Source: a plasmid. Taken from it: 64,000 nt of DNA. The notes below the pieces were generated by a model. That model made no database searches. It was not told the DNA's origin and saw only the letters and a list, made by a program, of their open reading frames with translations. Made by a program: the position numbers and the translations under genes. This document shows positions 1 to 64,000 of the stretch, piece after piece. The stretch is taken from the sequence record NZ_CP023526.1. One strand, 5' to 3'. Each line of letters opens with the position of its first letter. Position 1 is the first letter of the stretch.

Positions 1-854
1 ATTTCAAGTTTACTCGAGATACCTTTGGTCCCGAGGGTTACAGAGAAATCAGGGTCGTCGCTGACTATCTGACCCTTGCCATAGACAGGCTCTGTTATGT
101 TAGCTGCCTGTGCTATTTTTCGTGCATAACCCAGCCTCAGGATGCTGGAATTGTGGCTATTTTGTAGTTGAACACGATCCAACGTCAATTTTTCCCTCTC
201 AGTATTAAGTTTCAATGCCAGGGCATTACGAATACCACGCACTATTTGACTGGCTGTTTTATCCGAGATAAAAGCAATATAGCCACTAAGCACATCTTGT
301 GCATCACTGGCATGGGCTCCGGTAAAACTTAATGTCCAGGAACGGAAAGGCTGATCAGACTCATTTTTTCCCGTATAATTATTCGATGCTTTCATCTGTT
401 CAGCAATCTCGCTGATAGTATGACGAAAAGCGTCCGCATTTTTTCCCGCCGCCACAAGCTTCCCGACCAAAGCAGGTGCTGACCTAATATATTCATTCAC
501 CAATCGCTGTGACTCAAACTTTTTAATAAATAAATTAAACATATCATCCCGATCGACAGAATAATCAACACCAAGGATCTGTATATCTGCCAGGGTTTCT
601 TGTAATTCATCCAGTTGTGTCGACTCTACAGGCGTAATTATGGCTTTACTGGTCCAGGCTTGGGGTTGAAATAAATACACCATACATCCCGTCAGCATGC
701 AAACAAAGATAATGATAATAACTCTTTTCTTTGCAAGCCAAAGTGAAGTAAGTAAATCTATAAGATCAATTTCGTTGATGTCGTGTAATGGTGATTTAAC
801 ATGTTCAAGAAACGCCACATGATCTACCGACGGAATATCTTTATAAGGGGACAT
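1..854 (-). CDS. Wzz/FepE-family polysaccharide co-polymerase (chain-length determinant), N-terminal 284 aa; C-terminus lies beyond window start
   Basis: Manual translation of minus strand from ATG (revcomp of 852-854) gives MSPYKDIPSVDHVAFLEHVKSPLHDINEIDLIDLLTSLWLAKKRVIIIIFVCMLTG...QAWTSKAIITP...DDPDFSVTLGTKGISSKLE with no stops to position 1. These blocks align to my recollection of E. coli FepE (EIDLLNLISVLWRAKK..., QKWTSAAVVTP, DDPDFSISLGADGIERKLE). The ORF is absent from the supplied track because it is cut by the window edge. Confidence 0.75.
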   Translation of the reverse strand, partial: MSPYKDIPSVDHVAFLEHVKSPLHDINEIDLIDLLTSLWLAKKRVIIIIFVCMLTGCMVYLFQPQAWTSKAIITPVESTQLDELQETLADIQILGVDYSVDRDDMFNLFIKKFESQRLVNEYIRSAPALVGKLVAAGKNADAFRHTISEIAEQMKASNNYTGKNESDQPFRSWTLSFTGAHASDAQDVLSGYIAFISDKTASQIVRGIRNALALKLNTEREKLTLDRVQLQNSHNSSILRLGYARKIAQAANITEPVYGKGQIVSDDPDFSVTLGTKGISSKLE

Positions 855-1557
855 GATTAAACATCTCGCACGTTACGCAATTCTTTTAAGAATCTCAATG
901 ACTGAAAACCAGGAAATAAATAGCCATTCAGGATAACGCAGACGATCGCTGGATCGCATGACTATTCGGGTACAATTCGGATTTTTCAGTGAAGGGCCTG
1001 ACTCAGTCAGGATCGAAGCGCGTGGTCCCGTGCAAAAAATTGAGCAGCAACTCAAACACAATCAGGCACAGTTAGATCGTGGGCTTCACCCGTAGAACTG
1101 GCAAGATATCGCGCCCAAATTGCATCCTGGGTCTGAATCAGTATGGCGAAAAAGTCTGGTATCTATCCCATAAACGGTAATCCAGCAGGCCTTCCTGGGG
1201 TGCCACGGCACATCGGATACGGCTGATTTATTCACCGGAAAAACGCGTATTAATGGGGATGGGTCACACCAGTACACGACAGGAAGCTAATCCATGAATA
1301 AAATGACCTGGAAAGTGAAATTATTTCTCTTCGCATAAAAACCATTATCTGACTAACTAAAGCCGACTGTGAATAATTATCTAATTCTCTCCATGACCGC
1401 CTAACTGCCTGCAACAATTAATTAATAAAAATGGCTAAATTTAACCTTACGATAACTCTTCATGGATTATGTTCTTTATTTCTTCAGGCGTTGATAATTG
1501 GTTTGGATTTCACTTGTTCTAATAATCCATTAATTAAAACAGGAGATGACGTTTTTG

Positions 1558-1950
1558 ATGAAACAGATAATGAAATGGTTTTCCTCCGCGATTGTCGTCG
1601 GCTTACTGGCAGGCTGCGTCTCACGCACCGCGCCAATTGAAACCGTACAAAACAATGTCAGCACCGGGCATACCGAAACGCAGGTTCGCGCCGCTATTCT
1701 GAAGGCGGGTCTGAATCGCCAGTGGATCATGAACGATGCTGGTCCTGGCGTGATTAACGGTCGCCAACAGGCACGCGACCATCGTGCCAATATTATTGTG
1801 CAGTATTCTGCCAACAGCTACATCATTAAATATGACAGCAGCGTCAATCTGATGGCTGCCGAAGGAAAAATTCATAAGAATTACAACCGCTGGGTGCATA
1901 ACCTCGATAAAGATATTCAGATGAATCTTTCCACCGGGGCACAACTGTAA
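1558..1950 (+). CDS. putative lipoprotein (first gene of the APE-type cluster)
   Basis: MKQIMKWFSSAIVVGLLAGC lipobox signal peptide; AGGAG at 1541-1545 upstream; function unknown. Confidence 0.6.
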   Translation: MKQIMKWFSSAIVVGLLAGCVSRTAPIETVQNNVSTGHTETQVRAAILKAGLNRQWIMNDAGPGVINGRQQARDHRANIIVQYSANSYIIKYDSSVNLMAAEGKIHKNYNRWVHNLDKDIQMNLSTGAQL

Positions 1951-2203
1951 TCCACCGTCGCACGCACGGGTCACCAGACACCGTGCGTAATAGCCTGCGA
2001 GAAAAGACCGAATTTCTATCGATTTCGCCCCGCAACAGTTCCCCCTGGGGCCTTCAACATTGCATGATGTGATGCACCAGGCCGCACTTTGCAGGTGACA
2101 CCGGCTGGATAAACCGTGACAACGAAATACTGCCACATGAATAACACAAAAATAACTGGCTTAACATTACTGCTCTGAGTAGGGAAAGACCTGGCTTACA
2201 CCA

Positions 2204-2926
2204 ATGAACTTTGCATTAAACCTAACCGACTGGCAGGCCCGGGCGCCTGGATTAAGCGATAACGCCGAGTGGCTCGACTGGGCCCAAAGCGCGAACACTA
2301 TCGACCCGGACGCCCCGCAAGCTAAGCTGACGACACTTCCGATGATGACCGCACGCCGCCTGAGTTCAGGTAGCAAGCTGGCGGTGGAATGCGGTCTGTC
2401 GATGCTGCGCAAGCATGCTGTAGATGCGGTGCTCTATACCAGCCGCCACGGCGAACTGGAGCGAAACTACCGCATTCTGGAGGCGCTTGCTACGCGTCAG
2501 CCTGTGTCGCCGACTGATTTCGCACTCTCCGTACACAACTCGGCGGTGGGAAATCTGACTGTTGTGGCCGAACATCCCGTCGTCTCGTCGTCGCTCTCGG
2601 CAGGGAAAGACACTTTCCTGCAGGGGCTGTGCGAAGTCATCAGCCTGTTGCAGGCAGGTTACCAGTGCGTGCTGATGGTCGATTTTGACGGTAATGTGCC
2701 GGCGTTTTATCACCCGGACCTGCCCCCCGACATGCCTGACTGGGCCTACGCGGTAGCGCTGGTGTTTGAGGCCGACAATAGCCTGAAATGTACCACGGCA
2801 CCGGGCGGCAACGCAGGGGAAAGCGGCTTACCGCAAAGCCTGACATTTCTGCGCCACCATTTGCGCGACGACCGGGAATTCACCATCGAAGGTGAGGTCT
2901 CCCGTTGGAACTGGTCCCGCGTATGA
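2204..2926 (+). CDS. apeC: beta-ketoacyl-synthase-like chain-length-factor subunit (KS partner) of aryl-polyene PKS
   Basis: 240-aa KS-fold-like protein with no active-site Cys context. It sits first in a row of lettered APE genes (gene order C to R matches the alphabetical Xenorhabdus/E. coli APE nomenclature). Its stop overlaps the next start in an ATGA. Confidence 0.6.
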   Translation: MNFALNLTDWQARAPGLSDNAEWLDWAQSANTIDPDAPQAKLTTLPMMTARRLSSGSKLAVECGLSMLRKHAVDAVLYTSRHGELERNYRILEALATRQPVSPTDFALSVHNSAVGNLTVVAEHPVVSSSLSAGKDTFLQGLCEVISLLQAGYQCVLMVDFDGNVPAFYHPDLPPDMPDWAYAVALVFEADNSLKCTTAPGGNAGESGLPQSLTFLRHHLRDDREFTIEGEVSRWNWSRV

Positions 2927-3696
2927 AATTGCTCAACCGCCTGTGGCGTATTTTCGCCACCGGATTTTGCTTCTCGCTGTTTGGGCTTGGCGGCCTGCTG
3001 CTGTCGCTTATCGGATTCAACATACTGTCAGGTGTGGTACGTGATGCCGCGAAACGGCGTCGCATCGCCCGTCGCAGCATTTCGCTGAGCTTCCGATTTT
3101 TTCTGTGGGTCACTAAAGCGATGGGCGTGCTGGATTACCGCTTTCACGGCAGAGCCATTTTGCAGCAGGAACAAGGCTGTCTGATTGTCGCCAATCATCC
3201 GTCGCTGCTGGACTACGTGCTCCTGGCCTCGATGATGCCGGAAACTGACTGCCTGGTGAAAAGCGGGCTGCTGAAAAACCCGTTTGTCAGCGGCGTGATC
3301 CACAGTGCCGACTACCTGATCAACAGTCAGGCCACCAGTCTGCTGCCCGAGAGTCAGCGGCGGCTGGCGCAGGGCGACACCATTGTGATATTCCCGGAAG
3401 GCACTCGAACCCGCTACGGTGAACCGATGACCCTGCAGCGCGGTGCGGCGAATATTGCGGTGCGGTGCGCAAGCGATGTCCGCCTGGTAACCATTCATTG
3501 CAGTGAACGGATGCTCGATAAACAGAGTCGGTGGTACGACGTACCACCGGTAAAACCGGTCTTTGAAGTGAAGGTTGGCGATCGCATCGCCATGACCGAT
3601 TTTTATGATGCAAACACACAGGAACCCGCCATGGCAGCCCGCCAGCTCAACCGGTTGTTTCTGTCTGAATTACAAAACACAAACCCGGAAAGATGA
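2923..3696 (+). CDS. apeD: lysophospholipid (1-acyl-glycerol-3-phosphate, PlsC-family) acyltransferase
   Basis: HPSLLDY (HxxxxD-like) and FPEGTR acyltransferase motifs; N-terminal TM helix; ATG at 2923 overlaps the apeC stop (ATGA). In-frame alternative ATG at 2905. Confidence 0.75.
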   Translation: MKLLNRLWRIFATGFCFSLFGLGGLLLSLIGFNILSGVVRDAAKRRRIARRSISLSFRFFLWVTKAMGVLDYRFHGRAILQQEQGCLIVANHPSLLDYVLLASMMPETDCLVKSGLLKNPFVSGVIHSADYLINSQATSLLPESQRRLAQGDTIVIFPEGTRTRYGEPMTLQRGAANIAVRCASDVRLVTIHCSERMLDKQSRWYDVPPVKPVFEVKVGDRIAMTDFYDANTQEPAMAARQLNRLFLSELQNTNPER

Positions 3697-3986
3697 CCGG
3701 GAACGCCCTTTTATGGCAGGAATTAATGATGCAAACGCTTTATTTTGAACTCAAAAATCTCATCATTCAGACCCTGAATTTTGAGGAGTTATCCGCGAAT
3801 GAAATTGACACCCATGCCCCTCTCTTTGGCGACGGTTTAGGCCTGGATTCCATTGATGCGCTGGAGCTGGGGCTGGCGGTGAAAGATCGGTATGGCGTGG
3901 TGCTTTCCGCGGAAAGCGAAGAGATGCGTCAGCATTTCTATTCCGTTGCCACACTGGCGTCCTTTATCAGCACGCAGCGTGCCTGA
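3693..3986 (+). CDS. apeE: acyl carrier protein
   Basis: GLDSIDALELG phosphopantetheine-attachment serine motif; ATG at 3693 overlaps the upstream TGA. Alternative start at 3726 (MMQTLYF...) would give an 86-aa ACP. Confidence 0.8.
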   Translation: MTGNALLWQELMMQTLYFELKNLIIQTLNFEELSANEIDTHAPLFGDGLGLDSIDALELGLAVKDRYGVVLSAESEEMRQHFYSVATLASFISTQRA

Positions 3987-3998
3987 GGACGAATTCGT

Positions 3999-4250
3999 AT
4001 GACCACACAAGAAACCCTTTATGAGGAAGTGACCGAACTTCTGCACAAGCTGTTTGAAATCGATCCTCTGAATGTCAAACCTGAATCCCGCCTGTACGAA
4101 GACCTGGAGCTGGACAGCATCGACGCCGTCGATATGGTCGTTCACCTGCAGAAAAAAACCGGCAAAAAAATTAAGCCAGACGAATTCAGGTCAGTCCGCA
4201 CCGTTCAGGATGTGGTTAATACGGTAAATCGTCTGCTGCACGGCGAGTGA
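3999..4250 (+). CDS. apeF: acyl carrier protein (second ACP)
   Basis: LELDSIDAVDMV Ppant-serine motif; 83 aa; GAGGA RBS 7 nt upstream. Confidence 0.85.
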   Translation: MTTQETLYEEVTELLHKLFEIDPLNVKPESRLYEDLELDSIDAVDMVVHLQKKTGKKIKPDEFRSVRTVQDVVNTVNRLLHGE

Positions 4251-4834
4251 CCGTGCACAGTTCACGCTCGCTGCAGTGGATACGGCAGGTGGCGGGGGCG
4301 GCGGTACTCGCCTGGCCGCTACTGTTTGGGTTTGATCTGGCCTACAAAGGTCTGCACTGGTTGCTTCCCGTCATGGCTTTGCTGCTACTGGCACGTTTGT
4401 GCCTGATGCGTCACCAGCCAGGACCGCTGCAGGGTGTGTTGCAGACGGTGACGCTGGCAGGCCTCGCGCTTTGCGTCACCAGTAGCTTACTGAAAACACA
4501 CCAGTTGCTGCTGTTCTATCCGGTGGTGGTCAATCTGGTGATGCTTGCCGTGTTTGGCAGTTCACTGTGGAGCGCCATGCCACTGGTCGAGCGTATCGCC
4601 CGCCTGCGTGAGGCCGAACTGCCCCCGGCAGGCGTGCGTTATACCCGGCAGGTCACCCGTGTCTGGTGCCTGTTTTTTATCGTGAACGGAGCAATTGCCC
4701 TCTTCACTGCCGTTTGCGGCGATATGAAGCTGTGGACCGCGTGGAACGGCGTCATAGCCTATCTGCTGATGGGTACACTGATGGCCGCAGAATGGCGGGT
4801 TCGCAGACATTTGATGAAAAGAGAACAACCATGA
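4247..4834 (+). CDS. apeG: integral membrane protein of APE cluster
   Basis: GTG start overlapping the ACP stop; multiple hydrophobic helices (LLFGFDLAYKGLHWLLPVMALLLLARL...); stop overlaps the next ATG. Confidence 0.6.
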   Translation: MTVHSSRSLQWIRQVAGAAVLAWPLLFGFDLAYKGLHWLLPVMALLLLARLCLMRHQPGPLQGVLQTVTLAGLALCVTSSLLKTHQLLLFYPVVVNLVMLAVFGSSLWSAMPLVERIARLREAELPPAGVRYTRQVTRVWCLFFIVNGAIALFTAVCGDMKLWTAWNGVIAYLLMGTLMAAEWRVRRHLMKREQP

Positions 4835-6174
4835 CACACCCCCTGCCGCTGGCTCAGTGGCTGAGCCTGTCGCGGCCTGACGACACCTGCATTGCCTGGC
4901 TTGGCGAACGCCAGTGGTCACTTGGCGAACTGCGCCACGACGTCGCGGCCCATGTAAAGGCTTTACAGGCACAGCCCGGTCAACGCTGGGCGATCTGTTT
5001 CGAGGACAGCTATCTGTTTATTGTCGCACTGCTCGCCGCCTTGCACGCAGGAAAAGTGCCGGTGATCCCCGGGCATTGCCGCGCCTCCGTGCTGAACGAA
5101 CAACGGGAAATATTCGATGGCGTCCTGAGCGACACGGAGCTTAAGTACAACGGGTTACAAATCGTGGTTCGCACGGGTGCTCATCAGGGCGAGGTCGCGC
5201 TACCACCTGTCGCTGAAGACTGCTACGTCGAAGTGTTAACCTCGGGCTCAACGGGCCGACCGAAGCAAATTATCAAACCCGTGGCTCTGCTTGATAAAGA
5301 AGCCAGCATGCTGCACACCCACTTCAGCCCGCGTTTTGACGGTTGCCGGGTGGTGGCCTCCGTCATACCGCTGCACCTTTATGGCCTGACGTTCCGCATC
5401 TTTTTGCCAATGGCCTGCGGCATGCCGCTGCACGCGGCGATGACCAGTTACATCGAACAGCTCTGTGCGCTGGACAACCGGCACCGCTACGTATTTATCA
5501 GTAGCCCGGCGTTCCTGAAGCGGCTTGACCAGAACCTGACGCCGCCGCCGGTGGGCATGATCCTCTCTGCAGGCGATACGCTACCGTGGAAAAGCGTGCA
5601 GGACACTCAGCGATGGTTCAACGTCTGGCCGGATGAAATCTACGGCAGTACAGAAACCGGGATTATGGCCTGGCAACATCGTATGAATAACGAGACCTCA
5701 TGGCGGCTTTTTCCGGGCGTGACCCTGCATGCCGAAGGCGAAGAATGGCGTTTGCGGTCACCGCTGCTGGCGCAAGCCAAAGGGCTGCTACTTGACGATG
5801 ACATAGAGCAGATGAATGACAGTTTTCGCCTTACGGGCCGTCGGGGCCGCATTGTCAAAATGGAAGAAAAACGCATTTCGCTGAGCGAAGTGGAACACCG
5901 CCTGATGGCGTTGCCGGGCGTGAGGGATGCCGTCGCAGTGCCCGTTTTACGCGGGGGTCGTCAGCGCCTTGGCGTGGTACTGGTGCTGAGCGAGAACGCA
6001 CGCCAGCAGTGGCTGCAAACCGATGGAAAAGCGCAGGAGCAAGCGTGGTATCAGGCGTTGTTGCCGCTGCTGGATCCGATCGCCGTGCCCCGTTACTGGC
6101 GGGTGGTTGATGAAATACCTGTTAACAGCATGAATAAACGCGTGTGCGCGCAATTGCAGGAGTTATTTGCATGA
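4831..6174 (+). CDS. apeH: AMP-dependent synthetase/ligase (acyl/aryl-ACP ligase, starter activation)
   Basis: TSGSTGRPK adenylation core motif and YGSTETG motif. The track ORF 4666..6174 carries a spurious N-terminal extension; real start MTHPLPLAQW at 4831 (ATGA overlap). Confidence 0.85.
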   Translation: MTHPLPLAQWLSLSRPDDTCIAWLGERQWSLGELRHDVAAHVKALQAQPGQRWAICFEDSYLFIVALLAALHAGKVPVIPGHCRASVLNEQREIFDGVLSDTELKYNGLQIVVRTGAHQGEVALPPVAEDCYVEVLTSGSTGRPKQIIKPVALLDKEASMLHTHFSPRFDGCRVVASVIPLHLYGLTFRIFLPMACGMPLHAAMTSYIEQLCALDNRHRYVFISSPAFLKRLDQNLTPPPVGMILSAGDTLPWKSVQDTQRWFNVWPDEIYGSTETGIMAWQHRMNNETSWRLFPGVTLHAEGEEWRLRSPLLAQAKGLLLDDDIEQMNDSFRLTGRRGRIVKMEEKRISLSEVEHRLMALPGVRDAVAVPVLRGGRQRLGVVLVLSENARQQWLQTDGKAQEQAWYQALLPLLDPIAVPRYWRVVDEIPVNSMNKRVCAQLQELFA

Positions 6175-6524
6175 AACCGCGTGAAATTGAACGCCATCTG
6201 ATCGGGCCAGGGACGTTATCCATTGTGCTGTATCTGGATCCGGACCTGTTTTGGTTCCAGGGTCACTTTGACGTCCAGTCCCTGCTGCCGGGCGTGGCAC
6301 AACTCGACTGGGTCATGCACTATGCCCTCCCCCTGCTGGCCCCTGGCTACCATTTTCACCGTATCCAGAACCTCAAGTTTCAGGCGCCTCTGCTGCCAGA
6401 CACCATCGTCACGCTGACGCTTAACTGGCAGGCGGAAAAACAGCTACTGACCTTTAGCTATCTGCGCCATGACGGCGACATCCGCCTCACCGCCAGCAGC
6501 GGAAAAATTTGCTTATGTCAGTAA
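6171..6524 (+). CDS. apeI: hot-dog fold 3-hydroxyacyl-ACP dehydratase-like protein
   Basis: 117 aa, FabA/FabZ-like hot-dog features (WFQGHF, HY); ATG 6171 overlaps the apeH stop. Confidence 0.7.
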   Translation: MKPREIERHLIGPGTLSIVLYLDPDLFWFQGHFDVQSLLPGVAQLDWVMHYALPLLAPGYHFHRIQNLKFQAPLLPDTIVTLTLNWQAEKQLLTFSYLRHDGDIRLTASSGKICLCQ

Positions 6525-8194
6525 TGTTTTCACCCTGCATTCTGATCCCCTGCTACAACCACGGTGCGATGATGGCGAGCGTGCTGGCGCGTCTTTCTGC
6601 ATTCGCTCTACCGTGCATTATCGTTGACGATGGCAGCGAGGAAGTCACACGGGTAGCGCTGGAAAAACTTGCCGCCAAACACGATAACGTCACGCTTGTC
6701 CGTCTGCCGGAGAATACTGGCAAAGGCGCGGCAGTGATCCGCGGTATTGAGGAAGCGCAGCGCGGAGGTTTCAGTCATGCAGTCCAGGTGGATGCCGACG
6801 GACAGCATGCGATTGAGGATGTTCCTCGCCTGCTGGCTGTGGCGCAGAAACATCCGGACGCGCTGATCTCCGGCAAACCCGTCTACGACGACTCCGTGCC
6901 GCGCTCGCGTCTCTATGGACGTTACGTTACCCACGTCTGGGTGTGGATTGAAACACTCTCTTTACAACTTCAGGACAGCATGTGCGGCTTTCGCGTTTAC
7001 CCCGTGGCTCCCACACTGAAGCTGACAGCGCGTGTGACGCCTGGCAAACGGATGGATTTCGATACCGACGTGATGGTGCGCCTCTACTGGCAGGGCAACA
7101 CCAGCTATTTCGTGCCCACGCAAGTGACCTACCCGCCAGACGGCCTGTCACACTTCGACGCCCTGGGGGACAACGTGCGAATAGCGTGGATGCATACCCG
7201 CCTGTTCTTTGGCATGCTGCCGCGCATCCCCTCACTGTTGAGGCGTAAACGCACGCAGCACTGGGCATGTCAGCCAGAGGCCAAAGGCTTATGGGGCATG
7301 CGCCTTATGATTTGGATATGGAAGACCTTTGGTCGGGGCACGTTTTCGCTGCTGTTATGGCCGGTGACAGCCGTGTTCTGGCTTACCGCCAGCGCACCGC
7401 GCCGCGCGTCGCAACAGTGGATTGCGGCAACCAGGAAAGTACTCGAAGCCCGCAATATGCCCCAGCCTGCGCGCCTTACCAGTTTTTATCATTTCATGCG
7501 CTTCGGACACGCCATTCTCGATAAAATCGCCAGCTGGGGCGGAGCCCTGCAACCCGGGCGCGATATCGCGTTTGCACCTGGTGCGGAGGAAACGCTGGAT
7601 ATGTCTGCCCCAAGAGGCAAGCTGCTGCTGGCATCACATCTTGGCGATGTGGAAGCCTGCCGGGCACTGTCGACCCGCACCATTAACGCCCTGGTGTTTA
7701 ACGATAACGCCCGGCGGTTTAAGCAGGTAATGGCAGAGAACGCCCCGCAGTCAGGCCTCCATCTGATCCCGGTGACGAACATTGGTCCGGATACCGCGAT
7801 GCTGCTGAAAGAGAAACTCGATCAGGGCGAATGGGTGGCAATTGTCGGTGACCGGATTGCGGTCAATCCGCCGCGCGGCGGCGGCTGGCGTGTTATCTGG
7901 AGCGAGTTTATGGGCAAACCTGCACCATTCCCGCAGGGGCCGTTTATTCTGGCCTCGGTGCTTAAATGTCCGGTGCTGATAATTTTCGCCCTCAAAAAGC
8001 AGGGCAAACTGCACATCCACTGCGAACCCTTCGCTGACCCGCTGCTGCTACCGCGCAGTGAGCGTCAGCAGGCCTTACAGGCCGCCGTCGACCACTACGC
8101 ACAACGCCTTGAACACTACGCCCTGCAGTCGCCTCTCGACTGGTTTAATTTTTTGGACTTCTGGCAGTTGCCGGACGCAACGGATAAGGAGTAA
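6515..8194 (+). CDS. apeJ: bifunctional GT2 glycosyltransferase / lipid-A-type (LpxL/HtrB-like) acyltransferase
   Basis: N-terminus ILIPCYNHG...VDDGS...QVDADGQH is a GT2 signature; C-terminal half is lauroyl/myristoyl-acyltransferase-like. Start ambiguous: TTG 6509, ATG 6515, ATG 6524. Confidence 0.75.
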   Translation: MSVMFSPCILIPCYNHGAMMASVLARLSAFALPCIIVDDGSEEVTRVALEKLAAKHDNVTLVRLPENTGKGAAVIRGIEEAQRGGFSHAVQVDADGQHAIEDVPRLLAVAQKHPDALISGKPVYDDSVPRSRLYGRYVTHVWVWIETLSLQLQDSMCGFRVYPVAPTLKLTARVTPGKRMDFDTDVMVRLYWQGNTSYFVPTQVTYPPDGLSHFDALGDNVRIAWMHTRLFFGMLPRIPSLLRRKRTQHWACQPEAKGLWGMRLMIWIWKTFGRGTFSLLLWPVTAVFWLTASAPRRASQQWIAATRKVLEARNMPQPARLTSFYHFMRFGHAILDKIASWGGALQPGRDIAFAPGAEETLDMSAPRGKLLLASHLGDVEACRALSTRTINALVFNDNARRFKQVMAENAPQSGLHLIPVTNIGPDTAMLLKEKLDQGEWVAIVGDRIAVNPPRGGGWRVIWSEFMGKPAPFPQGPFILASVLKCPVLIIFALKKQGKLHIHCEPFADPLLLPRSERQQALQAAVDHYAQRLEHYALQSPLDWFNFLDFWQLPDATDKE

Positions 8195-8197
8195 GGG

Positions 8198-8620
8198 GTG
8201 CTGAATGATCCCCGCTTTACCACTGAAGTTGAAATCACCGTGCCGTTCCACGACGTCGATATGATGGGGGTGGTGTGGCACGGCAACTATTTTCGCTACT
8301 TCGAAATGGCACGTGAGGCGCTGCTCAACCAGTTCGACTACGGCTACCGGCAGATGAAAAAATCCGGCTACGTCTGGCCAGTGGTGGACACACGTGTGAA
8401 ATACCGGGATGTGGTGACCTTCGAGCAGGTCATCCGCGTGCGGGCCACGCTCGAAGAGTATGAAAACCGGTTGCGCATCGGCTACGAAATTTTCGACGCC
8501 ACCACCGGGAAGCGAACCACTACCGGCTACACCATTCAGGTGGCGGTGGACGAACAAACCAAAGCGCTGTGTTTTGTCAGCCCGGCGATTTTATTTGCAC
8601 TCATGGGAGTGACACCATGA
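8198..8620 (+). CDS. apeK: 4HBT/YbgC-like acyl-CoA/ACP thioesterase
   Basis: Hot-dog thioesterase motif (PFHDVDMMGVVWHGNYFRYFE); GTG start with strong AAGGAG RBS at 8184-8189. Confidence 0.8.
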   Translation: MLNDPRFTTEVEITVPFHDVDMMGVVWHGNYFRYFEMAREALLNQFDYGYRQMKKSGYVWPVVDTRVKYRDVVTFEQVIRVRATLEEYENRLRIGYEIFDATTGKRTTTGYTIQVAVDEQTKALCFVSPAILFALMGVTP

Positions 8621-9222
8621 AATTCTGGCCGCTCATTGCCCTGCTGCTGGCCCCGCTGGCGCACGCCGTGACTCTGGACGGACTCCAGCAGCGTTTTGCT
8701 GAACAACCGGTTATCCGTGCACATTTCGAACAAATCCGCACCGTCAAGGCCATGCCACAGCCGCTTCGCTCGCAGGGTGAAATGCTGATCGCTCGTGGCA
8801 CCGGGCTATTGTGGGATCAGACCGCACCGTTCCCGATGAGGTTAATGCTCAATGATTCACGGATGGTTCAAAGCATTAACAACCAGCCGCCGCAGATCAT
8901 TACCGCGGATAACAATCCGCAGATATTTCAGTTCAACCATCTGCTGCGCGCGTTGTTCCAGGCGGATCGTAAGATGCTGGAGCAGAATTTCCGCCTCGAC
9001 TTTAAAGACCTGGGCAACGACCGCTGGACGTTGAAGCTGACGCCAGTCACCACCCCTCTGGACAAGATTTTCACCTCTATCGATTTAGGGGGTAAAACCT
9101 GTCTCGAGACCATCCAGCTTAATGATAAACAGGGTGATCGCACTGACATCACCCTGTCAAAACATCACCTGACCCCGGCTACTCTGACCGATGACGAACA
9201 TCAGCGCTTTGTCGCCCACTAA
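8617..9222 (+). CDS. apeL: LolA-like outer-membrane lipoprotein carrier protein
   Basis: Signal peptide MKFWPLIALLLAPLAHA; LolA-fold-like length (201 aa); ATGA overlap with the apeK stop. Confidence 0.7.
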   Translation: MKFWPLIALLLAPLAHAVTLDGLQQRFAEQPVIRAHFEQIRTVKAMPQPLRSQGEMLIARGTGLLWDQTAPFPMRLMLNDSRMVQSINNQPPQIITADNNPQIFQFNHLLRALFQADRKMLEQNFRLDFKDLGNDRWTLKLTPVTTPLDKIFTSIDLGGKTCLETIQLNDKQGDRTDITLSKHHLTPATLTDDEHQRFVAH

Positions 9223-11515
9223 CGCCCGGTACCTGGCCTTTGGTTGGCTGGCGTTGTGCGTGACGCTGCTCATGGTGCTCATACTGTTTCTGCCGCGTGC
9301 ACGTCTCAACAGCAGCGTTCTGGCGATGTTACCGGCACAAACGCTGGGAGCGATTCCGCCTGCTCTGAACGACGGTTTTATTCAGCGCCTCGACAACCAG
9401 CTGGTGTGGATGGTCAGTCCCGGTAAGAGACCCGATACGGCCGTGGCACAACGCTGGCAAACGCTGCTTACACAGTCCGGCGTGCTGCATAAGGTGAAAG
9501 GTGCGATGGATACCCGCAGCCAGCAGCGCTGGGGTGAGTTTTTCTTTATGCACCGTAACGGACTTGTCGACCCGGACACTCGCGCCCGGCTGCAACAGGG
9601 CGGCGAGGCTCAGGCGCAGTGGATTTTATCGCAGCTGTATTCGGCGTTTTCCGGCGTCAGTGGCAACGAACTGAAAAACGATCCACTGATGCTGGTGCGC
9701 GGTTCGCAGCTGGCGCTGGCGCAAAACGGACAGACGTTGCAGTTGATGGACGGCTGGCTGGTGGCACGGGACGGGGCCGGAAACTACTGGTATTTGCTGC
9801 ACGGCGAGCTGAACGGTTCATCGTTCGACATGCAGCAAACGCATGCGCGGGTCACCCAGTTGAACGCTCTGGAAGCTGAGCTGAAAGCGCAGTATCCGCA
9901 GGCGCAGCTGCTGTCGCGCGGAACCATGTTCTACAGTGACTTCGCCAGCCAGCAGGCGAAGCATGACGTTTCTACCCTCGGCCTGGCGACAGTGTTGGGC
10001 GTGATCCTGCTGATTGTGCTGGTGTTCCGCTCACTACGTCCGCTTATGCTGAGCCTGATTTCTCTCAGCATCGGTGCACTGGCTGGCACGGTGGTCACCC
10101 TGCTGCTGTTCGGCGAACTGCATCTGATGACGCTGGTAATGAGCATGAGTATCATCGGCATTTCTGCCGACTACACGCTCTACTACCTGACCGAACGCAT
10201 GATTCACGGTGCAACCTCAACGCCGTGGCAAAGCCTGGCCAAAGTACGTCACGCGCTGCTGCTGGCGTTGCTGACGACTGTGGCAGCATATCTGATCATG
10301 ATGCTCGCGCCATTCCCGGGCATTCGTCAGATGGCCGTGTTTGCCGCCGTGGGTTTAAGCGCCTCCTGTCTGACCGTGGTGTTCTGGCATCCGTGGTTGT
10401 GTCGTGGCCTGCCGGTTCGCCCGGTGCCGATGATGCACCTGATGCTGCGCTGGCTGGCGGCCTGGCGTCACGATAAAAAGTTGTCAGTTGGTTTACCGGT
10501 GACGCTGGCGCTTTTCTCGCTGGCCGGGTTGGTGACGCTGCATGTAGATGACGATATTTCTCAGCTACAGGCACTCCCGCAGCATCTACTGGCACAGGAA
10601 AAGCACATCACCGCGCTCACCGGGCAGAGCGTCGATCAGAAATGGTTTGTGGTATACGGTGCCGACGCACAGCAAACGCTGGAGCGGCTGGAAGCCTTTA
10701 CGCCGGCGCTGGATAAGGCTCGCGCACAAGGCATCTTCAGCAGCTATCACACGCTGCCGCTAAATTCGCTGAAACGCCAGCAGCAGGATTTACAGCTGCT
10801 GAAACAGGCCACACCTGCAATTACGAAAGCATTCGCTGGTGCCGGATTATCAGCGATTTCACCTGATGTTAACCCAATGCCCGTGACCGTCGACGCCTGG
10901 CTGCAAAGCCCGGCAAGCGAAGGCTGGCGTCTGCTGTGGCTGACGTTATCTGACGGCAAAAGCGGCGTACTGATCCCTGTCGACGGTGTGAAAAACAGTG
11001 CCATGTTGAAAACTCTCGCTGAACGGGTCAAAGGGGTGGCATGGTTCGATCGCAAAGCGTCGTTTGATGCATTGTTCTCGCTGTATCGCATCATTCTGAC
11101 CACCCTGCTCGTCATGGCGCTGGGCGTTATCGCTGCGAGCGCAATGGTGCGCCTGGGTTGGCGCAAAGGACTCATTAGCCTGGTACCGTCAACCTTGTCG
11201 CTCGGCTGCAGTCTGGCCGTACTGGCATTCAGCGGACATACGGTAAACCTGTTTTCCCTGCTGGCACTGGTCATGGTGTTAGGCATTGGCATCAACTACA
11301 CCCTGTTTTTCAGCAACCCTCGCGGTACGCCGATGACCTCGCTGCTGGCGATTGGGCTGGCGATGATAACCACGTTGCTGACCCTGGGGATGCTGGTCTT
11401 CAGCACCACCCCGGCGATAAGCAGTTTTGGCATCGTGCTGGTCAGCGGGATTTTCACCGCCTTCTTGCTGTCCCCGCTGGCAATGCCGGCCAAACAAGAG
11501 CAAAGCAAACAATGA
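9191..11515 (+). CDS. apeM: MMPL/RND-superfamily exporter
   Basis: 774 aa, two clusters of ~6 TM helices separated by periplasmic domains, typical MMPL topology. Start uncertain: 9191 overlaps the apeL end. Confidence 0.75.
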   Translation: MTNISALSPTNARYLAFGWLALCVTLLMVLILFLPRARLNSSVLAMLPAQTLGAIPPALNDGFIQRLDNQLVWMVSPGKRPDTAVAQRWQTLLTQSGVLHKVKGAMDTRSQQRWGEFFFMHRNGLVDPDTRARLQQGGEAQAQWILSQLYSAFSGVSGNELKNDPLMLVRGSQLALAQNGQTLQLMDGWLVARDGAGNYWYLLHGELNGSSFDMQQTHARVTQLNALEAELKAQYPQAQLLSRGTMFYSDFASQQAKHDVSTLGLATVLGVILLIVLVFRSLRPLMLSLISLSIGALAGTVVTLLLFGELHLMTLVMSMSIIGISADYTLYYLTERMIHGATSTPWQSLAKVRHALLLALLTTVAAYLIMMLAPFPGIRQMAVFAAVGLSASCLTVVFWHPWLCRGLPVRPVPMMHLMLRWLAAWRHDKKLSVGLPVTLALFSLAGLVTLHVDDDISQLQALPQHLLAQEKHITALTGQSVDQKWFVVYGADAQQTLERLEAFTPALDKARAQGIFSSYHTLPLNSLKRQQQDLQLLKQATPAITKAFAGAGLSAISPDVNPMPVTVDAWLQSPASEGWRLLWLTLSDGKSGVLIPVDGVKNSAMLKTLAERVKGVAWFDRKASFDALFSLYRIILTTLLVMALGVIAASAMVRLGWRKGLISLVPSTLSLGCSLAVLAFSGHTVNLFSLLALVMVLGIGINYTLFFSNPRGTPMTSLLAIGLAMITTLLTLGMLVFSTTPAISSFGIVLVSGIFTAFLLSPLAMPAKQEQSKQ

Positions 11516-11630
11516 TAGTACTTGCCGATACCGCATGCCCGGCGGCGCATCGCCTGTGCGGGTCTGCTAACCATGATGGTTTGCGCAGGCCGGATAAGCG
11601 CCGTTTCACCCAGCAGATATTGAGGTTTTA

Positions 11631-12203
11631 ATGATAAAACGCCTGTTCTGGCTCACCACCGCGCTGCTTCTGGCGGGCTGCAGCCACTCCACGGGGCGTG
11701 ACAACACCCGTCCACAGGCCTGGCTGCAACCAGGCACTCAGGTGACACTGCCTCCGCCGGGTATTACCCCTGAGATCAGTGCGCAGCAGTTACTGACCGG
11801 CAGCGTGAACGGTAAAACTCAGTCTCTGCTGATGATGCTCAACGCCGACAATAAAGCGCTGACTCTCGCGGGGCTCTCCTCCGTAGGCATTCGTCTCTTC
11901 CTTGTCACCTACGATGAAAAAGGCATGCATACTGAGCAATCCATCGTGATGCCGCAACTGCCCCCCGCAAACCAGGTCCTGGCAGACGTGATGCTGAGTC
12001 ACTGGCCAGTCAGCGCCTGGCTACCGTATCTGCCAAAAGGCTGGACGCTCACCGACACTGGCGATAAACGCGAACTACGCAATGCCAGCAGCAAGCTGGT
12101 AGAGGAGATAACCTACCTGCAACGCAAAGGCAAACGCGTGCCCATCAGCATTGAGCAGCACGTGTTTAACTACCGCATCGCTATTCAATCGCTGGGTGAC
12201 TGA
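11631..12203 (+). CDS. apeN: DUF3261-like lipoprotein of APE cluster
   Basis: Lipobox LLLAGCSHS; TGAGG RBS. Confidence 0.65.
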   Translation: MIKRLFWLTTALLLAGCSHSTGRDNTRPQAWLQPGTQVTLPPPGITPEISAQQLLTGSVNGKTQSLLMMLNADNKALTLAGLSSVGIRLFLVTYDEKGMHTEQSIVMPQLPPANQVLADVMLSHWPVSAWLPYLPKGWTLTDTGDKRELRNASSKLVEEITYLQRKGKRVPISIEQHVFNYRIAIQSLGD

Positions 12204-12204
12204 G

Positions 12205-13371
12205 ATGATTTATATTGCCGCCGCCGGAATGGTTAACGCACTGGGCAGCACACTGGACGAGATTGCCGACAACCTGAGCACTGGCGTAGCGCCAGGCATG
12301 CGCCCACGTGAGGGTTGGTTACAGGGGGAAGTCGCGGTGCTTGGCGGCGTGGAAGGTAAACTACCGTTCATTCCTGACGAATTTGTCAATCACCGTTCCC
12401 GCAATAACCAGCTGCTGCTGGCGGCCCTGGACCAGATCCAACCGCAGGTCACGGAGGCTATCGCACGCTTTGGTCGTGGTCGTGTGGCGGTCATTATGGG
12501 CACCAGTACCTCCGGACTTGACGAAGGCGACATTCACGTCAGTCGCAGGCTGCGCGGCGAAGCCAGCCATCACTGGCGTTACACGCAGCAGGAACTGGGC
12601 GATCCGTCGCGCTTTCTGCGTAACTGGCTGAAGCTCGACGGCCCGGCCTATACGCTTTCTACCGCCTGCTCTTCCAGTGCACGTGCAATGATCAGCGGCC
12701 GCCGTCTGATTGAGGCAGATCTGGTCGACGTGGCGATTGTCGGCGGGGCCGATACATTGAGCCGGATGCCTGTCAACGGTTTCAACAGCTTAGAGTCACT
12801 GTCCACCACGCGTTGCCAGCCATTTGGCCGTGACCGCTGCGGCATTACTGTCGGTGAAGGCGCAGCACTGATGTTGCTGACCCGCGAACCGCAGTCGATA
12901 GCGCTGCTGGGCGTGGGTGAATCCAGCGACGCGCATCATATTTCTGCCCCACACCCTGAAGGCGAAGGGGCTGTTCGCGCCATTCGACAGGCGCTTGCCG
13001 ATGCCGGGCTTCATCCCCACGAAATTGGCTATATCAATCTGCATGGCACCGCCACATCGCTGAATGATCGGGTAGAAGCAAGAGTGATTCACGACCTGTT
13101 CGGCAGCAGCGTACCGTGCAGCTCCACCAAGCACCTGACGGGCCACACACTGGGCGCGGCGGGGATCACTGAAGCGGCCATCAGCATGCTGATCCTTGAG
13201 AGGAGACTGCCGCTACCCGTACAGGACTTCAGCCAGTCACCGTTTGATCCGGCACTGCCGGAGAACGGTATTGTGCGTCAGTCGCAGCCGCTCGCACGTC
13301 CAACGATTTTATCCAACTCCTTCGCCTTTGGCGGGAATAACGTCAGCATTCTGCTGGGGAGAATGGCATGA
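12205..13371 (+). CDS. apeO: beta-ketoacyl-ACP synthase (elongating KS)
   Basis: Thiolase-fold KS: active-site Cys context TLSTACSSS, HGTAT and KHLTGHTLGAAG His motifs. Confidence 0.85.
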   Translation: MIYIAAAGMVNALGSTLDEIADNLSTGVAPGMRPREGWLQGEVAVLGGVEGKLPFIPDEFVNHRSRNNQLLLAALDQIQPQVTEAIARFGRGRVAVIMGTSTSGLDEGDIHVSRRLRGEASHHWRYTQQELGDPSRFLRNWLKLDGPAYTLSTACSSSARAMISGRRLIEADLVDVAIVGGADTLSRMPVNGFNSLESLSTTRCQPFGRDRCGITVGEGAALMLLTREPQSIALLGVGESSDAHHISAPHPEGEGAVRAIRQALADAGLHPHEIGYINLHGTATSLNDRVEARVIHDLFGSSVPCSSTKHLTGHTLGAAGITEAAISMLILERRLPLPVQDFSQSPFDPALPENGIVRQSQPLARPTILSNSFAFGGNNVSILLGRMA

Positions 13372-13844
13372 GCCACTATTTAACACCAGACGCATATCTG
13401 CCTCACCACGCCCCAATGCTGCTCCTGGAAACGACAGAAAACGTGACAAACGAACAGGCCGTTTGCCGGGTGACCGTCAATCGCAACGGCGTACTGGCCC
13501 CGTTCATTGATGCCAACGGCTGTCTTCCGGGTTGGTACGCGCTGGAGTTGATGGCGCAGACCGTCGGTGTATGGTCCGGCTGGAATCGCCATCAGCGCGG
13601 TGAAGCGCCGATATCACTTGGCATGGTACTCGGCGCGCGCGAGCTGAAATGTGCTGCGGGAGAATTTCAGGCCGACAGTACGCTTGAGATAACCGTTTCG
13701 CTGCTGATGCAGGATGAGCGTTTTGGCAGCTTTGAGTGCGAAATTACCCACAAGGGTGAAACACTCGCGAGCGGACGGGTCAGTACCTTCCAGCCCGGAC
13801 CACAGGAACTCACTACGCTTTTTCAACAGGGATCGCCATCATGA
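13368..13844 (+). CDS. apeP: FabA/FabZ-like 3-hydroxyacyl-ACP dehydratase
   Basis: 158-aa hot-dog protein; ATGA overlap with the apeO stop. Confidence 0.75.
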   Translation: MSHYLTPDAYLPHHAPMLLLETTENVTNEQAVCRVTVNRNGVLAPFIDANGCLPGWYALELMAQTVGVWSGWNRHQRGEAPISLGMVLGARELKCAAGEFQADSTLEITVSLLMQDERFGSFECEITHKGETLASGRVSTFQPGPQELTTLFQQGSPS

Positions 13845-14572
13845 GTCGTTCAGTACTGGTCACAGGTGCCAGCAAAGGTATCGGGCGCGCCATTGCGCTT
13901 AAACTGGCCGCAGACGGATTCAGCATCGGCGTACACTTTCACAGCGACGAGCGGGGCGCGGGCGATACGCTTTCGGCCATTGAACGCGCAGGCGGCACGG
14001 GGCGTCTGTTGCAATTTGATGTCGGCCATCGCGAGCAGTGCCGCGAGGTGCTGGAGGCCGATATTGAACGGCACGGCGCGTGGTACGGTGTGGTCAGCAA
14101 CGCAGGCATTACGTGCGATGGTGCATTTCCCACACTCAGTGAAGACAACTGGGACAGTGTTATCCGCACCAATCTCGACAGCTTTTACAACGTCATTCAT
14201 CCCAGCGTAATGCCGATGATCTCAACCCGCAAAGGCGGCCGTATCATCACGCTGTCCTCGGTCTCCGGACTGATGGGCAATCGCGGGCAGGTCAACTACA
14301 GCGCAGCAAAGGCGGGGATTATCGGCGCGACAAAAGCGCTGGCGATTGAACTGGCAAAACGCAAAATCACCGTCAACTGCATCGCGCCGGGACTTATCGA
14401 TACCGGGATGATCGCTATGGAAGAAAGGGCGCTGAAAGAAGCAATGAGCGTTATTCCAATGAAACGTATGGGTCATGTCGAAGAAGTGGCCGGGCTCGCC
14501 AGCTACCTGATGTCAGATATTGCAGGCTATGTCACCCGGCAAGTGATTTCTGTTAATGGAGGCATGTTGTGA
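13841..14572 (+). CDS. apeQ: 3-oxoacyl-ACP reductase (FabG-like SDR)
   Basis: TGASKGIGRAIA Rossmann motif, NAG, YSAAK catalytic motif. Confidence 0.9.
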   Translation: MSRSVLVTGASKGIGRAIALKLAADGFSIGVHFHSDERGAGDTLSAIERAGGTGRLLQFDVGHREQCREVLEADIERHGAWYGVVSNAGITCDGAFPTLSEDNWDSVIRTNLDSFYNVIHPSVMPMISTRKGGRIITLSSVSGLMGNRGQVNYSAAKAGIIGATKALAIELAKRKITVNCIAPGLIDTGMIAMEERALKEAMSVIPMKRMGHVEEVAGLASYLMSDIAGYVTRQVISVNGGML

Positions 14573-15798
14573 TCCGTCGCGTTGTGATCACCGGCATGGG
14601 CGGTGTGACCGCCTTTGGCGAAAACTGGGCAGCGGTATCTGAAGGCCTGCGAGGCTATCAGAATGCGGTGCGAAAAATGCCGGAGTGGCAAATCTATGAG
14701 GGTCTACACACACTACTTGGTGCCCCGATTGATGGTTTCACCCTGCCCGCACATTACACACGCAAACGCACGCGTGCGATGGGCCGCGTGTCACTGATGT
14801 CCACCCGCGCCAGCGAACTGGCGCTCGAGCAGGCCGGGCTGATTGATAACCCGGTTCTGACCAACGGCGCAACCGGAATTGCCTACGGCTCTTCGACCGG
14901 AAGCACCGGGCCGGTGAGCGAATTTGCCACCATGCTGACCGAAAAGCACACCAGCAACATCACCGGTACCACTTATGTGCAGATGATGCCGCACACCACG
15001 GCGGTGAACACCGGGCTGTTCTTCGGCCTGCGCGGGCGCGTTATTCCGACATCCAGCGCCTGCACCTCCGGCAGTCAGGCGATTGGCTATGCGTATGAGG
15101 CCATTCGCAACGGTTATCAGACCGTGATGGTGGCAGGCGGCGCGGAAGAACTGTGTCCTTCCGAAGCGGCGGTGTTTGACACACTGTTTGCCACCAGTCA
15201 GCGAAACGACGAGCCTGCCACCACGCCATCCCCGTTCGATGCCAGCCGTGACGGGCTGGTGATCGGAGAAGGCGCAGGCACGCTGGTGCTGGAAGAACTG
15301 ACGCACGCTCAGGCGCGCGGGGCGAAAATCTACGGTGAGATTGTTGGCTTTGCCACTAATTGCGATGCCGCCCACATCACACAGCCACAGCGTGAAACCA
15401 TGCAGGTTTGCATGGAGCAGTCGTTGCGTCAGGCGGGGCTGGCACCGTCCGATATTGGTTATATTTCCGCACACGGCACGGCCACCGACCGGGGTGATAT
15501 TGCCGAAAGTCAGGCGAGTGCCGTGGTGTTTGGCAACCGGACGCCGGTTTCCTCACTGAAGAGTTATTTCGGGCATACTCTTGGTGCCTGTGGCGCGCTG
15601 GAAGCCTGGATGAGTCTGCAAATGATGCGCGAGGGCTGGTTTGCACCAACCTTAAACTTGCGACACCCTGATGAACGGTGTGGCGACCTCGACTACATTA
15701 TGGGAGCATCCCGGGCCATCGACTGTGAGTTTTTGCAGAGCAACAACTTTGCCTTCGGCGGGATCAACACCTCGCTGGTCATTAAACGCTGGGCGTAG
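14569..15798 (+). CDS. apeR: beta-ketoacyl-ACP synthase (FabB/FabF-like)
   Basis: GTG start after GGAGG; active-site Cys (PTSSACTSG), AHGTAT and GHTLGACG motifs. Confidence 0.85.
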   Translation: MIRRVVITGMGGVTAFGENWAAVSEGLRGYQNAVRKMPEWQIYEGLHTLLGAPIDGFTLPAHYTRKRTRAMGRVSLMSTRASELALEQAGLIDNPVLTNGATGIAYGSSTGSTGPVSEFATMLTEKHTSNITGTTYVQMMPHTTAVNTGLFFGLRGRVIPTSSACTSGSQAIGYAYEAIRNGYQTVMVAGGAEELCPSEAAVFDTLFATSQRNDEPATTPSPFDASRDGLVIGEGAGTLVLEELTHAQARGAKIYGEIVGFATNCDAAHITQPQRETMQVCMEQSLRQAGLAPSDIGYISAHGTATDRGDIAESQASAVVFGNRTPVSSLKSYFGHTLGACGALEAWMSLQMMREGWFAPTLNLRHPDERCGDLDYIMGASRAIDCEFLQSNNFAFGGINTSLVIKRWA

Positions 15799-15800
15799 CG

Positions 15801-16379
15801 ATGTACAGACTGTTCCTCGGGAAGATTTCCACGCTTTGTCAGAAGAGCCTGCCGCCCGTTCTGGCGGACCAGGCACCAGGCGGCAAGTGTCGCAACGCCT
15901 GGCTTGCCGGACGGGCTCTGCTGTGTCACGCCATTTCTCCGCTGCCGGAGATCGGCTACGGCGAGCAGGGCAAACCCGGGTTCGACGACAGCCATGCGCT
16001 GTGGTTCAACTTAAGCCATAGCGGTGACGACATTGCCTTACTGATTAGCGACGAAGGTCCGGTGGGCTGTGATATCGAAGCCATTCGCCCGCGCCCGCTG
16101 TGGCGACAGATTGCCAGGGCAACCTTCACCCTCAGTGAGCACACGGTGATTGCGCTGGAGCCCGAGGCGCATCGTCTGGAAACGTTCTGGCGGATCTGGA
16201 CGCGCAAGGAGGCAATGGTTAAGCAACGCGGCGGCAGTGCGTGGCAGATAATCCGCTTCGACAGTACGTCGCCGCGGCATCTGTACCTGAGTGATTTCCT
16301 GCATGAAGGGTTAAGTCTGGCGGTGTGTACACCGACAGCGTTTCAGGTCAGTCCGCAGGATGTTGAAAGGGTAAGCTGA
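15801..16379 (+). CDS. acpT: 4'-phosphopantetheinyl transferase AcpT (holo-carrier-protein synthase for the cluster ACPs)
   Basis: FNLSHSGD and WTRKEAMVKQRGG PPTase motifs; near-colinear similarity to E. coli AcpT as I recall it (MYR..LGK.STL...RWLAGRALL...EIIYGEQGKP...FWRIWTRKEA). Confidence 0.85.
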   Translation: MYRLFLGKISTLCQKSLPPVLADQAPGGKCRNAWLAGRALLCHAISPLPEIGYGEQGKPGFDDSHALWFNLSHSGDDIALLISDEGPVGCDIEAIRPRPLWRQIARATFTLSEHTVIALEPEAHRLETFWRIWTRKEAMVKQRGGSAWQIIRFDSTSPRHLYLSDFLHEGLSLAVCTPTAFQVSPQDVERVS

Positions 16380-16493
16380 AACGCGGCCTTTTGGCCTTTC
16401 TTCTTTCCCCCGACGTCCCCTCAACTCTCTCCCTCCGGCCTGGGCGTTCCCCGGCAATATGAAAAGCGCGATGACGTGTGATCTACAGGCTAC

Positions 16494-17240
16494 GGAGAAC
16501 TCACATAGCAGCGTGCTTCCGGTAAGCTCGTATGTTCATACTCATTTCAGGCGGTCACATCGGTGTCAGCGCCCACTGACGCACGGAGGCTTAGTGATGC
16601 AAAAATCACGGCACTCTTCATGTCGCCACTGAGTGGCAAGCCCATACCCTGCCGCGCTTCACTGAATGCTGAGGAGGCAAAATAATTCCCCGCACCCTAC
16701 AGCGTCCGTCCCCGGCCGGGCACAGCCATCCCGGAAAGCCATCGATCATCATCAACCTGCACATTCACCGGCAGTCCGGCGTCATAGCAGGCCTGGTACC
16801 ACTCCCCTACCTGACAGGCATTCCCGCTCAGCCATGCCTGTCCGCTGTTTTCACTGAACAGCGCCAGACTGACAGTGCCGTCTGTCCGGATAACAAACGC
16901 GGCCCGGCTGGCGGCATAAGGCCGGCCCCTGATGTCCACTTCAATGTCTCGCATCCCTTTCCGCTCGGGACGAAAGGGCAATATCCGGCTGCCTGCCTTT
17001 CGCTGCAGGTCGCGCTCTGCCGCCGTCAGCGACGTCGCCAGGGCACGCCCGTCCCCGGTTAGCGCAATGAATACCCGTCGGCTGGAATTTCTCTGCGTGC
17101 GGATTAATCCGGCGGACTCCAACAGTTCACAGGAATAATAAATGCTACTATTTCTGAGTGACTTCTGAATATATCTTATCGGGGAAAGTCCCGAAAAATG
17201 ACGTTCGACTGACAGAATAAAAATAAGAACTTTCTTTTGG
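16494..17240. repeat. repeat R copy 1 (~750 bp, near-identical to 23829-24582)
   Basis: Direct read-off: cggagaactcacatagcag...cttttggagatt is shared with 23829-24582. The repeat includes most of the 190/194-aa ORF and ends inside its N-terminal codons. Confidence 0.85.
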
Positions 17241-17281
17241 AGATTAGATAATTCTCGCTGTCTTGACATACCCGTACCCAT
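16697..17281 (-). CDS. hypothetical protein, R family (N-terminal winged-helix-like region; function unknown)
   Basis: 194-aa ORF; paralogues at 24034-24606 (near-identical except N-terminus) and 41683-42336 (about 55% identity as read by eye). Confidence 0.6.
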   Translation of the reverse strand: MGTGMSRQRELSNLQKKVLIFILSVERHFSGLSPIRYIQKSLRNSSIYYSCELLESAGLIRTQRNSSRRVFIALTGDGRALATSLTAAERDLQRKAGSRILPFRPERKGMRDIEVDIRGRPYAASRAAFVIRTDGTVSLALFSENSGQAWLSGNACQVGEWYQACYDAGLPVNVQVDDDRWLSGMAVPGRGRTL

Positions 17282-17608
17282 CCTCCTGATGGTTGGTTTT
17301 ATATCACCTGCCTACTAATCCTGGAGTTTCTACAGGCAAGATATATTGGCATTATCCAGAATATCAGGCTTATGTATGCTGTATCTGAGGAGTAAAGCGC
17401 TTAGCTTAAATCGCTCAAATCGACCAAGTAATACACCGTCAACTTACCATTATCAACATTATTTTAATCACATGGTGATTTTATTGATGATAAGTAAATT
17501 ATTTAACGAATCTCTGAACACATCAATCGTGAACTGCGGTACAAGCCGGGTTGCATTGGGTATATACTGGTCAGCGTTGAGTAATTATCATGATCAGAAG
17601 GAACGACA

Positions 17609-18304
17609 ATGAACAAAGCCGTAGTAGTTTTTAGTGGGGGCCAGGACTCGACAACTTGCCTGGCTTATGCGTTACGTAAATACGAAGAGGTTCATTGTAT
17701 AACGTTCGATTACGGACAACGCCACTCCGAAGAAATCAACATAGCGAAAAAATTAGCAAAAAAATTTAATGTTTCTCATAAAGTTTTAAATACCAATATA
17801 CTTAATGATTTATCAGCAAGCAGTTTGACACGACCCAACATACCGGTGCAAAAACATGAAAGTAGTCAGGATAACACATTGCCAAACACGTTTGTCCCCG
17901 GAAGAAATATCCTATTCCTGACTCTCGCATCCATCTATGCTTATCAAATATCCGCTAAAACAGTTATTACAGGTGTAAGCGAAACAGATTTTTCTGGCTA
18001 TCCTGATTGTCAGGGAGAATTTATTAAAGCGTTAGACAAAGCCATTTCTCTAGGATTGGACAATAATATAAAAATTGAAACACCACTCCTTAATCTCACC
18101 AAAGCCGAGACTTGGGCGATGGCTGATTACTATGGCATTCTCGAAATCATAAAAAATGAGACGCTGACCTGCTACAATGGCATTAAATATGATGGGTGTG
18201 GTAATTGTCCGTCATGTTTTCTTCGTAACAGAGGATTTGATCAATATAATAAAAATCAGTTGAAAGTCATGAAGTCATTCAAAGAAAAATCCTCTTTTCT
18301 TTAA
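17609..18304 (+). CDS. queC: 7-cyano-7-deazaguanine (preQ0) synthase QueC paralogue
   Basis: [15 protein letters not shown]-loop; [18 protein letters not shown]; C-terminal Zn site [19 protein letters not shown]. High full-length similarity to housekeeping QueC, but located in an AT-rich islet; AGGAA RBS. Confidence 0.85.
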
Positions 18305-18315
18305 AAAATAAATTT

Positions 18316-18346
18316 ATGATGGGGCTATTTATTTCCACCCCATCAT
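18316..18346. terminator. bidirectional hairpin between convergent queC and the yhhQ-like gene
   Basis: tgatgggg-ctatttatttcca-ccccatca inverted repeat flanked by A/T runs. Confidence 0.45.
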
Positions 18347-18353
18347 ATAGATA

Positions 18354-19222
18354 TTATTTTCCTCTCTCATCTTTCACAAGAAAGCGATTAAAATAAAATC
18401 TCGTCAAATAAGCCGGGAAAACATTAAAACAAGCAAAAAAAGACTTAATAACAATCTGAATGATAGCCATTTTCATAATCACATGCAGGCTTAATTTTCC
18501 ATAGAATGCAACCAAACAAAACACAAAACTATCAATCACCGCCGCTGTCATAGTGCTAAAAAAACCCTTAAAAACAGAAACCTGGAGTTGGTAATGTTTT
18601 TTATCTTGCATAAAACATAGGAGTTAGCATTCTCTGACAAAAAGAATGATAACGATGATGCAAATACAGTGGAAATTATTTGATTTATTAACAAGCTGTA
18701 TGAAGCATTCAGCTTCCAGTCAGGGATGGATGGAAGTTTCGTCGACACACTTAATAACAAAACAATAATCAAATTAGCTGACAGAGACAAGTAAATAGCT
18801 TTTCTTGCCAGGTGCATCCCATAAAACTCACTCAGAAGATCTATAACAAGAAATGAGAACGGATAGATGAATGTGCCAGGGGTAACAACTAAATTAAATA
18901 GTTGCACAAAAACTGGTTTCGTGGCTGCTATATTACTGAAGACGTAAAAAACACTTAATAATAAAATCAAAACAGCATAAATAAACCAAGACTTTTCATT
19001 TCGATCTTCGTACTCATATACAGTTCGTGCATCTGTGCATGATGAGTAAATTTTTCGATAGATTGATTTTATTTCATATATATTTAAATTATCAATAATT
19101 TCACATTTTTCAAGTTCTTTTATATTAATCTTTATGATCTTACTGGTTGATAAGATCAAGATATTTGCAGAGTTATCGGCTTTATTAAATCCGAGAAGCT
19201 TATATTTACTCCCCATAGTCAA
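18354..19222 (-). pseudogene. YhhQ/Vut-family queuosine-precursor (preQ0/preQ1) transporter, split by a frameshift
   Basis: Two overlapping ORFs (18548-19222 and 18354-18611) together align colinearly to my recollection of YhhQ (PFSFLVIDLLSEFYG...; ...TMTAAVIDSFVFCLVAF...). The frame switch is near an A7 run at 18557-18563, so either a genuine frameshift or a homopolymer sequencing error. Confidence 0.6.
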
Positions 19223-19814
19223 ATCGCTCCTCTATTATATCACCAACAAAAACACTCCCATTACCTTCTAAAAAAGAAGCAGATCCGATGTAAAATTCAT
19301 TTTTTATACCATGATAATTAAGCTCATTCTCACTTTCATCTTTTCTTCCTCTCTTAACGAGCAACAAATCTCCCGCATTATATTTCCCTTCAATATCCTT
19401 TTCTAAAACAATCCCTATAACATTAGATTCACAGCCAAAATAAAAAGTTAGTTTTCTCTCAGAAACGAGCATGCCTATTTTTTTATTCAAGAAATCCAGT
19501 GAACTACATTCTGATTGGAAAAACACAGGTACCGCACAAGGGTTCATATTTCCATCTAGAGAAATCACTGTGTCAATACGTTCTTTTTCTTCAATATCCA
19601 AACTTTCTATTTCTTTGTAGGACACACCAAAAAAATCTGATACTTTCTGTATAGTTGACTGATGAACATTTGATACCCTACCGTCAAGTATATTATAAAT
19701 TGTTGTTCTGTTGAGACCGGTGCGATCGCATAAAGAAACCCGGGTTTCCCCTCTTGAACTTAATAGATAGTGTAAATTTTTCTTAACAAATTCTATTTTT
19801 TGTTTTTTATGCAC
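19206..19814 (-). CDS. XRE-family HTH regulator with C-terminal LexA/cI (S24)-like domain
   Basis: HTH_XRE (TGLNRTTIYNILDGR...) followed by a ~110-aa domain containing GDLLLVKRG, reminiscent of the S24 GDLVxV motif. Overlaps the start of the yhhQ-like gene (operon). Confidence 0.55.
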   Translation of the reverse strand: MHKKQKIEFVKKNLHYLLSSRGETRVSLCDRTGLNRTTIYNILDGRVSNVHQSTIQKVSDFFGVSYKEIESLDIEEKERIDTVISLDGNMNPCAVPVFFQSECSSLDFLNKKIGMLVSERKLTFYFGCESNVIGIVLEKDIEGKYNAGDLLLVKRGRKDESENELNYHGIKNEFYIGSASFLEGNGSVFVGDIIEERFDYGE

Positions 19815-20459
19815 ACGACCCTCCCTGTAGAAATATCTTAACCTTAAAAAGGAGATTGAACCCCTGAATGATATGGTGCACAGGAATAAAACATAACAGC
19901 ATGTTATACAAACTCTATCCGTAAAACAAAGTCGAAGAAGTCCTTGCGTATTTCATTCCCACACAGCCGCAAGGAGGACTTAGTATTTACATACTCATCT
20001 GATATATAAACAGTAAACATCATGTGTGATATTCATCTCAATTGCTAAGTCAGCATGGAGGTCTCCTCAGTCCAGGCCTGCCAGGTATCATTTGTCCCTG
20101 CGGCTCACTGCGGCTGTGTTTGCCCCGGTGCAGGGATTTCTGCCATATCATAAAACACAGTACATGTACGGCGGTTTCATCAAGCTACGCAAATGTGTGT
20201 TCAATAAGGGATGAAGAGATACATCCGGCATAACGGCGATCTCACTGACACGCCGACAAGGCGAGCCTCAACCCGGCAGTATTTCCCGCCCACTGCACCT
20301 TCACGAGATACGCAGCTGTGGGAATTTTATCTTTGATGACAGACCCAGCCGGTCAGACCCTCGTCTGAAAATTCTGTTTCTTATCAAGAAGGGGGCCCGT
20401 ATACAGATCTTGCCTCTAACTGGGGGACGTCTCAGGGAAGCGCCTTGGTATCCAGAGAA

Positions 20460-21224
20460 TTACTTTAGCTGAAGGGCAAACAGCGCAGAATATCCACCGT
20501 CCATCACGATGTCACTCCCTGTCATGAAGTCATTCTGGAGTAGAAAATGTATTGCCGACCAGACATCCTCTACCGTTCCACACCGTCCCGTCAGATAGGC
20601 CTGGCTGTAGTCTGGCAGATGGCCAGCATATTTATTGCGGATCATTGGTGTATCAATTGTTGCGGGGGAAATGGAGTTAATCAGGATCCCTGGTGCAAAC
20701 TCGACGGCACAAACCTTTGTCAGATTGACAATCGCCGCTTTAGCACTGCTGTAGGCCGCCATCCCTTTAGCTCCTACAGAGGCCGTTGAGCTTGCAACAT
20801 TGACTATCTTGGACACAACACCATTACCCTGCATTTTTCTGGCTTCCAGTTTACAGGCATGAAAAGCAGGCATAAAAATTTGACGATAAGACTGAACCAT
20901 TTCAGTGGAAGCAAGATCTGAAAGGGGTTTTCTGACCCCAGTCACCCCCGCGCAGTTAACGGCGTAGTCCAGTGATTCTATACGGGCAAACGCTTGCTCG
21001 GCCTCTTCCCAGTTTGACAAGTCACATATTATTTGCGTTATCGACTTATCCAGCACATCGGAAAAAATTGTATCCATACCGATAACATTGAATCCCGCAT
21101 GATAAAACTGTACAGCGGCATAGCGACCAATGCCACTGGCATGTCCGGTCACGAGAACAGTACGTTTTATTTTTTCAGCCTCCGCCACTTGCATGTCACT
21201 GCCAACCTTTGTCCTTTGCTTCAT
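20460..21224 (-). CDS. SDR-family oxidoreductase (distinct from the triplicated SDR)
   Basis: TGHASGIGRY Rossmann motif, NCAG, YSSAKAA catalytic motif; start could be 21224 or 21194. Confidence 0.75.
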   Translation of the reverse strand: MKQRTKVGSDMQVAEAEKIKRTVLVTGHASGIGRYAAVQFYHAGFNVIGMDTIFSDVLDKSITQIICDLSNWEEAEQAFARIESLDYAVNCAGVTGVRKPLSDLASTEMVQSYRQIFMPAFHACKLEARKMQGNGVVSKIVNVASSTASVGAKGMAAYSSAKAAIVNLTKVCAVEFAPGILINSISPATIDTPMIRNKYAGHLPDYSQAYLTGRCGTVEDVWSAIHFLLQNDFMTGSDIVMDGGYSALFALQLK

Positions 21225-21232
21225 GCCCCATG

Positions 21233-21607
21233 CTATGGTTTAAACTCAAGGGCGACATGAACGAATACCTTTCTCACCGCCTCTGACGGTGCGGGTAACA
21301 CAGCCCCGCTCACATCGCCCATGGCAGCTCGACACAGTTCAAGGTTGCCATGTTCATACTTCACGGTTTTCTCCTCCATATTCAACCGTAGCGTGCAGGT
21401 CTTGCCCCGCCACTGGTCAATATCAAAGAAATTTTGTTCAATTGCCCGACTGAGTAAACCGGCATATTCATTCGGGTTATCACCGGTATATTTATCCCCA
21501 AAATGAATGGGCGCATCCGGAGGGGGGGTTGTTACTGTTCTATGCTGACAACCTGCAACCGACAAGCATCCTGATAATATCAAAGTCCTCAGTCCGAACC
21601 GTGTCAT
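21233..21607 (-). CDS. lipoprotein of unknown function
   Basis: Lipobox LILSGC; 124 aa; immediately upstream of the SDR in the same orientation. Confidence 0.55.
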   Translation of the reverse strand: MTRFGLRTLILSGCLSVAGCQHRTVTTPPPDAPIHFGDKYTGDNPNEYAGLLSRAIEQNFFDIDQWRGKTCTLRLNMEEKTVKYEHGNLELCRAAMGDVSGAVLPAPSEAVRKVFVHVALEFKP

Positions 21608-22174
21608 CGCTCAGCCTTTGTCACCACATTAAAGAGAATGCAGTTTTGCCTGTGATTCCCTTCTTAGTCAAATGCCGGTTCTTAAACCAGCTGATTTTTT
21701 CAGAGAATTCGGGCTTTATCGCCCAGACAGGTAATGAACGTTATTTTATTAAAGAATTCAGACACAACTCCCGGCGGATAACAGCACTTCAGTTGCCGAA
21801 TACAGAAAATAATTGACCGTTCAATACCGTATAAAAGCATCGAAAGCATTATTGATTACGGTTGAAGTACTACAGCTAAATCCACGATACAGTGTCCTGC
21901 CTGAGCACGCGGGGCAGTGATATACGTGATAAAATCTGAGGATTAGTATTAATTCTGTATGGCCCGGAACAGACCACGTCCTGCAGCACTCATTATGGTA
22001 AGCATCACCCGTCACCGCTTCACCGGCAACAGCAGGGTGAAGTCTGGATATTCACTATTCCTGTCGCTCGCCGGAACAGAGATAAGGCGCAATTTCAGGC
22101 AAGAGGGAGCTTAAGAGAGAAAGCTTCGCAATATGAGACACCGACCTAAGGCGCTCAAATTTTTTTCTTAAGTA

Positions 22175-22639
22175 TCAGTTCTTTAATTTATCCCACTTTA
22201 CAGCGACGACAATACTCCAGTTTCCCTCGGAGTTAGGCCTGCGCCATTTCGCCTTTTCCATAATACGCAGATATTCGAGTGCCTCGGAGAAAGAAAAAAA
22301 ACGCTTTTGCGCCGTTTTATCGCCCACGCCAAACGAGCCATCGCGAGAACTCGCCAGTCCGGGATGAAAGCAAGTGCCATCTGCTGCATAGGGAACCAGC
22401 AATTCAGGATCGTTCTCTTCCGTTGAATCCGTTATCAGTAGTTGCCACGGTTCGACGCGAAGCGCTTTTGCAAGCCGGTCTATCGCATCCAGAGAAACAT
22501 TCGCACCACCACGCTCAACTCTGCTCATGTAGCTACGCGCAAACCCACAGCTATCAGCAAATGCTTCCTGGCTCATTCCGGTACTGATGCGCAACGCTTT
22601 GACACGCTTGCCAAACAATGTGCTTAAGGACTTTTTCAT
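22175..22639 (-). CDS. XRE-family HTH transcriptional regulator
   Basis: HTH_XRE (ISTGMSQEAFADSCGFARSYMSRVERG) plus ~80-aa C-terminal domain; divergent from SDR copy A. Confidence 0.65.
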   Translation of the reverse strand: MKKSLSTLFGKRVKALRISTGMSQEAFADSCGFARSYMSRVERGGANVSLDAIDRLAKALRVEPWQLLITDSTEENDPELLVPYAADGTCFHPGLASSRDGSFGVGDKTAQKRFFSFSEALEYLRIMEKAKWRRPNSEGNWSIVVAVKWDKLKN

Positions 22640-22894
22640 GCCCTGAATGTGCAATTTTGAGCACCACAAGAGCCACGCTCTAATAGTGACATTTCGAATC
22701 AAAATTATTTGTTTTGTGATCGCGCGTAGATTAAATCTGATCTTTGTCCTGCTAACATCGGAAGAATCAAATTAAACCCTAAAAAAGACATTTTAAATCA
22801 AGCTGACCTCCATCCATCACCGGGTAAAACCGATACGTGAAACATCAAAGGAAAGTGATCAGCGCACGATTATTAGCCGCGTCGTCGGCACCTT

Positions 22895-23795
22895 ACGTTC
22901 TGCCCTGGGGCGGCACACCCGTCCCGCCTAATCCTCACCCTCACATCAGGAGATACCCTGTGAACACCCCCCTTTCTGTACCCCGTCACCCGCTTCAGGG
23001 CAAAGTCATCGCCATCACCGGGGCCGCCTCCGGGATCGGCCTCGCCTGTGCCTCCGCCTTTCTTGCCGCCGGGGCCCGTGTTGTCATGATTGACCGCGAC
23101 GTCGGAGCCCTCCTCCACCACGCAGATACCCTCGGAGAGCACGCCCTGCCCCTGCCGGCCGACATCACCGACCCTGACCAGGCCGACGGTCTCGCTGACC
23201 ACATCCTCTCCCTCGCCGGACGCCTCGATATCTTCCATGCCAACGCCGGCATGTACACCGGTGGCCCCTTCGTCGACACCGACCCCGACACCATCGCGAA
23301 GCTCCTCGACCTCAACGTCACCGCCACTTTTCGCTGTATCCGCGCTGTCCTCCCCGCCTTTATCGCCCGACGCGGCGGGGATATCCTCCTCACCAGCTCC
23401 GTCGCCGGGGTCGTCCCTGTGGCACACGAGCCCGTCTATACCGCCTCCAAGTTTGCCCTCCAGGGCTTCGTCCACAGCCTCCGCCGGCAGCTCTCTCCCC
23501 ACGGGGTCCGCGTCGGGGCCATCCTTCCCGGCCCGGTCAGCACCGCCCTGCTCACCGCCTGGCCCGAGGCAAAACGCCGTGAGGCCCTGGAGACCTGCGC
23601 CCTCCTGCAGCCCGCTGATGTCGCCGAAGCCGCGCTCTTTATGGTCACCCGGCCCCACGACGTCGTCATCCGGGATCTTGTGATCCTCCCGGCCGGGGTA
23701 GATCTCTGACGCCTTCCTGCCCGGATACTCAGACAGCTGCTCTCACGGAGACCTCAACGACGCCGGGAACCCGGCCCCGGCGCCTGAGGACAAGT
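22895..23795. repeat. SDR cassette copy A (truncated head and tail relative to B and C)
   Basis: Near-identical to 30155-31055 and 43947-44850 as read by eye; ~68% GC in an AT-rich island. Confidence 0.85.
22960..23709 (+). CDS. SDR-family oxidoreductase, high-GC, copy A
   Basis: GKVIAITGAASGIGLA, NAG, YTASKFA motifs; GTG start 8 nt after AGGAGA. A longer ATG-initiated form 22837.. is possible. Long ORFs on the opposite strand are GC artefacts. Confidence 0.8.
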   Translation: MNTPLSVPRHPLQGKVIAITGAASGIGLACASAFLAAGARVVMIDRDVGALLHHADTLGEHALPLPADITDPDQADGLADHILSLAGRLDIFHANAGMYTGGPFVDTDPDTIAKLLDLNVTATFRCIRAVLPAFIARRGGDILLTSSVAGVVPVAHEPVYTASKFALQGFVHSLRRQLSPHGVRVGAILPGPVSTALLTAWPEAKRREALETCALLQPADVAEAALFMVTRPHDVVIRDLVILPAGVDL

Positions 23796-23828
23796 CCAGT
23801 TACTCTGGCTATTTGCAATCTGAGGCTG

Positions 23829-24582
23829 CGGAGAACTCACATAGCAGTGTGCTTCCGGTAAGCTCGTATGTTCCATACTCATTTCAGGCGGTCACATCGG
23901 TGTCAGCGCCCACTGACGCACGGAGGCTTAGTGATGCAAAAATCACGGCACTCTTCATGTCGCCACTGAGTGGCAAGCCCATACCCTGCCGCGCTTCACT
24001 GAATGCTGAGGAGGCAAAATAATTCCCCGCACCCTACAGCGTCCGTCCCCGGCCGGGCACAGCCATCCCGGAAAGCCATCGATCATCATCAACCTGCACA
24101 TTCACCGGCAGTCCGGCGTCATAGCAGGCCTGGTACCACTCCCCTACCTGACAGGCATTCCCGCTCAGCCATGCCTGTCCGCTGTTTTCACTGAACAGCG
24201 CCAGACTGACAGTGCCGTCTGTCCGGATAACAAACGCGGCCCGGCTGGCGGCATAAGGCCGGCCCCTGATGTCCACTTCAATGTCTCGCATCCCTTTCCG
24301 CTCGGGACGAAAGGGCAATATCCGGCTGCCTGCCTTTCGCTGCAGGTCGCGCTCTGCCGCCGTCAGCGACGTCGCCAGGGCACGCCCGTCCCCGGTTAGC
24401 GCAATGAATACCCGTCGGCTGGAATTTCTCTGCGTGCGGATTAATCCGGCGGACTCCAACAGTTCACAGGAATAATAAATGCTACTATTTCTGAGTGACT
24501 TCTGAATATATCTTATCGGGGAAAGTCCCGAAAAATGACGTTCGACTGACAGAATAAAAATAAGAACTTTCTTTTGGAGATT
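23829..24582. repeat. repeat R copy 2
   Basis: See copy 1. Confidence 0.85.
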
Positions 24583-24606
24583 CGTTAACTGTTGCTTTTT
24601 TATCAT
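24034..24606 (-). CDS. hypothetical protein, R family copy 2
   Basis: 190 aa; identical to the copy-1 protein except the first ~14 residues (repeat boundary lies inside the gene). Confidence 0.6.
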   Translation of the reverse strand: MIKKQQLTNLQKKVLIFILSVERHFSGLSPIRYIQKSLRNSSIYYSCELLESAGLIRTQRNSSRRVFIALTGDGRALATSLTAAERDLQRKAGSRILPFRPERKGMRDIEVDIRGRPYAASRAAFVIRTDGTVSLALFSENSGQAWLSGNACQVGEWYQACYDAGLPVNVQVDDDRWLSGMAVPGRGRTL

Positions 24607-24819
24607 GCCTTTTTACTTTATCCTGACTGTGGTTTTCTGTTTATCGTTATCTGCCATATCCATGATGATACAAACTATCATTCTCGGCCAAAGCAGAAAC
24701 TATACCTGTTGACCATTATATGTAATATGCAGGAATGATAATAAAGATCCACATTATGTAGGGTTCATTTTGTGTAGAGTACGTTTTATGTAGGGTGTTT
24801 TTTATCCGGGAGTTTTATC

Positions 24820-25503
24820 ATGGCAATAGCTTCGTTACCCGAAAACTTAATCCAGATGTTTGAAAATGATCCCATTGTTGGATGGGCAGTAAAAGATAAA
24901 GAGTCTCATTTCGTTTACGTAAATAAGGCTTTTAAAATATGGCAAACAATTTCAACGCATTATGACTATGAAGGACTTAAAATTAATGACATTCCGGTTC
25001 CTGTGGCTGAGTTCTCAGATCTGTTTGAACAGCAGGAAAGATACATTGAAGACTCAGGAAAACCCGTACGGGCAATTACAACCCATATTCAGGGCAAAGA
25101 GAAAATCATGCAACCCGCATACAACATTCAGGAACCATTATTTGATGAAAAAAACATTTGTAATGGCACGCTTATAAGCGTAAGGCATGTCAACATCATC
25201 ACGCCGACATCACTCCTCGCAGGGAAAATAAAGCAACATGCAATTTTCCAGGCACCCTCAGTGATATTTACAGAAAAAGAATGGGAAATGGTCTATCTAC
25301 TACAGTGTGATTTCAGCCTTAAAGAAATTAGTAGCATCCTTGGTATTTCTGTTAACGCCATTAACGGAAGATTGAGAAGTTGCTTTAAAAAAATTGGGGC
25401 AAACTCATCATCATCTTTGATTGAGTTTTGCAAATGCAACGGGATGGATAATTACATCCCACAATTCTTTTTAAAAAAGGGGCATATTATCGTTACTGAC
25501 TGA
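24820..25503 (+). CDS. LuxR-type (GerE-like HTH) transcriptional regulator with N-terminal sensor-like domain
   Basis: C-terminal EKEWEMVYLLQCDFSLKEISSILGISVNAINGRLRS matches the LuxR/GerE HTH; ends ...DNYIPQFFLKKGHIIV. Confidence 0.65.
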   Translation: MAIASLPENLIQMFENDPIVGWAVKDKESHFVYVNKAFKIWQTISTHYDYEGLKINDIPVPVAEFSDLFEQQERYIEDSGKPVRAITTHIQGKEKIMQPAYNIQEPLFDEKNICNGTLISVRHVNIITPTSLLAGKIKQHAIFQAPSVIFTEKEWEMVYLLQCDFSLKEISSILGISVNAINGRLRSCFKKIGANSSSSLIEFCKCNGMDNYIPQFFLKKGHIIVTD

Positions 25504-25512
25504 GGGTTATCC

Positions 25513-26157
25513 ATGGATTTTTATTTTAAAAGATCGTTGTTTGGATGGGCCATAAAAGACAACGCATCGCGATATATTTATGTTAACGATTTAGCCTGTC
25601 AATATTTCAATATATCAGCAACCAGAATCATGGGCCGCATAGACACTGAACTAATCCCTGATATTGGAGAGCATTACAAATACATATTACGCGATGACAA
25701 TGAGATAATCAAAAACAAAAAAATGAGCATTGTGCTGAAAGTATTCAATTATGGAAATGAAGGCAAGTTGCGTGCCTATCTGGTAGAAAAAAGACCCTGG
25801 CCGTTACAGAATGGTTCAACAGGCATCATTTGTACCTACATTGAACTCACTAATGTCTATCTGTCCTCATTCTTCGATAATATCTATCGTAAACCCCTTA
25901 TCTTCACCAGACCATCCCCTCTTTTTACCGATCGCGAATGGGAGATAATACTCTTACTGTTATGCGGAGTTAAACGCAAAGGCATATCCGAAATTCTTGG
26001 TATTAGCTACATAACACTAAGAAACCGCATAATACTCTGCTGCGAAAAGTCCGGAGTGCTGAATTATACCCAGCTGCTCAAATATATCCGTACTCAGGGT
26101 TGGGATAACTATATTCCACCGTTTTTTTTAAAGCAGGGGCATATGATCCTTGTTTAA
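25513..26157 (+). CDS. LuxR-type regulator, tandem paralogue
   Basis: 9 bp after the previous gene; same architecture and C-terminal tail (DNYIPPFFLKQGHMILV). Confidence 0.65.
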   Translation: MDFYFKRSLFGWAIKDNASRYIYVNDLACQYFNISATRIMGRIDTELIPDIGEHYKYILRDDNEIIKNKKMSIVLKVFNYGNEGKLRAYLVEKRPWPLQNGSTGIICTYIELTNVYLSSFFDNIYRKPLIFTRPSPLFTDREWEIILLLLCGVKRKGISEILGISYITLRNRIILCCEKSGVLNYTQLLKYIRTQGWDNYIPPFFLKQGHMILV

Positions 26158-26657
26158 CCTAACTTTGCCTCTGTCGACCAAATGCCATGTGATCACCTGT
26201 CATACAGTGAACGCCTTTAATGCAAAAAATTTTGAATCTGGTATCCGCTATTTTTAGCGGTTCAGTTCAGGGCTGAGAATGACGCAAGTGCGCCGACCAG
26301 TTACGGGAGTATGGGTCGGGTCATACCGTTGGCCACAATCAGTGCCGTACTCAGTACAGGGGCAACGGCAGCCGTCAGGAGCAACGATCCGCAAGTAAAC
26401 AGGTCTGATGCTGTGGGCAGCCTGGCGCTCATGGCTTCCCTGCACATTTAGCGCCGGAGCCTACCCCACCCTCGCTGGTCCGAAGACCCCATACGTCATT
26501 CAAGACCACCGTCGGAAACTTCGCATGCAAAGTTCGTGCACGCCCGATATTCTGAAAAGTCGCGGCAATCTGCCGGCGGGACACAGAACCACATTCAGAA
26601 AAGACTCGCTGCATATTGTGAATAATTTTTCGTTTTTTCCCGGTTAAACATGCAGGA

Positions 26658-26918
26658 TTGTCGGGCCATACTCTGATATTTGAAGTGGTCGGAATGGAAT
26701 ACTGTCTTTCAGGTTTTAACGGCGAACGTCTGGATCCGGTCAAGAGGCATTATCATCCTGGGAACGGTTACCGGGGTTACAGTCCTGTACTGGGACGTTT
26801 TACCCGGCCAGATTTATATAACCCCTTTGGCAAGGGTGGTATTAACCCCTACGTTTACTGCACCGGGGATCCGATCAACCGGGATGACCCGTCAGACCAT
26901 TTCAGCCAGGGTAAGTGA
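26658..26918 (+). pseudogene. Rhs/YD-repeat core C-terminal fragment
   Basis: GYRGYSPVLGRFTRPD...NPYVYCTGDPINRDDPSD resembles the conserved Rhs core end (DPxGL region); only 86 aa, no upstream repeats. Confidence 0.5.
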
Positions 26919-27680
26919 CTGGGTTTAGGTATCGGGTTTATTGCAGCGAAAGCCTTCAGTCTCGCGACAGAGAGGAGCACCATGCTGGGTGATTCGGCCA
27001 TTGGGGCAGGCTCTGAGCTCACAGAGGATCGTGTCGACCAACAGCGTGTGAACTGGATCCAGATGAATCTTTCTGCAAGGCTAAACGCCACCACCACACT
27101 GGCCGGATTTGGTCTGGGGAGGTTTGGACCAGTAATCTCTTTGTTCGTTCCGCGTCAGGTCTGAGTCTGTTTACACTCTCCTTTAACACTGTCCGGATTT
27201 TTGACTGGAGTCAGAAAAATGGAAATCTTAAAAGTGCATGGAACTGAAAGGGGTGCGTTCACACATCCTAAGTCAAAAAAGTTGGTGAACTGAACGGAAT
27301 AGGTGTTGGCCTGCATCATGTACTTAAACGCACGTTGTGTAGCTTCATAGTTCACCTGTTCTGCGCGCTAAACGGGCGCCCAGTACAAGATAACTGGTCT
27401 GGTAGACTCAATATGCAAGCACGTCGTCTGTTAATAAGTGTCGGTTTTGTGCCATAGATATTCCCACCTCCACTTCTGCATTTTCAGAATTGGCCATCAC
27501 TTTTCTCGCGACGCCCCCCATTAGTCCCTCAGACGTTATTCTGCCATCAAGACCATCTCCTCAAGCAAGATCAATCGTTAGGCCGGCATCATCAAAAAAT
27601 CGTATGCAGATGTATTGTGTTTTTACTCTTTTCGCCATAAATTGAAAAAAGTAATACAAACTACTACAACGGGTTTGATC

Positions 27681-28826
27681 ATGCACTCACTGACAAAGAT
27701 TCTGAGCTCACTACTCACTGGCGGACAGGAACGAGCACTAAAAGTAATGGATGAAGAGGAGGATGGCCGCAAAGAAGTGACATCCATACGTCTAAAACCT
27801 CAGACGCGGGCGTACTTACAGGCGCAGAGTGAAGTGCTTGGAATTTCGGTTTCACAGTTTATAAACATCATTGTTGATGGAGTGGTAAATATCGAGACGT
27901 CACCACACCAGAGTCGAATAGATACTATTTATGACCGACTGATGTTGCTGTTCGAAATCAATGGAATTGGACCATTAGAAATGAGCCAGATACTGGCTGA
28001 GTATGGGCTAACGCTGTCAAAACTTAAATCACGTGATGCAACACTTGATCTTCTGACTCCGGAGTTACTTAAGAACGTCAGCAACTGGTTCGGTGTACAG
28101 CAATCCTGGCTTAGCGCAAAAAGCGAGGGCGTATTCCCCACGCGCGCTCTCCACTGGTATAAAAATACCGAGGGAATGGCAGCTTCAATTATTGAAAGAA
28201 ACATTGAGTATGGCGATCTTGATGTTTATATCATCAAGAATGCTGGCGTGAGCTTCGAGCAGGCCGAAAAATATGATGACTATGAGAACAATTTGGGTAT
28301 GGGGTTTGTACTCGAGTACCGCACTAAGATAGGCAGCGCCAGCATCTGTCGGTATGAGTTTTGCGAATTTCAGCGCTGGAACTACATTCGGTGTCGCAAT
28401 GACCTGAAGCTGATATTCAGGTTCCTTCACGAGCTTGAACAAAAACGTGCTGCCATCCGTGTTCACGGCTGTACGGTAAAAGAAGCAATATTTGAAAGGA
28501 TCTATAATGGTCGTATCCTTCCAGACCAGCTTAGAATTGCCCTGAACAACGCTGCGTGGTGGGATCCCCGTATCATAACAGAAGATGTTGCGGTCAATTA
28601 TAGTGAGATGAAATTCAGCAAGTTCGTGACGGCCTACTGCGAGCTCCCTATGAAAACAATAAGGCCGGTTTATAACCAGTATTCCAGCAACCCTGAGGCC
28701 TGGACCGTAACGTTATGGAAAGATGATTCCGGGGAACAGAAATACCATTCATTACGTGAAGCGCTGGAAGACAGTTTCAGGCGATATCACAGCACTGATT
28801 TTCCTTCACCAGATGGTGATTGTTAG
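27681..28826 (+). CDS. hypothetical protein; N-terminal ribbon-helix-helix-like segment, large unknown C-terminal domain
   Basis: ATG at 27681 (MHSLTKIL...). TSIRLKPQTRAYLQAQSEVLGISVSQFINIIV looks like an RHH/CopG-type DNA-binding unit; rest has no recognisable motifs; AT-rich. Confidence 0.5.
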   Translation: MHSLTKILSSLLTGGQERALKVMDEEEDGRKEVTSIRLKPQTRAYLQAQSEVLGISVSQFINIIVDGVVNIETSPHQSRIDTIYDRLMLLFEINGIGPLEMSQILAEYGLTLSKLKSRDATLDLLTPELLKNVSNWFGVQQSWLSAKSEGVFPTRALHWYKNTEGMAASIIERNIEYGDLDVYIIKNAGVSFEQAEKYDDYENNLGMGFVLEYRTKIGSASICRYEFCEFQRWNYIRCRNDLKLIFRFLHELEQKRAAIRVHGCTVKEAIFERIYNGRILPDQLRIALNNAAWWDPRIITEDVAVNYSEMKFSKFVTAYCELPMKTIRPVYNQYSSNPEAWTVTLWKDDSGEQKYHSLREALEDSFRRYHSTDFPSPDGDC

Positions 28827-29233
28827 CTGAAGATCAGTGAGCTTATAAGATTTTTTATAGCGTGGGTTCCGAAGCAACCAATACATTTCAAACTAACTCG
28901 TTTCTTATGTGTTTCACATTATCAGTAATGCTAGTAACTTACTGATATTTAAATCGGTAAGGCTAAAATAACTATCCTTATGAATCATTAAAAGCTTACC
29001 TTAACTAAACTCATAAATAGGCTCGTTGAGCCTATTTAACATTGATAAACCCCTCGAAAAAACAATACTTTTATATCTTTCTGCTATTTTTACAGGTTAA
29101 GGGATCTTTTTCATTCTGACCAGTACTCGTCGCCAACGCCTGCCTGTTTTGCACAGGGCTCGCCACATCGGCAGTACAGATATTTATAGATACCATGTTC
29201 AGCAATGGTGAGGCATCAGTCAGGCAACCGCCA

Positions 29234-29731
29234 CTAAGGTACGATGTCAATATCGAACTCACCCTGTAGCTTCTGACGCTGCTCGGTTGAGAGACGACTA
29301 ATTTTCAGTGCAATATTCATTATAGAAGGCGACAGATCCCGCAGAGATTCCACGGTGCTGTCTGCATACTGTGCGGATAACACTCTCATTGCCTGCATGA
29401 TGACCAGATGGCGCTGCGCTTCCGAAATATGTCGGAACAACATTGTCAGCAGAGCAATATCGTCTTCAACTCCTGCGGGTTCTGCCCACTCACCCTCCTC
29501 TCCCAGGAACCATGCCGCACTTACCCCAGTTGCTTTTGCAAGTTTCTTCAGTTGTAAAATGCTGGGGAATGACTCGTGCTTTAAATATCCCCTGATGGCC
29601 GCCTCAGATAACCCCGATTTACGCGCCAGAGAGCTCTTGGTATAGCCAGACATTTCCATGGCCACAGACAACCGTGATCCAAACATGTTCTCATCCGCAG
29701 GTTCAGTCAACTGACTGCCTTTTTTCACCAT
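29234..29731 (-). CDS. XRE/DicA-like HTH repressor (partner of SDR copy B)
   Basis: HTH_XRE plus helical C-terminal domain; homologous to 43045-43536 and DicA-like in architecture. Confidence 0.65.
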   Translation of the reverse strand: MVKKGSQLTEPADENMFGSRLSVAMEMSGYTKSSLARKSGLSEAAIRGYLKHESFPSILQLKKLAKATGVSAAWFLGEEGEWAEPAGVEDDIALLTMLFRHISEAQRHLVIMQAMRVLSAQYADSTVESLRDLSPSIMNIALKISRLSTEQRQKLQGEFDIDIVP

Positions 29732-29847
29732 CTCGTTCTACTCTTAACCGTTTGATTTAACAAGAATATCAATTCAAAAACTCATCAAATCGAAATATTT
29801 TTCGAAAATTAAATTTATTTCGCATTAAATATCGATATCATGTCAGT

Positions 29848-31228
29848 ATAAATTGCAGACAGTTTCCCTCTGCAGATTCAAACACTGAGCATCGCACAGC
29901 CCGGGCGAAATTGCCATGCACGCGTACGTGCCATCAAAGGCAACGTCCAGGCACTGTGTAGCCTGACCGAACCCCGGCTTCACGCAAGTCCGGCCTTCGA
30001 ATTTCAGACACACCACATCGTATACCCGCCAGCCCTGTTTCATCCGGCAGGGGCTCCTGCGCGCGCTGGCATTCTACCATGTCCGACATGAGACGAAGGA
30101 GAGACAAGCCACATGACTCACACCGACGGGCACCAGCCCGACATCTGGCCCGCATACGTTCTGCCCCGGGGCGGCACACCCGTCCCGCCTGGTCCTCACC
30201 CCCACATCAGGAGATACCCTGTGAACACCCCCCTTTCTGTACCCCGTCGCCCGCTTCAGGGCAAAGTCATCGCCATCACCGGGGCCGCCTCCGGGATCGG
30301 CCTCGCCTGTGCCTCCGCCTTTCTTGCCGCCGGGGCCCGTGTTGTCATGATTGACCGTGACGTCGGAGCCCTCCTCCACCACGCAGATACCCTCGGAGAG
30401 CACGCCCTGCCCCTGCCGGCCGACATCACCGACCCTGACCAGGCCGACGGTCTCGCTGACCACATCCTCTCCCTCGCCGGACGCCTCGATATCTTCCATG
30501 CCAACGCCGGCATGTACACCGGTGGCCCCTTCGTCGACACCGACCCCGACACCATCGCGAAGCTCCTCGACCTCAACGTCACCGCCACTTTTCGCTGTAT
30601 CCGCGCTGTCCTCCCCGCCTTTATCGCCCGACGCGGCGGGGATATCCTCCTCACCAGCTCCGTCGCCGGGGTCGTCCCTGTGGCACACGAGCCCGTCTAT
30701 ACCGCCTCCAAGTTTGCCCTCCAGGGCTTCGTCCACAGCCTCCGCCGGCAGCTCTCTCCCCACGGGGTCCGCGTCGGGGCCATCCTTCCCGGCCCGGTCA
30801 GCACCGCCCTGCTCACCGCCTGGCCCGAGGCAAAACGCCGCGAGGCCCTGGAGACCTGCGCCCTCCTGCAGCCCGCTGATGTCGCCGAAGCCGCGCTCTT
30901 TATGGTCACCCGGCCCCACGACGTCGTCATCCGGGATCTTGTGATCCTCCCGGCCGGGGTGGATCTCTGACGCCTTCCTGCCCGGACACTCAGACAGCTG
31001 CTCTCACGGAGACCTCAACGACGCCGGGAACCCGGCCCCGGCGCCTGAGGACAAGTCCGGAGAGGTGCCCTGTCCGCCAAAAGTCGTGCCCCATGGCGCT
31101 TATGGGACTATGACTCACGTCCTTCTACTTTCATCAAAGTGTTGATATTCGTTACTCTTTAGAAAGAGTACCCCCCCTTCTCAATAATCAATGCCGTATG
31201 GACTTAACAACGGCCGCTATGAGCGAGG
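29848..31228. repeat. SDR cassette copy B (full ~1.38-kb unit)
   Basis: Shared with 43636-45034 from tataaattgcagacagtttccct to ...gagcgagRaacggaagtt. Confidence 0.85.
30221..30970 (+). CDS. SDR-family oxidoreductase, copy B
   Basis: As copy A; alternative ATG 30113 preceded by GAAGGAGAGA. Confidence 0.8.
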   Translation: MNTPLSVPRRPLQGKVIAITGAASGIGLACASAFLAAGARVVMIDRDVGALLHHADTLGEHALPLPADITDPDQADGLADHILSLAGRLDIFHANAGMYTGGPFVDTDPDTIAKLLDLNVTATFRCIRAVLPAFIARRGGDILLTSSVAGVVPVAHEPVYTASKFALQGFVHSLRRQLSPHGVRVGAILPGPVSTALLTAWPEAKRREALETCALLQPADVAEAALFMVTRPHDVVIRDLVILPAGVDL

Positions 31229-31357
31229 AACGGAAGTTCGTTTTCAGGTAACATACTCCATATGCAAGAGGTTCTCTAAAAGAGAATGGGGCGTCTAAGC
31301 GGGATATTTACCGCTTCGCGGCACTCTTATGCTCGGAGACGCAACCTGTACCACCAC

Positions 31358-31395
31358 TTTCTGATGCCCCCGCGAGGGCATCAGAAAGTTATTAT
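31358..31395 (+). terminator. 13-bp-stem hairpin followed by a T-rich run (terminator-like)
   Basis: ctttctgatgccc-ccgcga-gggcatcagaaag followed by ttattatctg. Confidence 0.35.
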
Positions 31396-31539
31396 CTGAA
31401 AAACACCCGCGCGGTCATCAGGGACAAGCGTTGCAATGGTAGTCTTTCCATTTCAGGAATCAGGGTTTAGGGAGCTGCAGAGCAGCAAACGCCGTTAAGC
31501 GCTCATTTTAAATGGGTATTAAGGAAAAAGAGGTACTTT

Positions 31540-31989
31540 ATGAAGCTTAAACATCTGGGCACATCGGTGCTGCTGGCGGCAATGGTTTGCTGGAGTAGTT
31601 TATCTACAGCAACCAGTGAGCAGGAAGTGAATGCAAGGCTCGATCAACTTTTCAATACACACCAGGAATATCATAATTTTCTCGATAACCTGCAAACACA
31701 GCTCATCAGCGAAAATAAAGTAGAAGTAGCGAAACTGATTTCTTACCCCATTAAAGTTAATATTGATGGTAAAAAGATTAAAATAAAAACGCCGCAACAG
31801 CTTATCAAATTATACGGTTCCATTTTTACCCCTGCTCTGGTGAAAGTAGTTAATACCCAGCAGTATAAAGATCTGCTTATCAACGCTCAGGGCGTAATGA
31901 TTGGCAACGGGCAAATATGGTTTTCCTCTGTTTGCGGAGATAATCAGTGTAAAAAATCAACCGTGCTAATTACCACCATCAATAAATAG
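31540..31989 (+). CDS. secreted/periplasmic protein of unknown function
   Basis: Signal peptide MKLKHLGTSVLLAAMVCWSSLSTA; AT-rich; GGAAAAAGAGG RBS. Confidence 0.55.
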   Translation: MKLKHLGTSVLLAAMVCWSSLSTATSEQEVNARLDQLFNTHQEYHNFLDNLQTQLISENKVEVAKLISYPIKVNIDGKKIKIKTPQQLIKLYGSIFTPALVKVVNTQQYKDLLINAQGVMIGNGQIWFSSVCGDNQCKKSTVLITTINK

Positions 31990-32458
31990 GGTACTGTCGT
32001 ATCAAGACGAGGCCGGGTAATATTCTGCTTTTTTTGATATTACCTGACCCCAACTTTGATCCGGCTCGCCTGCAGAAGCCTGTATGGTCCCTTTTATATC
32101 AATGAATAATGTATCTACTGGCATCTGGTGTACCTACTCAGCCTGTGTAGTCAGGTCACGGGAATAACCCTCTTATAGTACAATAATCCCCTGTCTCCAA
32201 ACTGACCTTAACTAACAGAGAACAGTCCGGCTTCAGCTTCCTGCCATATATCGATCGTAATATTGGCCGGGCGGGTATTCGTGGAACGTAGTCCCGCTCG
32301 AAAACCGTCTGGAATTCCAGATTCGCACTAACATCTCATTTTTGGCATTTATCTACAGGGCCTGCCTGATAATTTGTTTTGTATCAATTATCACCTGCGT
32401 TTTTTTTATTTTACTTCAGTTGTCTCCTTCATTCCTTAAAACCTTAAAAGGATTATTT

Positions 32459-33559
32459 ATGAGAACAATACAGTCACCAGGTAAATATATCCAGGGGCCA
32501 GACGCACTGTCCTCCCTGAACGGCTATATCAAACCATTAGGTTCACGCTGGTTAGTCCTTGCAGATCCGGTGATGCAACAGCATCTGCACCGCTTTTCTG
32601 CTCAGGGTACTGACGAACTGCATTTCCATACAGAGTTATTTAAAGGGGAGTGCTCTCACCAAGAGATTCAGCGTATCTCCGCGCTGGCTGAACGCCACCA
32701 GTGTGAGGGGATAATTGGTTTTGGCGGTGGAAAAGTCTTCGACACAGCCAAAGCGGTAGCCTTTTACCAGAACCTGCGATCGGTCATGCTGCCGACCGTT
32801 GCTTCCACTGATGCACCAACGAGTGCTCATTCGGTTATCTACACCGAAGATGGAGAGTTCGACCAGTATCTGTTCTCTCATTCCAACCCGGACATGGTGG
32901 TTGTTGACAGTACCATTATTGCCAATGCCCCGGCTCGCCTGCTGGTGAGCGGTATGGGAGATGCGCTTTCTACCTGGTTCGAAGCGCAGGCGTGTTATGA
33001 ATCCCGTTCCACTAATATGTTTGGTGGGCAAACCACTCGCGCAGCGCTGACACTAGCTCGTTTATGCTATGACACGCTACTGCAGGAAGGCAAAAAGGCA
33101 AAAATATCGGTGGAGCAAAAAGTCTCCTGCCGATCACTGGAACGTATCATTGAAGCCAACACTTATCTCAGTGGCATTGGCTTTGAAAGTAGTGGGCTTG
33201 CTGCAGCACATGCCATCCATAACGGTCTGACCCTGCTTGATGACTGCCGCCGTTTCTTCCACGGAGAAAAAGTGGCATTTGGCACACTGGCACAGCTGGT
33301 GTTGCAGAACAGCAGCAATGCACAGATTGACGAGGTGTTGGATTTCTGTGTCTCCGTTGGTCTGCCAGTATGTCTTGAGCAGCTCGGCGTGACCGAAGAT
33401 GTGCAGAAAAAAATGCGCCTCGTGGCAGGCAAAAGCTGCAGCGAGGGAGAAACCATTTTCAATATGCCATTCAGTATCACCACCGAAAACGTATACAGTG
33501 CCCTGATTATCGCCGACCAACTGGGACGTCAGAAACTGGGCCTGACAGCGCAAAAATAA
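32459..33559 (+). CDS. gldA: glycerol dehydrogenase
   Basis: Fe-ADH family; near-colinear similarity to E. coli GldA as I recall it (IQSPGKYIQG.D..., GGGK..DTAKA, ASTDAP, NPDMVVVDS, GMGDAL.TWFEA, LSGIGFES.GLAAAHAIHNG, GEKVAFGTL.QL). Confidence 0.85.
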   Translation: MRTIQSPGKYIQGPDALSSLNGYIKPLGSRWLVLADPVMQQHLHRFSAQGTDELHFHTELFKGECSHQEIQRISALAERHQCEGIIGFGGGKVFDTAKAVAFYQNLRSVMLPTVASTDAPTSAHSVIYTEDGEFDQYLFSHSNPDMVVVDSTIIANAPARLLVSGMGDALSTWFEAQACYESRSTNMFGGQTTRAALTLARLCYDTLLQEGKKAKISVEQKVSCRSLERIIEANTYLSGIGFESSGLAAAHAIHNGLTLLDDCRRFFHGEKVAFGTLAQLVLQNSSNAQIDEVLDFCVSVGLPVCLEQLGVTEDVQKKMRLVAGKSCSEGETIFNMPFSITTENVYSALIIADQLGRQKLGLTAQK

Positions 33560-33590
33560 CCTCCTGTTTAGAGAAAACAAAGGTAATGTT

Positions 33591-35240
33591 ATGAGTCAGT
33601 TTTTTATGAATCAGAAGGCAGACCTGGTCAGTGAAGCGCTGGAAGGTATGTTATGCACCTGCCCTTTCAATAATCTGGCAATGCTTGATGCCGGACGGGA
33701 TATCCGCATAGTGGTTCGTCGGGACTGGGATAAGCGCAATGTTGCGATTATTTCCGGCGGAGGCGCAGGCCATGAACCAGCACACGCGGGTTTTGTCGGC
33801 AGAGGTATGCTTACCGCGGCCGTCTGTGGCGACGTTTTTGCCTCGCCAAGTGTTGATGCGGTGCTGAGTGCCATCATTAACGTCACCGGCGATTCGGGCT
33901 GTCTGCTTATCGTCAAAAACTATACCGGCGATCGTCTTAACTTCGGCCTGGCGGCGGAGAAAGCGCGCAAACTTGGCTACCGTGTGGAGCTGGTCATGGT
34001 GCGTGACGACATTTCCCTACCGGACAATCCACAGCCGCGTGGCGTGGCGGGAACGGCACTGGTGCATAAGATTGCGGGTTTCGTCGCCGAACAGGGGAAA
34101 ACGCTTGAAGAGGTCACCGCAGCGGCACAGGATGCGATCACTAAAGTGGCAAGTATCGGCGTAGCCTTCTCCAGCTGTAATATTCCGGGAGAAAATCGTG
34201 GGGATCGTGTACAGAACGGCACCTGCGAACTGGGCATGGGGATCCACGGTGAACCTGGCGTAGAGACACTGCAATTCCAGTCCGGGGGGGAGCTGGTCAG
34301 CCTGATGGTGGACAAGCTACTGAGTGCAGCTGATAAATGCAGCAGCAAAGCGCTGCTGATAAACAACCTGGGTGGTTTTTCCGCGCTAGAAATGTCACTG
34401 CTGACGCGCGAAGTGCTTCGTTCATCACTGGCCGGTGACATTGAACTGCTGGCTGGACCGGCAACGGTCGTCAGCGCGCTGGACATGAAAGGCTTTTCTC
34501 TGTCGGTCATTTCACTGACGGATGCCCTGCGCGAAGCACTGCTGGCGCCAGTGGACGTGGCTGGGTGGCCAGCACTGGTCAGGCCCCATAAACCTGAAAG
34601 GGTAGTGGCAGCAAACCGAATTCCGGAACATCGCTTTGTCCCTTCCAGGAATGAGATAACCCAGAGTGTGCTGGCAACGATCTGCAAGACGTTAATCAGA
34701 GCTGAGTCTGAACTGAATGCACTGGACGTGCTGGTCGGTGATGGTGATACGGGTTCCACCTTCGCGGGTGGAGCCCGACGGATACTGTCAGCCCTGGAAA
34801 GCGGTCTGCTTCCTCTTGATAAACCCGACGATCTGATGATTGCTGTCGGAGAGCATCTGGCCACTGCCATGGGGGGTTCCAGCGGCGTACTGATGTCTAT
34901 TATGTTCAACGCCAGTGGGCAAAAAATGGCCGAAGGAAAAACTTTGGGGGAATCAATTAGTTACGGCCTGAGCCGTATGCAGTACTATGGTGGGGCAAAT
35001 ATTGGTGACCGTACCATGGTTGATGCACTCAGCCCGGCCTTCTCCTGTATCATTCAGGGGGGGCGATTATCTGAGGTCGCCAGAGCAGCGCATACCGGTG
35101 CTGAGAGTACCTGCTCAATGGCTAAAGCTAAAGCCGGGCGGTCATCCTACCTCACCAGCGATAATCTCGATGGTGTGAAGGATCCGGGGGCATATGCAGT
35201 TGAGCTTGTCTTTGCGGAGCTGAATAAAAGACTATCTTGA
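33591..35240 (+). CDS. dhaK: ATP-dependent dihydroxyacetone kinase (fused DhaK/DhaL-type)
   Basis: 549 aa; Dak1 N-terminal (GGGAGHEPAHAGFVGRGML) and Dak2 C-terminal (GDGDTGST) motifs; follows gldA (glycerol to DHA to DHAP route). Confidence 0.85.
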   Translation: MSQFFMNQKADLVSEALEGMLCTCPFNNLAMLDAGRDIRIVVRRDWDKRNVAIISGGGAGHEPAHAGFVGRGMLTAAVCGDVFASPSVDAVLSAIINVTGDSGCLLIVKNYTGDRLNFGLAAEKARKLGYRVELVMVRDDISLPDNPQPRGVAGTALVHKIAGFVAEQGKTLEEVTAAAQDAITKVASIGVAFSSCNIPGENRGDRVQNGTCELGMGIHGEPGVETLQFQSGGELVSLMVDKLLSAADKCSSKALLINNLGGFSALEMSLLTREVLRSSLAGDIELLAGPATVVSALDMKGFSLSVISLTDALREALLAPVDVAGWPALVRPHKPERVVAANRIPEHRFVPSRNEITQSVLATICKTLIRAESELNALDVLVGDGDTGSTFAGGARRILSALESGLLPLDKPDDLMIAVGEHLATAMGGSSGVLMSIMFNASGQKMAEGKTLGESISYGLSRMQYYGGANIGDRTMVDALSPAFSCIIQGGRLSEVARAAHTGAESTCSMAKAKAGRSSYLTSDNLDGVKDPGAYAVELVFAELNKRLS

Positions 35241-35446
35241 ATATGGTCAGTAAATTCAGTGCGTTACTAGTTTCAGGTGGCTGTAAAAAGCACTCGCTCA
35301 GACCTAAGCTGGCAGTTACGGGGTTTGAGGGCCAATGAAACGAAAACGCACGTTTATAATGTAATGCATTGTTAGTATTAGATTTTTATTTCCTTATGCT
35401 CAGTGGGACGAAAACTCACGCTAAGGGATTCTGATGATGTAATTAT

Positions 35447-35476
35447 TAAAAAGGATCCACATGGGATCCTTTTTTC
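35447..35476 (+). terminator. rho-independent terminator downstream of gldA-dhaK
   Basis: aaggatcc-acat-gggatcctt hairpin followed by tttttt. Confidence 0.5.
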
Positions 35477-36200
35477 GCTGTGATTTTGCAGCTTGACTCC
35501 TACAGGGCCTTGTAACTGATACCGAATTCCCCGCCACACCGCTAAATATGCGAAGCAATACCTGCTCTGTAGTGCTTCAGGTGTTACAATCAGTGCACAA
35601 GGGCTCTGATATGCTGTTACCGACATTATTACATTCATCTCAGAGCGCAAGAGTCGCTGCCTGCCCGGAGGTAATTGTGCCAACTGGGCAATTTCTTCAG
35701 ACCTTACTTAATATTTGGCATCGAGATATTTATTAAATTTCTAATAGGTACACACTGGTTAGAGGCACTAAAGCACAATGCTGTCGATTATTGCATTGAT
35801 AAATAGCATCAATCCTCTCTTAGCGCTACCAGACCATAAGTCGCAAACAAACACTGCAGTCGGAATGGGTAAAGTGAAGCTGCGGTCAAGGTGCATCCCT
35901 ATGTTCGTGGGCTGTAAAGCCCGCTAACAACTCCGTTATAGATATCGAAGTATTTTTTGAGAAGTTTCTCATGATATATTAATTTAAAGTTGGGGATGTA
36001 TGAATGCCTATAACTCAAGCGTACAGCCAGGATATCAGAAAGAATATTAGTATTTACTTACTGAAAACACTGATGTAGGTGAGTGAGAAATAGTAATGTC
36101 ATATTTTTCTTTATGCGAAAAACATTCAACGGATCCGCCAATGTATTAACATGACCGTTTTATTCAATGGGGCACAGATCAATGAGCCTACAATGTTTGA

Positions 36201-36893
36201 TTGTATCATTTACCAATGGTTGAGGAGGCTTCATATGAAAAAAACTCTATTTTCCAATTGGGTGAATATTGTTACTCCAGTAAAAAAGTGTTGATAGCGA
36301 GCATTCAAAATTATCTTGCCAGGACTAATGATGGAGAGGTAAGCCATCCTGAAACTATTCAAAAGCTGCATTACCTTTTGTTAATGCACCCTAAGGCAAA
36401 GTATAAAATAGGCGCAGGCGTCAAAAAATTTTTAGTAACATCTAATGAATTGGGGTCAGGTAAGGGTTTTGAAATATTACGATATGACAATACGAAGGAA
36501 CGTTTTTCATACAAAACTTGTATCAATGGTCAAAAACAGACTCAACGCTCAAAGTCCGTTGAGGCCCTTCGTTTTTCTATTAGACAACAAATGATTGATT
36601 TTAGAAAAAGTTTAAAGTTGCCTTTAAACTGTGCAATATCTGGTTTGCCTATACATCATCATGATGAAATCCATATCGATCATCGCATTCCATTTTGGGA
36701 GCTGGTTTTAAATTTTCTTCATGAATATAATTACTCATTAATTCAGTTAGAAACTTGTGGTTCTGGTGAATATTTAAAACTCATTGATGAAAACATAATC
36801 AAGGAGTTTTATTATTATCATAAAAAAACAGCCATACTTCAACCAACATTAATAAAATATAATATTGAAAAAAGTGGCAGAGCATCATATTGA
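36201..36893 (+). CDS. hypothetical protein with HNH-nuclease-like motif
   Basis: NCAISGLPIHHHDEIHIDHRIPF resembles the HNH core (Cxx..HH..E.H.DH..P); AT-rich; stand-alone. Confidence 0.45.
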   Translation: MYHLPMVEEASYEKNSIFQLGEYCYSSKKVLIASIQNYLARTNDGEVSHPETIQKLHYLLLMHPKAKYKIGAGVKKFLVTSNELGSGKGFEILRYDNTKERFSYKTCINGQKQTQRSKSVEALRFSIRQQMIDFRKSLKLPLNCAISGLPIHHHDEIHIDHRIPFWELVLNFLHEYNYSLIQLETCGSGEYLKLIDENIIKEFYYYHKKTAILQPTLIKYNIEKSGRASY

Positions 36894-37193
36894 TAATTTG
36901 GCCAGCAGGGGTATTTGAACACCTGTCTACGTTGTTGAGCGGCTTGCAGAGATCGAGCAGGAACGGCAAAGAGCCGCGCTATCAGGCAAAATAATACACT
37001 GAGCATGATAGTTCCGGGTGGTGTGCCAGATTCTGAATTTTGGTCAACTCATTCTCCCTATTTTCCATCTTATGATAAAACGGAGCTGCAGGTGGGTGAT
37101 TTTTTGCTGCGGTAAGGCAGGGACGAATATTCAGCGGTAAGTTTGCAACCGGAGTGTGATACACGACCCGCAAAATGACAGGGAAATACAGGT

Positions 37194-37487
37194 ATGGACA
37201 TGAATGAATGCAGAAAGAGTGTGCAGGCCATTGACGAACAGATGTTGTATCTGGCCTCCCATGGTGTGAGAAGGCCAGTGGATATCCTGGAGCATATGGC
37301 CGGGCAGATGCCGGTATTGCATCGCATCTGGACAGAAGTCTCTGACGGGCAACTGTCGGAACTGGCCGCTGAGTTTCCGGGGTTTCGTGCCCTTGCGGTG
37401 ATGACGGAGGCCGCCTGGCTGGCAGTGCAGAGCAAAACTTCCCGGTCATACGATGACATGCCGGTGTTCAGCGACCGCTACAGATAA
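37194..37487 (+). CDS. hypothetical protein (97 aa)
   Basis: ORF with no recognisable motif, directly upstream of the FinO-like fragments. Confidence 0.35.
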   Translation: MDMNECRKSVQAIDEQMLYLASHGVRRPVDILEHMAGQMPVLHRIWTEVSDGQLSELAAEFPGFRALAVMTEAAWLAVQSKTSRSYDDMPVFSDRYR

Positions 37488-38085
37488 TGGGTGAACAGTA
37501 CACTCACGCGGGGGGCGGAGCTGGAGCAGGACTGGCAGCGCTGTCGGAAAAGCGGCGATGTCGACGGGACCCCTGAGCTGCTGCAGTTGTGCCGGGCCTG
37601 GAAACAGGATGTGCAGGATTTGCTGGCCACGCTGAAGGCCGATGCGCAGATTTTACCGTCACAGCGGGCCTGTGTCGCGGCAGTTCTGCTCCCCATGATA
37701 GACCGCATCGTCAGCCCGTCTGCGCTGCAGAACGAAAGGAGTCAGAAATGAGCCATGACCGCCCGGTTCTGTCCCTGAAGCGAAAAACCGTGACGCCGGA
37801 GACCGGCGATACTTCGTCAGTAATGCCTACCCGCCGCACGGTGATACTGGCTGCCGGGCCGGAGGCAGCGTATCTCCGGTATCCGCGCCAGCCAGTCCCG
37901 GGTGTCCACATGGTCGCCCTCCCCGGCTGATGTCGGCAGAGCAGGCCGTCAGCCTCTTCAGTCAGACCTGGTCGGCGTTGTTTGAGGGGCAGCAACTGCG
38001 CCCAATGAAGAAAGGTATCCGGGAAGATATCTTTGCCGATATCGCGGCCCGTCCGTGTCCCGAAAAAAGGTACGGCGTGGCTGGC
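37486..38085 (+). pseudogene. ProQ/FinO-family RNA-chaperone gene remnants (three short consecutive ORFs)
   Basis: The third fragment, MSAEQAVSLFSQTWSALFEGQQLRPMKKGIREDIFADIAA, matches the ProQ/FinO N-terminal motif (FP..F......RPLKIGI.QDL). It is broken by stops into ORFs of 88, 60 and 51 aa. Confidence 0.4.
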
Positions 38086-38286
38086 TGAGTCTCACCCGCA
38101 GCGAAACGTACGTGGCAGTACGGGTTTCCGTCAGCCCCGCTTTGGGCCTGACGGGCAATCCGTTGGCGTAGTGACAAAAATGAAGCCGGGTTCAGCCAGC
38201 AACAAGTGAGGAAAGTGGGAGCCTGAGTGCGGGGTTATCTGTCGCCAGAGACCAGGTTACAGCCTTGAGGGAAACACCCATCATGG

Positions 38287-39591
38287 CTAATCAGGCAATC
38301 TGGACAAGCGTTGTCGTTTATTACAGGCTTTCCAGAGCCAGCTTTCCATGATGTAAACAATACAGGCGACGGCAATCGAGTTTATGGCAGGCACTCCCCG
38401 GGTATATTCGAGGCCTACAACACAACCCGCCAGACTTGCGATAATGGCCATCCAGCCTGTGTCCGGGGTGAAATCAGGCAGGGTGTTACGGGTATTGCTT
38501 TCGCGAAGCGTTTCCCGGTGTGTTTTCAGGACGTAGTAATCCATTAACATCACCCCAATAACGGGCGGAAATATAACCCCCAGCAGTGTCAGAAAATCCA
38601 CGAACATATCCAGAATACCCAGGACGGACAGCGTGGTTCCCAGTATTCCTATGACTATCGTGGTGGGTGTATATCGCAGTCTGATACCGGTGAGTCCCTC
38701 AACCACATTGGCAATGCCCAGCGTCGAAGAATAGAGATTGATATCATTGATACGTAAGGTTGAAAACACCACAATCAGGAGCCCGATATTACCGGCCCCC
38801 TGTGACATAATGGCCACAATGTCGGAAGTGCCTGACACGCGTGATATCAGAATAGCGAGCCCGTTGACAACGACTTCACCGGAAACAACCGTTAACAGGG
38901 TAATACCGAATACCTGGCGCGAATTTCTGGAATACCGTGTTAAGTCCGGGGTGATCAGGCTGGCGACAATGGCTCCACCAACAACAATAGTAGTACCGGC
39001 ACTAATGGATAACCGATGCCCGGTGGGCGGCATCAACAGGATTTCTGTAATCGTATGGTCTTTTAAGGTGTGGTATGAAATAAAGGCAATCAACGAAACA
39101 AAAAGCGGAACCGCAATCCGCGCCGCAATTTTCAGTGCCCGAAAGCCAAAAGCCACCAGAAAAGTCAGAAACAGGCCTGATGCCGAGGCAGCAAGGGGAA
39201 AACCCGGACGACCATGCAGGGCCGCATTCAACGAGCGGGCAAAAATCGCGTTCTGAACGCCAAACCATCCGAGAAGGCTCACCGCAACCACCAGACCGAT
39301 GAGCACAGAACCGTTGCGCCCGAAGCCGCACCAGCGTGCCAGCAGACTGCCGGAAATCCCCTCCCGCATCCCCGCCAGACCCAGCCCCCAGGTGACGAGC
39401 CCGAATAATAGTCCTCCTGCAGCAATCGCTACCAACGCTGCCGACAGCGTCATCGAATTACCCAGCACGGCCCCCATCATGAACTGGTCCAGTGCGGTTA
39501 TCATTCCCATATGAACGATGGCAACGCTCAGAAAAGACGCTTTTCTGTCCGCTGGTACCCGGCTCAGGGGAAAATCATCAAATTTTAACAT
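38287..39591 (-). CDS. NCS1-family nucleobase:cation symporter (cytosine/purine/allantoin-type permease)
   Basis: 434 aa, ~12 TM helices, NCS1-like conserved N-terminal region (ADRKASFLSVAIVHMGMITALDQFMMGAVLG). Confidence 0.75.
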   Translation of the reverse strand: MLKFDDFPLSRVPADRKASFLSVAIVHMGMITALDQFMMGAVLGNSMTLSAALVAIAAGGLLFGLVTWGLGLAGMREGISGSLLARWCGFGRNGSVLIGLVVAVSLLGWFGVQNAIFARSLNAALHGRPGFPLAASASGLFLTFLVAFGFRALKIAARIAVPLFVSLIAFISYHTLKDHTITEILLMPPTGHRLSISAGTTIVVGGAIVASLITPDLTRYSRNSRQVFGITLLTVVSGEVVVNGLAILISRVSGTSDIVAIMSQGAGNIGLLIVVFSTLRINDINLYSSTLGIANVVEGLTGIRLRYTPTTIVIGILGTTLSVLGILDMFVDFLTLLGVIFPPVIGVMLMDYYVLKTHRETLRESNTRNTLPDFTPDTGWMAIIASLAGCVVGLEYTRGVPAINSIAVACIVYIMESWLWKACNKRQRLSRLPD

Positions 39592-39608
39592 TGGAAAAAC
39601 ACCTTATA

Positions 39609-40304
39609 TTAAATGAACACAATGCTTTTATTCAGAAGACTTGGGGGGATATAACTGTTCAGAGCTGTATGGCGGCAGTATTCAACAAATTGTTCACGGG
39701 AATGCACATCAGCTTTGTAATATATTTCCTGCACCCTGTTACCGATTGTCCGGGCACTCAGGTTATAAACTCTGGCAATTTCTTTAATGGAGAATCGCTG
39801 GAGTAACAAAAAAATAATATCGTGTTCCGCTGCGGTGAAATTGCCCTGGCCGGTAACCTCAGTTGTCAGAATGCCTGGTTTAGTTTTGGAGATAAAACTC
39901 AGCGGGGAGAGAGAGGTCAGCGGTTTTGCATTCCACACAATGCACACCAGCTCGCCTGTCGCGCTAAATACAGGCGTTTTTTCACTAATGAACGGTAACA
40001 GATGGCCCTGCCCGTACCAGTAATCGGTTTCAATTACCGTCACTTTTTTCCGCGATAGCCCGGTCACGCGGTCATGCTCGATTAAGTCAGCAGACAACTC
40101 AGCCCAGCAGGCCGGAAACTCCGCATCATACTTTCCTTCAAAGTCAAAATTTGACGGTGTCAGCGTATAGCTCAGGGCTGCAGCATTCATGTAAAGATGA
40201 CGTGAATCCGGGAGTTTGAGCCCCCAGGGTTCATCCAGATGTTCCAGCATGCTGACTAAAAGAGAAATATCCGAACCAGAGTCAGAAGGCAGAACCTTAC
40301 TCAT
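39609..40304 (-). CDS. LuxR-type regulator, third paralogue of the 24820/25513 pair
   Basis: C-terminal AAEHDIIFLLLQRFSIKEIARVYNLSARTIGNRVQEIY and tail NSYIPPSLLNKSIVFI. Confidence 0.65.
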   Translation of the reverse strand: MSKVLPSDSGSDISLLVSMLEHLDEPWGLKLPDSRHLYMNAAALSYTLTPSNFDFEGKYDAEFPACWAELSADLIEHDRVTGLSRKKVTVIETDYWYGQGHLLPFISEKTPVFSATGELVCIVWNAKPLTSLSPLSFISKTKPGILTTEVTGQGNFTAAEHDIIFLLLQRFSIKEIARVYNLSARTIGNRVQEIYYKADVHSREQFVEYCRHTALNSYIPPSLLNKSIVFI

Positions 40305-40321
40305 TTCGCACAGACCACCGG

Positions 40322-40729
40322 CTACAGTTCTTTGGACAGGTAATGCCGGCTGAACTTTCTGGCATAACCATCCAGTTTGCCGTATTCACGGTAACCCAAC
40401 TTCTCGTAAAACCCGCGAGCCTGGAAACTGAAGGTGTCCACGTAAGTCATGTGGCATCCCCGCTTCCGGGCTTCCATTTCCGCCCTTAACATAAGGGCCC
40501 TGCCGTATCCCTTCCGGCGTTCTTCTTCTGCTACCCAGAGATACTGTATTTCCAGCGCTCCCCACCACGTCTGGGCGACCAGTCCCCCTGAAAGCATATC
40601 GCCATTATAAATGGACAACATGAAAGGACGTATATCCACCGGAGCCCAGGCTTCATTATGTGTCCAGAGGTTATCGATGATGAGGTGCTTCGTTTTTTCA
40701 TCAGGACGATCGCTAAAATGAATATTCAT
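40322..40729 (-). CDS. GNAT-family N-acetyltransferase
   Basis: WVAEEERRKGYGRALM acetyl-CoA-binding motif; 135 aa. Confidence 0.8.
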   Translation of the reverse strand: MNIHFSDRPDEKTKHLIIDNLWTHNEAWAPVDIRPFMLSIYNGDMLSGGLVAQTWWGALEIQYLWVAEEERRKGYGRALMLRAEMEARKRGCHMTYVDTFSFQARGFYEKLGYREYGKLDGYARKFSRHYLSKEL

Positions 40730-41255
40730 AAAAATTCCCTGTTAAAGGCGGATTTACAGAAGCTATTAGGTGACAAAAATCTCAAAACAACCAACCCCAT
40801 GCCTTTTTTTGGCAGAATATTCAGAACATTCTCTAACTAGTGATTTAGCTGAACTAAACAGTGGTGCAGTATCAGAAATGGGATTTAGAATATGCTGGAT
40901 AAAAGCAGGCTGACAGTAACCTGGCTCATATCCCGCTACTAATCTTGTCTGCGTATTGCGCCATCCCTCCCTGTCACCAGTCGAATCTGTCTTTCAGAGC
41001 TATTTTAGCTCTGGCCCAGCATTTTCATCAGCGTACCTTAAAAGCAAAGCACCGAGATAATTTAGAAACTTTTTTGGCATTATTCAGAAACGGAAGCGAA
41101 TATCACTGCAAAAAAGGTTTTTTCTCTAAAATAATCAGCCTGGAAACACCTTATTTGCTTTTACTAATACCTCCTCAATTTCTGGTCGCAACGCCAGGAG
41201 ATATGGCCTGGATGGGGGTGAAATCCGGTGATATGACCGAGGCGACGGCACGAGG

Positions 41256-41522
41256 GTGAGCGCTGAGGGCGAGAACAACGTCCAGACCCGCCAGGGTGCC
41301 AGGGCCTTCCTGCTAGGGCATAATCAGATGGATAGCGGAAAAGACCGAAATTTCCAGCCGTTCGTGAAAGTCAACTGGCTGCATAACACGAAGCGTAATG
41401 GCGTGGTGATGAATGGCGTATCGCTGGAGCAGGCCGGGGCTGTCAATGTCGGGGAAGTAAAACTCGGTGCAGAAGGCCAGTTGATCCGCCAGACAGCGCT
41501 GTGGGGAAACGTGAGGCAGTAA
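41256..41522 (+). pseudogene. autotransporter beta-barrel domain C-terminal fragment
   Basis: FQPFVKVNWLHNTKRNGVVMNGVSLEQAGAVNVGEVKLGAEGQLIRQTALWGNVRQ matches the terminal strands of autotransporter translocator domains; no passenger domain upstream. Confidence 0.45.
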
Positions 41523-41682
41523 CTGGGAGACAGAGTACAGCAACACGGCGGCCATGGTGGGCATTAAGTACTCATTTTAATCAACCACAGAAATCATCCG
41601 ATCGGCCCTGTGCACTCCGCAGGGCCAACTGGAGCGTTGAACCCGATGTTCTGGTCATTTTTCGAACTAACGCTCAAAACAG

Positions 41683-42336
41683 GTGATGCAAACAATCAAC
41701 AGAGGGGCGCAGATAGGTATGAAAAAGAAGCGGCAGCTATCCCGAATTCAGAAAAAAATTCTGCCTTTGATTCTAAAAACTGAGTCCTTTTCTTCAGACC
41801 CTATGTCCTTACGAAACATCGGACGAACGGTTGGGGAAGTCAATATACATTATTCCTGTCATTCGCTGGAAAGCCTGGGGCTTATCAGTCTTCAGCGATC
41901 CCGGACTCGCCAGCTGTTTCTTAAACTGACTGATGCAGGGAGGACGGTGGCGGCACGGTTACAGGAAGAGGCATATACGGCGGAAAAGGAACGACGTCAA
42001 CAAGAGGAATGCCGGGTTCTGCCATTTCGTCCTCCCGGAAGAGAGACACTGGATATTGAGGTGTATATCAGAGGGAGACCATACACTGCTAATCGAGCAA
42101 CGTTCATTATTCGAGTGGACGGATCCGTTAGCCTCGCTCTGTCGAGTAAAAACAGCGGTCAGGCCTGGCTGAATGGTGATGCTGTGCAAGTGGCTGAGTG
42201 GTATCAGATCTGCTATGACGCCGGGTTATCGGTGAATGTGCAGGTTAATGATAGCTTATGGTCTCCGGCGGCCCCCGCCTTGGCCTCAATGACCAGCCAG
42301 CCAGTCGGTGCGGTGACGGAGAGTGAAACTGGGTAG
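41683..42336 (+). CDS. hypothetical protein, divergent R-family homologue
   Basis: 217 aa; colinear with the 16697/24034 proteins (LSRIQKKILPLIL..., DIEVYIRGRPYTANRATFIIRVDGSVSLALSSKNSGQAWLNGDAVQVAEWYQICYDAGLSVNVQV). Confidence 0.55.
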   Translation: MMQTINRGAQIGMKKKRQLSRIQKKILPLILKTESFSSDPMSLRNIGRTVGEVNIHYSCHSLESLGLISLQRSRTRQLFLKLTDAGRTVAARLQEEAYTAEKERRQQEECRVLPFRPPGRETLDIEVYIRGRPYTANRATFIIRVDGSVSLALSSKNSGQAWLNGDAVQVAEWYQICYDAGLSVNVQVNDSLWSPAAPALASMTSQPVGAVTESETG

Positions 42337-42542
42337 CGCGGGGTTATCTGTCGGCCAGTGCCTGCGACTGCATATTCCGACCCAAACCGATCATTGATTC
42401 CGATGCAGTCCGATCGCACTTTCCGATTTAATTCGACCACGGATTCTGATTTGCTCCGGCCAGATTTAGTCATCTGTCGGAATCCATGATTTAATTTCTG
42501 ACGCATGCCAGCAGCCGTGCCCTGCCTGCGGTCTCGCTCAAG

Positions 42543-43001
42543 TTAGAGGGCAATATCGGGGGCCCCACTCCGGATGAAGCAGTTTTCGGCCCCCCAGTCG
42601 GGCCAGTGCAAGCGCCACCAGATCGCAGAATGCCAGATGATGCGCAGGATTATTGCCCGATTGTCATTGAATTTCTTCAGGCGAGTCTCAACAATCGCCT
42701 GCATCATATAAATACCGGGATTCTGGTTGAGTGTGCGGTTCCACAGGGAACGATGAGGAAGTGGAAAACACCGTGTGATTCGCTGCACCTTTCTGCACAG
42801 GCGCGCACCAGGACATAAGCATTTCTCGTGTTGATAGACTCGCCGTTTGCACATTGCCTTACGAGCCTCGTTTAGGCTGTCTGTATCCATCCATTTAGCA
42901 ATTCGGTTGTGGTAGTCATTATGGAACAGCGGCTTATCATTGGTAAATTTGGCATTTGTCGTAAGGTGAAGATAATCCAGGCTTGAACATTCCTTCTCCA
43001 T
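42543..43001 (-). CDS. hypothetical protein (possibly a remnant)
   Basis: 152-aa ORF, no recognisable motif; context is IS/fragment-rich. Confidence 0.3.
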   Translation of the reverse strand: MEKECSSLDYLHLTTNAKFTNDKPLFHNDYHNRIAKWMDTDSLNEARKAMCKRRVYQHEKCLCPGARLCRKVQRITRCFPLPHRSLWNRTLNQNPGIYMMQAIVETRLKKFNDNRAIILRIIWHSAIWWRLHWPDWGAENCFIRSGAPDIAL

Positions 43002-43044
43002 GCCACAGTTTCTACCACTATACTCTGCTCTGGATTAACTCGAG

Positions 43045-43536
43045 CTAATCCCCCAGCCCTTTCTCATCAAGAAGGTACTCCCTACGAATGGCTCTTTGTT
43101 TATCCACTGATAACTTATTCAGTTCCAAGGCAAGCTCGATAACCGGCACAGGTAAAGACATCACCTCGCGCCCATCAGAGCCCCTTGCATTTTCAACCTG
43201 CTGCAGCAATGCATTTAACATTTGTTTGATAACGATACTTCGCTGGGCGTCCGACAAAAACTCGGCCAGAGTCATCATTAACTGCAGGTCTCTTTTTATA
43301 CAGCACTCATCATCAGTCTGACTTACATCTTCCCCTAACAGCCAGGCTGAGCTTAGGCCCGTTGCCCGGGCTATTTTTTGTACCTGCTCAATGCCATTAG
43401 GCACAGAGTCACCCGCAACATAGCCCCGAATAGTGGAATAAGGGATATCACATTTCTGCGCTAAATCGCGCATGGAATCCCCTGTCATAGTGAGCAGCTC
43501 GGCAAGTCTGACACTAAAATTGCTCTTAATCATCAC
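43045..43536 (-). CDS. XRE/DicA-like HTH repressor (partner of SDR copy C)
   Basis: Homologous to 29234-29731 (SSAWLLGED...; LSDAQRSIVIKQML). Confidence 0.65.
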   Translation of the reverse strand: MMIKSNFSVRLAELLTMTGDSMRDLAQKCDIPYSTIRGYVAGDSVPNGIEQVQKIARATGLSSAWLLGEDVSQTDDECCIKRDLQLMMTLAEFLSDAQRSIVIKQMLNALLQQVENARGSDGREVMSLPVPVIELALELNKLSVDKQRAIRREYLLDEKGLGD

Positions 43537-43635
43537 ACACCAGGCATGTAACCATATGAATAGAATAGCAATTGCAGAGATTATCTAAAATTAGTTATTT
43601 TATGCCTTTATTTCTCTAATTTTAGATATACCCTG

Positions 43636-45034
43636 TTTGTATAAATTGCAGACAGTTTCCCTTTGCAGATTCAAACACTGCGCATCGCACAGCCCGGGCG
43701 AAATTGCCATGCACGCGTACGTGCCATCAAAGGCAACGTCCAGGCACTGTGTAGCCTGACCGAACCCCGGCTTCACGCAAGTCCGGCCTTCGAATTTCAG
43801 ACACACCACATCGTATACCCGCCAGCCCTGTTTCATCCGGCAGGGGCTCCTGCGCGCGCTGGCATTCTACCATGTCCGACATGAGACGAAGGAGAGACAA
43901 GCCACATGACTCACACCGACGGGCACCAGCCTGACATCTGGCCCGCATACGTTCTGCCCCGGGGCGGCACACCCGTCCCGCCTGGTCCTCACCCCCACAT
44001 CAGGAGATACCCTGTGAACACCCCCCTTTCTGTACCCCGTCACCCGCTTCAGGGCAAAGTCATCGCCATCACCGGGGCCGCCTCCGGGATCGGCCTCGCC
44101 TGTGCCTCCGCCTTTCTTGCCGCCGGGGCCCGTGTTGTCATGATTGACCGCGACGTCGGAGCCCTCCTCCACCACGCAGATACCCTCGGAGAGCACGCCC
44201 TGCCCCTGCCGGCCGACATCACCGACCCCGACCAGGCCGACGGTCTCGCTGACCACATCCTCTCCCTCGCCGGACGCCTCGATATCTTCCATGCCAACGC
44301 CGGCATGTACACCGGCGGCCCCTTCGTCGACACCGACCCCGACACCATCGCGAAGCTCCTCGACCTCAACGTCACCGCCACTTTTCGCTGTATCCGCGCT
44401 GTCCTCCCCGCCTTTATCGCCCGACGCGGCGGGGATATCCTCCTCACCAGCTCCGTCGCCGGGGTCGTCCCTGTGGCACACGAGCCCGTCTATACCGCCT
44501 CCAAGTTTGCCCTCCAGGGCTTCGTCCACAGCCTCCGCCGGCAGCTCTCTCCCCACGGGGTCCGCGTCGGGGCCATCCTTCCCGGCCCGGTCAGCACCGC
44601 CCTGCTCACCGCCTGGCCCGAGGCAAAACGCCGCGAGGCCCTGGAGACCTGCGCCCTCCTGCAGCCCGCTGATGTCGCCGAAGCCGCGCTCTTTATGGTC
44701 ACCCGGCCCCACGACGTCGTCATCCGGGATCTTGTGATCCTCCCGGCCGGGGTGGATCTCTGACGCCTTCCTGCCCGGATACTCAGACAGCTGTTCTCAC
44801 GGAGACCTCAACGACGCCGGGAACCCGGCCCCGGCGCCTGAGGACAAGTCCGGAGAGGTGCCCTGTCCGCCAAAAGTCGTGCCCCATGGCGCTTATGGGA
44901 CTATGACTCACGTCCTTCTACTTTCATCAAAGTGTTGATATTCGTTACTCTTTAGAAAGAGTCCCCCCCTTCTCAATAATCAATGCCGTATGGACTTAAC
45001 AACGGCCGCTATGAGCGAGAAACGGAAGTTAACA
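43636..45034. repeat. SDR cassette copy C (full unit)
   Basis: See copy B. Confidence 0.85.
44014..44763 (+). CDS. SDR-family oxidoreductase, copy C
   Basis: As copies A and B; alternative ATG 43906. Confidence 0.8.
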   Translation: MNTPLSVPRHPLQGKVIAITGAASGIGLACASAFLAAGARVVMIDRDVGALLHHADTLGEHALPLPADITDPDQADGLADHILSLAGRLDIFHANAGMYTGGPFVDTDPDTIAKLLDLNVTATFRCIRAVLPAFIARRGGDILLTSSVAGVVPVAHEPVYTASKFALQGFVHSLRRQLSPHGVRVGAILPGPVSTALLTAWPEAKRREALETCALLQPADVAEAALFMVTRPHDVVIRDLVILPAGVDL

Positions 45035-45274
45035 TGTCTATTAAAGTGGTTAAATTTAGTAATCCACTATAAGGCTTTTTTAGATCTTTTGTGATGAAAC
45101 GCTGAGTTTAGACAGAGATAGCTGCATAACTTCGAGTATTATCAATAGTTAGATTGATGTGAAGAGATTAAGGTCACATACTTTTTTCTAGTTCTATAAG
45201 TAAATTATTCTAAAAACCTAACTGGATGAAAGTTTAAAGCACCTTTTCAAAATTTTTAACGAAAGGACAAATCT

Positions 45275-47140
45275 ATGGCAAACTCAACGAATCAGGGAAG
45301 AAAAAGTAAGAGCCCGCTTGACGATAAAACTACTATTGATGATTTACACAGCATCCCCCTTGCATCGTTGTTAGACGGTTATGAAGAACTGTGTGGTTTA
45401 AATATGTGGCTTGAACTAAGCAAATTAGCATCTACAGCTTTAAACCGCGATGACCACTCTGCTCACAGAGCATATAAACTCTTAGCGACGCTATGTTCAA
45501 TGCGAATGTCATCTGACGATCCGGCCGATACTTGGCATCCAAGATGGCAAGATGCAGAAAATAAAATGCTCACGCCTCAAGATATAAAAAGTGATTATAA
45601 CTCACTGCTTTCAGATATTGTTAATTTTATTAATAACTTGGCATTGAAAGGCCGAATTGCAGATATCGTATGGTCAAATGACCGTAAAGAATACAAGTGT
45701 GGCATCGAAGCGGTCAAAGCATATTCTAATATAGTCCTTGAGCATATAAGCAAAAAATGCGATACCGATAATTTCACAAAGTTATTTGAGTTGATGAATT
45801 TATTACAGAGAGCCTTGTGCATAAATGGGACGATGGGTAAGCGCGACCATATTCCAAGTTATCTAGCAAAAGCTTTTGAACAATTTTATATCTTCTCTTA
45901 TCAAAAATGTATATATGTAGCATTTTCTAGGATTGGAGAGTTAGCTATAGGTTATAAAATAAAAACATGGCAAGAAGTAGCTGATGATTCAGAAAATCTT
46001 GTTAACAGGGGAAGTATAAATGATTATCCAGAAGCTCGGAAGAAAGTGTGGGCACTTGCAGCACAATGTCATCTGAAAAATAAAAACACTGAAGGTCGCA
46101 GGCACTGTTTAGAGGAGTATTCAAATGAAACTCTAAGAATGTGTGAACAAGTTTCAAGCTATGCTGCGAAAGCTTCTTGGGTACGACAGGCTATAACAGA
46201 ACTTCAAATAGCGGGTGGGTTTCAGGATAAAATTGATATTCTTCGAGTTAAATTAAGGGACTTACAACTTGCCAGCCTCTCTGAGATGTTTCAATATGAC
46301 ATGCCTTGCGATCTATCAGAAGAATACAATGAAACAATTAATCAGTTCACAAACATTTTCCTCCCCGAAATACTGTATTGCTTTGCAATATTATCTAAAT
46401 CACCAACTATTGAAAGCTTAAAAGAAGAAATTTTAAACAACAATAGTAGTGGAATATCCTTTTTATTCCCCACTTCAATATATCTTGACCAAGAAGGCAA
46501 ACCTGTAGCTAAAACATGCAGTCACTCTTCAGAGCAAGAACCTAAAAATGAGTGGCTGAAATCGAACTCTATTATACATATGAGCAGCCTTAGGTATTTT
46601 ATTGTTGAATCAAGAATTAAACCAGCCCGACATGCTACGATGCTGCAATACGCGGTTGAGCTAAGACATTTCGATGTTATTGTGAGTTTAAGTAGCTTTG
46701 TTCCTTTTGGCCATGAACATCTCTTCAGTTTAGGTTTTTCCCGTTTATTCCAAGGTGATTTGGCATCAGCAGCATATATACTAATTCCTCAGCTTGAGAA
46801 TACATTACGCCATGTTTTATTCTGTAGTGGAAGAGATTCATTCAAATTTTCGGATGGCGGTCTTCAGGAGGATCGTTCTTTGTCGGGGCTATTGGAAAAT
46901 AAACGTAGTGATTTATTAGAAATATTTGGTGAGGATATAGTTCATGAGATTGATATGCTTTTCCATTATAAAGCAGGCCCTTCGCTAAGGCATAAAGTTG
47001 CACATGGAAAATTGTCGGCTGGAGACTGTTATCAGCCAGATTGTATCTACGCTTGTTGGTTTATTTATAGACTCATTTGTTTACCTATTCTTCATTGCTG
47101 GAAAGACCAAGTAATACCGCAAATTGAGATGACGCTTTAA
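45275..47140 (+). CDS. large hypothetical protein (621 aa), possible C-terminal HEPN-like motif
   Basis: AT-rich ORF with AAAGGA RBS; C-terminal SLRHKVAHG fits an Rx4H(G) HEPN-type motif. No other recognisable domain. Confidence 0.5.
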   Translation: MANSTNQGRKSKSPLDDKTTIDDLHSIPLASLLDGYEELCGLNMWLELSKLASTALNRDDHSAHRAYKLLATLCSMRMSSDDPADTWHPRWQDAENKMLTPQDIKSDYNSLLSDIVNFINNLALKGRIADIVWSNDRKEYKCGIEAVKAYSNIVLEHISKKCDTDNFTKLFELMNLLQRALCINGTMGKRDHIPSYLAKAFEQFYIFSYQKCIYVAFSRIGELAIGYKIKTWQEVADDSENLVNRGSINDYPEARKKVWALAAQCHLKNKNTEGRRHCLEEYSNETLRMCEQVSSYAAKASWVRQAITELQIAGGFQDKIDILRVKLRDLQLASLSEMFQYDMPCDLSEEYNETINQFTNIFLPEILYCFAILSKSPTIESLKEEILNNNSSGISFLFPTSIYLDQEGKPVAKTCSHSSEQEPKNEWLKSNSIIHMSSLRYFIVESRIKPARHATMLQYAVELRHFDVIVSLSSFVPFGHEHLFSLGFSRLFQGDLASAAYILIPQLENTLRHVLFCSGRDSFKFSDGGLQEDRSLSGLLENKRSDLLEIFGEDIVHEIDMLFHYKAGPSLRHKVAHGKLSAGDCYQPDCIYACWFIYRLICLPILHCWKDQVIPQIEMTL

Positions 47141-47431
47141 CTTTATGTAATATTTTATTTTTTTGCAAATATGGAAATTAAAAATATTTCTTATGCGCCT
47201 GAATGAAGCTGCTGCAACTTAGAGCGCGTACACTTAAGAACTCCCGCTGGCGATGATGGCAGACGACAACTTTTGACAACTCGCCCCCATCACCAACTGG
47301 CTGACTTGTTCCCGGCTGATTAACACATCATGATATCAGCAATGTCCTCTTCTGGCACTGAAGACGGTCAGATTAAGTCTGGCCCTGCGCCACATCTATG
47401 TCAGGCCAAATCTGAGATAATACAAATAAAG

Positions 47432-48601
47432 TTATCGTCTGGCGGTCGCTGAAAGAGTCTCATCCTGTGCCAGTAAAGTTATCACATCACCAGCTATTTC
47501 TGGTCTGATACCAGGCGTTTTATAGGCCGCATACGCTGCAACGGATAATGGGCTCCAGGCATGCACCCCAGCGATACGTTTTACCTCCTCGATAACCTTA
47601 AACGTATCGTTTTCCAAAGCCAGTCCTAAACGGGCTGTATCCAGATAAATGCGCTGAACTCCAGAGATATGCGTGAACTTTTTAAGTTCTGCGGTAATAA
47701 TTCGCTGCGCTTCCACACCGATAGACGAGCCTCCTTCAACGACCCCTGTCAACCCAACAAGCTTACCTCCATCACTACGAGTATTGTCATCTTTGACTCT
47801 TGGAAGCGGCACTAAGACATTCAACTCTACATCCTGCTGAAGTAACTCAAGCAGTTCGGGCAAAAGCTCAGTTTTGATGACACCTTTTAAAGCAACTGCT
47901 CTTTTAGCTAGAGTGACAGGGGACTGTCCCAACCGCGCCGACATAGAAATAAGACAACTCGCGATTATGAAAATATCGCATTCCCCTATCAAAGGGGCAC
48001 ACTCGGCCCGGAAAGATTGCTCGTCACGAAGTGTAGGATTTACTTTTTCAGGTTTCCTAATTTTTGAATTCGGCTGCTTCTTGCTACATCCACACAAAGC
48101 ATCCTGTGCATTTCGGGTTAGTATGCTGATGCTTTTAAGTAGATCCTCACCGCCCTCAAGGTTGGCAACCATTTTCTGCATATTTTCGAGCCTGCCAAGC
48201 ATCTCGGGATTAGCATTACCCGAAGCGATCTTCTCGCTGATGTCATTAAGATTCCTCAGAACACCAGTAACAATCTGCGATGGAGCAGGATCTGAGGCTT
48301 TCAGTTCATGGCTTTTTTTGATTTCTTTCTCCATCAACTGGAGCGCCTGCTTCCAGTCGGTTTGTACACCGGCTTTAAGGGTCTCAAGATTAAGAATAAC
48401 GGTGCGAAGACGTTCACTTTTAGCTAATGGTATAGGTTCACCATTCTTTTTACCTACTTTCAGCCAGTGAACTAAGGAAACGAAGTCAGCTTTAGCCGTC
48501 GTAGCAAGTCCATTGATAACGCGCTGCCGTGCTTCAGGTGTAGAGTGGTTTGTTCTCGGCGCTGGCAGACGATCATTTTTGTGCACTATTGACCTCTTCA
48601 T
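47432..48601 (-). CDS. hypothetical protein (389 aa)
   Basis: Convergent with the 621-aa gene; C-terminal half has a Gly-rich loop (LVGLTGVVEGGSS) suggesting a nucleotide-binding/Rossmann- or PIN-like fold. Unassigned. Confidence 0.45.
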   Translation of the reverse strand: MKRSIVHKNDRLPAPRTNHSTPEARQRVINGLATTAKADFVSLVHWLKVGKKNGEPIPLAKSERLRTVILNLETLKAGVQTDWKQALQLMEKEIKKSHELKASDPAPSQIVTGVLRNLNDISEKIASGNANPEMLGRLENMQKMVANLEGGEDLLKSISILTRNAQDALCGCSKKQPNSKIRKPEKVNPTLRDEQSFRAECAPLIGECDIFIIASCLISMSARLGQSPVTLAKRAVALKGVIKTELLPELLELLQQDVELNVLVPLPRVKDDNTRSDGGKLVGLTGVVEGGSSIGVEAQRIITAELKKFTHISGVQRIYLDTARLGLALENDTFKVIEEVKRIAGVHAWSPLSVAAYAAYKTPGIRPEIAGDVITLLAQDETLSATARR

Positions 48602-48812
48602 ATCGGATATCTCAACTCGGCTCCATCATCGATAAACCCACGCCCGGATTCCAGACTGCAATCAAACCCCCTTACATATCATGTTTTAGGGTAGTGATGC
48701 CCGCTGCGCCATCAAAGTATTGTTATATTTTGCTCACAAAGGTGATTCTTCAACTTCCGCTTTTGGCACTCATCGAAAGTTATCATTAACTGCCCTTGTA
48801 AGTCTCCCAGTA

Positions 48813-49697
48813 TTAGTTCCACACACTTTTTGAGAGTTCCGGTTTTTCAGCCATCAGCCGGTACTCTTCTGGCGTCAGGTTGTTCAGGGATTCATGAGGC
48901 CGCTCGTTGTTATATTCCATCAGCCAGCTCTCTGTAATTTCCCGTACTTCATTCAGTGTTCTGAACAGGTAAAAATCCAGGATTTCTGTCCGGTATGTCC
49001 GGTTGAAGCGTTCGATAAAAGCATTTTGTGTAGGTTTTCCCGGCTTTATAAATTCTAGCTGCACACTATGCTCTTCGGCCCATTGTGCCAGCGCCAGAGA
49101 TACAAGTTCCGGACCATTATCCATCCGCATTTTAAGTGGATAGCCGCGGTTTGCCACGATCCGCTCCAGTACCCGGACAACACGTTGAGCCGGGATGTTC
49201 AGGTCGATTTCTATCGCCAGCGCTTCACGGTTAAAATCATCCACTACATTGAAGGTCCGAAAGCGTCTGCCACAGACCAGCGCATCGTGCATAAAATCGA
49301 TGGACCAACTCTGGTTTAACGCTTGCGGCGTCGCCAGTGGTGCAGGGTTACGCACTGGCAGCCGCTGTTTTCCCTTACGACGAAAATTCAGTTTCAGCAG
49401 GCAGTAAATCCGGTGAACGCGTTTATGGTTCCAGGCGTTACCCTGCCTGCGCAGTAACTGAAAAAGCTTCTTAAAACCATAACGCGGGTAGCGCTCTGCC
49501 AGCTCAGTCAGCATCTGGATCACCGGTTCATCCCGCCGGATATCGGGCTGGTAAAAATACACCGTCCTGCTCAGCGATAACGTCCTGCAAGCCTGGCGTA
49601 AACTCATGGCAAATTGCGCCGTCAGATAGCTGACGAGTTCACGCTTTATCGCTGGTTTTAAAGCTTTTTTTCGATAACGTCTTTCAGGGCCCGGCAT
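48813..49697 (-). CDS. IS3-family transposase OrfB (DDE catalytic domain)
   Basis: See mobile element. Confidence 0.8.
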   Translation of the reverse strand: MPGPERRYRKKALKPAIKRELVSYLTAQFAMSLRQACRTLSLSRTVYFYQPDIRRDEPVIQMLTELAERYPRYGFKKLFQLLRRQGNAWNHKRVHRIYCLLKLNFRRKGKQRLPVRNPAPLATPQALNQSWSIDFMHDALVCGRRFRTFNVVDDFNREALAIEIDLNIPAQRVVRVLERIVANRGYPLKMRMDNGPELVSLALAQWAEEHSVQLEFIKPGKPTQNAFIERFNRTYRTEILDFYLFRTLNEVREITESWLMEYNNERPHESLNNLTPEEYRLMAEKPELSKSVWN

Positions 49698-49945
49698 TCA
49701 AGACTGAGATCGGCAAACATCTGTTTGAGACGACGATTTTCGTCCTCGAGATCTTTCATCTTTTTGATATCAGAGGCTTCCATACCGCCAAACTTCGCTT
49801 TCCAGTTGTAATAACTGGCTTCTGAGATACCGGCTTCACGGCAGACATCTTTGACGGTCCGGCCAGCTTCGACGGACTTTAGCACGGCGATGATTTGGTG
49901 TTCGGTGAATCGGGCTTTACGCATGGCGATCTCCTCAGGGGACAT
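49658..49945 (-). CDS. IS3-family transposase OrfA (HTH)
   Basis: See mobile element. Confidence 0.8.
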   Translation of the reverse strand: MSPEEIAMRKARFTEHQIIAVLKSVEAGRTVKDVCREAGISEASYYNWKAKFGGMEASDIKKMKDLEDENRRLKQMFADLSLECRALKDVIEKKL

Positions 49946-50482
49946 AATCAGTATGTCGGAAGATCTCTAAAAGTGAATGGTTCGGTTTGCCGGGATGCTT
50001 ACACCCTATCGCCCTCTTCGGCTCAACGGCAGGCGGGTCCGTCAACACAATTACGCTAACCGGCAAGCTCCGCCCAATCGCCAGCTGCGGCGTTTCGGGT
50101 CTCACTGCTGGGGTCTGATAGCAACATCCATTCCCGGCATCTGACTCGCGCTAGCGCGCTCACAGTCCACCAAAATCGGCAGCCACTAAGGGCCGGCTTA
50201 AATGCTGCCGTCCGGAGTCGTGCCCTGTTCATTACCTGCTGTCCTGATTCTTTCTTTTCAGCCTATCCACCGTGCGAAATCTGCCACAGAGGTGGTATCA
50301 CAATAGGGGCGACAGGCTAAACGACTACACCCGATCACTGAATCTGAACGATATGTGTAATAACCGCCCGTGGGCGGTTATTAGAGTGAGCAGGAAAGCG
50401 GGGTCCCAGCAAGCGTGAGGCAGGAAGTTTGGCTTTATAAAGTTTATCCGCGCAGCGAAGAAGGGTCTCCCCAAATAGAGGC

Positions 50483-52495
50483 TCAATCATCCTGAGTTAT
50501 CAACCCCTCACCCCGTGAACGCCAGGTAGCCCTTACATAGTCCTGAAAATGATAACCCTCTCCTAAAATAAGATTATCTGCGTGGTCAGAGACTATCACC
50601 TGCGGGGTCACTCCAGTTTCTTCTCCTGTTTTTTCACAGAATTTTGCCAGTTGGATAAACATATTCGTTACCGCTTTCATGTCGTCATCCAGAATGTTTT
50701 CACGCCGGTTTTGTCTTGCAAGCTCTTTTGGCCTGAACTCATCCGCATCGTCCAGTGCCGCGGGGAAATAAACCTGCGTCGGTTGGTCTAAAAACAGAAT
50801 TGGTGGGATTTTACATCCTCTTTTGGAATGCGCCGCAAACTGATAATGTAAAGCCATGAAGAGCGCCAGATGCGAGTAAAGCCAGTTGGCTCCACTTCCC
50901 ATCGCGCGCAGATAAACACGATTTTTGGGATCCTGTTGATACCATAAATCGAACGTCTCAGTATCAAAACGGAGAGCCGAGGGCTTGTAGGTCTCTTCAA
51001 AATCGAAGAGATCACCATACTCACACATTTTGTCATTAATGCTGATTGAGAGCTCATGCAAACTACGTTCGACCTTAAATGCTTCCAGATGGCCTGAAAG
51101 CCGGATGATCTCAGCGCGCCAGTAGGCTTCCAGTTCGTCGAGATCTGTTACCGGTCTGTCCAGTTGCTCCTGGATCGCCAGCTCAAGCCGAATTTTAGCT
51201 TTTATTGCTTGTTCGTTTATCGAACCGCCGGCTTGGAGCCTGTGAAACTCTTCATCAAATGGCTCAATACTCTCCTGAATCAGGGAAAGGGAATCATTGA
51301 GGTCATCCAGCTCCTCCTCTAACTTCCGGCGTTCTCCTTCAAAGCTCTCACGCGCATACGTAGAGAATGCAAGCTCATCGTTCAACCATGTTATTGCCTC
51401 CGTAAGCTTGTTGACCTCTACGACGGGTAAAGAGTTTTCTGCTTTACACATCGGGCAATAGGCGTGAGACAACGTCGCGGAGTCGGGCAGATGGCTCTTG
51501 GACATACCTTGCGTGAATTGCATTGCAGAAGCTCTGGAATCTTTGATTAGCCTCAACTGACCCTGAACTTTCCGTTTTTTTCCCAGCACTTCAGCTCGCT
51601 CTTTCTCAAGCTTGTCTCTTTGCACTTCGATCTGATCAGAGAGGACATTCACGCTGACTGTGCTCCTGGAAATTTGTTCAAGCCACATGGCCGGATGGGC
51701 GTAGATGGCTTCACCCTGACCATCAATAAGTGGCTTACCCGTGAGGCTCAAATACTCTTTAAGGTAACGGTTATAGCGGTCGGTCAGTAAAGCTTTTCGT
51801 TGAGCCTGCTGTGGGATCTGACGCTGTACTCTGCCCAGTTCAAATTTAGCGAGCTCAAATTCTTTATGGAGATCAAAATAATCTTCATTCACCAGACCCA
51901 TCAGGATCTTGAAGTGCTTGATAGCCTGATCTCGTTTTTCCTTTTCGTCAAAGCGGTAAAAGATTGCGTGCTTATTAGCAATCAGATTCTGGTGCTGTAG
52001 CATAAATGAAGAAAAACTGCGCACGGTGGGAGTTGGGGATTTGTGTCGACCTGACGACAGCTTAAAGGGGGTCTCATCGACATTTCCCATGATTACGCCA
52101 AAATGCCGGCCCAGACTTTTTTTGAACGCGCTCAGAGGCATGTCCTGTTCAGAACCGAATAACGCGGCGGGGTCTTCTATAAGCGCTGACAGATGGTCGG
52201 GATCGACACCCGGGACATCAATCAAAAAGCATCGATCAGATTTCTTTTTTCTCGCGGCGATAACTGCATAGCGTGTGAACTGAAGCGCAATAAAAAACGT
52301 CTCTGCGCGTTCGGTGATAATCCCAATAGGTATCGTGTCTTCAGAACTACCCATGCAGTAATCGAAAATTTCGAGTAACGCGCTCTTTCCTGTTGAAGAC
52401 TTGCCTGTAATGACATTCAGTCCAGGTTTGAGACTCACTTTATGAATCTTATTTCGCGTATCTGCTACACCGATATATTTTACGAAGCATGTCAT
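50483..52495 (-). CDS. lmuB: Rad50/SMC-like ABC ATPase (LmuB-like, Lamassu / ABC-3C family)
   Basis: Walker A GKSSTGKSALL at N-terminus; long coiled-coil with CPMC zinc-hook-like motif (AYCPMCKAENS); C-terminal Walker B/D-loop ILFLDQPTQVYFP and H-loop VIVSDH. Last gene of a three-gene overlapping operon. Confidence 0.7.
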   Translation of the reverse strand: MTCFVKYIGVADTRNKIHKVSLKPGLNVITGKSSTGKSALLEIFDYCMGSSEDTIPIGIITERAETFFIALQFTRYAVIAARKKKSDRCFLIDVPGVDPDHLSALIEDPAALFGSEQDMPLSAFKKSLGRHFGVIMGNVDETPFKLSSGRHKSPTPTVRSFSSFMLQHQNLIANKHAIFYRFDEKEKRDQAIKHFKILMGLVNEDYFDLHKEFELAKFELGRVQRQIPQQAQRKALLTDRYNRYLKEYLSLTGKPLIDGQGEAIYAHPAMWLEQISRSTVSVNVLSDQIEVQRDKLEKERAEVLGKKRKVQGQLRLIKDSRASAMQFTQGMSKSHLPDSATLSHAYCPMCKAENSLPVVEVNKLTEAITWLNDELAFSTYARESFEGERRKLEEELDDLNDSLSLIQESIEPFDEEFHRLQAGGSINEQAIKAKIRLELAIQEQLDRPVTDLDELEAYWRAEIIRLSGHLEAFKVERSLHELSISINDKMCEYGDLFDFEETYKPSALRFDTETFDLWYQQDPKNRVYLRAMGSGANWLYSHLALFMALHYQFAAHSKRGCKIPPILFLDQPTQVYFPAALDDADEFRPKELARQNRRENILDDDMKAVTNMFIQLAKFCEKTGEETGVTPQVIVSDHADNLILGEGYHFQDYVRATWRSRGEGLITQDD

Positions 52496-52959
52496 AATGA
52501 TTTGAATCCTAACGTCCTGTAAATGGTAACGATATCCACTTCGGCGAACAAAATCGCCAGGCGGCTAGCAGCGGTTAAATGCACCGGATTAGCACCGCCT
52601 GTATCGACGGCGCGCAGAGATTTGACGGAAAGACTGTCAGTGATTTCGATACTTTCTGCCGTCTGGAGAAAAAGCAACGAGGCATGTGTGAGGGATTTAT
52701 TTTGCTGCACCAGGTGCGTCAAACCCAGCAGTCGCGACTGCTGGGAGCACATTGTTCTCAGACTGCTGGATCCCTTAGCATGAATCAGAAAAGTCTGCAT
52801 AGGAGGAGACAGCAGCATTGGGAGTACGAGATAACTCAGCAGCAGGTCTCGCTCACGTGAGGCATATTTTTCATAAAATTGGTGAAGACAGGGTGCAAGC
52901 AAAATAGGGGATCGCTGAAGCGTAAAGAGATGATTGATGGCCTTCGGTTTCATTCCCAC
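52492..52959 (-). CDS. small middle component (LmuC-like) of the three-gene ATPase cassette
   Basis: 155-aa helical protein; start overlaps the upstream stop by 10 nt and its stop overlaps the ATPase start (ATGA). Confidence 0.5.
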   Translation of the reverse strand: MGMKPKAINHLFTLQRSPILLAPCLHQFYEKYASRERDLLLSYLVLPMLLSPPMQTFLIHAKGSSSLRTMCSQQSRLLGLTHLVQQNKSLTHASLLFLQTAESIEITDSLSVKSLRAVDTGGANPVHLTAASRLAILFAEVDIVTIYRTLGFKSL

Positions 52960-54284
52960 AGCCTCCAGTGGAACTCTACGTCGCTATCCTCTGGTTCTTC
53001 ATCGGCAAGCAGGTGATAAATTCCATTCCGGAAAGTAGCGGGTGTTGAATTGTAACGGCTAAATACAGTAACGGCTTCACCCTGACGTTCGTAATAAAAA
53101 GCAAGGGACTCGTCCTTTAAGTCTTCCATCGAGGACTTTTTAAATTTAATCATGGCGCTCTTCCTTTTACTGAGATGGCGCCTTAGCTCACTGTCCCAGT
53201 ATTCATCAACTTCCCGCTGTGAGGTGTCGAAATTCTCAATTAGCTCATAGAGATATTTTTCTGCATGTAAAATGTCTCCCGCAGCCAGAACGACATCTCG
53301 CTCAGTGCCCCCAATTTCAGTCAGTTTTTGTACATAACGCTCATTGCTGACGTTCATTTTTGTGGCTTTGTCTTTGATTGCATTACTATCGATAATCGGA
53401 AACACTACCGTGCCATGCATGTAACGGCGGGTCAGCTCAGCAAATTTTTTATCAAACTCCCCGACCTTAAATTTCCACCCTTCCGTAATCTTGATTGCAT
53501 CTGTCATAAAACCAAACATATCGTTCAGAAAATCATTTTGTTTATTTGAAAGGATGCCCTTGAGGTAACGTTTCTTATATCTAGCTATCCGATCGTTCAG
53601 GCCTGGCTGCTCAGTCCAGATCCTGATTTTAGGCAGCAACTCAAGCAACAAATCACGCTTCTTCTCATCCATAATGGTACGTTGCTGGCGAACGGTTTTT
53701 GACGGCTCAGCAGGACGGGAGGCTTCTTTCTCGGCTGGCGGACGCTCATCTTTATTTTCTTCTTTACGCCTCTGTGCCTCAGTGAAACGGGCTTCTGAGC
53801 TTTTATGAATATCCGTCAGCACTTTCAGTCGATCATTGGCGGATAATTCATTCCAGCCATCAAAGGCGGTTCTTTCACTGTAAGGCTGCGTGGTCAGAAG
53901 GATAAGGTCCACGAACTGGGTATGATCAAAGTCCGGGTCAAGCCAGTTGTTAAGCGTATTCCAGAAGTTTTCATGTGAATCGGTCAATTCATCCGCGTAA
54001 TTTTTGACTTCTGTCTGTGACTTGCCAGGGATCGAAACATCTCCAAGCACTTCAATCCATAGCTCATCCCCATCCTCGAGGGCGTGGCAATGCTCGATGG
54101 CTACGTGGATCTGGTATACCATGGATTCAAAAAGTTTTGTCGCATCAACTTTTAGTTTTTTTGTCACACTTCTACCCCGGGTTGAATCCACTAACTTCAG
54201 AAAATTTCCGCGTTTTCTTAACATTGCCGGTGAGTTCTCTAATGGAGAAAATATCTGAGGCGAGTTATCTGATGCGGAAAACAC
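52950..54284 (-). CDS. lmuA: effector protein with N-terminal PD-(D/E)xK (Cap4/DUF4297-like) nuclease motif (LmuA-like)
   Basis: IEHCHALEDGDELWIEVLGDVSIPGKSQTEVKNY fits the D...ExK restriction-endonuclease-fold motif; Lys/Glu-rich linker; first gene of the operon, with an AT-rich promoter region upstream (54285-54560). Confidence 0.6.
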   Translation of the reverse strand: MFSASDNSPQIFSPLENSPAMLRKRGNFLKLVDSTRGRSVTKKLKVDATKLFESMVYQIHVAIEHCHALEDGDELWIEVLGDVSIPGKSQTEVKNYADELTDSHENFWNTLNNWLDPDFDHTQFVDLILLTTQPYSERTAFDGWNELSANDRLKVLTDIHKSSEARFTEAQRRKEENKDERPPAEKEASRPAEPSKTVRQQRTIMDEKKRDLLLELLPKIRIWTEQPGLNDRIARYKKRYLKGILSNKQNDFLNDMFGFMTDAIKITEGWKFKVGEFDKKFAELTRRYMHGTVVFPIIDSNAIKDKATKMNVSNERYVQKLTEIGGTERDVVLAAGDILHAEKYLYELIENFDTSQREVDEYWDSELRRHLSKRKSAMIKFKKSSMEDLKDESLAFYYERQGEAVTVFSRYNSTPATFRNGIYHLLADEEPEDSDVEFHWRLWE

Positions 54285-54859
54285 ACATCAATAAATGAGC
54301 CCCATTCCAGCGCCTCAACTATTTGCTTTTTGAGACAATGCCGCATTGATTTTTAAATAATGAAGTTTTTTTGTAAACAAAAATAGCCATGTCGGATTAA
54401 TCAAACTGCAAGAAAAATCATTTAACATATTTAAATCAATAACATAAAGAATACTAACAGCAGGATACCAACTTCCGCTCTTGGCACCGAAGAACAATAG
54501 AGAGAACCAAAACACATTGAAAACAAAATTAGCCCACTGATTAGCAGGCCTGAAGGTAACTAATTGTTGAACATATAGCTGCAGGATTTAACTGCTTCAC
54601 CATCTGTATTCATGACATCAACTGGTACCCGCTCATATTCTGCTCCCTCAAAATCATCCAGCACAATGCCTGGAAAGCCCATTTCTGCTCCCCAATCTTT
54701 ATTCAGAAGAGAGCCCACGACATGCCCCTCCTGCCATGTTCCACCAGTGTATTCAATAATATGTGCATTAGGACGACCAGGCCCTAGCGTGCCGTAAACT
54801 GGACTGCCCCACAGCCGTAGACATATCCAGTCCTCACGACGAGGCCTGTTCAAAGACCT

Positions 54860-55610
54860 CCGAACTTAATCCGTCGCATCCATACAGTTGGCATGCGGGG
54901 AATTAACGACGAAAAATACCGCCCTGGTGAATTTCGCGATACCGATGATGTGGTGAACGCCGACTATGGCGGCAACATCGTTCATCAGCTACCAGACACT
55001 GCCAGCCTGCAAGAATAGCATGTGATTTAGTGAACGACACAGCACACTACATTCACCCGCTGATAAAGGCCTGTGTTGTTCACTTCATTATCGCCCACTA
55101 GTCCACCTTCAGAGGCGGTAACGGGCGTATACGTCGTGGGCTGTTTTACTGGCATATGCTGAAATAAGAATATGACGTCTTTAAATACGTATCCAACAGC
55201 CTGCTACTGCATAACGGCCCGATTAAATACACTCACAATTACCAGCACACGGAAACCGATGATGTTGATCTGACATACTACCTTGAATATCAGATCAGTA
55301 TTATCCATCGGGCTACGACACGACTCTTACAGCATGTAAACGATCTGGTTTCCCACGTAGCCCGAACTGACCATTTTTGTATAAATCAGGAGCTTATAGC
55401 AGCTGGGTGGACGGTAAGTCACGCTCCTGAAAATCATTCGAGCGGAGCCTGATAAAAAATATTCGACAGCCCGTGATACGGAGGTCTAGGCGTATCAGGT
55501 AAGACTGCACGTAATGATCTGCGAACACTTGCGCGTGAAAATCTCTTAACTGAGATACCAGAGAATGACCAGAATACGATTTATAAGATATCCAGAGAAC
55601 AGCGTTAAGC
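54860..55610 (+). pseudogene. Fic/Doc-family protein gene remnant
   Basis: Several reading frames with stops; C-terminal segment GKTARNDLRTLARENLLTEIPENDQNTIYKISRE resembles the winged-helix tail of Fic proteins. No intact HPFx(D/E)GNGR motif. Confidence 0.35.
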
Positions 55611-55712
55611 TCTGGAACAAAAACTATCTCTGATCAATCATTACCATTCCATGGTAATTGATGCTGCTGGTTTCACATCCGCACCTGTCATTACCTGTCA
55701 ATTAAGCACAAT

Positions 55713-56993
55713 TCAACGCAAATGTGCGATCGTTTCAGGACTATCTTCAAAAATAAACGGATTGAGGAACACTCGGCCCCACAAGAAGTTGCGATCCACT
55801 TCGCTCAGTGACGCCTCACGACATACTTCTGCCCAGTTTTCGTGGACCGTACGGATGCTGTGTGTGATAATTTCAATCGCTTCCTGCTCACTCAGCAGAA
55901 ATTTAGCCGCCGCCGACAGACAAACTGCAAGATTGCTCTTTCGGTTTTCACCAATAATCAGCATTGCCTGCGTCGCTTCATTACCAGAACGCCCCTGGGG
56001 ACAAATATCATAGGCCGGTGTCAGACTCAGTTTGTTGCCATCCCAAAATGCGGCATGATTTCTGGCGTGATCGTCAGTGTTACCACTAATAATATTAAAA
56101 ACCAGACGCCCGAATAGTTCACGTAACGTCTCTTTAGGTGCATCAAAGCGCTGGCGAATAATATCCGTCAAATCCTCATAACTCGCATATCTTGCCATCA
56201 TCTCATCAAGACCAAAAATGGTCAGCGCAGAGACCATCAGGCGACGCTGCCAGCCTGTATGGCTTCGTATACGGTCAAAGCGTTCAATCAGTATGACGTC
56301 TTTACCCGCGGTATGTCGGAGAAGAACAGGTGCAACATTTAATCCAGCACAGGCAGCCAGTCGCATAGCGATATATTCAGCTTTAACAACATTATAAGTA
56401 TCTGTGGAAGAAGAAAACTTTGCGATAAATTTATGAGCCCCGGACTCTATCATTGCCTTTGGCCGCGCACCGCCTAATGAACTACCGTGAAAAAGCGCTT
56501 GTTCCAGTTCCGGAGTTAACGGTACTCCACTTTCAACCATTGATGCAGCCTGCATCAACTCTTCAAGAGATGCACTTTGGGACGCACGCGGCACATACTC
56601 CGTTGCGGAGCGCTGGAAGTCGAGTCCTCCAATCCTCTCTGAGCCAGATTCAAGCAAATATGTCAGTTCATCCAGTCTGTCAGGATCAGCGTCCCTGCCC
56701 TGAGCTCCCATCAGCCGGTTCAGAATGACTCGACGCCCCCAGGCATCCGGGGCAGCATCACGTAATGCACTCGCCTGCTGTAGACCTGGTGCGGGCAAAA
56801 TCGCACCCCGAACCAACGGGAGTTCTGGCTCATAGACAGGGATCGCATCTTCCCGTTCCAGGTAACTGCGCCCGTAGTTGAAAATAAATCTGTTGTCATC
56901 ACGAGTTAACACACCTGCGACAATCGGTTGAGTTGCCCCAGGCAACCAGATCCATACGTATGCCAGACCGGGGCTGTTATCAGAAGTCATCAT
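55713..56993 (-). CDS. hipA: HipA-family Ser/Thr kinase toxin
   Basis: GNTDDHARNHAAFW catalytic motif (cf. HipA GATDGHAKNFS) and IERFDR motif; 426 aa. Confidence 0.8.
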   Translation of the reverse strand: MMTSDNSPGLAYVWIWLPGATQPIVAGVLTRDDNRFIFNYGRSYLEREDAIPVYEPELPLVRGAILPAPGLQQASALRDAAPDAWGRRVILNRLMGAQGRDADPDRLDELTYLLESGSERIGGLDFQRSATEYVPRASQSASLEELMQAASMVESGVPLTPELEQALFHGSSLGGARPKAMIESGAHKFIAKFSSSTDTYNVVKAEYIAMRLAACAGLNVAPVLLRHTAGKDVILIERFDRIRSHTGWQRRLMVSALTIFGLDEMMARYASYEDLTDIIRQRFDAPKETLRELFGRLVFNIISGNTDDHARNHAAFWDGNKLSLTPAYDICPQGRSGNEATQAMLIIGENRKSNLAVCLSAAAKFLLSEQEAIEIITHSIRTVHENWAEVCREASLSEVDRNFLWGRVFLNPFIFEDSPETIAHLR

Positions 56994-57318
56994 TTATCAC
57001 CTTCTTAGAGTGATACACTGAGCGTGGCATCAGCGATAAAGTTTTCTCTGCATTTACGGTATGTAACGTCATCGATGCCTGATCGGGCGTAAAAAGTGAA
57101 ACACCAACTATGGTAGCCAGTTCAAATACCGCGCCAATTGCACACCCCATGTCCCCTTCTTCCGCACGATAAACGAGTCCACGCGATACCCCGGCACGTT
57201 CAGCCAGCTCTTCAACGGTCAGTTTACGTTCAATACGCGCTGTACGAATCATCAGCCCCAGTAGTCGTGCAGCATCTCGGCTATAACGAGAGTAGGTTCG
57301 AGTAGAGGGTTTTGCCAT
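56980..57318 (-). CDS. hipB: HipB-like XRE-family HTH antitoxin
   Basis: HTH_XRE (LTVEELAERAGVSRGLVYRAEEG); 14-nt overlap with the hipA start. Confidence 0.7.
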   Translation of the reverse strand: MAKPSTRTYSRYSRDAARLLGLMIRTARIERKLTVEELAERAGVSRGLVYRAEEGDMGCAIGAVFELATIVGVSLFTPDQASMTLHTVNAEKTLSLMPRSVYHSKKVINDDF

Positions 57319-57830
57319 TACAATCTCACTGTTCCATAAATAGAGCATTTCATATAAGTATATACTTTTTATAGAACAAAAAAATTATTTTCTTCAATGG
57401 TTCACTCAATTTGTTCCATAAAAAGATTCTTTCATTATTCTACGCTCTATTAATGGAACATGAAAATCTCGCGTTCTTGATACCCACCATTGAGTATTAC
57501 AACTGGCATGAGGGCGTCTGGTCTTACTAAGAGCTGAACAAATACGCTCCCCGGCGTGCTCCAGAAAAAATGACAGTAGTAGAGACACGGTTGAAGAGGT
57601 TGCTGGCTTTGACACTGATTCAAAACCCTGCTCCATTCAGAAACAGAATTCCGGCATGCTCTCCCCTGCACAGAAGTACTGCCAACAAAAACGGGATACC
57701 TCACCGAAGAGACTCATTGTCGATGTCCTCAAGCAGTCTGAGAGGGGAACTTCAGACTTCAGGAGGACAGGTGGTAGTTGGGGTTCTATTAAAAGACAAT
57801 CTGATCCCACATTCCCTTCTCTACAAGAAA

Positions 57831-58601
57831 TTATTTTGACTCTTCGATGCTGAAGGTATTCAAAACGCTAAGGACGTCCTGCGTGCACCACGACAGGTCT
57901 TCCTTGCTAAGAATGTCATCCACAACGTCCTCTTTGAACGGGATCACAAGCAAGAACGACGCTGGTTTTTCAGGGTTGGGGTCAATAAGTTTACCGCTGC
58001 TGACCCAATGTGCTTCCAGTCGGATATTCAGATCTAGCCAGTCAACGCCCTGCCGGTTTCTGTCCTTTTTAAGGGTGTAGAAGAATGCAGACTTTCCATT
58101 TGGCGTTGGATGATTATCCATCAGCATCAAAAGCAGAGGGATCCCCCACTCCGGTAGGTAGCGATAATGCCAGATCCCAAAGCTATCAGCTATTCTGATC
58201 AGACGTATGAACGATTTTTGATCTAGCTTTCCCTTTCCACCCCGCAATGAACGGCAGACGATCCAGGCCTTGCACAAGCTTTCAAACCTCATAAATTGAG
58301 CACGCCGGGTTCTGGCCAGTTCAGTTGTTGCAGTATTGTCGTTTCCGCCTAACCCGTGAAAACGGCGTGTTGCAGCACTTAATGGGCAAAACTCGCCATT
58401 CTCCGGGGGTGTTGAATGTGAAAATCTGGGGCGATACTCCGGGTTAGGCGTGACCAGTCCACTGTCATGTACAATTCTTTCACACGCGAGGCAGCGCAAT
58501 GCAGGGTAGTTATCACGTGAAAACCCTTTCACTTTTTGCCCAAAATCATCAATATGAATTTCAACCCAGCCAGACTTATCCAGAACTTCTGCTTTATCCA
58601 T
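57831..58601 (-). CDS. hypothetical protein, CoiA-like (N-terminal Zn-ribbon-like CxxC...H)
   Basis: YPALRCLACERIVHDSGLV...RPRFSH resembles the competence-protein CoiA family N-terminus (CPxC....HFAH). Stand-alone gene with AT-rich flanks. Confidence 0.35.
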   Translation of the reverse strand: MDKAEVLDKSGWVEIHIDDFGQKVKGFSRDNYPALRCLACERIVHDSGLVTPNPEYRPRFSHSTPPENGEFCPLSAATRRFHGLGGNDNTATTELARTRRAQFMRFESLCKAWIVCRSLRGGKGKLDQKSFIRLIRIADSFGIWHYRYLPEWGIPLLLMLMDNHPTPNGKSAFFYTLKKDRNRQGVDWLDLNIRLEAHWVSSGKLIDPNPEKPASFLLVIPFKEDVVDDILSKEDLSWCTQDVLSVLNTFSIEESK

Positions 58602-60177
58602 AATTCATGTCCTTATATCAGATCGATATCATACAAACATACCCGACTAAACGCGGAGAGCGTCGCCAGAGTCAGTTAACCGACAGCCCGTTGTTAGTAC
58701 ACCGTACCAAATCACTATTCCTGAAAATTTGACAAAGAAGCAAATCCGCGCTGCATGCCCCCTTCCCCGCTATAGGTAGCTTGATCTGCTGGGAAGCGCC
58801 CAATTATAGGCTCAAAAGCGAGAGCACTATGGTTCGTCAGGATAATTTCAGACGACAACAGATCATGTAATCTGGCAGGGAATATTGCTGGCTGATGCAG
58901 CTGACCGGAATAGAGATGCACGTCCAGACCTGTTCAGATTTCTGGAGTGCGTGTGCGTTACACAGCAGTGTGGGCCTTTGTATTCACCCGGTAGCATCCT
59001 GCTCTTATTTATTGGGGCCAGGACCTCTTGTACATCGCCACCTTCATGAGACTCCTCAGTGAAATGTGTTCTGGTGTGCAGTAGATCCTTTTTGACCTCG
59101 TGTCATCCCCGTTAGTAGATGTCGCAACCGCATGCCAGGACACAGGCCGTTGCGGTCACTCAAAACAGAGCCTGCACAGCACATCGCCCCGTTGGCCTTG
59201 GACATATTACCTTCTGCCGTAATGACAAAAGATTTGCCCGGCATGTTGCCAGTGACTGCCACTTCTTTATGACAGCCTGGTGACACAAGCCCGTAAACAC
59301 CACCAACGGCAGACCTGGCAAAACACGTATTATTATTTCCGCCCATCAGAGAGAAAAGTCTGATTATTGCGGCATTACAGAGATGGAAATTATCATTTAG
59401 CCCCTGGACATGGGATAGTCTGGAGCCGTATTTGGTATGTCACGCAAAAGCCGTCGATGGTCCCTGATTTATCGATGGCAGCCGGGTCCTGATTGTTGTT
59501 GCGAAAAATAAAGCAATAACATGAGACGTAGCGCCAGCTCGGATTTGCACAAGAAATACCACCACAGGCCGTGTGCTGGCGATAGCCAAATGTGGGCACC
59601 ATCACACCACGACGATCGCACAGTTGGTATCTGTAAAATTAGCGTCCTGTCGAGAAAAGTGCTGGTAAAACATCACGCTTGTCAGCTGCAGCTGACAAGC
59701 GATGAGGCACAGGTCTACATCCTGAGTGTTACCCTTTCGGCCATGGTGGGCACACGGGGTACATTGTGGCAGAGAGCAGAGGGTTTCAGGACGTCTCTCG
59801 TGTCTGTTATCCTCCGCAGGAATGCAGTCCGCAGTTCTGAGGCATGCGAACAGAGAACATCCACTGCAGTGAGTACGTTATGCTTTTCGGGAAAATGAAC
59901 CCTCTGGATGTCAGATGTGCACCTTCCCCGTCAGAAGAAGGGCCAGAAATTTATGCAGTCTCAAACAAATGAGTCGGATACCAGCCGCATACACCTGTGC
60001 TTGCCAGCGTTTGAAATCAGGGATGTTTATCACAAGAAAATACTAGTGATGCGTTATCGTTGAAGGGAGGTATGGTGATTATCATCTTTACCATGTTTTT
60101 AATACTAACGTTTTACCATCTGCCGTGATTTATCTTAACGCTGGTAGTGCTGCCCTATTGCAAAACGGAGCCGTCTC

Positions 60178-60264
60178 ATGAAAATACTCGCCATCATTTT
60201 TTTCACCATCACCCTTTTGCTGTTTGCAGCATTGATGCTGGCGTTTGCTCGTCGGGCACGTTAG
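60178..60264 (+). CDS. small hydrophobic peptide (28 aa), candidate small membrane protein / type-I-toxin-like
   Basis: MKILAIIFFTITLLLFAALMLAFARRAR; GGAG 9 nt upstream; single TM helix with a basic C-terminus. Confidence 0.4.
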   Translation: MKILAIIFFTITLLLFAALMLAFARRAR

Positions 60265-60306
60265 CAACTGGCAAAGCAATCGAGTAGATAAAAGGAAGTT
60301 GGGAAT

Positions 60307-60387
60307 ATGGAACATCGAATTATGATCATGTATGCGCTGGTGATTGTCCTGGGGATCATCTGGGCGGATGACAGCAGGAAAAAATGA
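60307..60387 (+). CDS. small hydrophobic peptide (26 aa)
   Basis: MEHRIMIMYALVIVLGIIWADDSRKK; AGGAAG upstream; 43 nt downstream of the previous peptide ORF. Confidence 0.4.
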   Translation: MEHRIMIMYALVIVLGIIWADDSRKK

Positions 60388-62045
60388 GCGGACGGTCATA
60401 ACAGGTGACCCATCCTGTGGTCATCAGGACTGGGGTTGATTCAGCCATTTTTCTGAATCTGGTGGTATATTTTTATCCCTTTACGTCATTAATGAACCGT
60501 AAGCCTGAAGGTAACGACTTATCATGGCATTCATCCCCGGCCGTCATGCTCAGATTTACACCGTCGGTACTTCGGGGCATGCCGTTCTTTAGCAATTGTC
60601 GAATTACCGAAGATTGCGGGCGACAGACCCGGCGAAGCAGGTGAGATCCACAGACAGCACCACCGAAACCCTAAGGATATACAATATACTTAGGGTTTTA
60701 ATGCAATTATATTGCCCCAGTGCATCACAGGTTAAGTATGGGGAATGTGCTCTGTATAGTGGATACCTGGTATGTCAGACAATATGACGTTCATGCCAGC
60801 GGGAGTAGAATAAGTAGGGTCCATACGACCTTCCCTCGGCCAGCCTGACTGCAACTCGTTGGCACTCTTATCTGGATCCTGTATCTGGCCTTTTGATATC
60901 CTCTTCTCTCTGACCATCGAAGATTTCCTGAAACGTTCAGACCAGAGTGTGACCCGGCCCTGTGGGGGCTATTTCATTGGTCGCCCTGAAGTCATCCTCT
61001 CCCAACAGGTCAATGTACATACTCTGCCACCAGAATATTATGGCCGCGGGCATACGACCCGTCATGGTATGTCCGAAGCCCCAAAATCATCACGGACTTT
61101 CCCTCTGGCCGAAGTATTGCATCAAATAAAAGCCATAAGTCCAGACTCATGTCCGTGCACACTAACTTTATTACCCACAGCTGCCCGCTTGCTATAGTGG
61201 TTTATATATCAGCGTACAGTGGTCTTCATGACCTCCATTATGAGAGCGCTGAGGTTTAAGCGGCTATGCCAGAGGTCGCATGAAGATTACCGGTACGTGC
61301 CGGTTGCTTTGACAAGTTATCTCCAGCGTTCTTTCCATCGTGGCTGGATTTCCATATGAGGCTCTTCTCACACCGGCAAGCGTTGTCATCTTCGCATCCT
61401 GTCTCAACCCAGGTCTGGAAGCCCATGTCCCCCTAATCTTCTCATTACGTTTGAATTCAAGGGTACCACCTCTCTCGCTATGAGCTGACCGTTACACCTA
61501 ATTATCCTGCCAACAGTCAGCCGGTTGTAACGAGAGTGAATGTAGTGCCGTCCTTGCAACGATACCCGGTTGTGTTTGCCCTTCTGCTTCACACGTTTCA
61601 TATAGCGAAATGTACGGTGCTGGCCACGTTTTTAAACCGGGGAATGCTCTACGTTTTCGGGTAAAATTTTACAGAGGTTCCCGGGCCATTGAAGGTTTGT
61701 TCGAAAGGGTCAACGGACTGATTCTTTCAGCTGCTGCCAGTCACCCCTCGTCCATTAGGTAGGCATTTTACTCAGAAAATATATCGATTTTCAGCTTCAG
61801 AATACTTGTTTTATAATGCCAGTGGAGGGGTGCGATTAGCCCTTTGTTACCTTATTGGTGCCTCTTATAATGGGGTGTTAGTCAGCCAGGCCCGATTGAT
61901 TACAGTCCCAGTCGTCCATGATCCGGGGATGAAGTCACCGGGAATGATGGGGCGCAGGTAACCGCTAACAGGGGCCAGGTCAGGTACTATTGCCGGGACC
62001 TGCACCCAAGGTTATCTGGTTAACCCGTAGAGACAGCGAGACAGC

Positions 62046-62830
62046 ATGACCGAATCAAGCGATTATGAACCCGTCCAGATCTTTATTGGCGTTGACGTCG
62101 ATAAAGATACCAATCACGCTGTTGCCATCAATCGTTCAGATAACCGCCTGTTCGATACAGAATTATTCAACGACGAAACCAGACTCAGGTCGCTGAAATT
62201 TGACCTTAAACAACATGATCAGAGACAGCTGGTTGTTGACCAGCCAGCCACCATTGGGGCGCTACCTGTCACCGTTGCCCGCTCGGAATGCGTCCTTGTC
62301 GGATACCTCCCCGGCCTGGCAATGCGCCACATCGCCGACTTACCCGCCGTGAAGCCAGGACAGATGCTCGAGACGCTGCCATCATCGCCGGACTCTCCAT
62401 GCTCTGCGACTTCGATGATGATCTCACCGCACAAACAATGCAGTCCAGCCCCCCGTATCCGCAGTCTGTTAACCCAGAGACATCCTGCTCTGGAGCGCGT
62501 TCGCGTTTCTCGACTGGTTCACCCGGCCGTCCATAATCCGCTCCAGCAATATACCTCATCCGAAAAACTCGTTTTACCGGGGAAGAAGAAGCCGGCAATC
62601 CGGCTCTGCAAACTCGAGCCCTGCCTGAGAAAGCACCTTGCTGCAGATATCACCCTGGCACTGATACAGTAAGCCGTCATCGTTCCCGGTAAGAATGCGG
62701 CTGTCGTTGTCCTGCCACTTCTTGTACTCCAGCTCATCACCCTACGTAAGCAAAGAAAAGAGGTGGTCCTTAAGGTAGAACTGCGTGTACTGCTGCTAAT
62801 CGTCCGCGGAGGTAAACTTATCTCCACCTT
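62046..62830 (+). pseudogene. IS110-family transposase gene, frameshifted/decayed
   Basis: N-terminal QIFIGVDVDKDTNHAVAI matches the IS110 DEDD N-terminal motif (IGIDV.K...). The remainder is split over other frames (REARTDARDAAIIAGLS...) with stops. Confidence 0.6.
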
Positions 62831-62848
62831 TTAGCTGAAGGAGTTACG

Positions 62849-63545
62849 ATGAATCCTTTCCATGGTTGCCATTTCCAGAGTGAAATTTTCCTGTAGGTCG
62901 TCTGCTGGTCCTGTAAAGACGGTTTCAGCCATAGAGAACTGGAAGAGATGCTTGCGGAACGTGGTGTGAGCGTTGACCACACTACGGTTTACCGCCGGGT
63001 TTAGCGTTATGCACCTGAAATGGAAAAACGAATGCGCTGGTACTGGCGTACCCCCTCCGATCTCAGCCTGTGGCATATGGATGAAACGTATGTGAAAGTG
63101 AGCGGCCGGTGGGCTTCTTTACCGGACCATTGATAACCGTGGCCGGATAATTGATTTTTATCTGCCATCCCGCAGAAATACCAAAGCAGCATACCGGTTT
63201 CTGGGAAAAATGATTAACAATGTGAAGCGCCGGCAGTTCCCCCGGTATATCAATACGGACGAGACTTCAACAAATGGTCACACACTCGAACTACTGAAAC
63301 GAGAGGGCCAGTACCCGCCTGATGTTAAACACCGGCAGATTATAACTCGGAACAACGTGATTGAATGCAACCACGGTAAGTGGAAACGGATAATCAGCGT
63401 GATGCTGGGGTTTAAATCGATGGAGACCGATTACGCCACGATAAAAGGAATTGAAGTAATGCGTGCGCTGCGGAAAGGCCAGGCCCCAGCATTCTATTAT
63501 AGTGATCCCCCGACCGATCTGCCTGGCAAGCAGCCACGACAATAA
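62849..63545 (+). pseudogene. IS6-family (IS26-like) transposase gene with multiple stops/frameshifts
   Basis: Colinear with my recollection of IS26 Tnp (MNPF.G.HFQ..I...ERGV.VDH.T.YR...YAPEMEKR.RWYWR.PSDL..WHMDETYVKV.GRWA...; C-terminus ...FKSM.T.YATIKGIEVMRALRKGQA.AFYY.DP) but interrupted by several in-frame stops. Confidence 0.65.
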
Positions 63546-64000
63546 GCGACTATCTCCCAGAAGTCTCTGCATAGCGCATACAATCGGGGTCTCATCATAC
63601 TCTGAGCTCGAGAATTACCGTCTCTCGTTGGTATGCCAGCCCGTTGCTGAACTTTCAGGTTGGCTTATCTCTTCATCATTTCGTTTATAACAGGGCAGTG
63701 TATCGGAACCCGTCTGAGAGTTAATCACAACACTATGGCATATGATGCAACTTAAACGAGCGCCTTCTTCAGTTAATCTGTTTTTCCAGTACGAAAAGGC
63801 CTGGTCAACGATCTCAGAAAATAAGTATAAAAGCCCGATAAAAAAACGAAACTATAAGGGCCAAAACATCAAAAAACCTGGCGATTTCACCCTGAAATTC
63901 ACAATAATAATCATTTAAAAACAATAAGTTAACCGTGAAATCTCTGTGGAGAAAATTCAAATAATAGCGTGATAAGTACGGTTCACCCGGTGCATACTTC

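Follow-up and report, generated by a model that had tools for sequence, protein, structure and literature searches.

What keeps three gene cassettes almost identical to one another when the regulatory genes beside them have little in common? The question is raised by a 64,000-nucleotide stretch of sequence record NZ_CP023526.1 (the window), which is labelled as plasmid DNA. A sequence-only reading of the window had noticed three copies of a GC-rich SDR gene cassette, each next to a divergent XRE repressor gene. It proposed either recent duplication or gene conversion of a foreign gene, or else an unrecognised non-autonomous mobile cassette targeting sites next to such repressors.

Self-BLAST and a repeat search agreed that the near-identical three-copy cassette is real, its coordinates having been given correctly to within a few bases (Table 1). 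Copies B and C share 1393 bp at 99.21% identity with one gap. By self-BLAST, copy A matches B (30155-31058) and C (43948-44851) over 904 bp, at 99.0% each, and its ends differ from those of B and C. All three copies lie within 22 kb. Could a single locus have been duplicated by mis-assembly? The near-identity of the copies would fit, and nothing else does. Judging from the records, assembly duplication is unlikely because the flanks are unique and distinct at each copy, because the three SDR proteins are recorded in two separate Cedecea neteri records (ATF95476/95484/95499 in a 254-kb record and SQC92063/92081/92090 in a 721-kb contig), and because the type-strain draft assembly contains a collapsed repeat contig of 855 bp (99.6-99.8% identity) that stops exactly at the three-way repeat end (23797/31058/44851). 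The copies also carry 9-10 differences specific to individual copies, and in a related genome a single 369-kb contig contains two of them. We regard the probability of such an artefact as negligible.

The sequence-only reading did not mention a pair of 760-bp direct repeats, 99.6% identical, that brackets the segment with copy A. Self-BLAST and comparison with the related genome located them, the second beginning 25 bp past the end of copy A. The 6.6-kb segment between them (17246-23822) is strain-specific, being absent from the related genome (locus L172).

Table 1. Positions of the cassettes, their genes and neighbouring elements in the window.
Feature	Position	Strand	Description
Direct repeat 1	16487..17245	+	760 bp
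XRE_A repressor gene	22175..22639	-	154 aa as in ATF95541.1 (exact match); HTH_31/HTH_3 (Pfam); orthologue of L083 XRE
Cassette copy A	22894..23797	+	truncated at both ends: 67 bp of Ner-remnant 3' end, SDR CDS, 88 bp of tail
SDR_A CDS	22960..23709	+	249 aa; GTG start following AGGAG; RbtD-like
Direct repeat 2	23823..24582	+	760 bp
XRE_B repressor gene	29234..29731	-	165 aa; Pfam; orthologue of L082 XRE (73% aa)
AT-rich palindromes (CGAAATATTTTTCGAAAA...)	29787..29832	.	diverged part of B intergenic region; candidate XRE_B operators
Cassette copy B	29846..31238	+	full length: leader, Ner remnant, SDR, tail
GTATAAATTGCAGACAG	29846..29862	+	left end of B/C repeat; copy C equivalent 43639-43655
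Ner-like gene remnant	30113..30220	+	Pfam HTH_35, SfsB-type; in frame with SDR, giving the annotated 285-aa ORF
SDR_B CDS	30221..30970	+	249 aa; TGAASGIG, NAG and YTASK motifs; Pfam adh_short E = 1e-53
Tail palindrome TACTCTTTAGAAAGAGTA	31154..31171	+	arms kept in L081/L172, centre varies
Conserved non-coding element	31211..31303	+	~93 bp; B/C identity stops inside it
Terminator-like hairpin	31356..31389	+	strong, 14-bp stem; predicted end of B transcription unit
XRE_C repressor gene	43045..43533	-	162 aa counted from ATG; Pfam; 96% aa to L081 XRE
Copy C palindromes	43575-43635		different from B's; counterpart of candidate XRE_B operators
Cassette copy C	43639..45030	+	full length; ends in truncated 28-nt motif (45009-45030)
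SDR_C CDS	44014..44763	+	249 aa
PDC-S39 candidate	45275-47140		defence-type cargo directly 3' of copy C
Lamassu	50483-54284		defence-type cargo downstream of copy C

The partner repressors are as strongly diverged as had been claimed, with amino acid identities of 22% (A/B), 23% (A/C) and 32% (B/C). Their description as DicA-like holds at the superfamily level but not beyond it: DicA matches reach about 20 bits against a cutoff of 101, and the proteins are generic XRE/HTH_3 members. XRE_A is 80% identical in amino acids (76% in nucleotides) to the XRE of locus L083. The leader of copy B together with XRE_B is 75% identical in DNA to locus L082, and the similarity extends into the cassette up to 29929. 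The left-end motif GTATAAATTGCAGACAG is invariant in B, C, L081 and L082; it resembles a -10 box with a transcript start, or else an operator, and would have a promoter role. The AT-rich palindromes of the B intergenic region may likewise be operators for XRE_B. Two near-palindromes in the cassette had been pointed out as possible protein-binding sites; the tail one (TACTCTTT-AG-AAAGAGTA) is found in both B and C, while the head one is not conserved in L082.

Relatives of these loci (L082, L083, L084 and L085) show a common gene order: an XRE gene on the minus strand, an HTH_35 Ner-like gene (99-103 aa) and an SDR gene (245-249 aa). Their Ner protein matches SfsB (E = 6e-27). In Cedecea sp. 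NFIX57, an XRE gene faces a Ner-like (SfsB-type) gene, behind which lies the gene for an RbtD-like SDR. The A-type XRE and the B-type XRE are accompanied there by different SDRs, which have diverged to 84% identity. Judged by this gene order, XRE, Ner-like gene and SDR constitute an ancestral linked module. Within the window, tblastn found no intact Ner. An internal deletion of ~55 codons in copy B takes out the HTH (the junction lies between MTHTDGHQPD and IWPAY), copy C has lost the HTH as well, and copy A lacks the gene save for 67 bp of the remnant 3' end, with no recognisable Ner sequence just upstream (22847-22893). Alignment with the relatives thus indicates loss of Ner in all three copies, and the 5' leader of the cassette is in part the remnant of the deleted Ner-like gene. 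No plausible limit of homology coincides with the left end of copy A, which calls for at least one additional illegitimate event or deletion.

Comparison with one other genome, where L172 and L081 share a JGI contig and are the orthologues of loci B and C, separates the histories of flank and cassette. The left flanks of L172 and L081 are 97.1% and 93.0% identical to the window. Cassettes of the same genome are 99.28% (window) or 98.13% (other genome) identical, and across genomes the value is 96.5-96.9%. A grouping of the paralogues by genome (window B with window C, B' with C') is supported by 27 sites, a grouping by locus by none. Gene conversion, one of the alternatives first proposed, is borne out and indeed required, because the sites follow the genome while the flanks are orthologous. 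As the 27 genome-specific differences are common to both copies, homogenisation occurred after loci B and C were already in place. The identities of the XREs and SDRs to those of the relatives show incongruent histories, and the signal in the two-genome comparison is one of concerted evolution; imported third-strain DNA replacing the whole tract would mimic the pattern for a single event. We consider it highly probable that these are three old repressor modules whose SDR halves are kept identical by intragenomic gene conversion, and not the work of a jumping cassette.

Alternatively, the three modules could have been acquired separately from a pool in which one common Ner-deleted SDR allele was combined with different immunity types. 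Their identity would then stem from the shuffling of modules among elements, as in lambdoid phages, and not from conversion in this genome. Phage-like elements typically show mosaic junctions at module borders, copy A lies on an insertion specific to the strain, and mobile and defence cargo abounds in the region. However, B and C have orthologues in the second genome and the genome-specific differences are nevertheless common to both copies, which renders separate arrival of all three unlikely. Copy A alone could have arrived independently.

A non-autonomous element moved in trans by a recombinase or transposase, preferring sites next to XRE genes, would be in keeping with three near-identical copies that have sharp ends and different contexts, and the right end of B and C lies in a repeat family flanking swapped cargo of P2-like phages, plasmids and islands. 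Yet the repeat search and junction alignments revealed no terminal inverted repeats, flanking direct repeats or target duplication at the cassette ends, and the cassette contains no recombinase. The ends of copy A differ from those of B and C. Moreover, several lineages have the XRE-Ner-SDR linkage as an ancestral trait, diverged SDRs stand beside orthologous XREs, and the leader of copy B is homologous to those of L082 and NFIX57. Outside Cedecea, the cassette was not found in the E. coli genomes, plasmids or metagenome contigs searched, and its left-end motif was absent from the viral contigs searched. The mobile-cassette proposal is already largely refuted, and we hold it to be very improbable. 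A transposon-, IS- or MITE-like cassette is not supported, given the missing terminal inverted repeats and target duplication and the deviating ends of copy A. With regard to integrons, no attC-like imperfect inverted repeat bounds the unit, no integrase occurs among the scanned neighbours and, unlike an integron gene cassette, the unit carries its own promoter-like leader.

The shared enzyme is 99.6-100% identical among the three copies. Its translation contains the classical SDR motifs (ITGAASGIG, HANAG, S...YTASK) and scores 181.8 bits against PF00106 (cutoff 26.6). The gene is intact and, with a dN/dS of 0.11-0.29, under purifying selection. Its best PDB matches are ribitol 2-dehydrogenases (9x6o/9x6l, E = 7e-88; 5jo9, E = 1e-71), the next match being at 1e-31. 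These represent RbtD of the rbtR-rbtD-rbtK operon (Klebsiella, Providencia and others), to which the window SDR is similar over its full length (60-65% amino acid identity) and in its motifs. True rbtD loci have the order LacI / rbtD / FGGY, whereas among the neighbours scanned here neither a ribulokinase (FGGY) nor a LacI-type regulator adjoins the SDR genes, which lie in an island under an XRE regulator and in three copies. The SDR is probably a polyol or sugar dehydrogenase expressed under XRE repression as island cargo.

Base composition sets the cassette apart, with a GC content of 0.63-0.69 against 0.3-0.5 in the surroundings. The SDR coding sequence has a GC content of 0.68 and a GC skew of -0.25. 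C occupies 69-81% of four-fold codon sites and G just 12-17%, a pattern seen neither in the host nor in the neighbouring XRE genes nor in true rbtD genes (69% C in the window SDR against 23-30% in the last of these). The gene was called foreign; this is apt for island cargo of very odd composition, but its nearest relatives outside the clade are enterobacterial proteins named ribitol 2-dehydrogenase, at the identity given above, while high-GC taxa reach only ~50%. The extreme C-ending codon bias is without obvious cause, and the gene-conversion model does not account for it. An unrecognised strand-specific process might act on the transcribed unit, the rightward (Ner)-SDR operon, because C and G are skewed at four-fold sites, the bias is unequal between the two NFIX57 copies (0.81 and 0.51 C) and homogenisation in the window's genome extends from near the transcript start to the 3' tail. 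Transcript-linked or strand-biased conversion or repair may homogenise the copies and enrich sense-strand C, or there may be strong selection for C-rich, G-poor mRNA, e.g. in the service of Rho- or translation-coupled control. We judge such a process quite improbable.

Flanking repeats of the P2 Z/fun region have reportedly been described before, and a related sequence marks the right end of the cassette. The first 28 nt of the ~93-bp element (CTATGAGCGA-N5-GGAAGTTCG, 31217-31240) correspond to the inner ends of inverted repeats around P2 Z-region cargo, and alignment with annotated P2-EC30 repeats gives ...GTC(C/T)GCTnTGAGCGAGnAGCGGAAG in common. In P2-like phages, inverted repeats of this kind enclose foreign DNA in the Z/fun region (GenBank AJ512676.1 annotation). 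P2-like backbone similarity ends at the motif, as does B/C identity, and variable cargo follows; in L172, which has two direct copies, the motif brackets Gabija cargo. The window differs from P2 in having single same-strand copies only (two matches with <=3 mismatches, and no inverted partner) and in its context, a chromosomal or megaplasmid island and not a P2 prophage. The breakpoints also vary, falling after 12 nt in L172 and after 22 nt in copy C, contrary to precise site-specific exchange. According to a 2026 study of P2/P4 defence hotspots, it is not known by which route exchange with other elements takes place (PMC13586616). Past the element, the B transcription unit probably ends at the hairpin at 31356-31389.

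Most probably, a genomic-island region of C. neteri came to hold three old heteroimmune regulatory modules. The original module would have comprised an XRE repressor gene and a divergent operon in which a long leader preceded a Ner-like (SfsB/Nlp-type, Cro-analogue) gene and the gene for an RbtD-like SDR. Repressor genes and operators would have separated into three deeply diverged lineages, the rightward operon remaining alike enough for recombination from module to module. Repeated intragenomic gene conversion of the RecA type has then probably overwritten this operon, leaving one allele at three loci, and the spreading allele would have lost the Ner DNA-binding domain beforehand. The converted tract would halt where homology ends, at the left in the promoter-like motif common to all lineages and at the right in the P2 Z-region-type repeat, beyond which each locus has different cargo, largely defence genes. 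Copy A was additionally truncated, on its strain-specific segment between direct repeats.

Concerted evolution on accessory island DNA is here clear and well bounded: enzyme gene, leader and tail are identical at three loci, and repressors a few hundred bases off differ as much as unrelated proteins do. Separate histories within one genome are thus possible for modules of mobile elements. For annotation, the 285-aa "glucose dehydrogenase" ORFs are a dead Ner gene fused to an RbtD-like SDR, the labels "plasmid" and "foreign" call for caution, and near-identical repeats beside regulators are not necessarily transposons. The P2 Z-region-type repeat at the cassette end marks where cargo begins or ends in P2-like prophages, in large plasmids and in islands; this and the unexplained codon bias may be of wider use.

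Temperate phages are known for mosaic immunity regions, and phage Mu for its c/ner early region. The Ner-like Acr1 gene comes first in the acaDC regulatory operon carried by IncA/C plasmids (PMC4207636). As in Mu and IncA/C plasmids, a repressor in the ancestral module faces an operon led by a gene for a small Ner/Cro-type DNA-binding protein. This arrangement is seen in L082, L083 and L085, and the window keeps the XRE genes and the lineage-specific palindromes. As in temperate-phage immunity regions, each lineage has its own repressor and operators, and heteroimmune elements have downstream sequence in common. In contrast to Mu and IncA/C, a metabolic-type SDR follows Ner, in place of an activator of replication, transposition or transfer, and Ner is without its HTH in all window copies; the switch is therefore presumably locked or reduced to simple repression.

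Dispersed bacterial paralogues, such as tufA/tufB in Salmonella and the rRNA operons, undergo concerted evolution by RecA-dependent gene conversion. The window resembles them in its fixed, separate loci, in paralogues closer within a genome than orthologues between genomes, in a tract bounded by the extent of homology and in a coding sequence under purifying selection. It differs in that the unit is accessory island cargo with leader and 3' tail, not a core gene, and in that the tract abuts highly dissimilar regulators, with three copies close together. In summary, concerted evolution at these loci is a good example of a known process.

The three near-identical cassette copies, A, B and C (leader, Ner remnant, SDR gene and tail), were delimited by self-comparison of the window. 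B and C align over 1393 bp at 99.21% identity with one 1-nt gap, while copy A matches each of them over 904 bp at 99.0%. The near-identity reported in the sequence-only reading was thus confirmed, as was the strong divergence of the partner repressors: a divergent HTH_3/HTH_31 gene starts ~115-250 bp from each copy, and the three proteins share 22-32% identity. They had been called DicA-like, but they score far under the family cutoff against DicA, so they are best called generic XRE repressors. The cassette has a GC content of 0.63-0.69, against 0.3-0.5 around it, and a strongly negative GC skew. Since the three loci have different flanks and there are 9-10 copy-specific differences, it is very unlikely that the copies arose by assembly duplication. 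The exact ORF products are recorded as Cedecea neteri proteins in two separate records, a 254-kb record labelled plasmid (ATF95476, ATF95484, ATF95499) and a 721-kb contig (SQC92063, SQC92081, SQC92090). In the draft assembly of type strain NBRC 105707, an 855-bp contig matches each of the three copies at 99.6-99.8% identity and breaks off at the very point where their shared identity stops, as for a collapsed repeat.

The cassette encodes a classical SDR (Pfam adh_short, E = 1e-53). Enterobacterial ribitol 2-dehydrogenases are its best relatives beyond its own small clade (60-65% identity) and its best solved structures (E = 7e-88). It belongs to the RbtD family by sequence and not by context: the 60% relatives lie in LacI-type regulator/rbtD/FGGY-kinase operons, whereas the window gene lies outside such an operon. 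Translation most likely starts at GTG 30221, 7 bases downstream of AGGAG, which gives 249 aa and matches NCBI models P0123 and P0125. The gene is intact in all three copies, which differ at one residue, and dN/dS is 0.11-0.29 against every relative; the enzyme is maintained. We infer that it is a dehydrogenase of polyols or sugars, made as island cargo under an XRE-controlled promoter.

The annotated longer ORF has 285 aa and starts with MTHTDGHQPDIWPAY. In two loci of Cedecea sp. NFIX57 (L082 and L083) and in a Logan contig locus (L085), a Pfam HTH_35 gene of 99-103 aa stands before the SDR gene, overlapping it in L082 and L083. Its product starts MT(N/D)TDWHPADVVAALHKRGTS...IHPAEIWP(T/A)RY and matches SfsB/Nlp of the Ner-like family (E = 6e-27). 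The N-terminal extension is therefore a Ner-like gene that lost ~55 codons, including the whole HTH domain, and its remnant continues in frame into the SDR. According to tblastn, the whole window contains no intact Ner-like gene. The supposed 5' leader therefore stands as a non-coding leader in its first part, while the part next to the SDR is a dead Ner gene. A structured RNA in the leader was rejected (z-score -0.5), and a permissive Rfam scan of 29700-31600 gave nothing credible among known RNA families.

XRE_B and its intergenic region share 75% DNA identity with the XRE region of L082, with similarity reaching the cassette leader to 29929, and XRE_A shares 76% with that of L083. Protein identities are 73% and 80%, respectively, and 96% between XRE_C and its counterpart at L081, the locus C orthologue of a related Cedecea genome. 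The two NFIX57 SDRs share 84% identity, and each has 75-79% with the window SDR. Since these repressors have orthologues in NFIX57 with their own Ner-SDR operons, the A and B types each already stood beside such an operon in another species; the module is ancestral, and the cassette would not have inserted next to XRE genes. In the intergenic alignment, the B/C repeat begins on its left with a motif, TGTnnGTATAAATTGCAGACAG, invariant in all lineages, which looks like a -10 box plus transcript start. The predicted start lies just past GTATAAAT (~29853) and predicted termination near 31389. Upstream of TGTnnGTATAAATTGCAGACAG the lineages cannot be aligned, and lineage-specific palindromes there are candidate operators.

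A non-autonomous mobile cassette targeting XRE neighbours, as also proposed from the sequence, is not supported by this ancestral linkage, nor by the ends of the copies: no terminal inverted repeats, no flanking direct repeats that could be target-site duplications and no recombinase gene accompany the cassette, and the ends of copy A differ from those of B and C. Megablast of the cassette as a possible mobile unit gave 0 matches in E. coli genomes or PLSDB plasmids, an exact scan of metagenome and viral contigs for the left-end motif TGTNNGTATAAATTGCAGACAG gave none, and a protein-guided metagenome scan found no close relative; the cassette thus appears to be restricted to Cedecea. A distant-mode search matched only the SDR coding region and a 93-bp element.

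The related Cedecea genome carries two copies on one 369-kb JGI contig, L172 as the orthologue of locus B and L081 as that of locus C, with left flanks 97.1% and 93.0% identical to the window. Loci B and C were present when the strains diverged. Cassette identity is 99.28% between B and C and 98.13% between L172 and L081, versus 96.5-96.9% in all four between-genome pairs. Among these four copies, 27 two-state sites split by genome and 0 by locus. As the loci predate the strain split, the 27 differences must have spread from one locus to the other inside each lineage. With orthologous flanks, this pattern is that of concerted evolution by gene conversion, which the sequence-only reading had offered as one possibility. 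The conversion tract is the entire stretch where the modules remain alignable, as predicted for homology-dependent recombination. The repressor genes are too diverged to take part. The converted allele already lacked Ner, which accounts for the shared Ner deletion in B, C, L172 and L081. A G-quadruplex or i-motif as conversion trigger was discarded: the cassette has no G4 or other canonical motif.

Copy A requires a further step. A 760-bp sequence missed by the earlier reading recurs at 99.6% identity, its second copy beginning 25 bp beyond the end of copy A. L172 joins the equivalent of 17259 straight to 23823, so the 6.6-kb segment bracketed by these direct repeats is strain-specific. It contains QueC-like, Vut_1 transporter, HTH, SDR and TolA_C genes together with XRE_A and copy A. 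Its absence from L172 suggests that it was inserted or deleted through recombination of the repeats. The left end of copy A lies inside the Ner remnant, and on the right the copy lacks the last 180 bp of the B/C tail. For copy A by itself, a possible alternative to conversion is that it arrived carrying an allele already identical. As no recognisable Ner sequence stands just upstream of its left junction, conversion at copy A would need a deletion or illegitimate join in addition.

Coordinates of features in the window and in related loci
Feature	Sequence	Coordinates
Copy A	window	22894-23797
Counterparts of copy A in B; C	window	30155-31058; 43948-44851
Copy B; copy C	window	29846-31238; 43639-45030
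Non-coding leader	window	29846-30112
Dead Ner gene	window	30113-30220
C-biased regions	window	30221-30970; 22960-23709; 44014-44763
C-biased region	L082	7702-8738
Antisense ORF (rejected)	window	30074-30919
760-bp direct repeats	window	16487-17245; 23823-24582
Strain-specific segment	window	17246-23822
93-bp element	window	31211-31303
28-nt core; truncated copy	window	31217-31240; 45009-45030
Element/motif sites	L172	11094-11114; 16400-16423
Element/motif site	L091	7001-7085
Element/motif site	L173	4001-4086
Element/motif site	L175	4001-4089
Element/motif site	L223	5048-5071
Terminator-like hairpin	window	31356-31389
PDC-S39 candidate	window	45275-47140
Lamassu	window	50483-54284
Other defence-type cargo	window	36201-36893; 55713-56993
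~190-217-aa family	window	16697-17281(-); 24034-24606(-); 41683-42336(+)
~190-217-aa family	L081	7768-8397; 19243-19863
isrN	window	49517-49659
rve transposase gene	window	48813-49697
AMP-binding/ketoacyl-synthase cluster	window	2204-16379
Autotransporter remnant	window	40945-41522
Intact autotransporter	L081	4976-7666

On the right, B/C identity stops inside a conserved non-coding element of ~93 bp. This element occurs at a single site per genome in 97 of 5426 E. coli genomes and at a single site each in 19 large Klebsiella, Citrobacter and Raoultella plasmids; among the E. coli and plasmid matches listed, no annotated feature covers it. In the contexts examined it adjoins defence genes: type I RM and DarTG in E2348/69, a UvrD-helicase and ATP-dependent nuclease pair in 99COLEC (which we take to be Gabija-like), and a CD-NTase-type nucleotidyltransferase and Cap15 receptor pair in pMB18183_1 (presumably CBASS-type). 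Its first 28 nt read CTnTGAGCGA-N5-GGAnGTTCG, with motif form CTNTGAGCGA-N5-GGANGTTCG. This motif occurs 49 times in IMG/VR contigs, and the two loci inspected there, L223 and L195, are P2-like prophages in which it lies ~200 bp upstream of a 396-aa sheath-sized ORF, by P2 gene order presumably the Z/fun position. P2-like backbone similarity ends at the motif, which can also be aligned to the inner ends of the inverted repeats that the P2-EC30 record annotates (AJ512676.1). A Gabija and transposase insert in the related Cedecea genome is flanked by two motif copies. Across P2-like prophages, E. coli islands, large IncHI/IncF plasmids and the Cedecea island, the motif marks the border between conserved DNA and variable, mostly defence cargo. 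The right end of the cassette is thus a cargo junction of a known kind and does not delimit a mobile SDR unit. According to a 2026 analysis of P2/P4 hotspots (PMC13586616), the way in which exchange with other elements takes place has yet to be resolved. The Z-type junction motif merits a systematic look and slightly raises the interest of the locus.

In copy B the element is complete, and a strong terminator-like hairpin is kept as well. The element is not part of IS110, which in a Klebsiella plasmid is a separate insertion ~26 bp downstream; Tn3-family and tRNA-like readings were dropped on inspection by eye, and RNA structure has weak support (2-3 covarying pairs).

Directly after copy C comes a PADLOC PDC-S39 candidate (DUF7380/DUF4209 protein, E = 8e-87), and later Lamassu (LmuB/LmuA with an ABC-3C middle component). 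Other defence-type cargo comprises a DUF3223 HamC-like protein and HipA. At the orthologous positions, L172 has an OLD-type nuclease/UvrD-helicase pair, which we read as Gabija-like, and a SIR2 protein, and L081 an HNH protein and a DNA methylase. A ~190-217-aa protein family with no Pfam, NCBIfam or PADLOC match recurs near the modules, its members showing 69-78% nucleotide similarity. The only Rfam match at gathering threshold in the whole window is isrN, an Hfq-binding sRNA family; it is full-length (145.6 bits) and lies inside an IS3-type element, next to the rve gene. No tRNA genes were found. A cluster with AMP-binding, MMPL-like, ketoacyl-synthase, ApeP-like and phosphopantetheinyl-transferase genes (0.56-0.60 GC), presumably of the aryl-polyene lipid type, appears to be conserved backbone abutted by the mosaic island. 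An autotransporter gene is reduced to its C-terminal beta-domain, and the equivalent position in the related genome is occupied by an intact pertactin-type autotransporter of 896 aa.

The composition described as alien is indeed odd, as a codon-level bias towards C, but the enterobacterial nearest proteins argue against simple import from a high-GC donor. C at four-fold sites is 0.69 in the window SDR, 0.70 in L172, 0.81 in L082, 0.51 in L083 and 0.36 in L085, versus 0.27-0.38 in host genes, 0.14-0.27 in adjacent XRE genes and 0.23-0.30 in true rbtD genes. The three versions richest in C (window, L172 and L082) have 0.12-0.17 G at these sites. Four lineages agree in amino acid at 153 codons, of which 54, 73, 98 and 112 end in C in the individual lineages. 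The bias is common to the Ner genes and absent from the L082 leader. A host-wide mutational bias is not the cause, since the two NFIX57 copies, in one genome, differ greatly (0.81 versus 0.51), and the few polarised recent substitutions give no sign of ongoing drive towards C. A long antisense ORF was rejected as a genuine overlapping gene: only C3-rich versions keep it open, L083 and L085 have 3-6 stops in it, and it is a by-product of the codon bias, closed in less biased relatives. The bias, too, slightly raises the interest of the locus.

In summary, the finding holds and is well accounted for, as a further case of known processes and not a new kind of element. The regulatory layout of the modules is similar to that of the Mu c/ner early region. 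It is also similar to the acaDC operon of IncA/C plasmids, which is headed by the Ner-like Acr1 (PMC4207636). The evolutionary behaviour of the cassette is that of classical concerted evolution.
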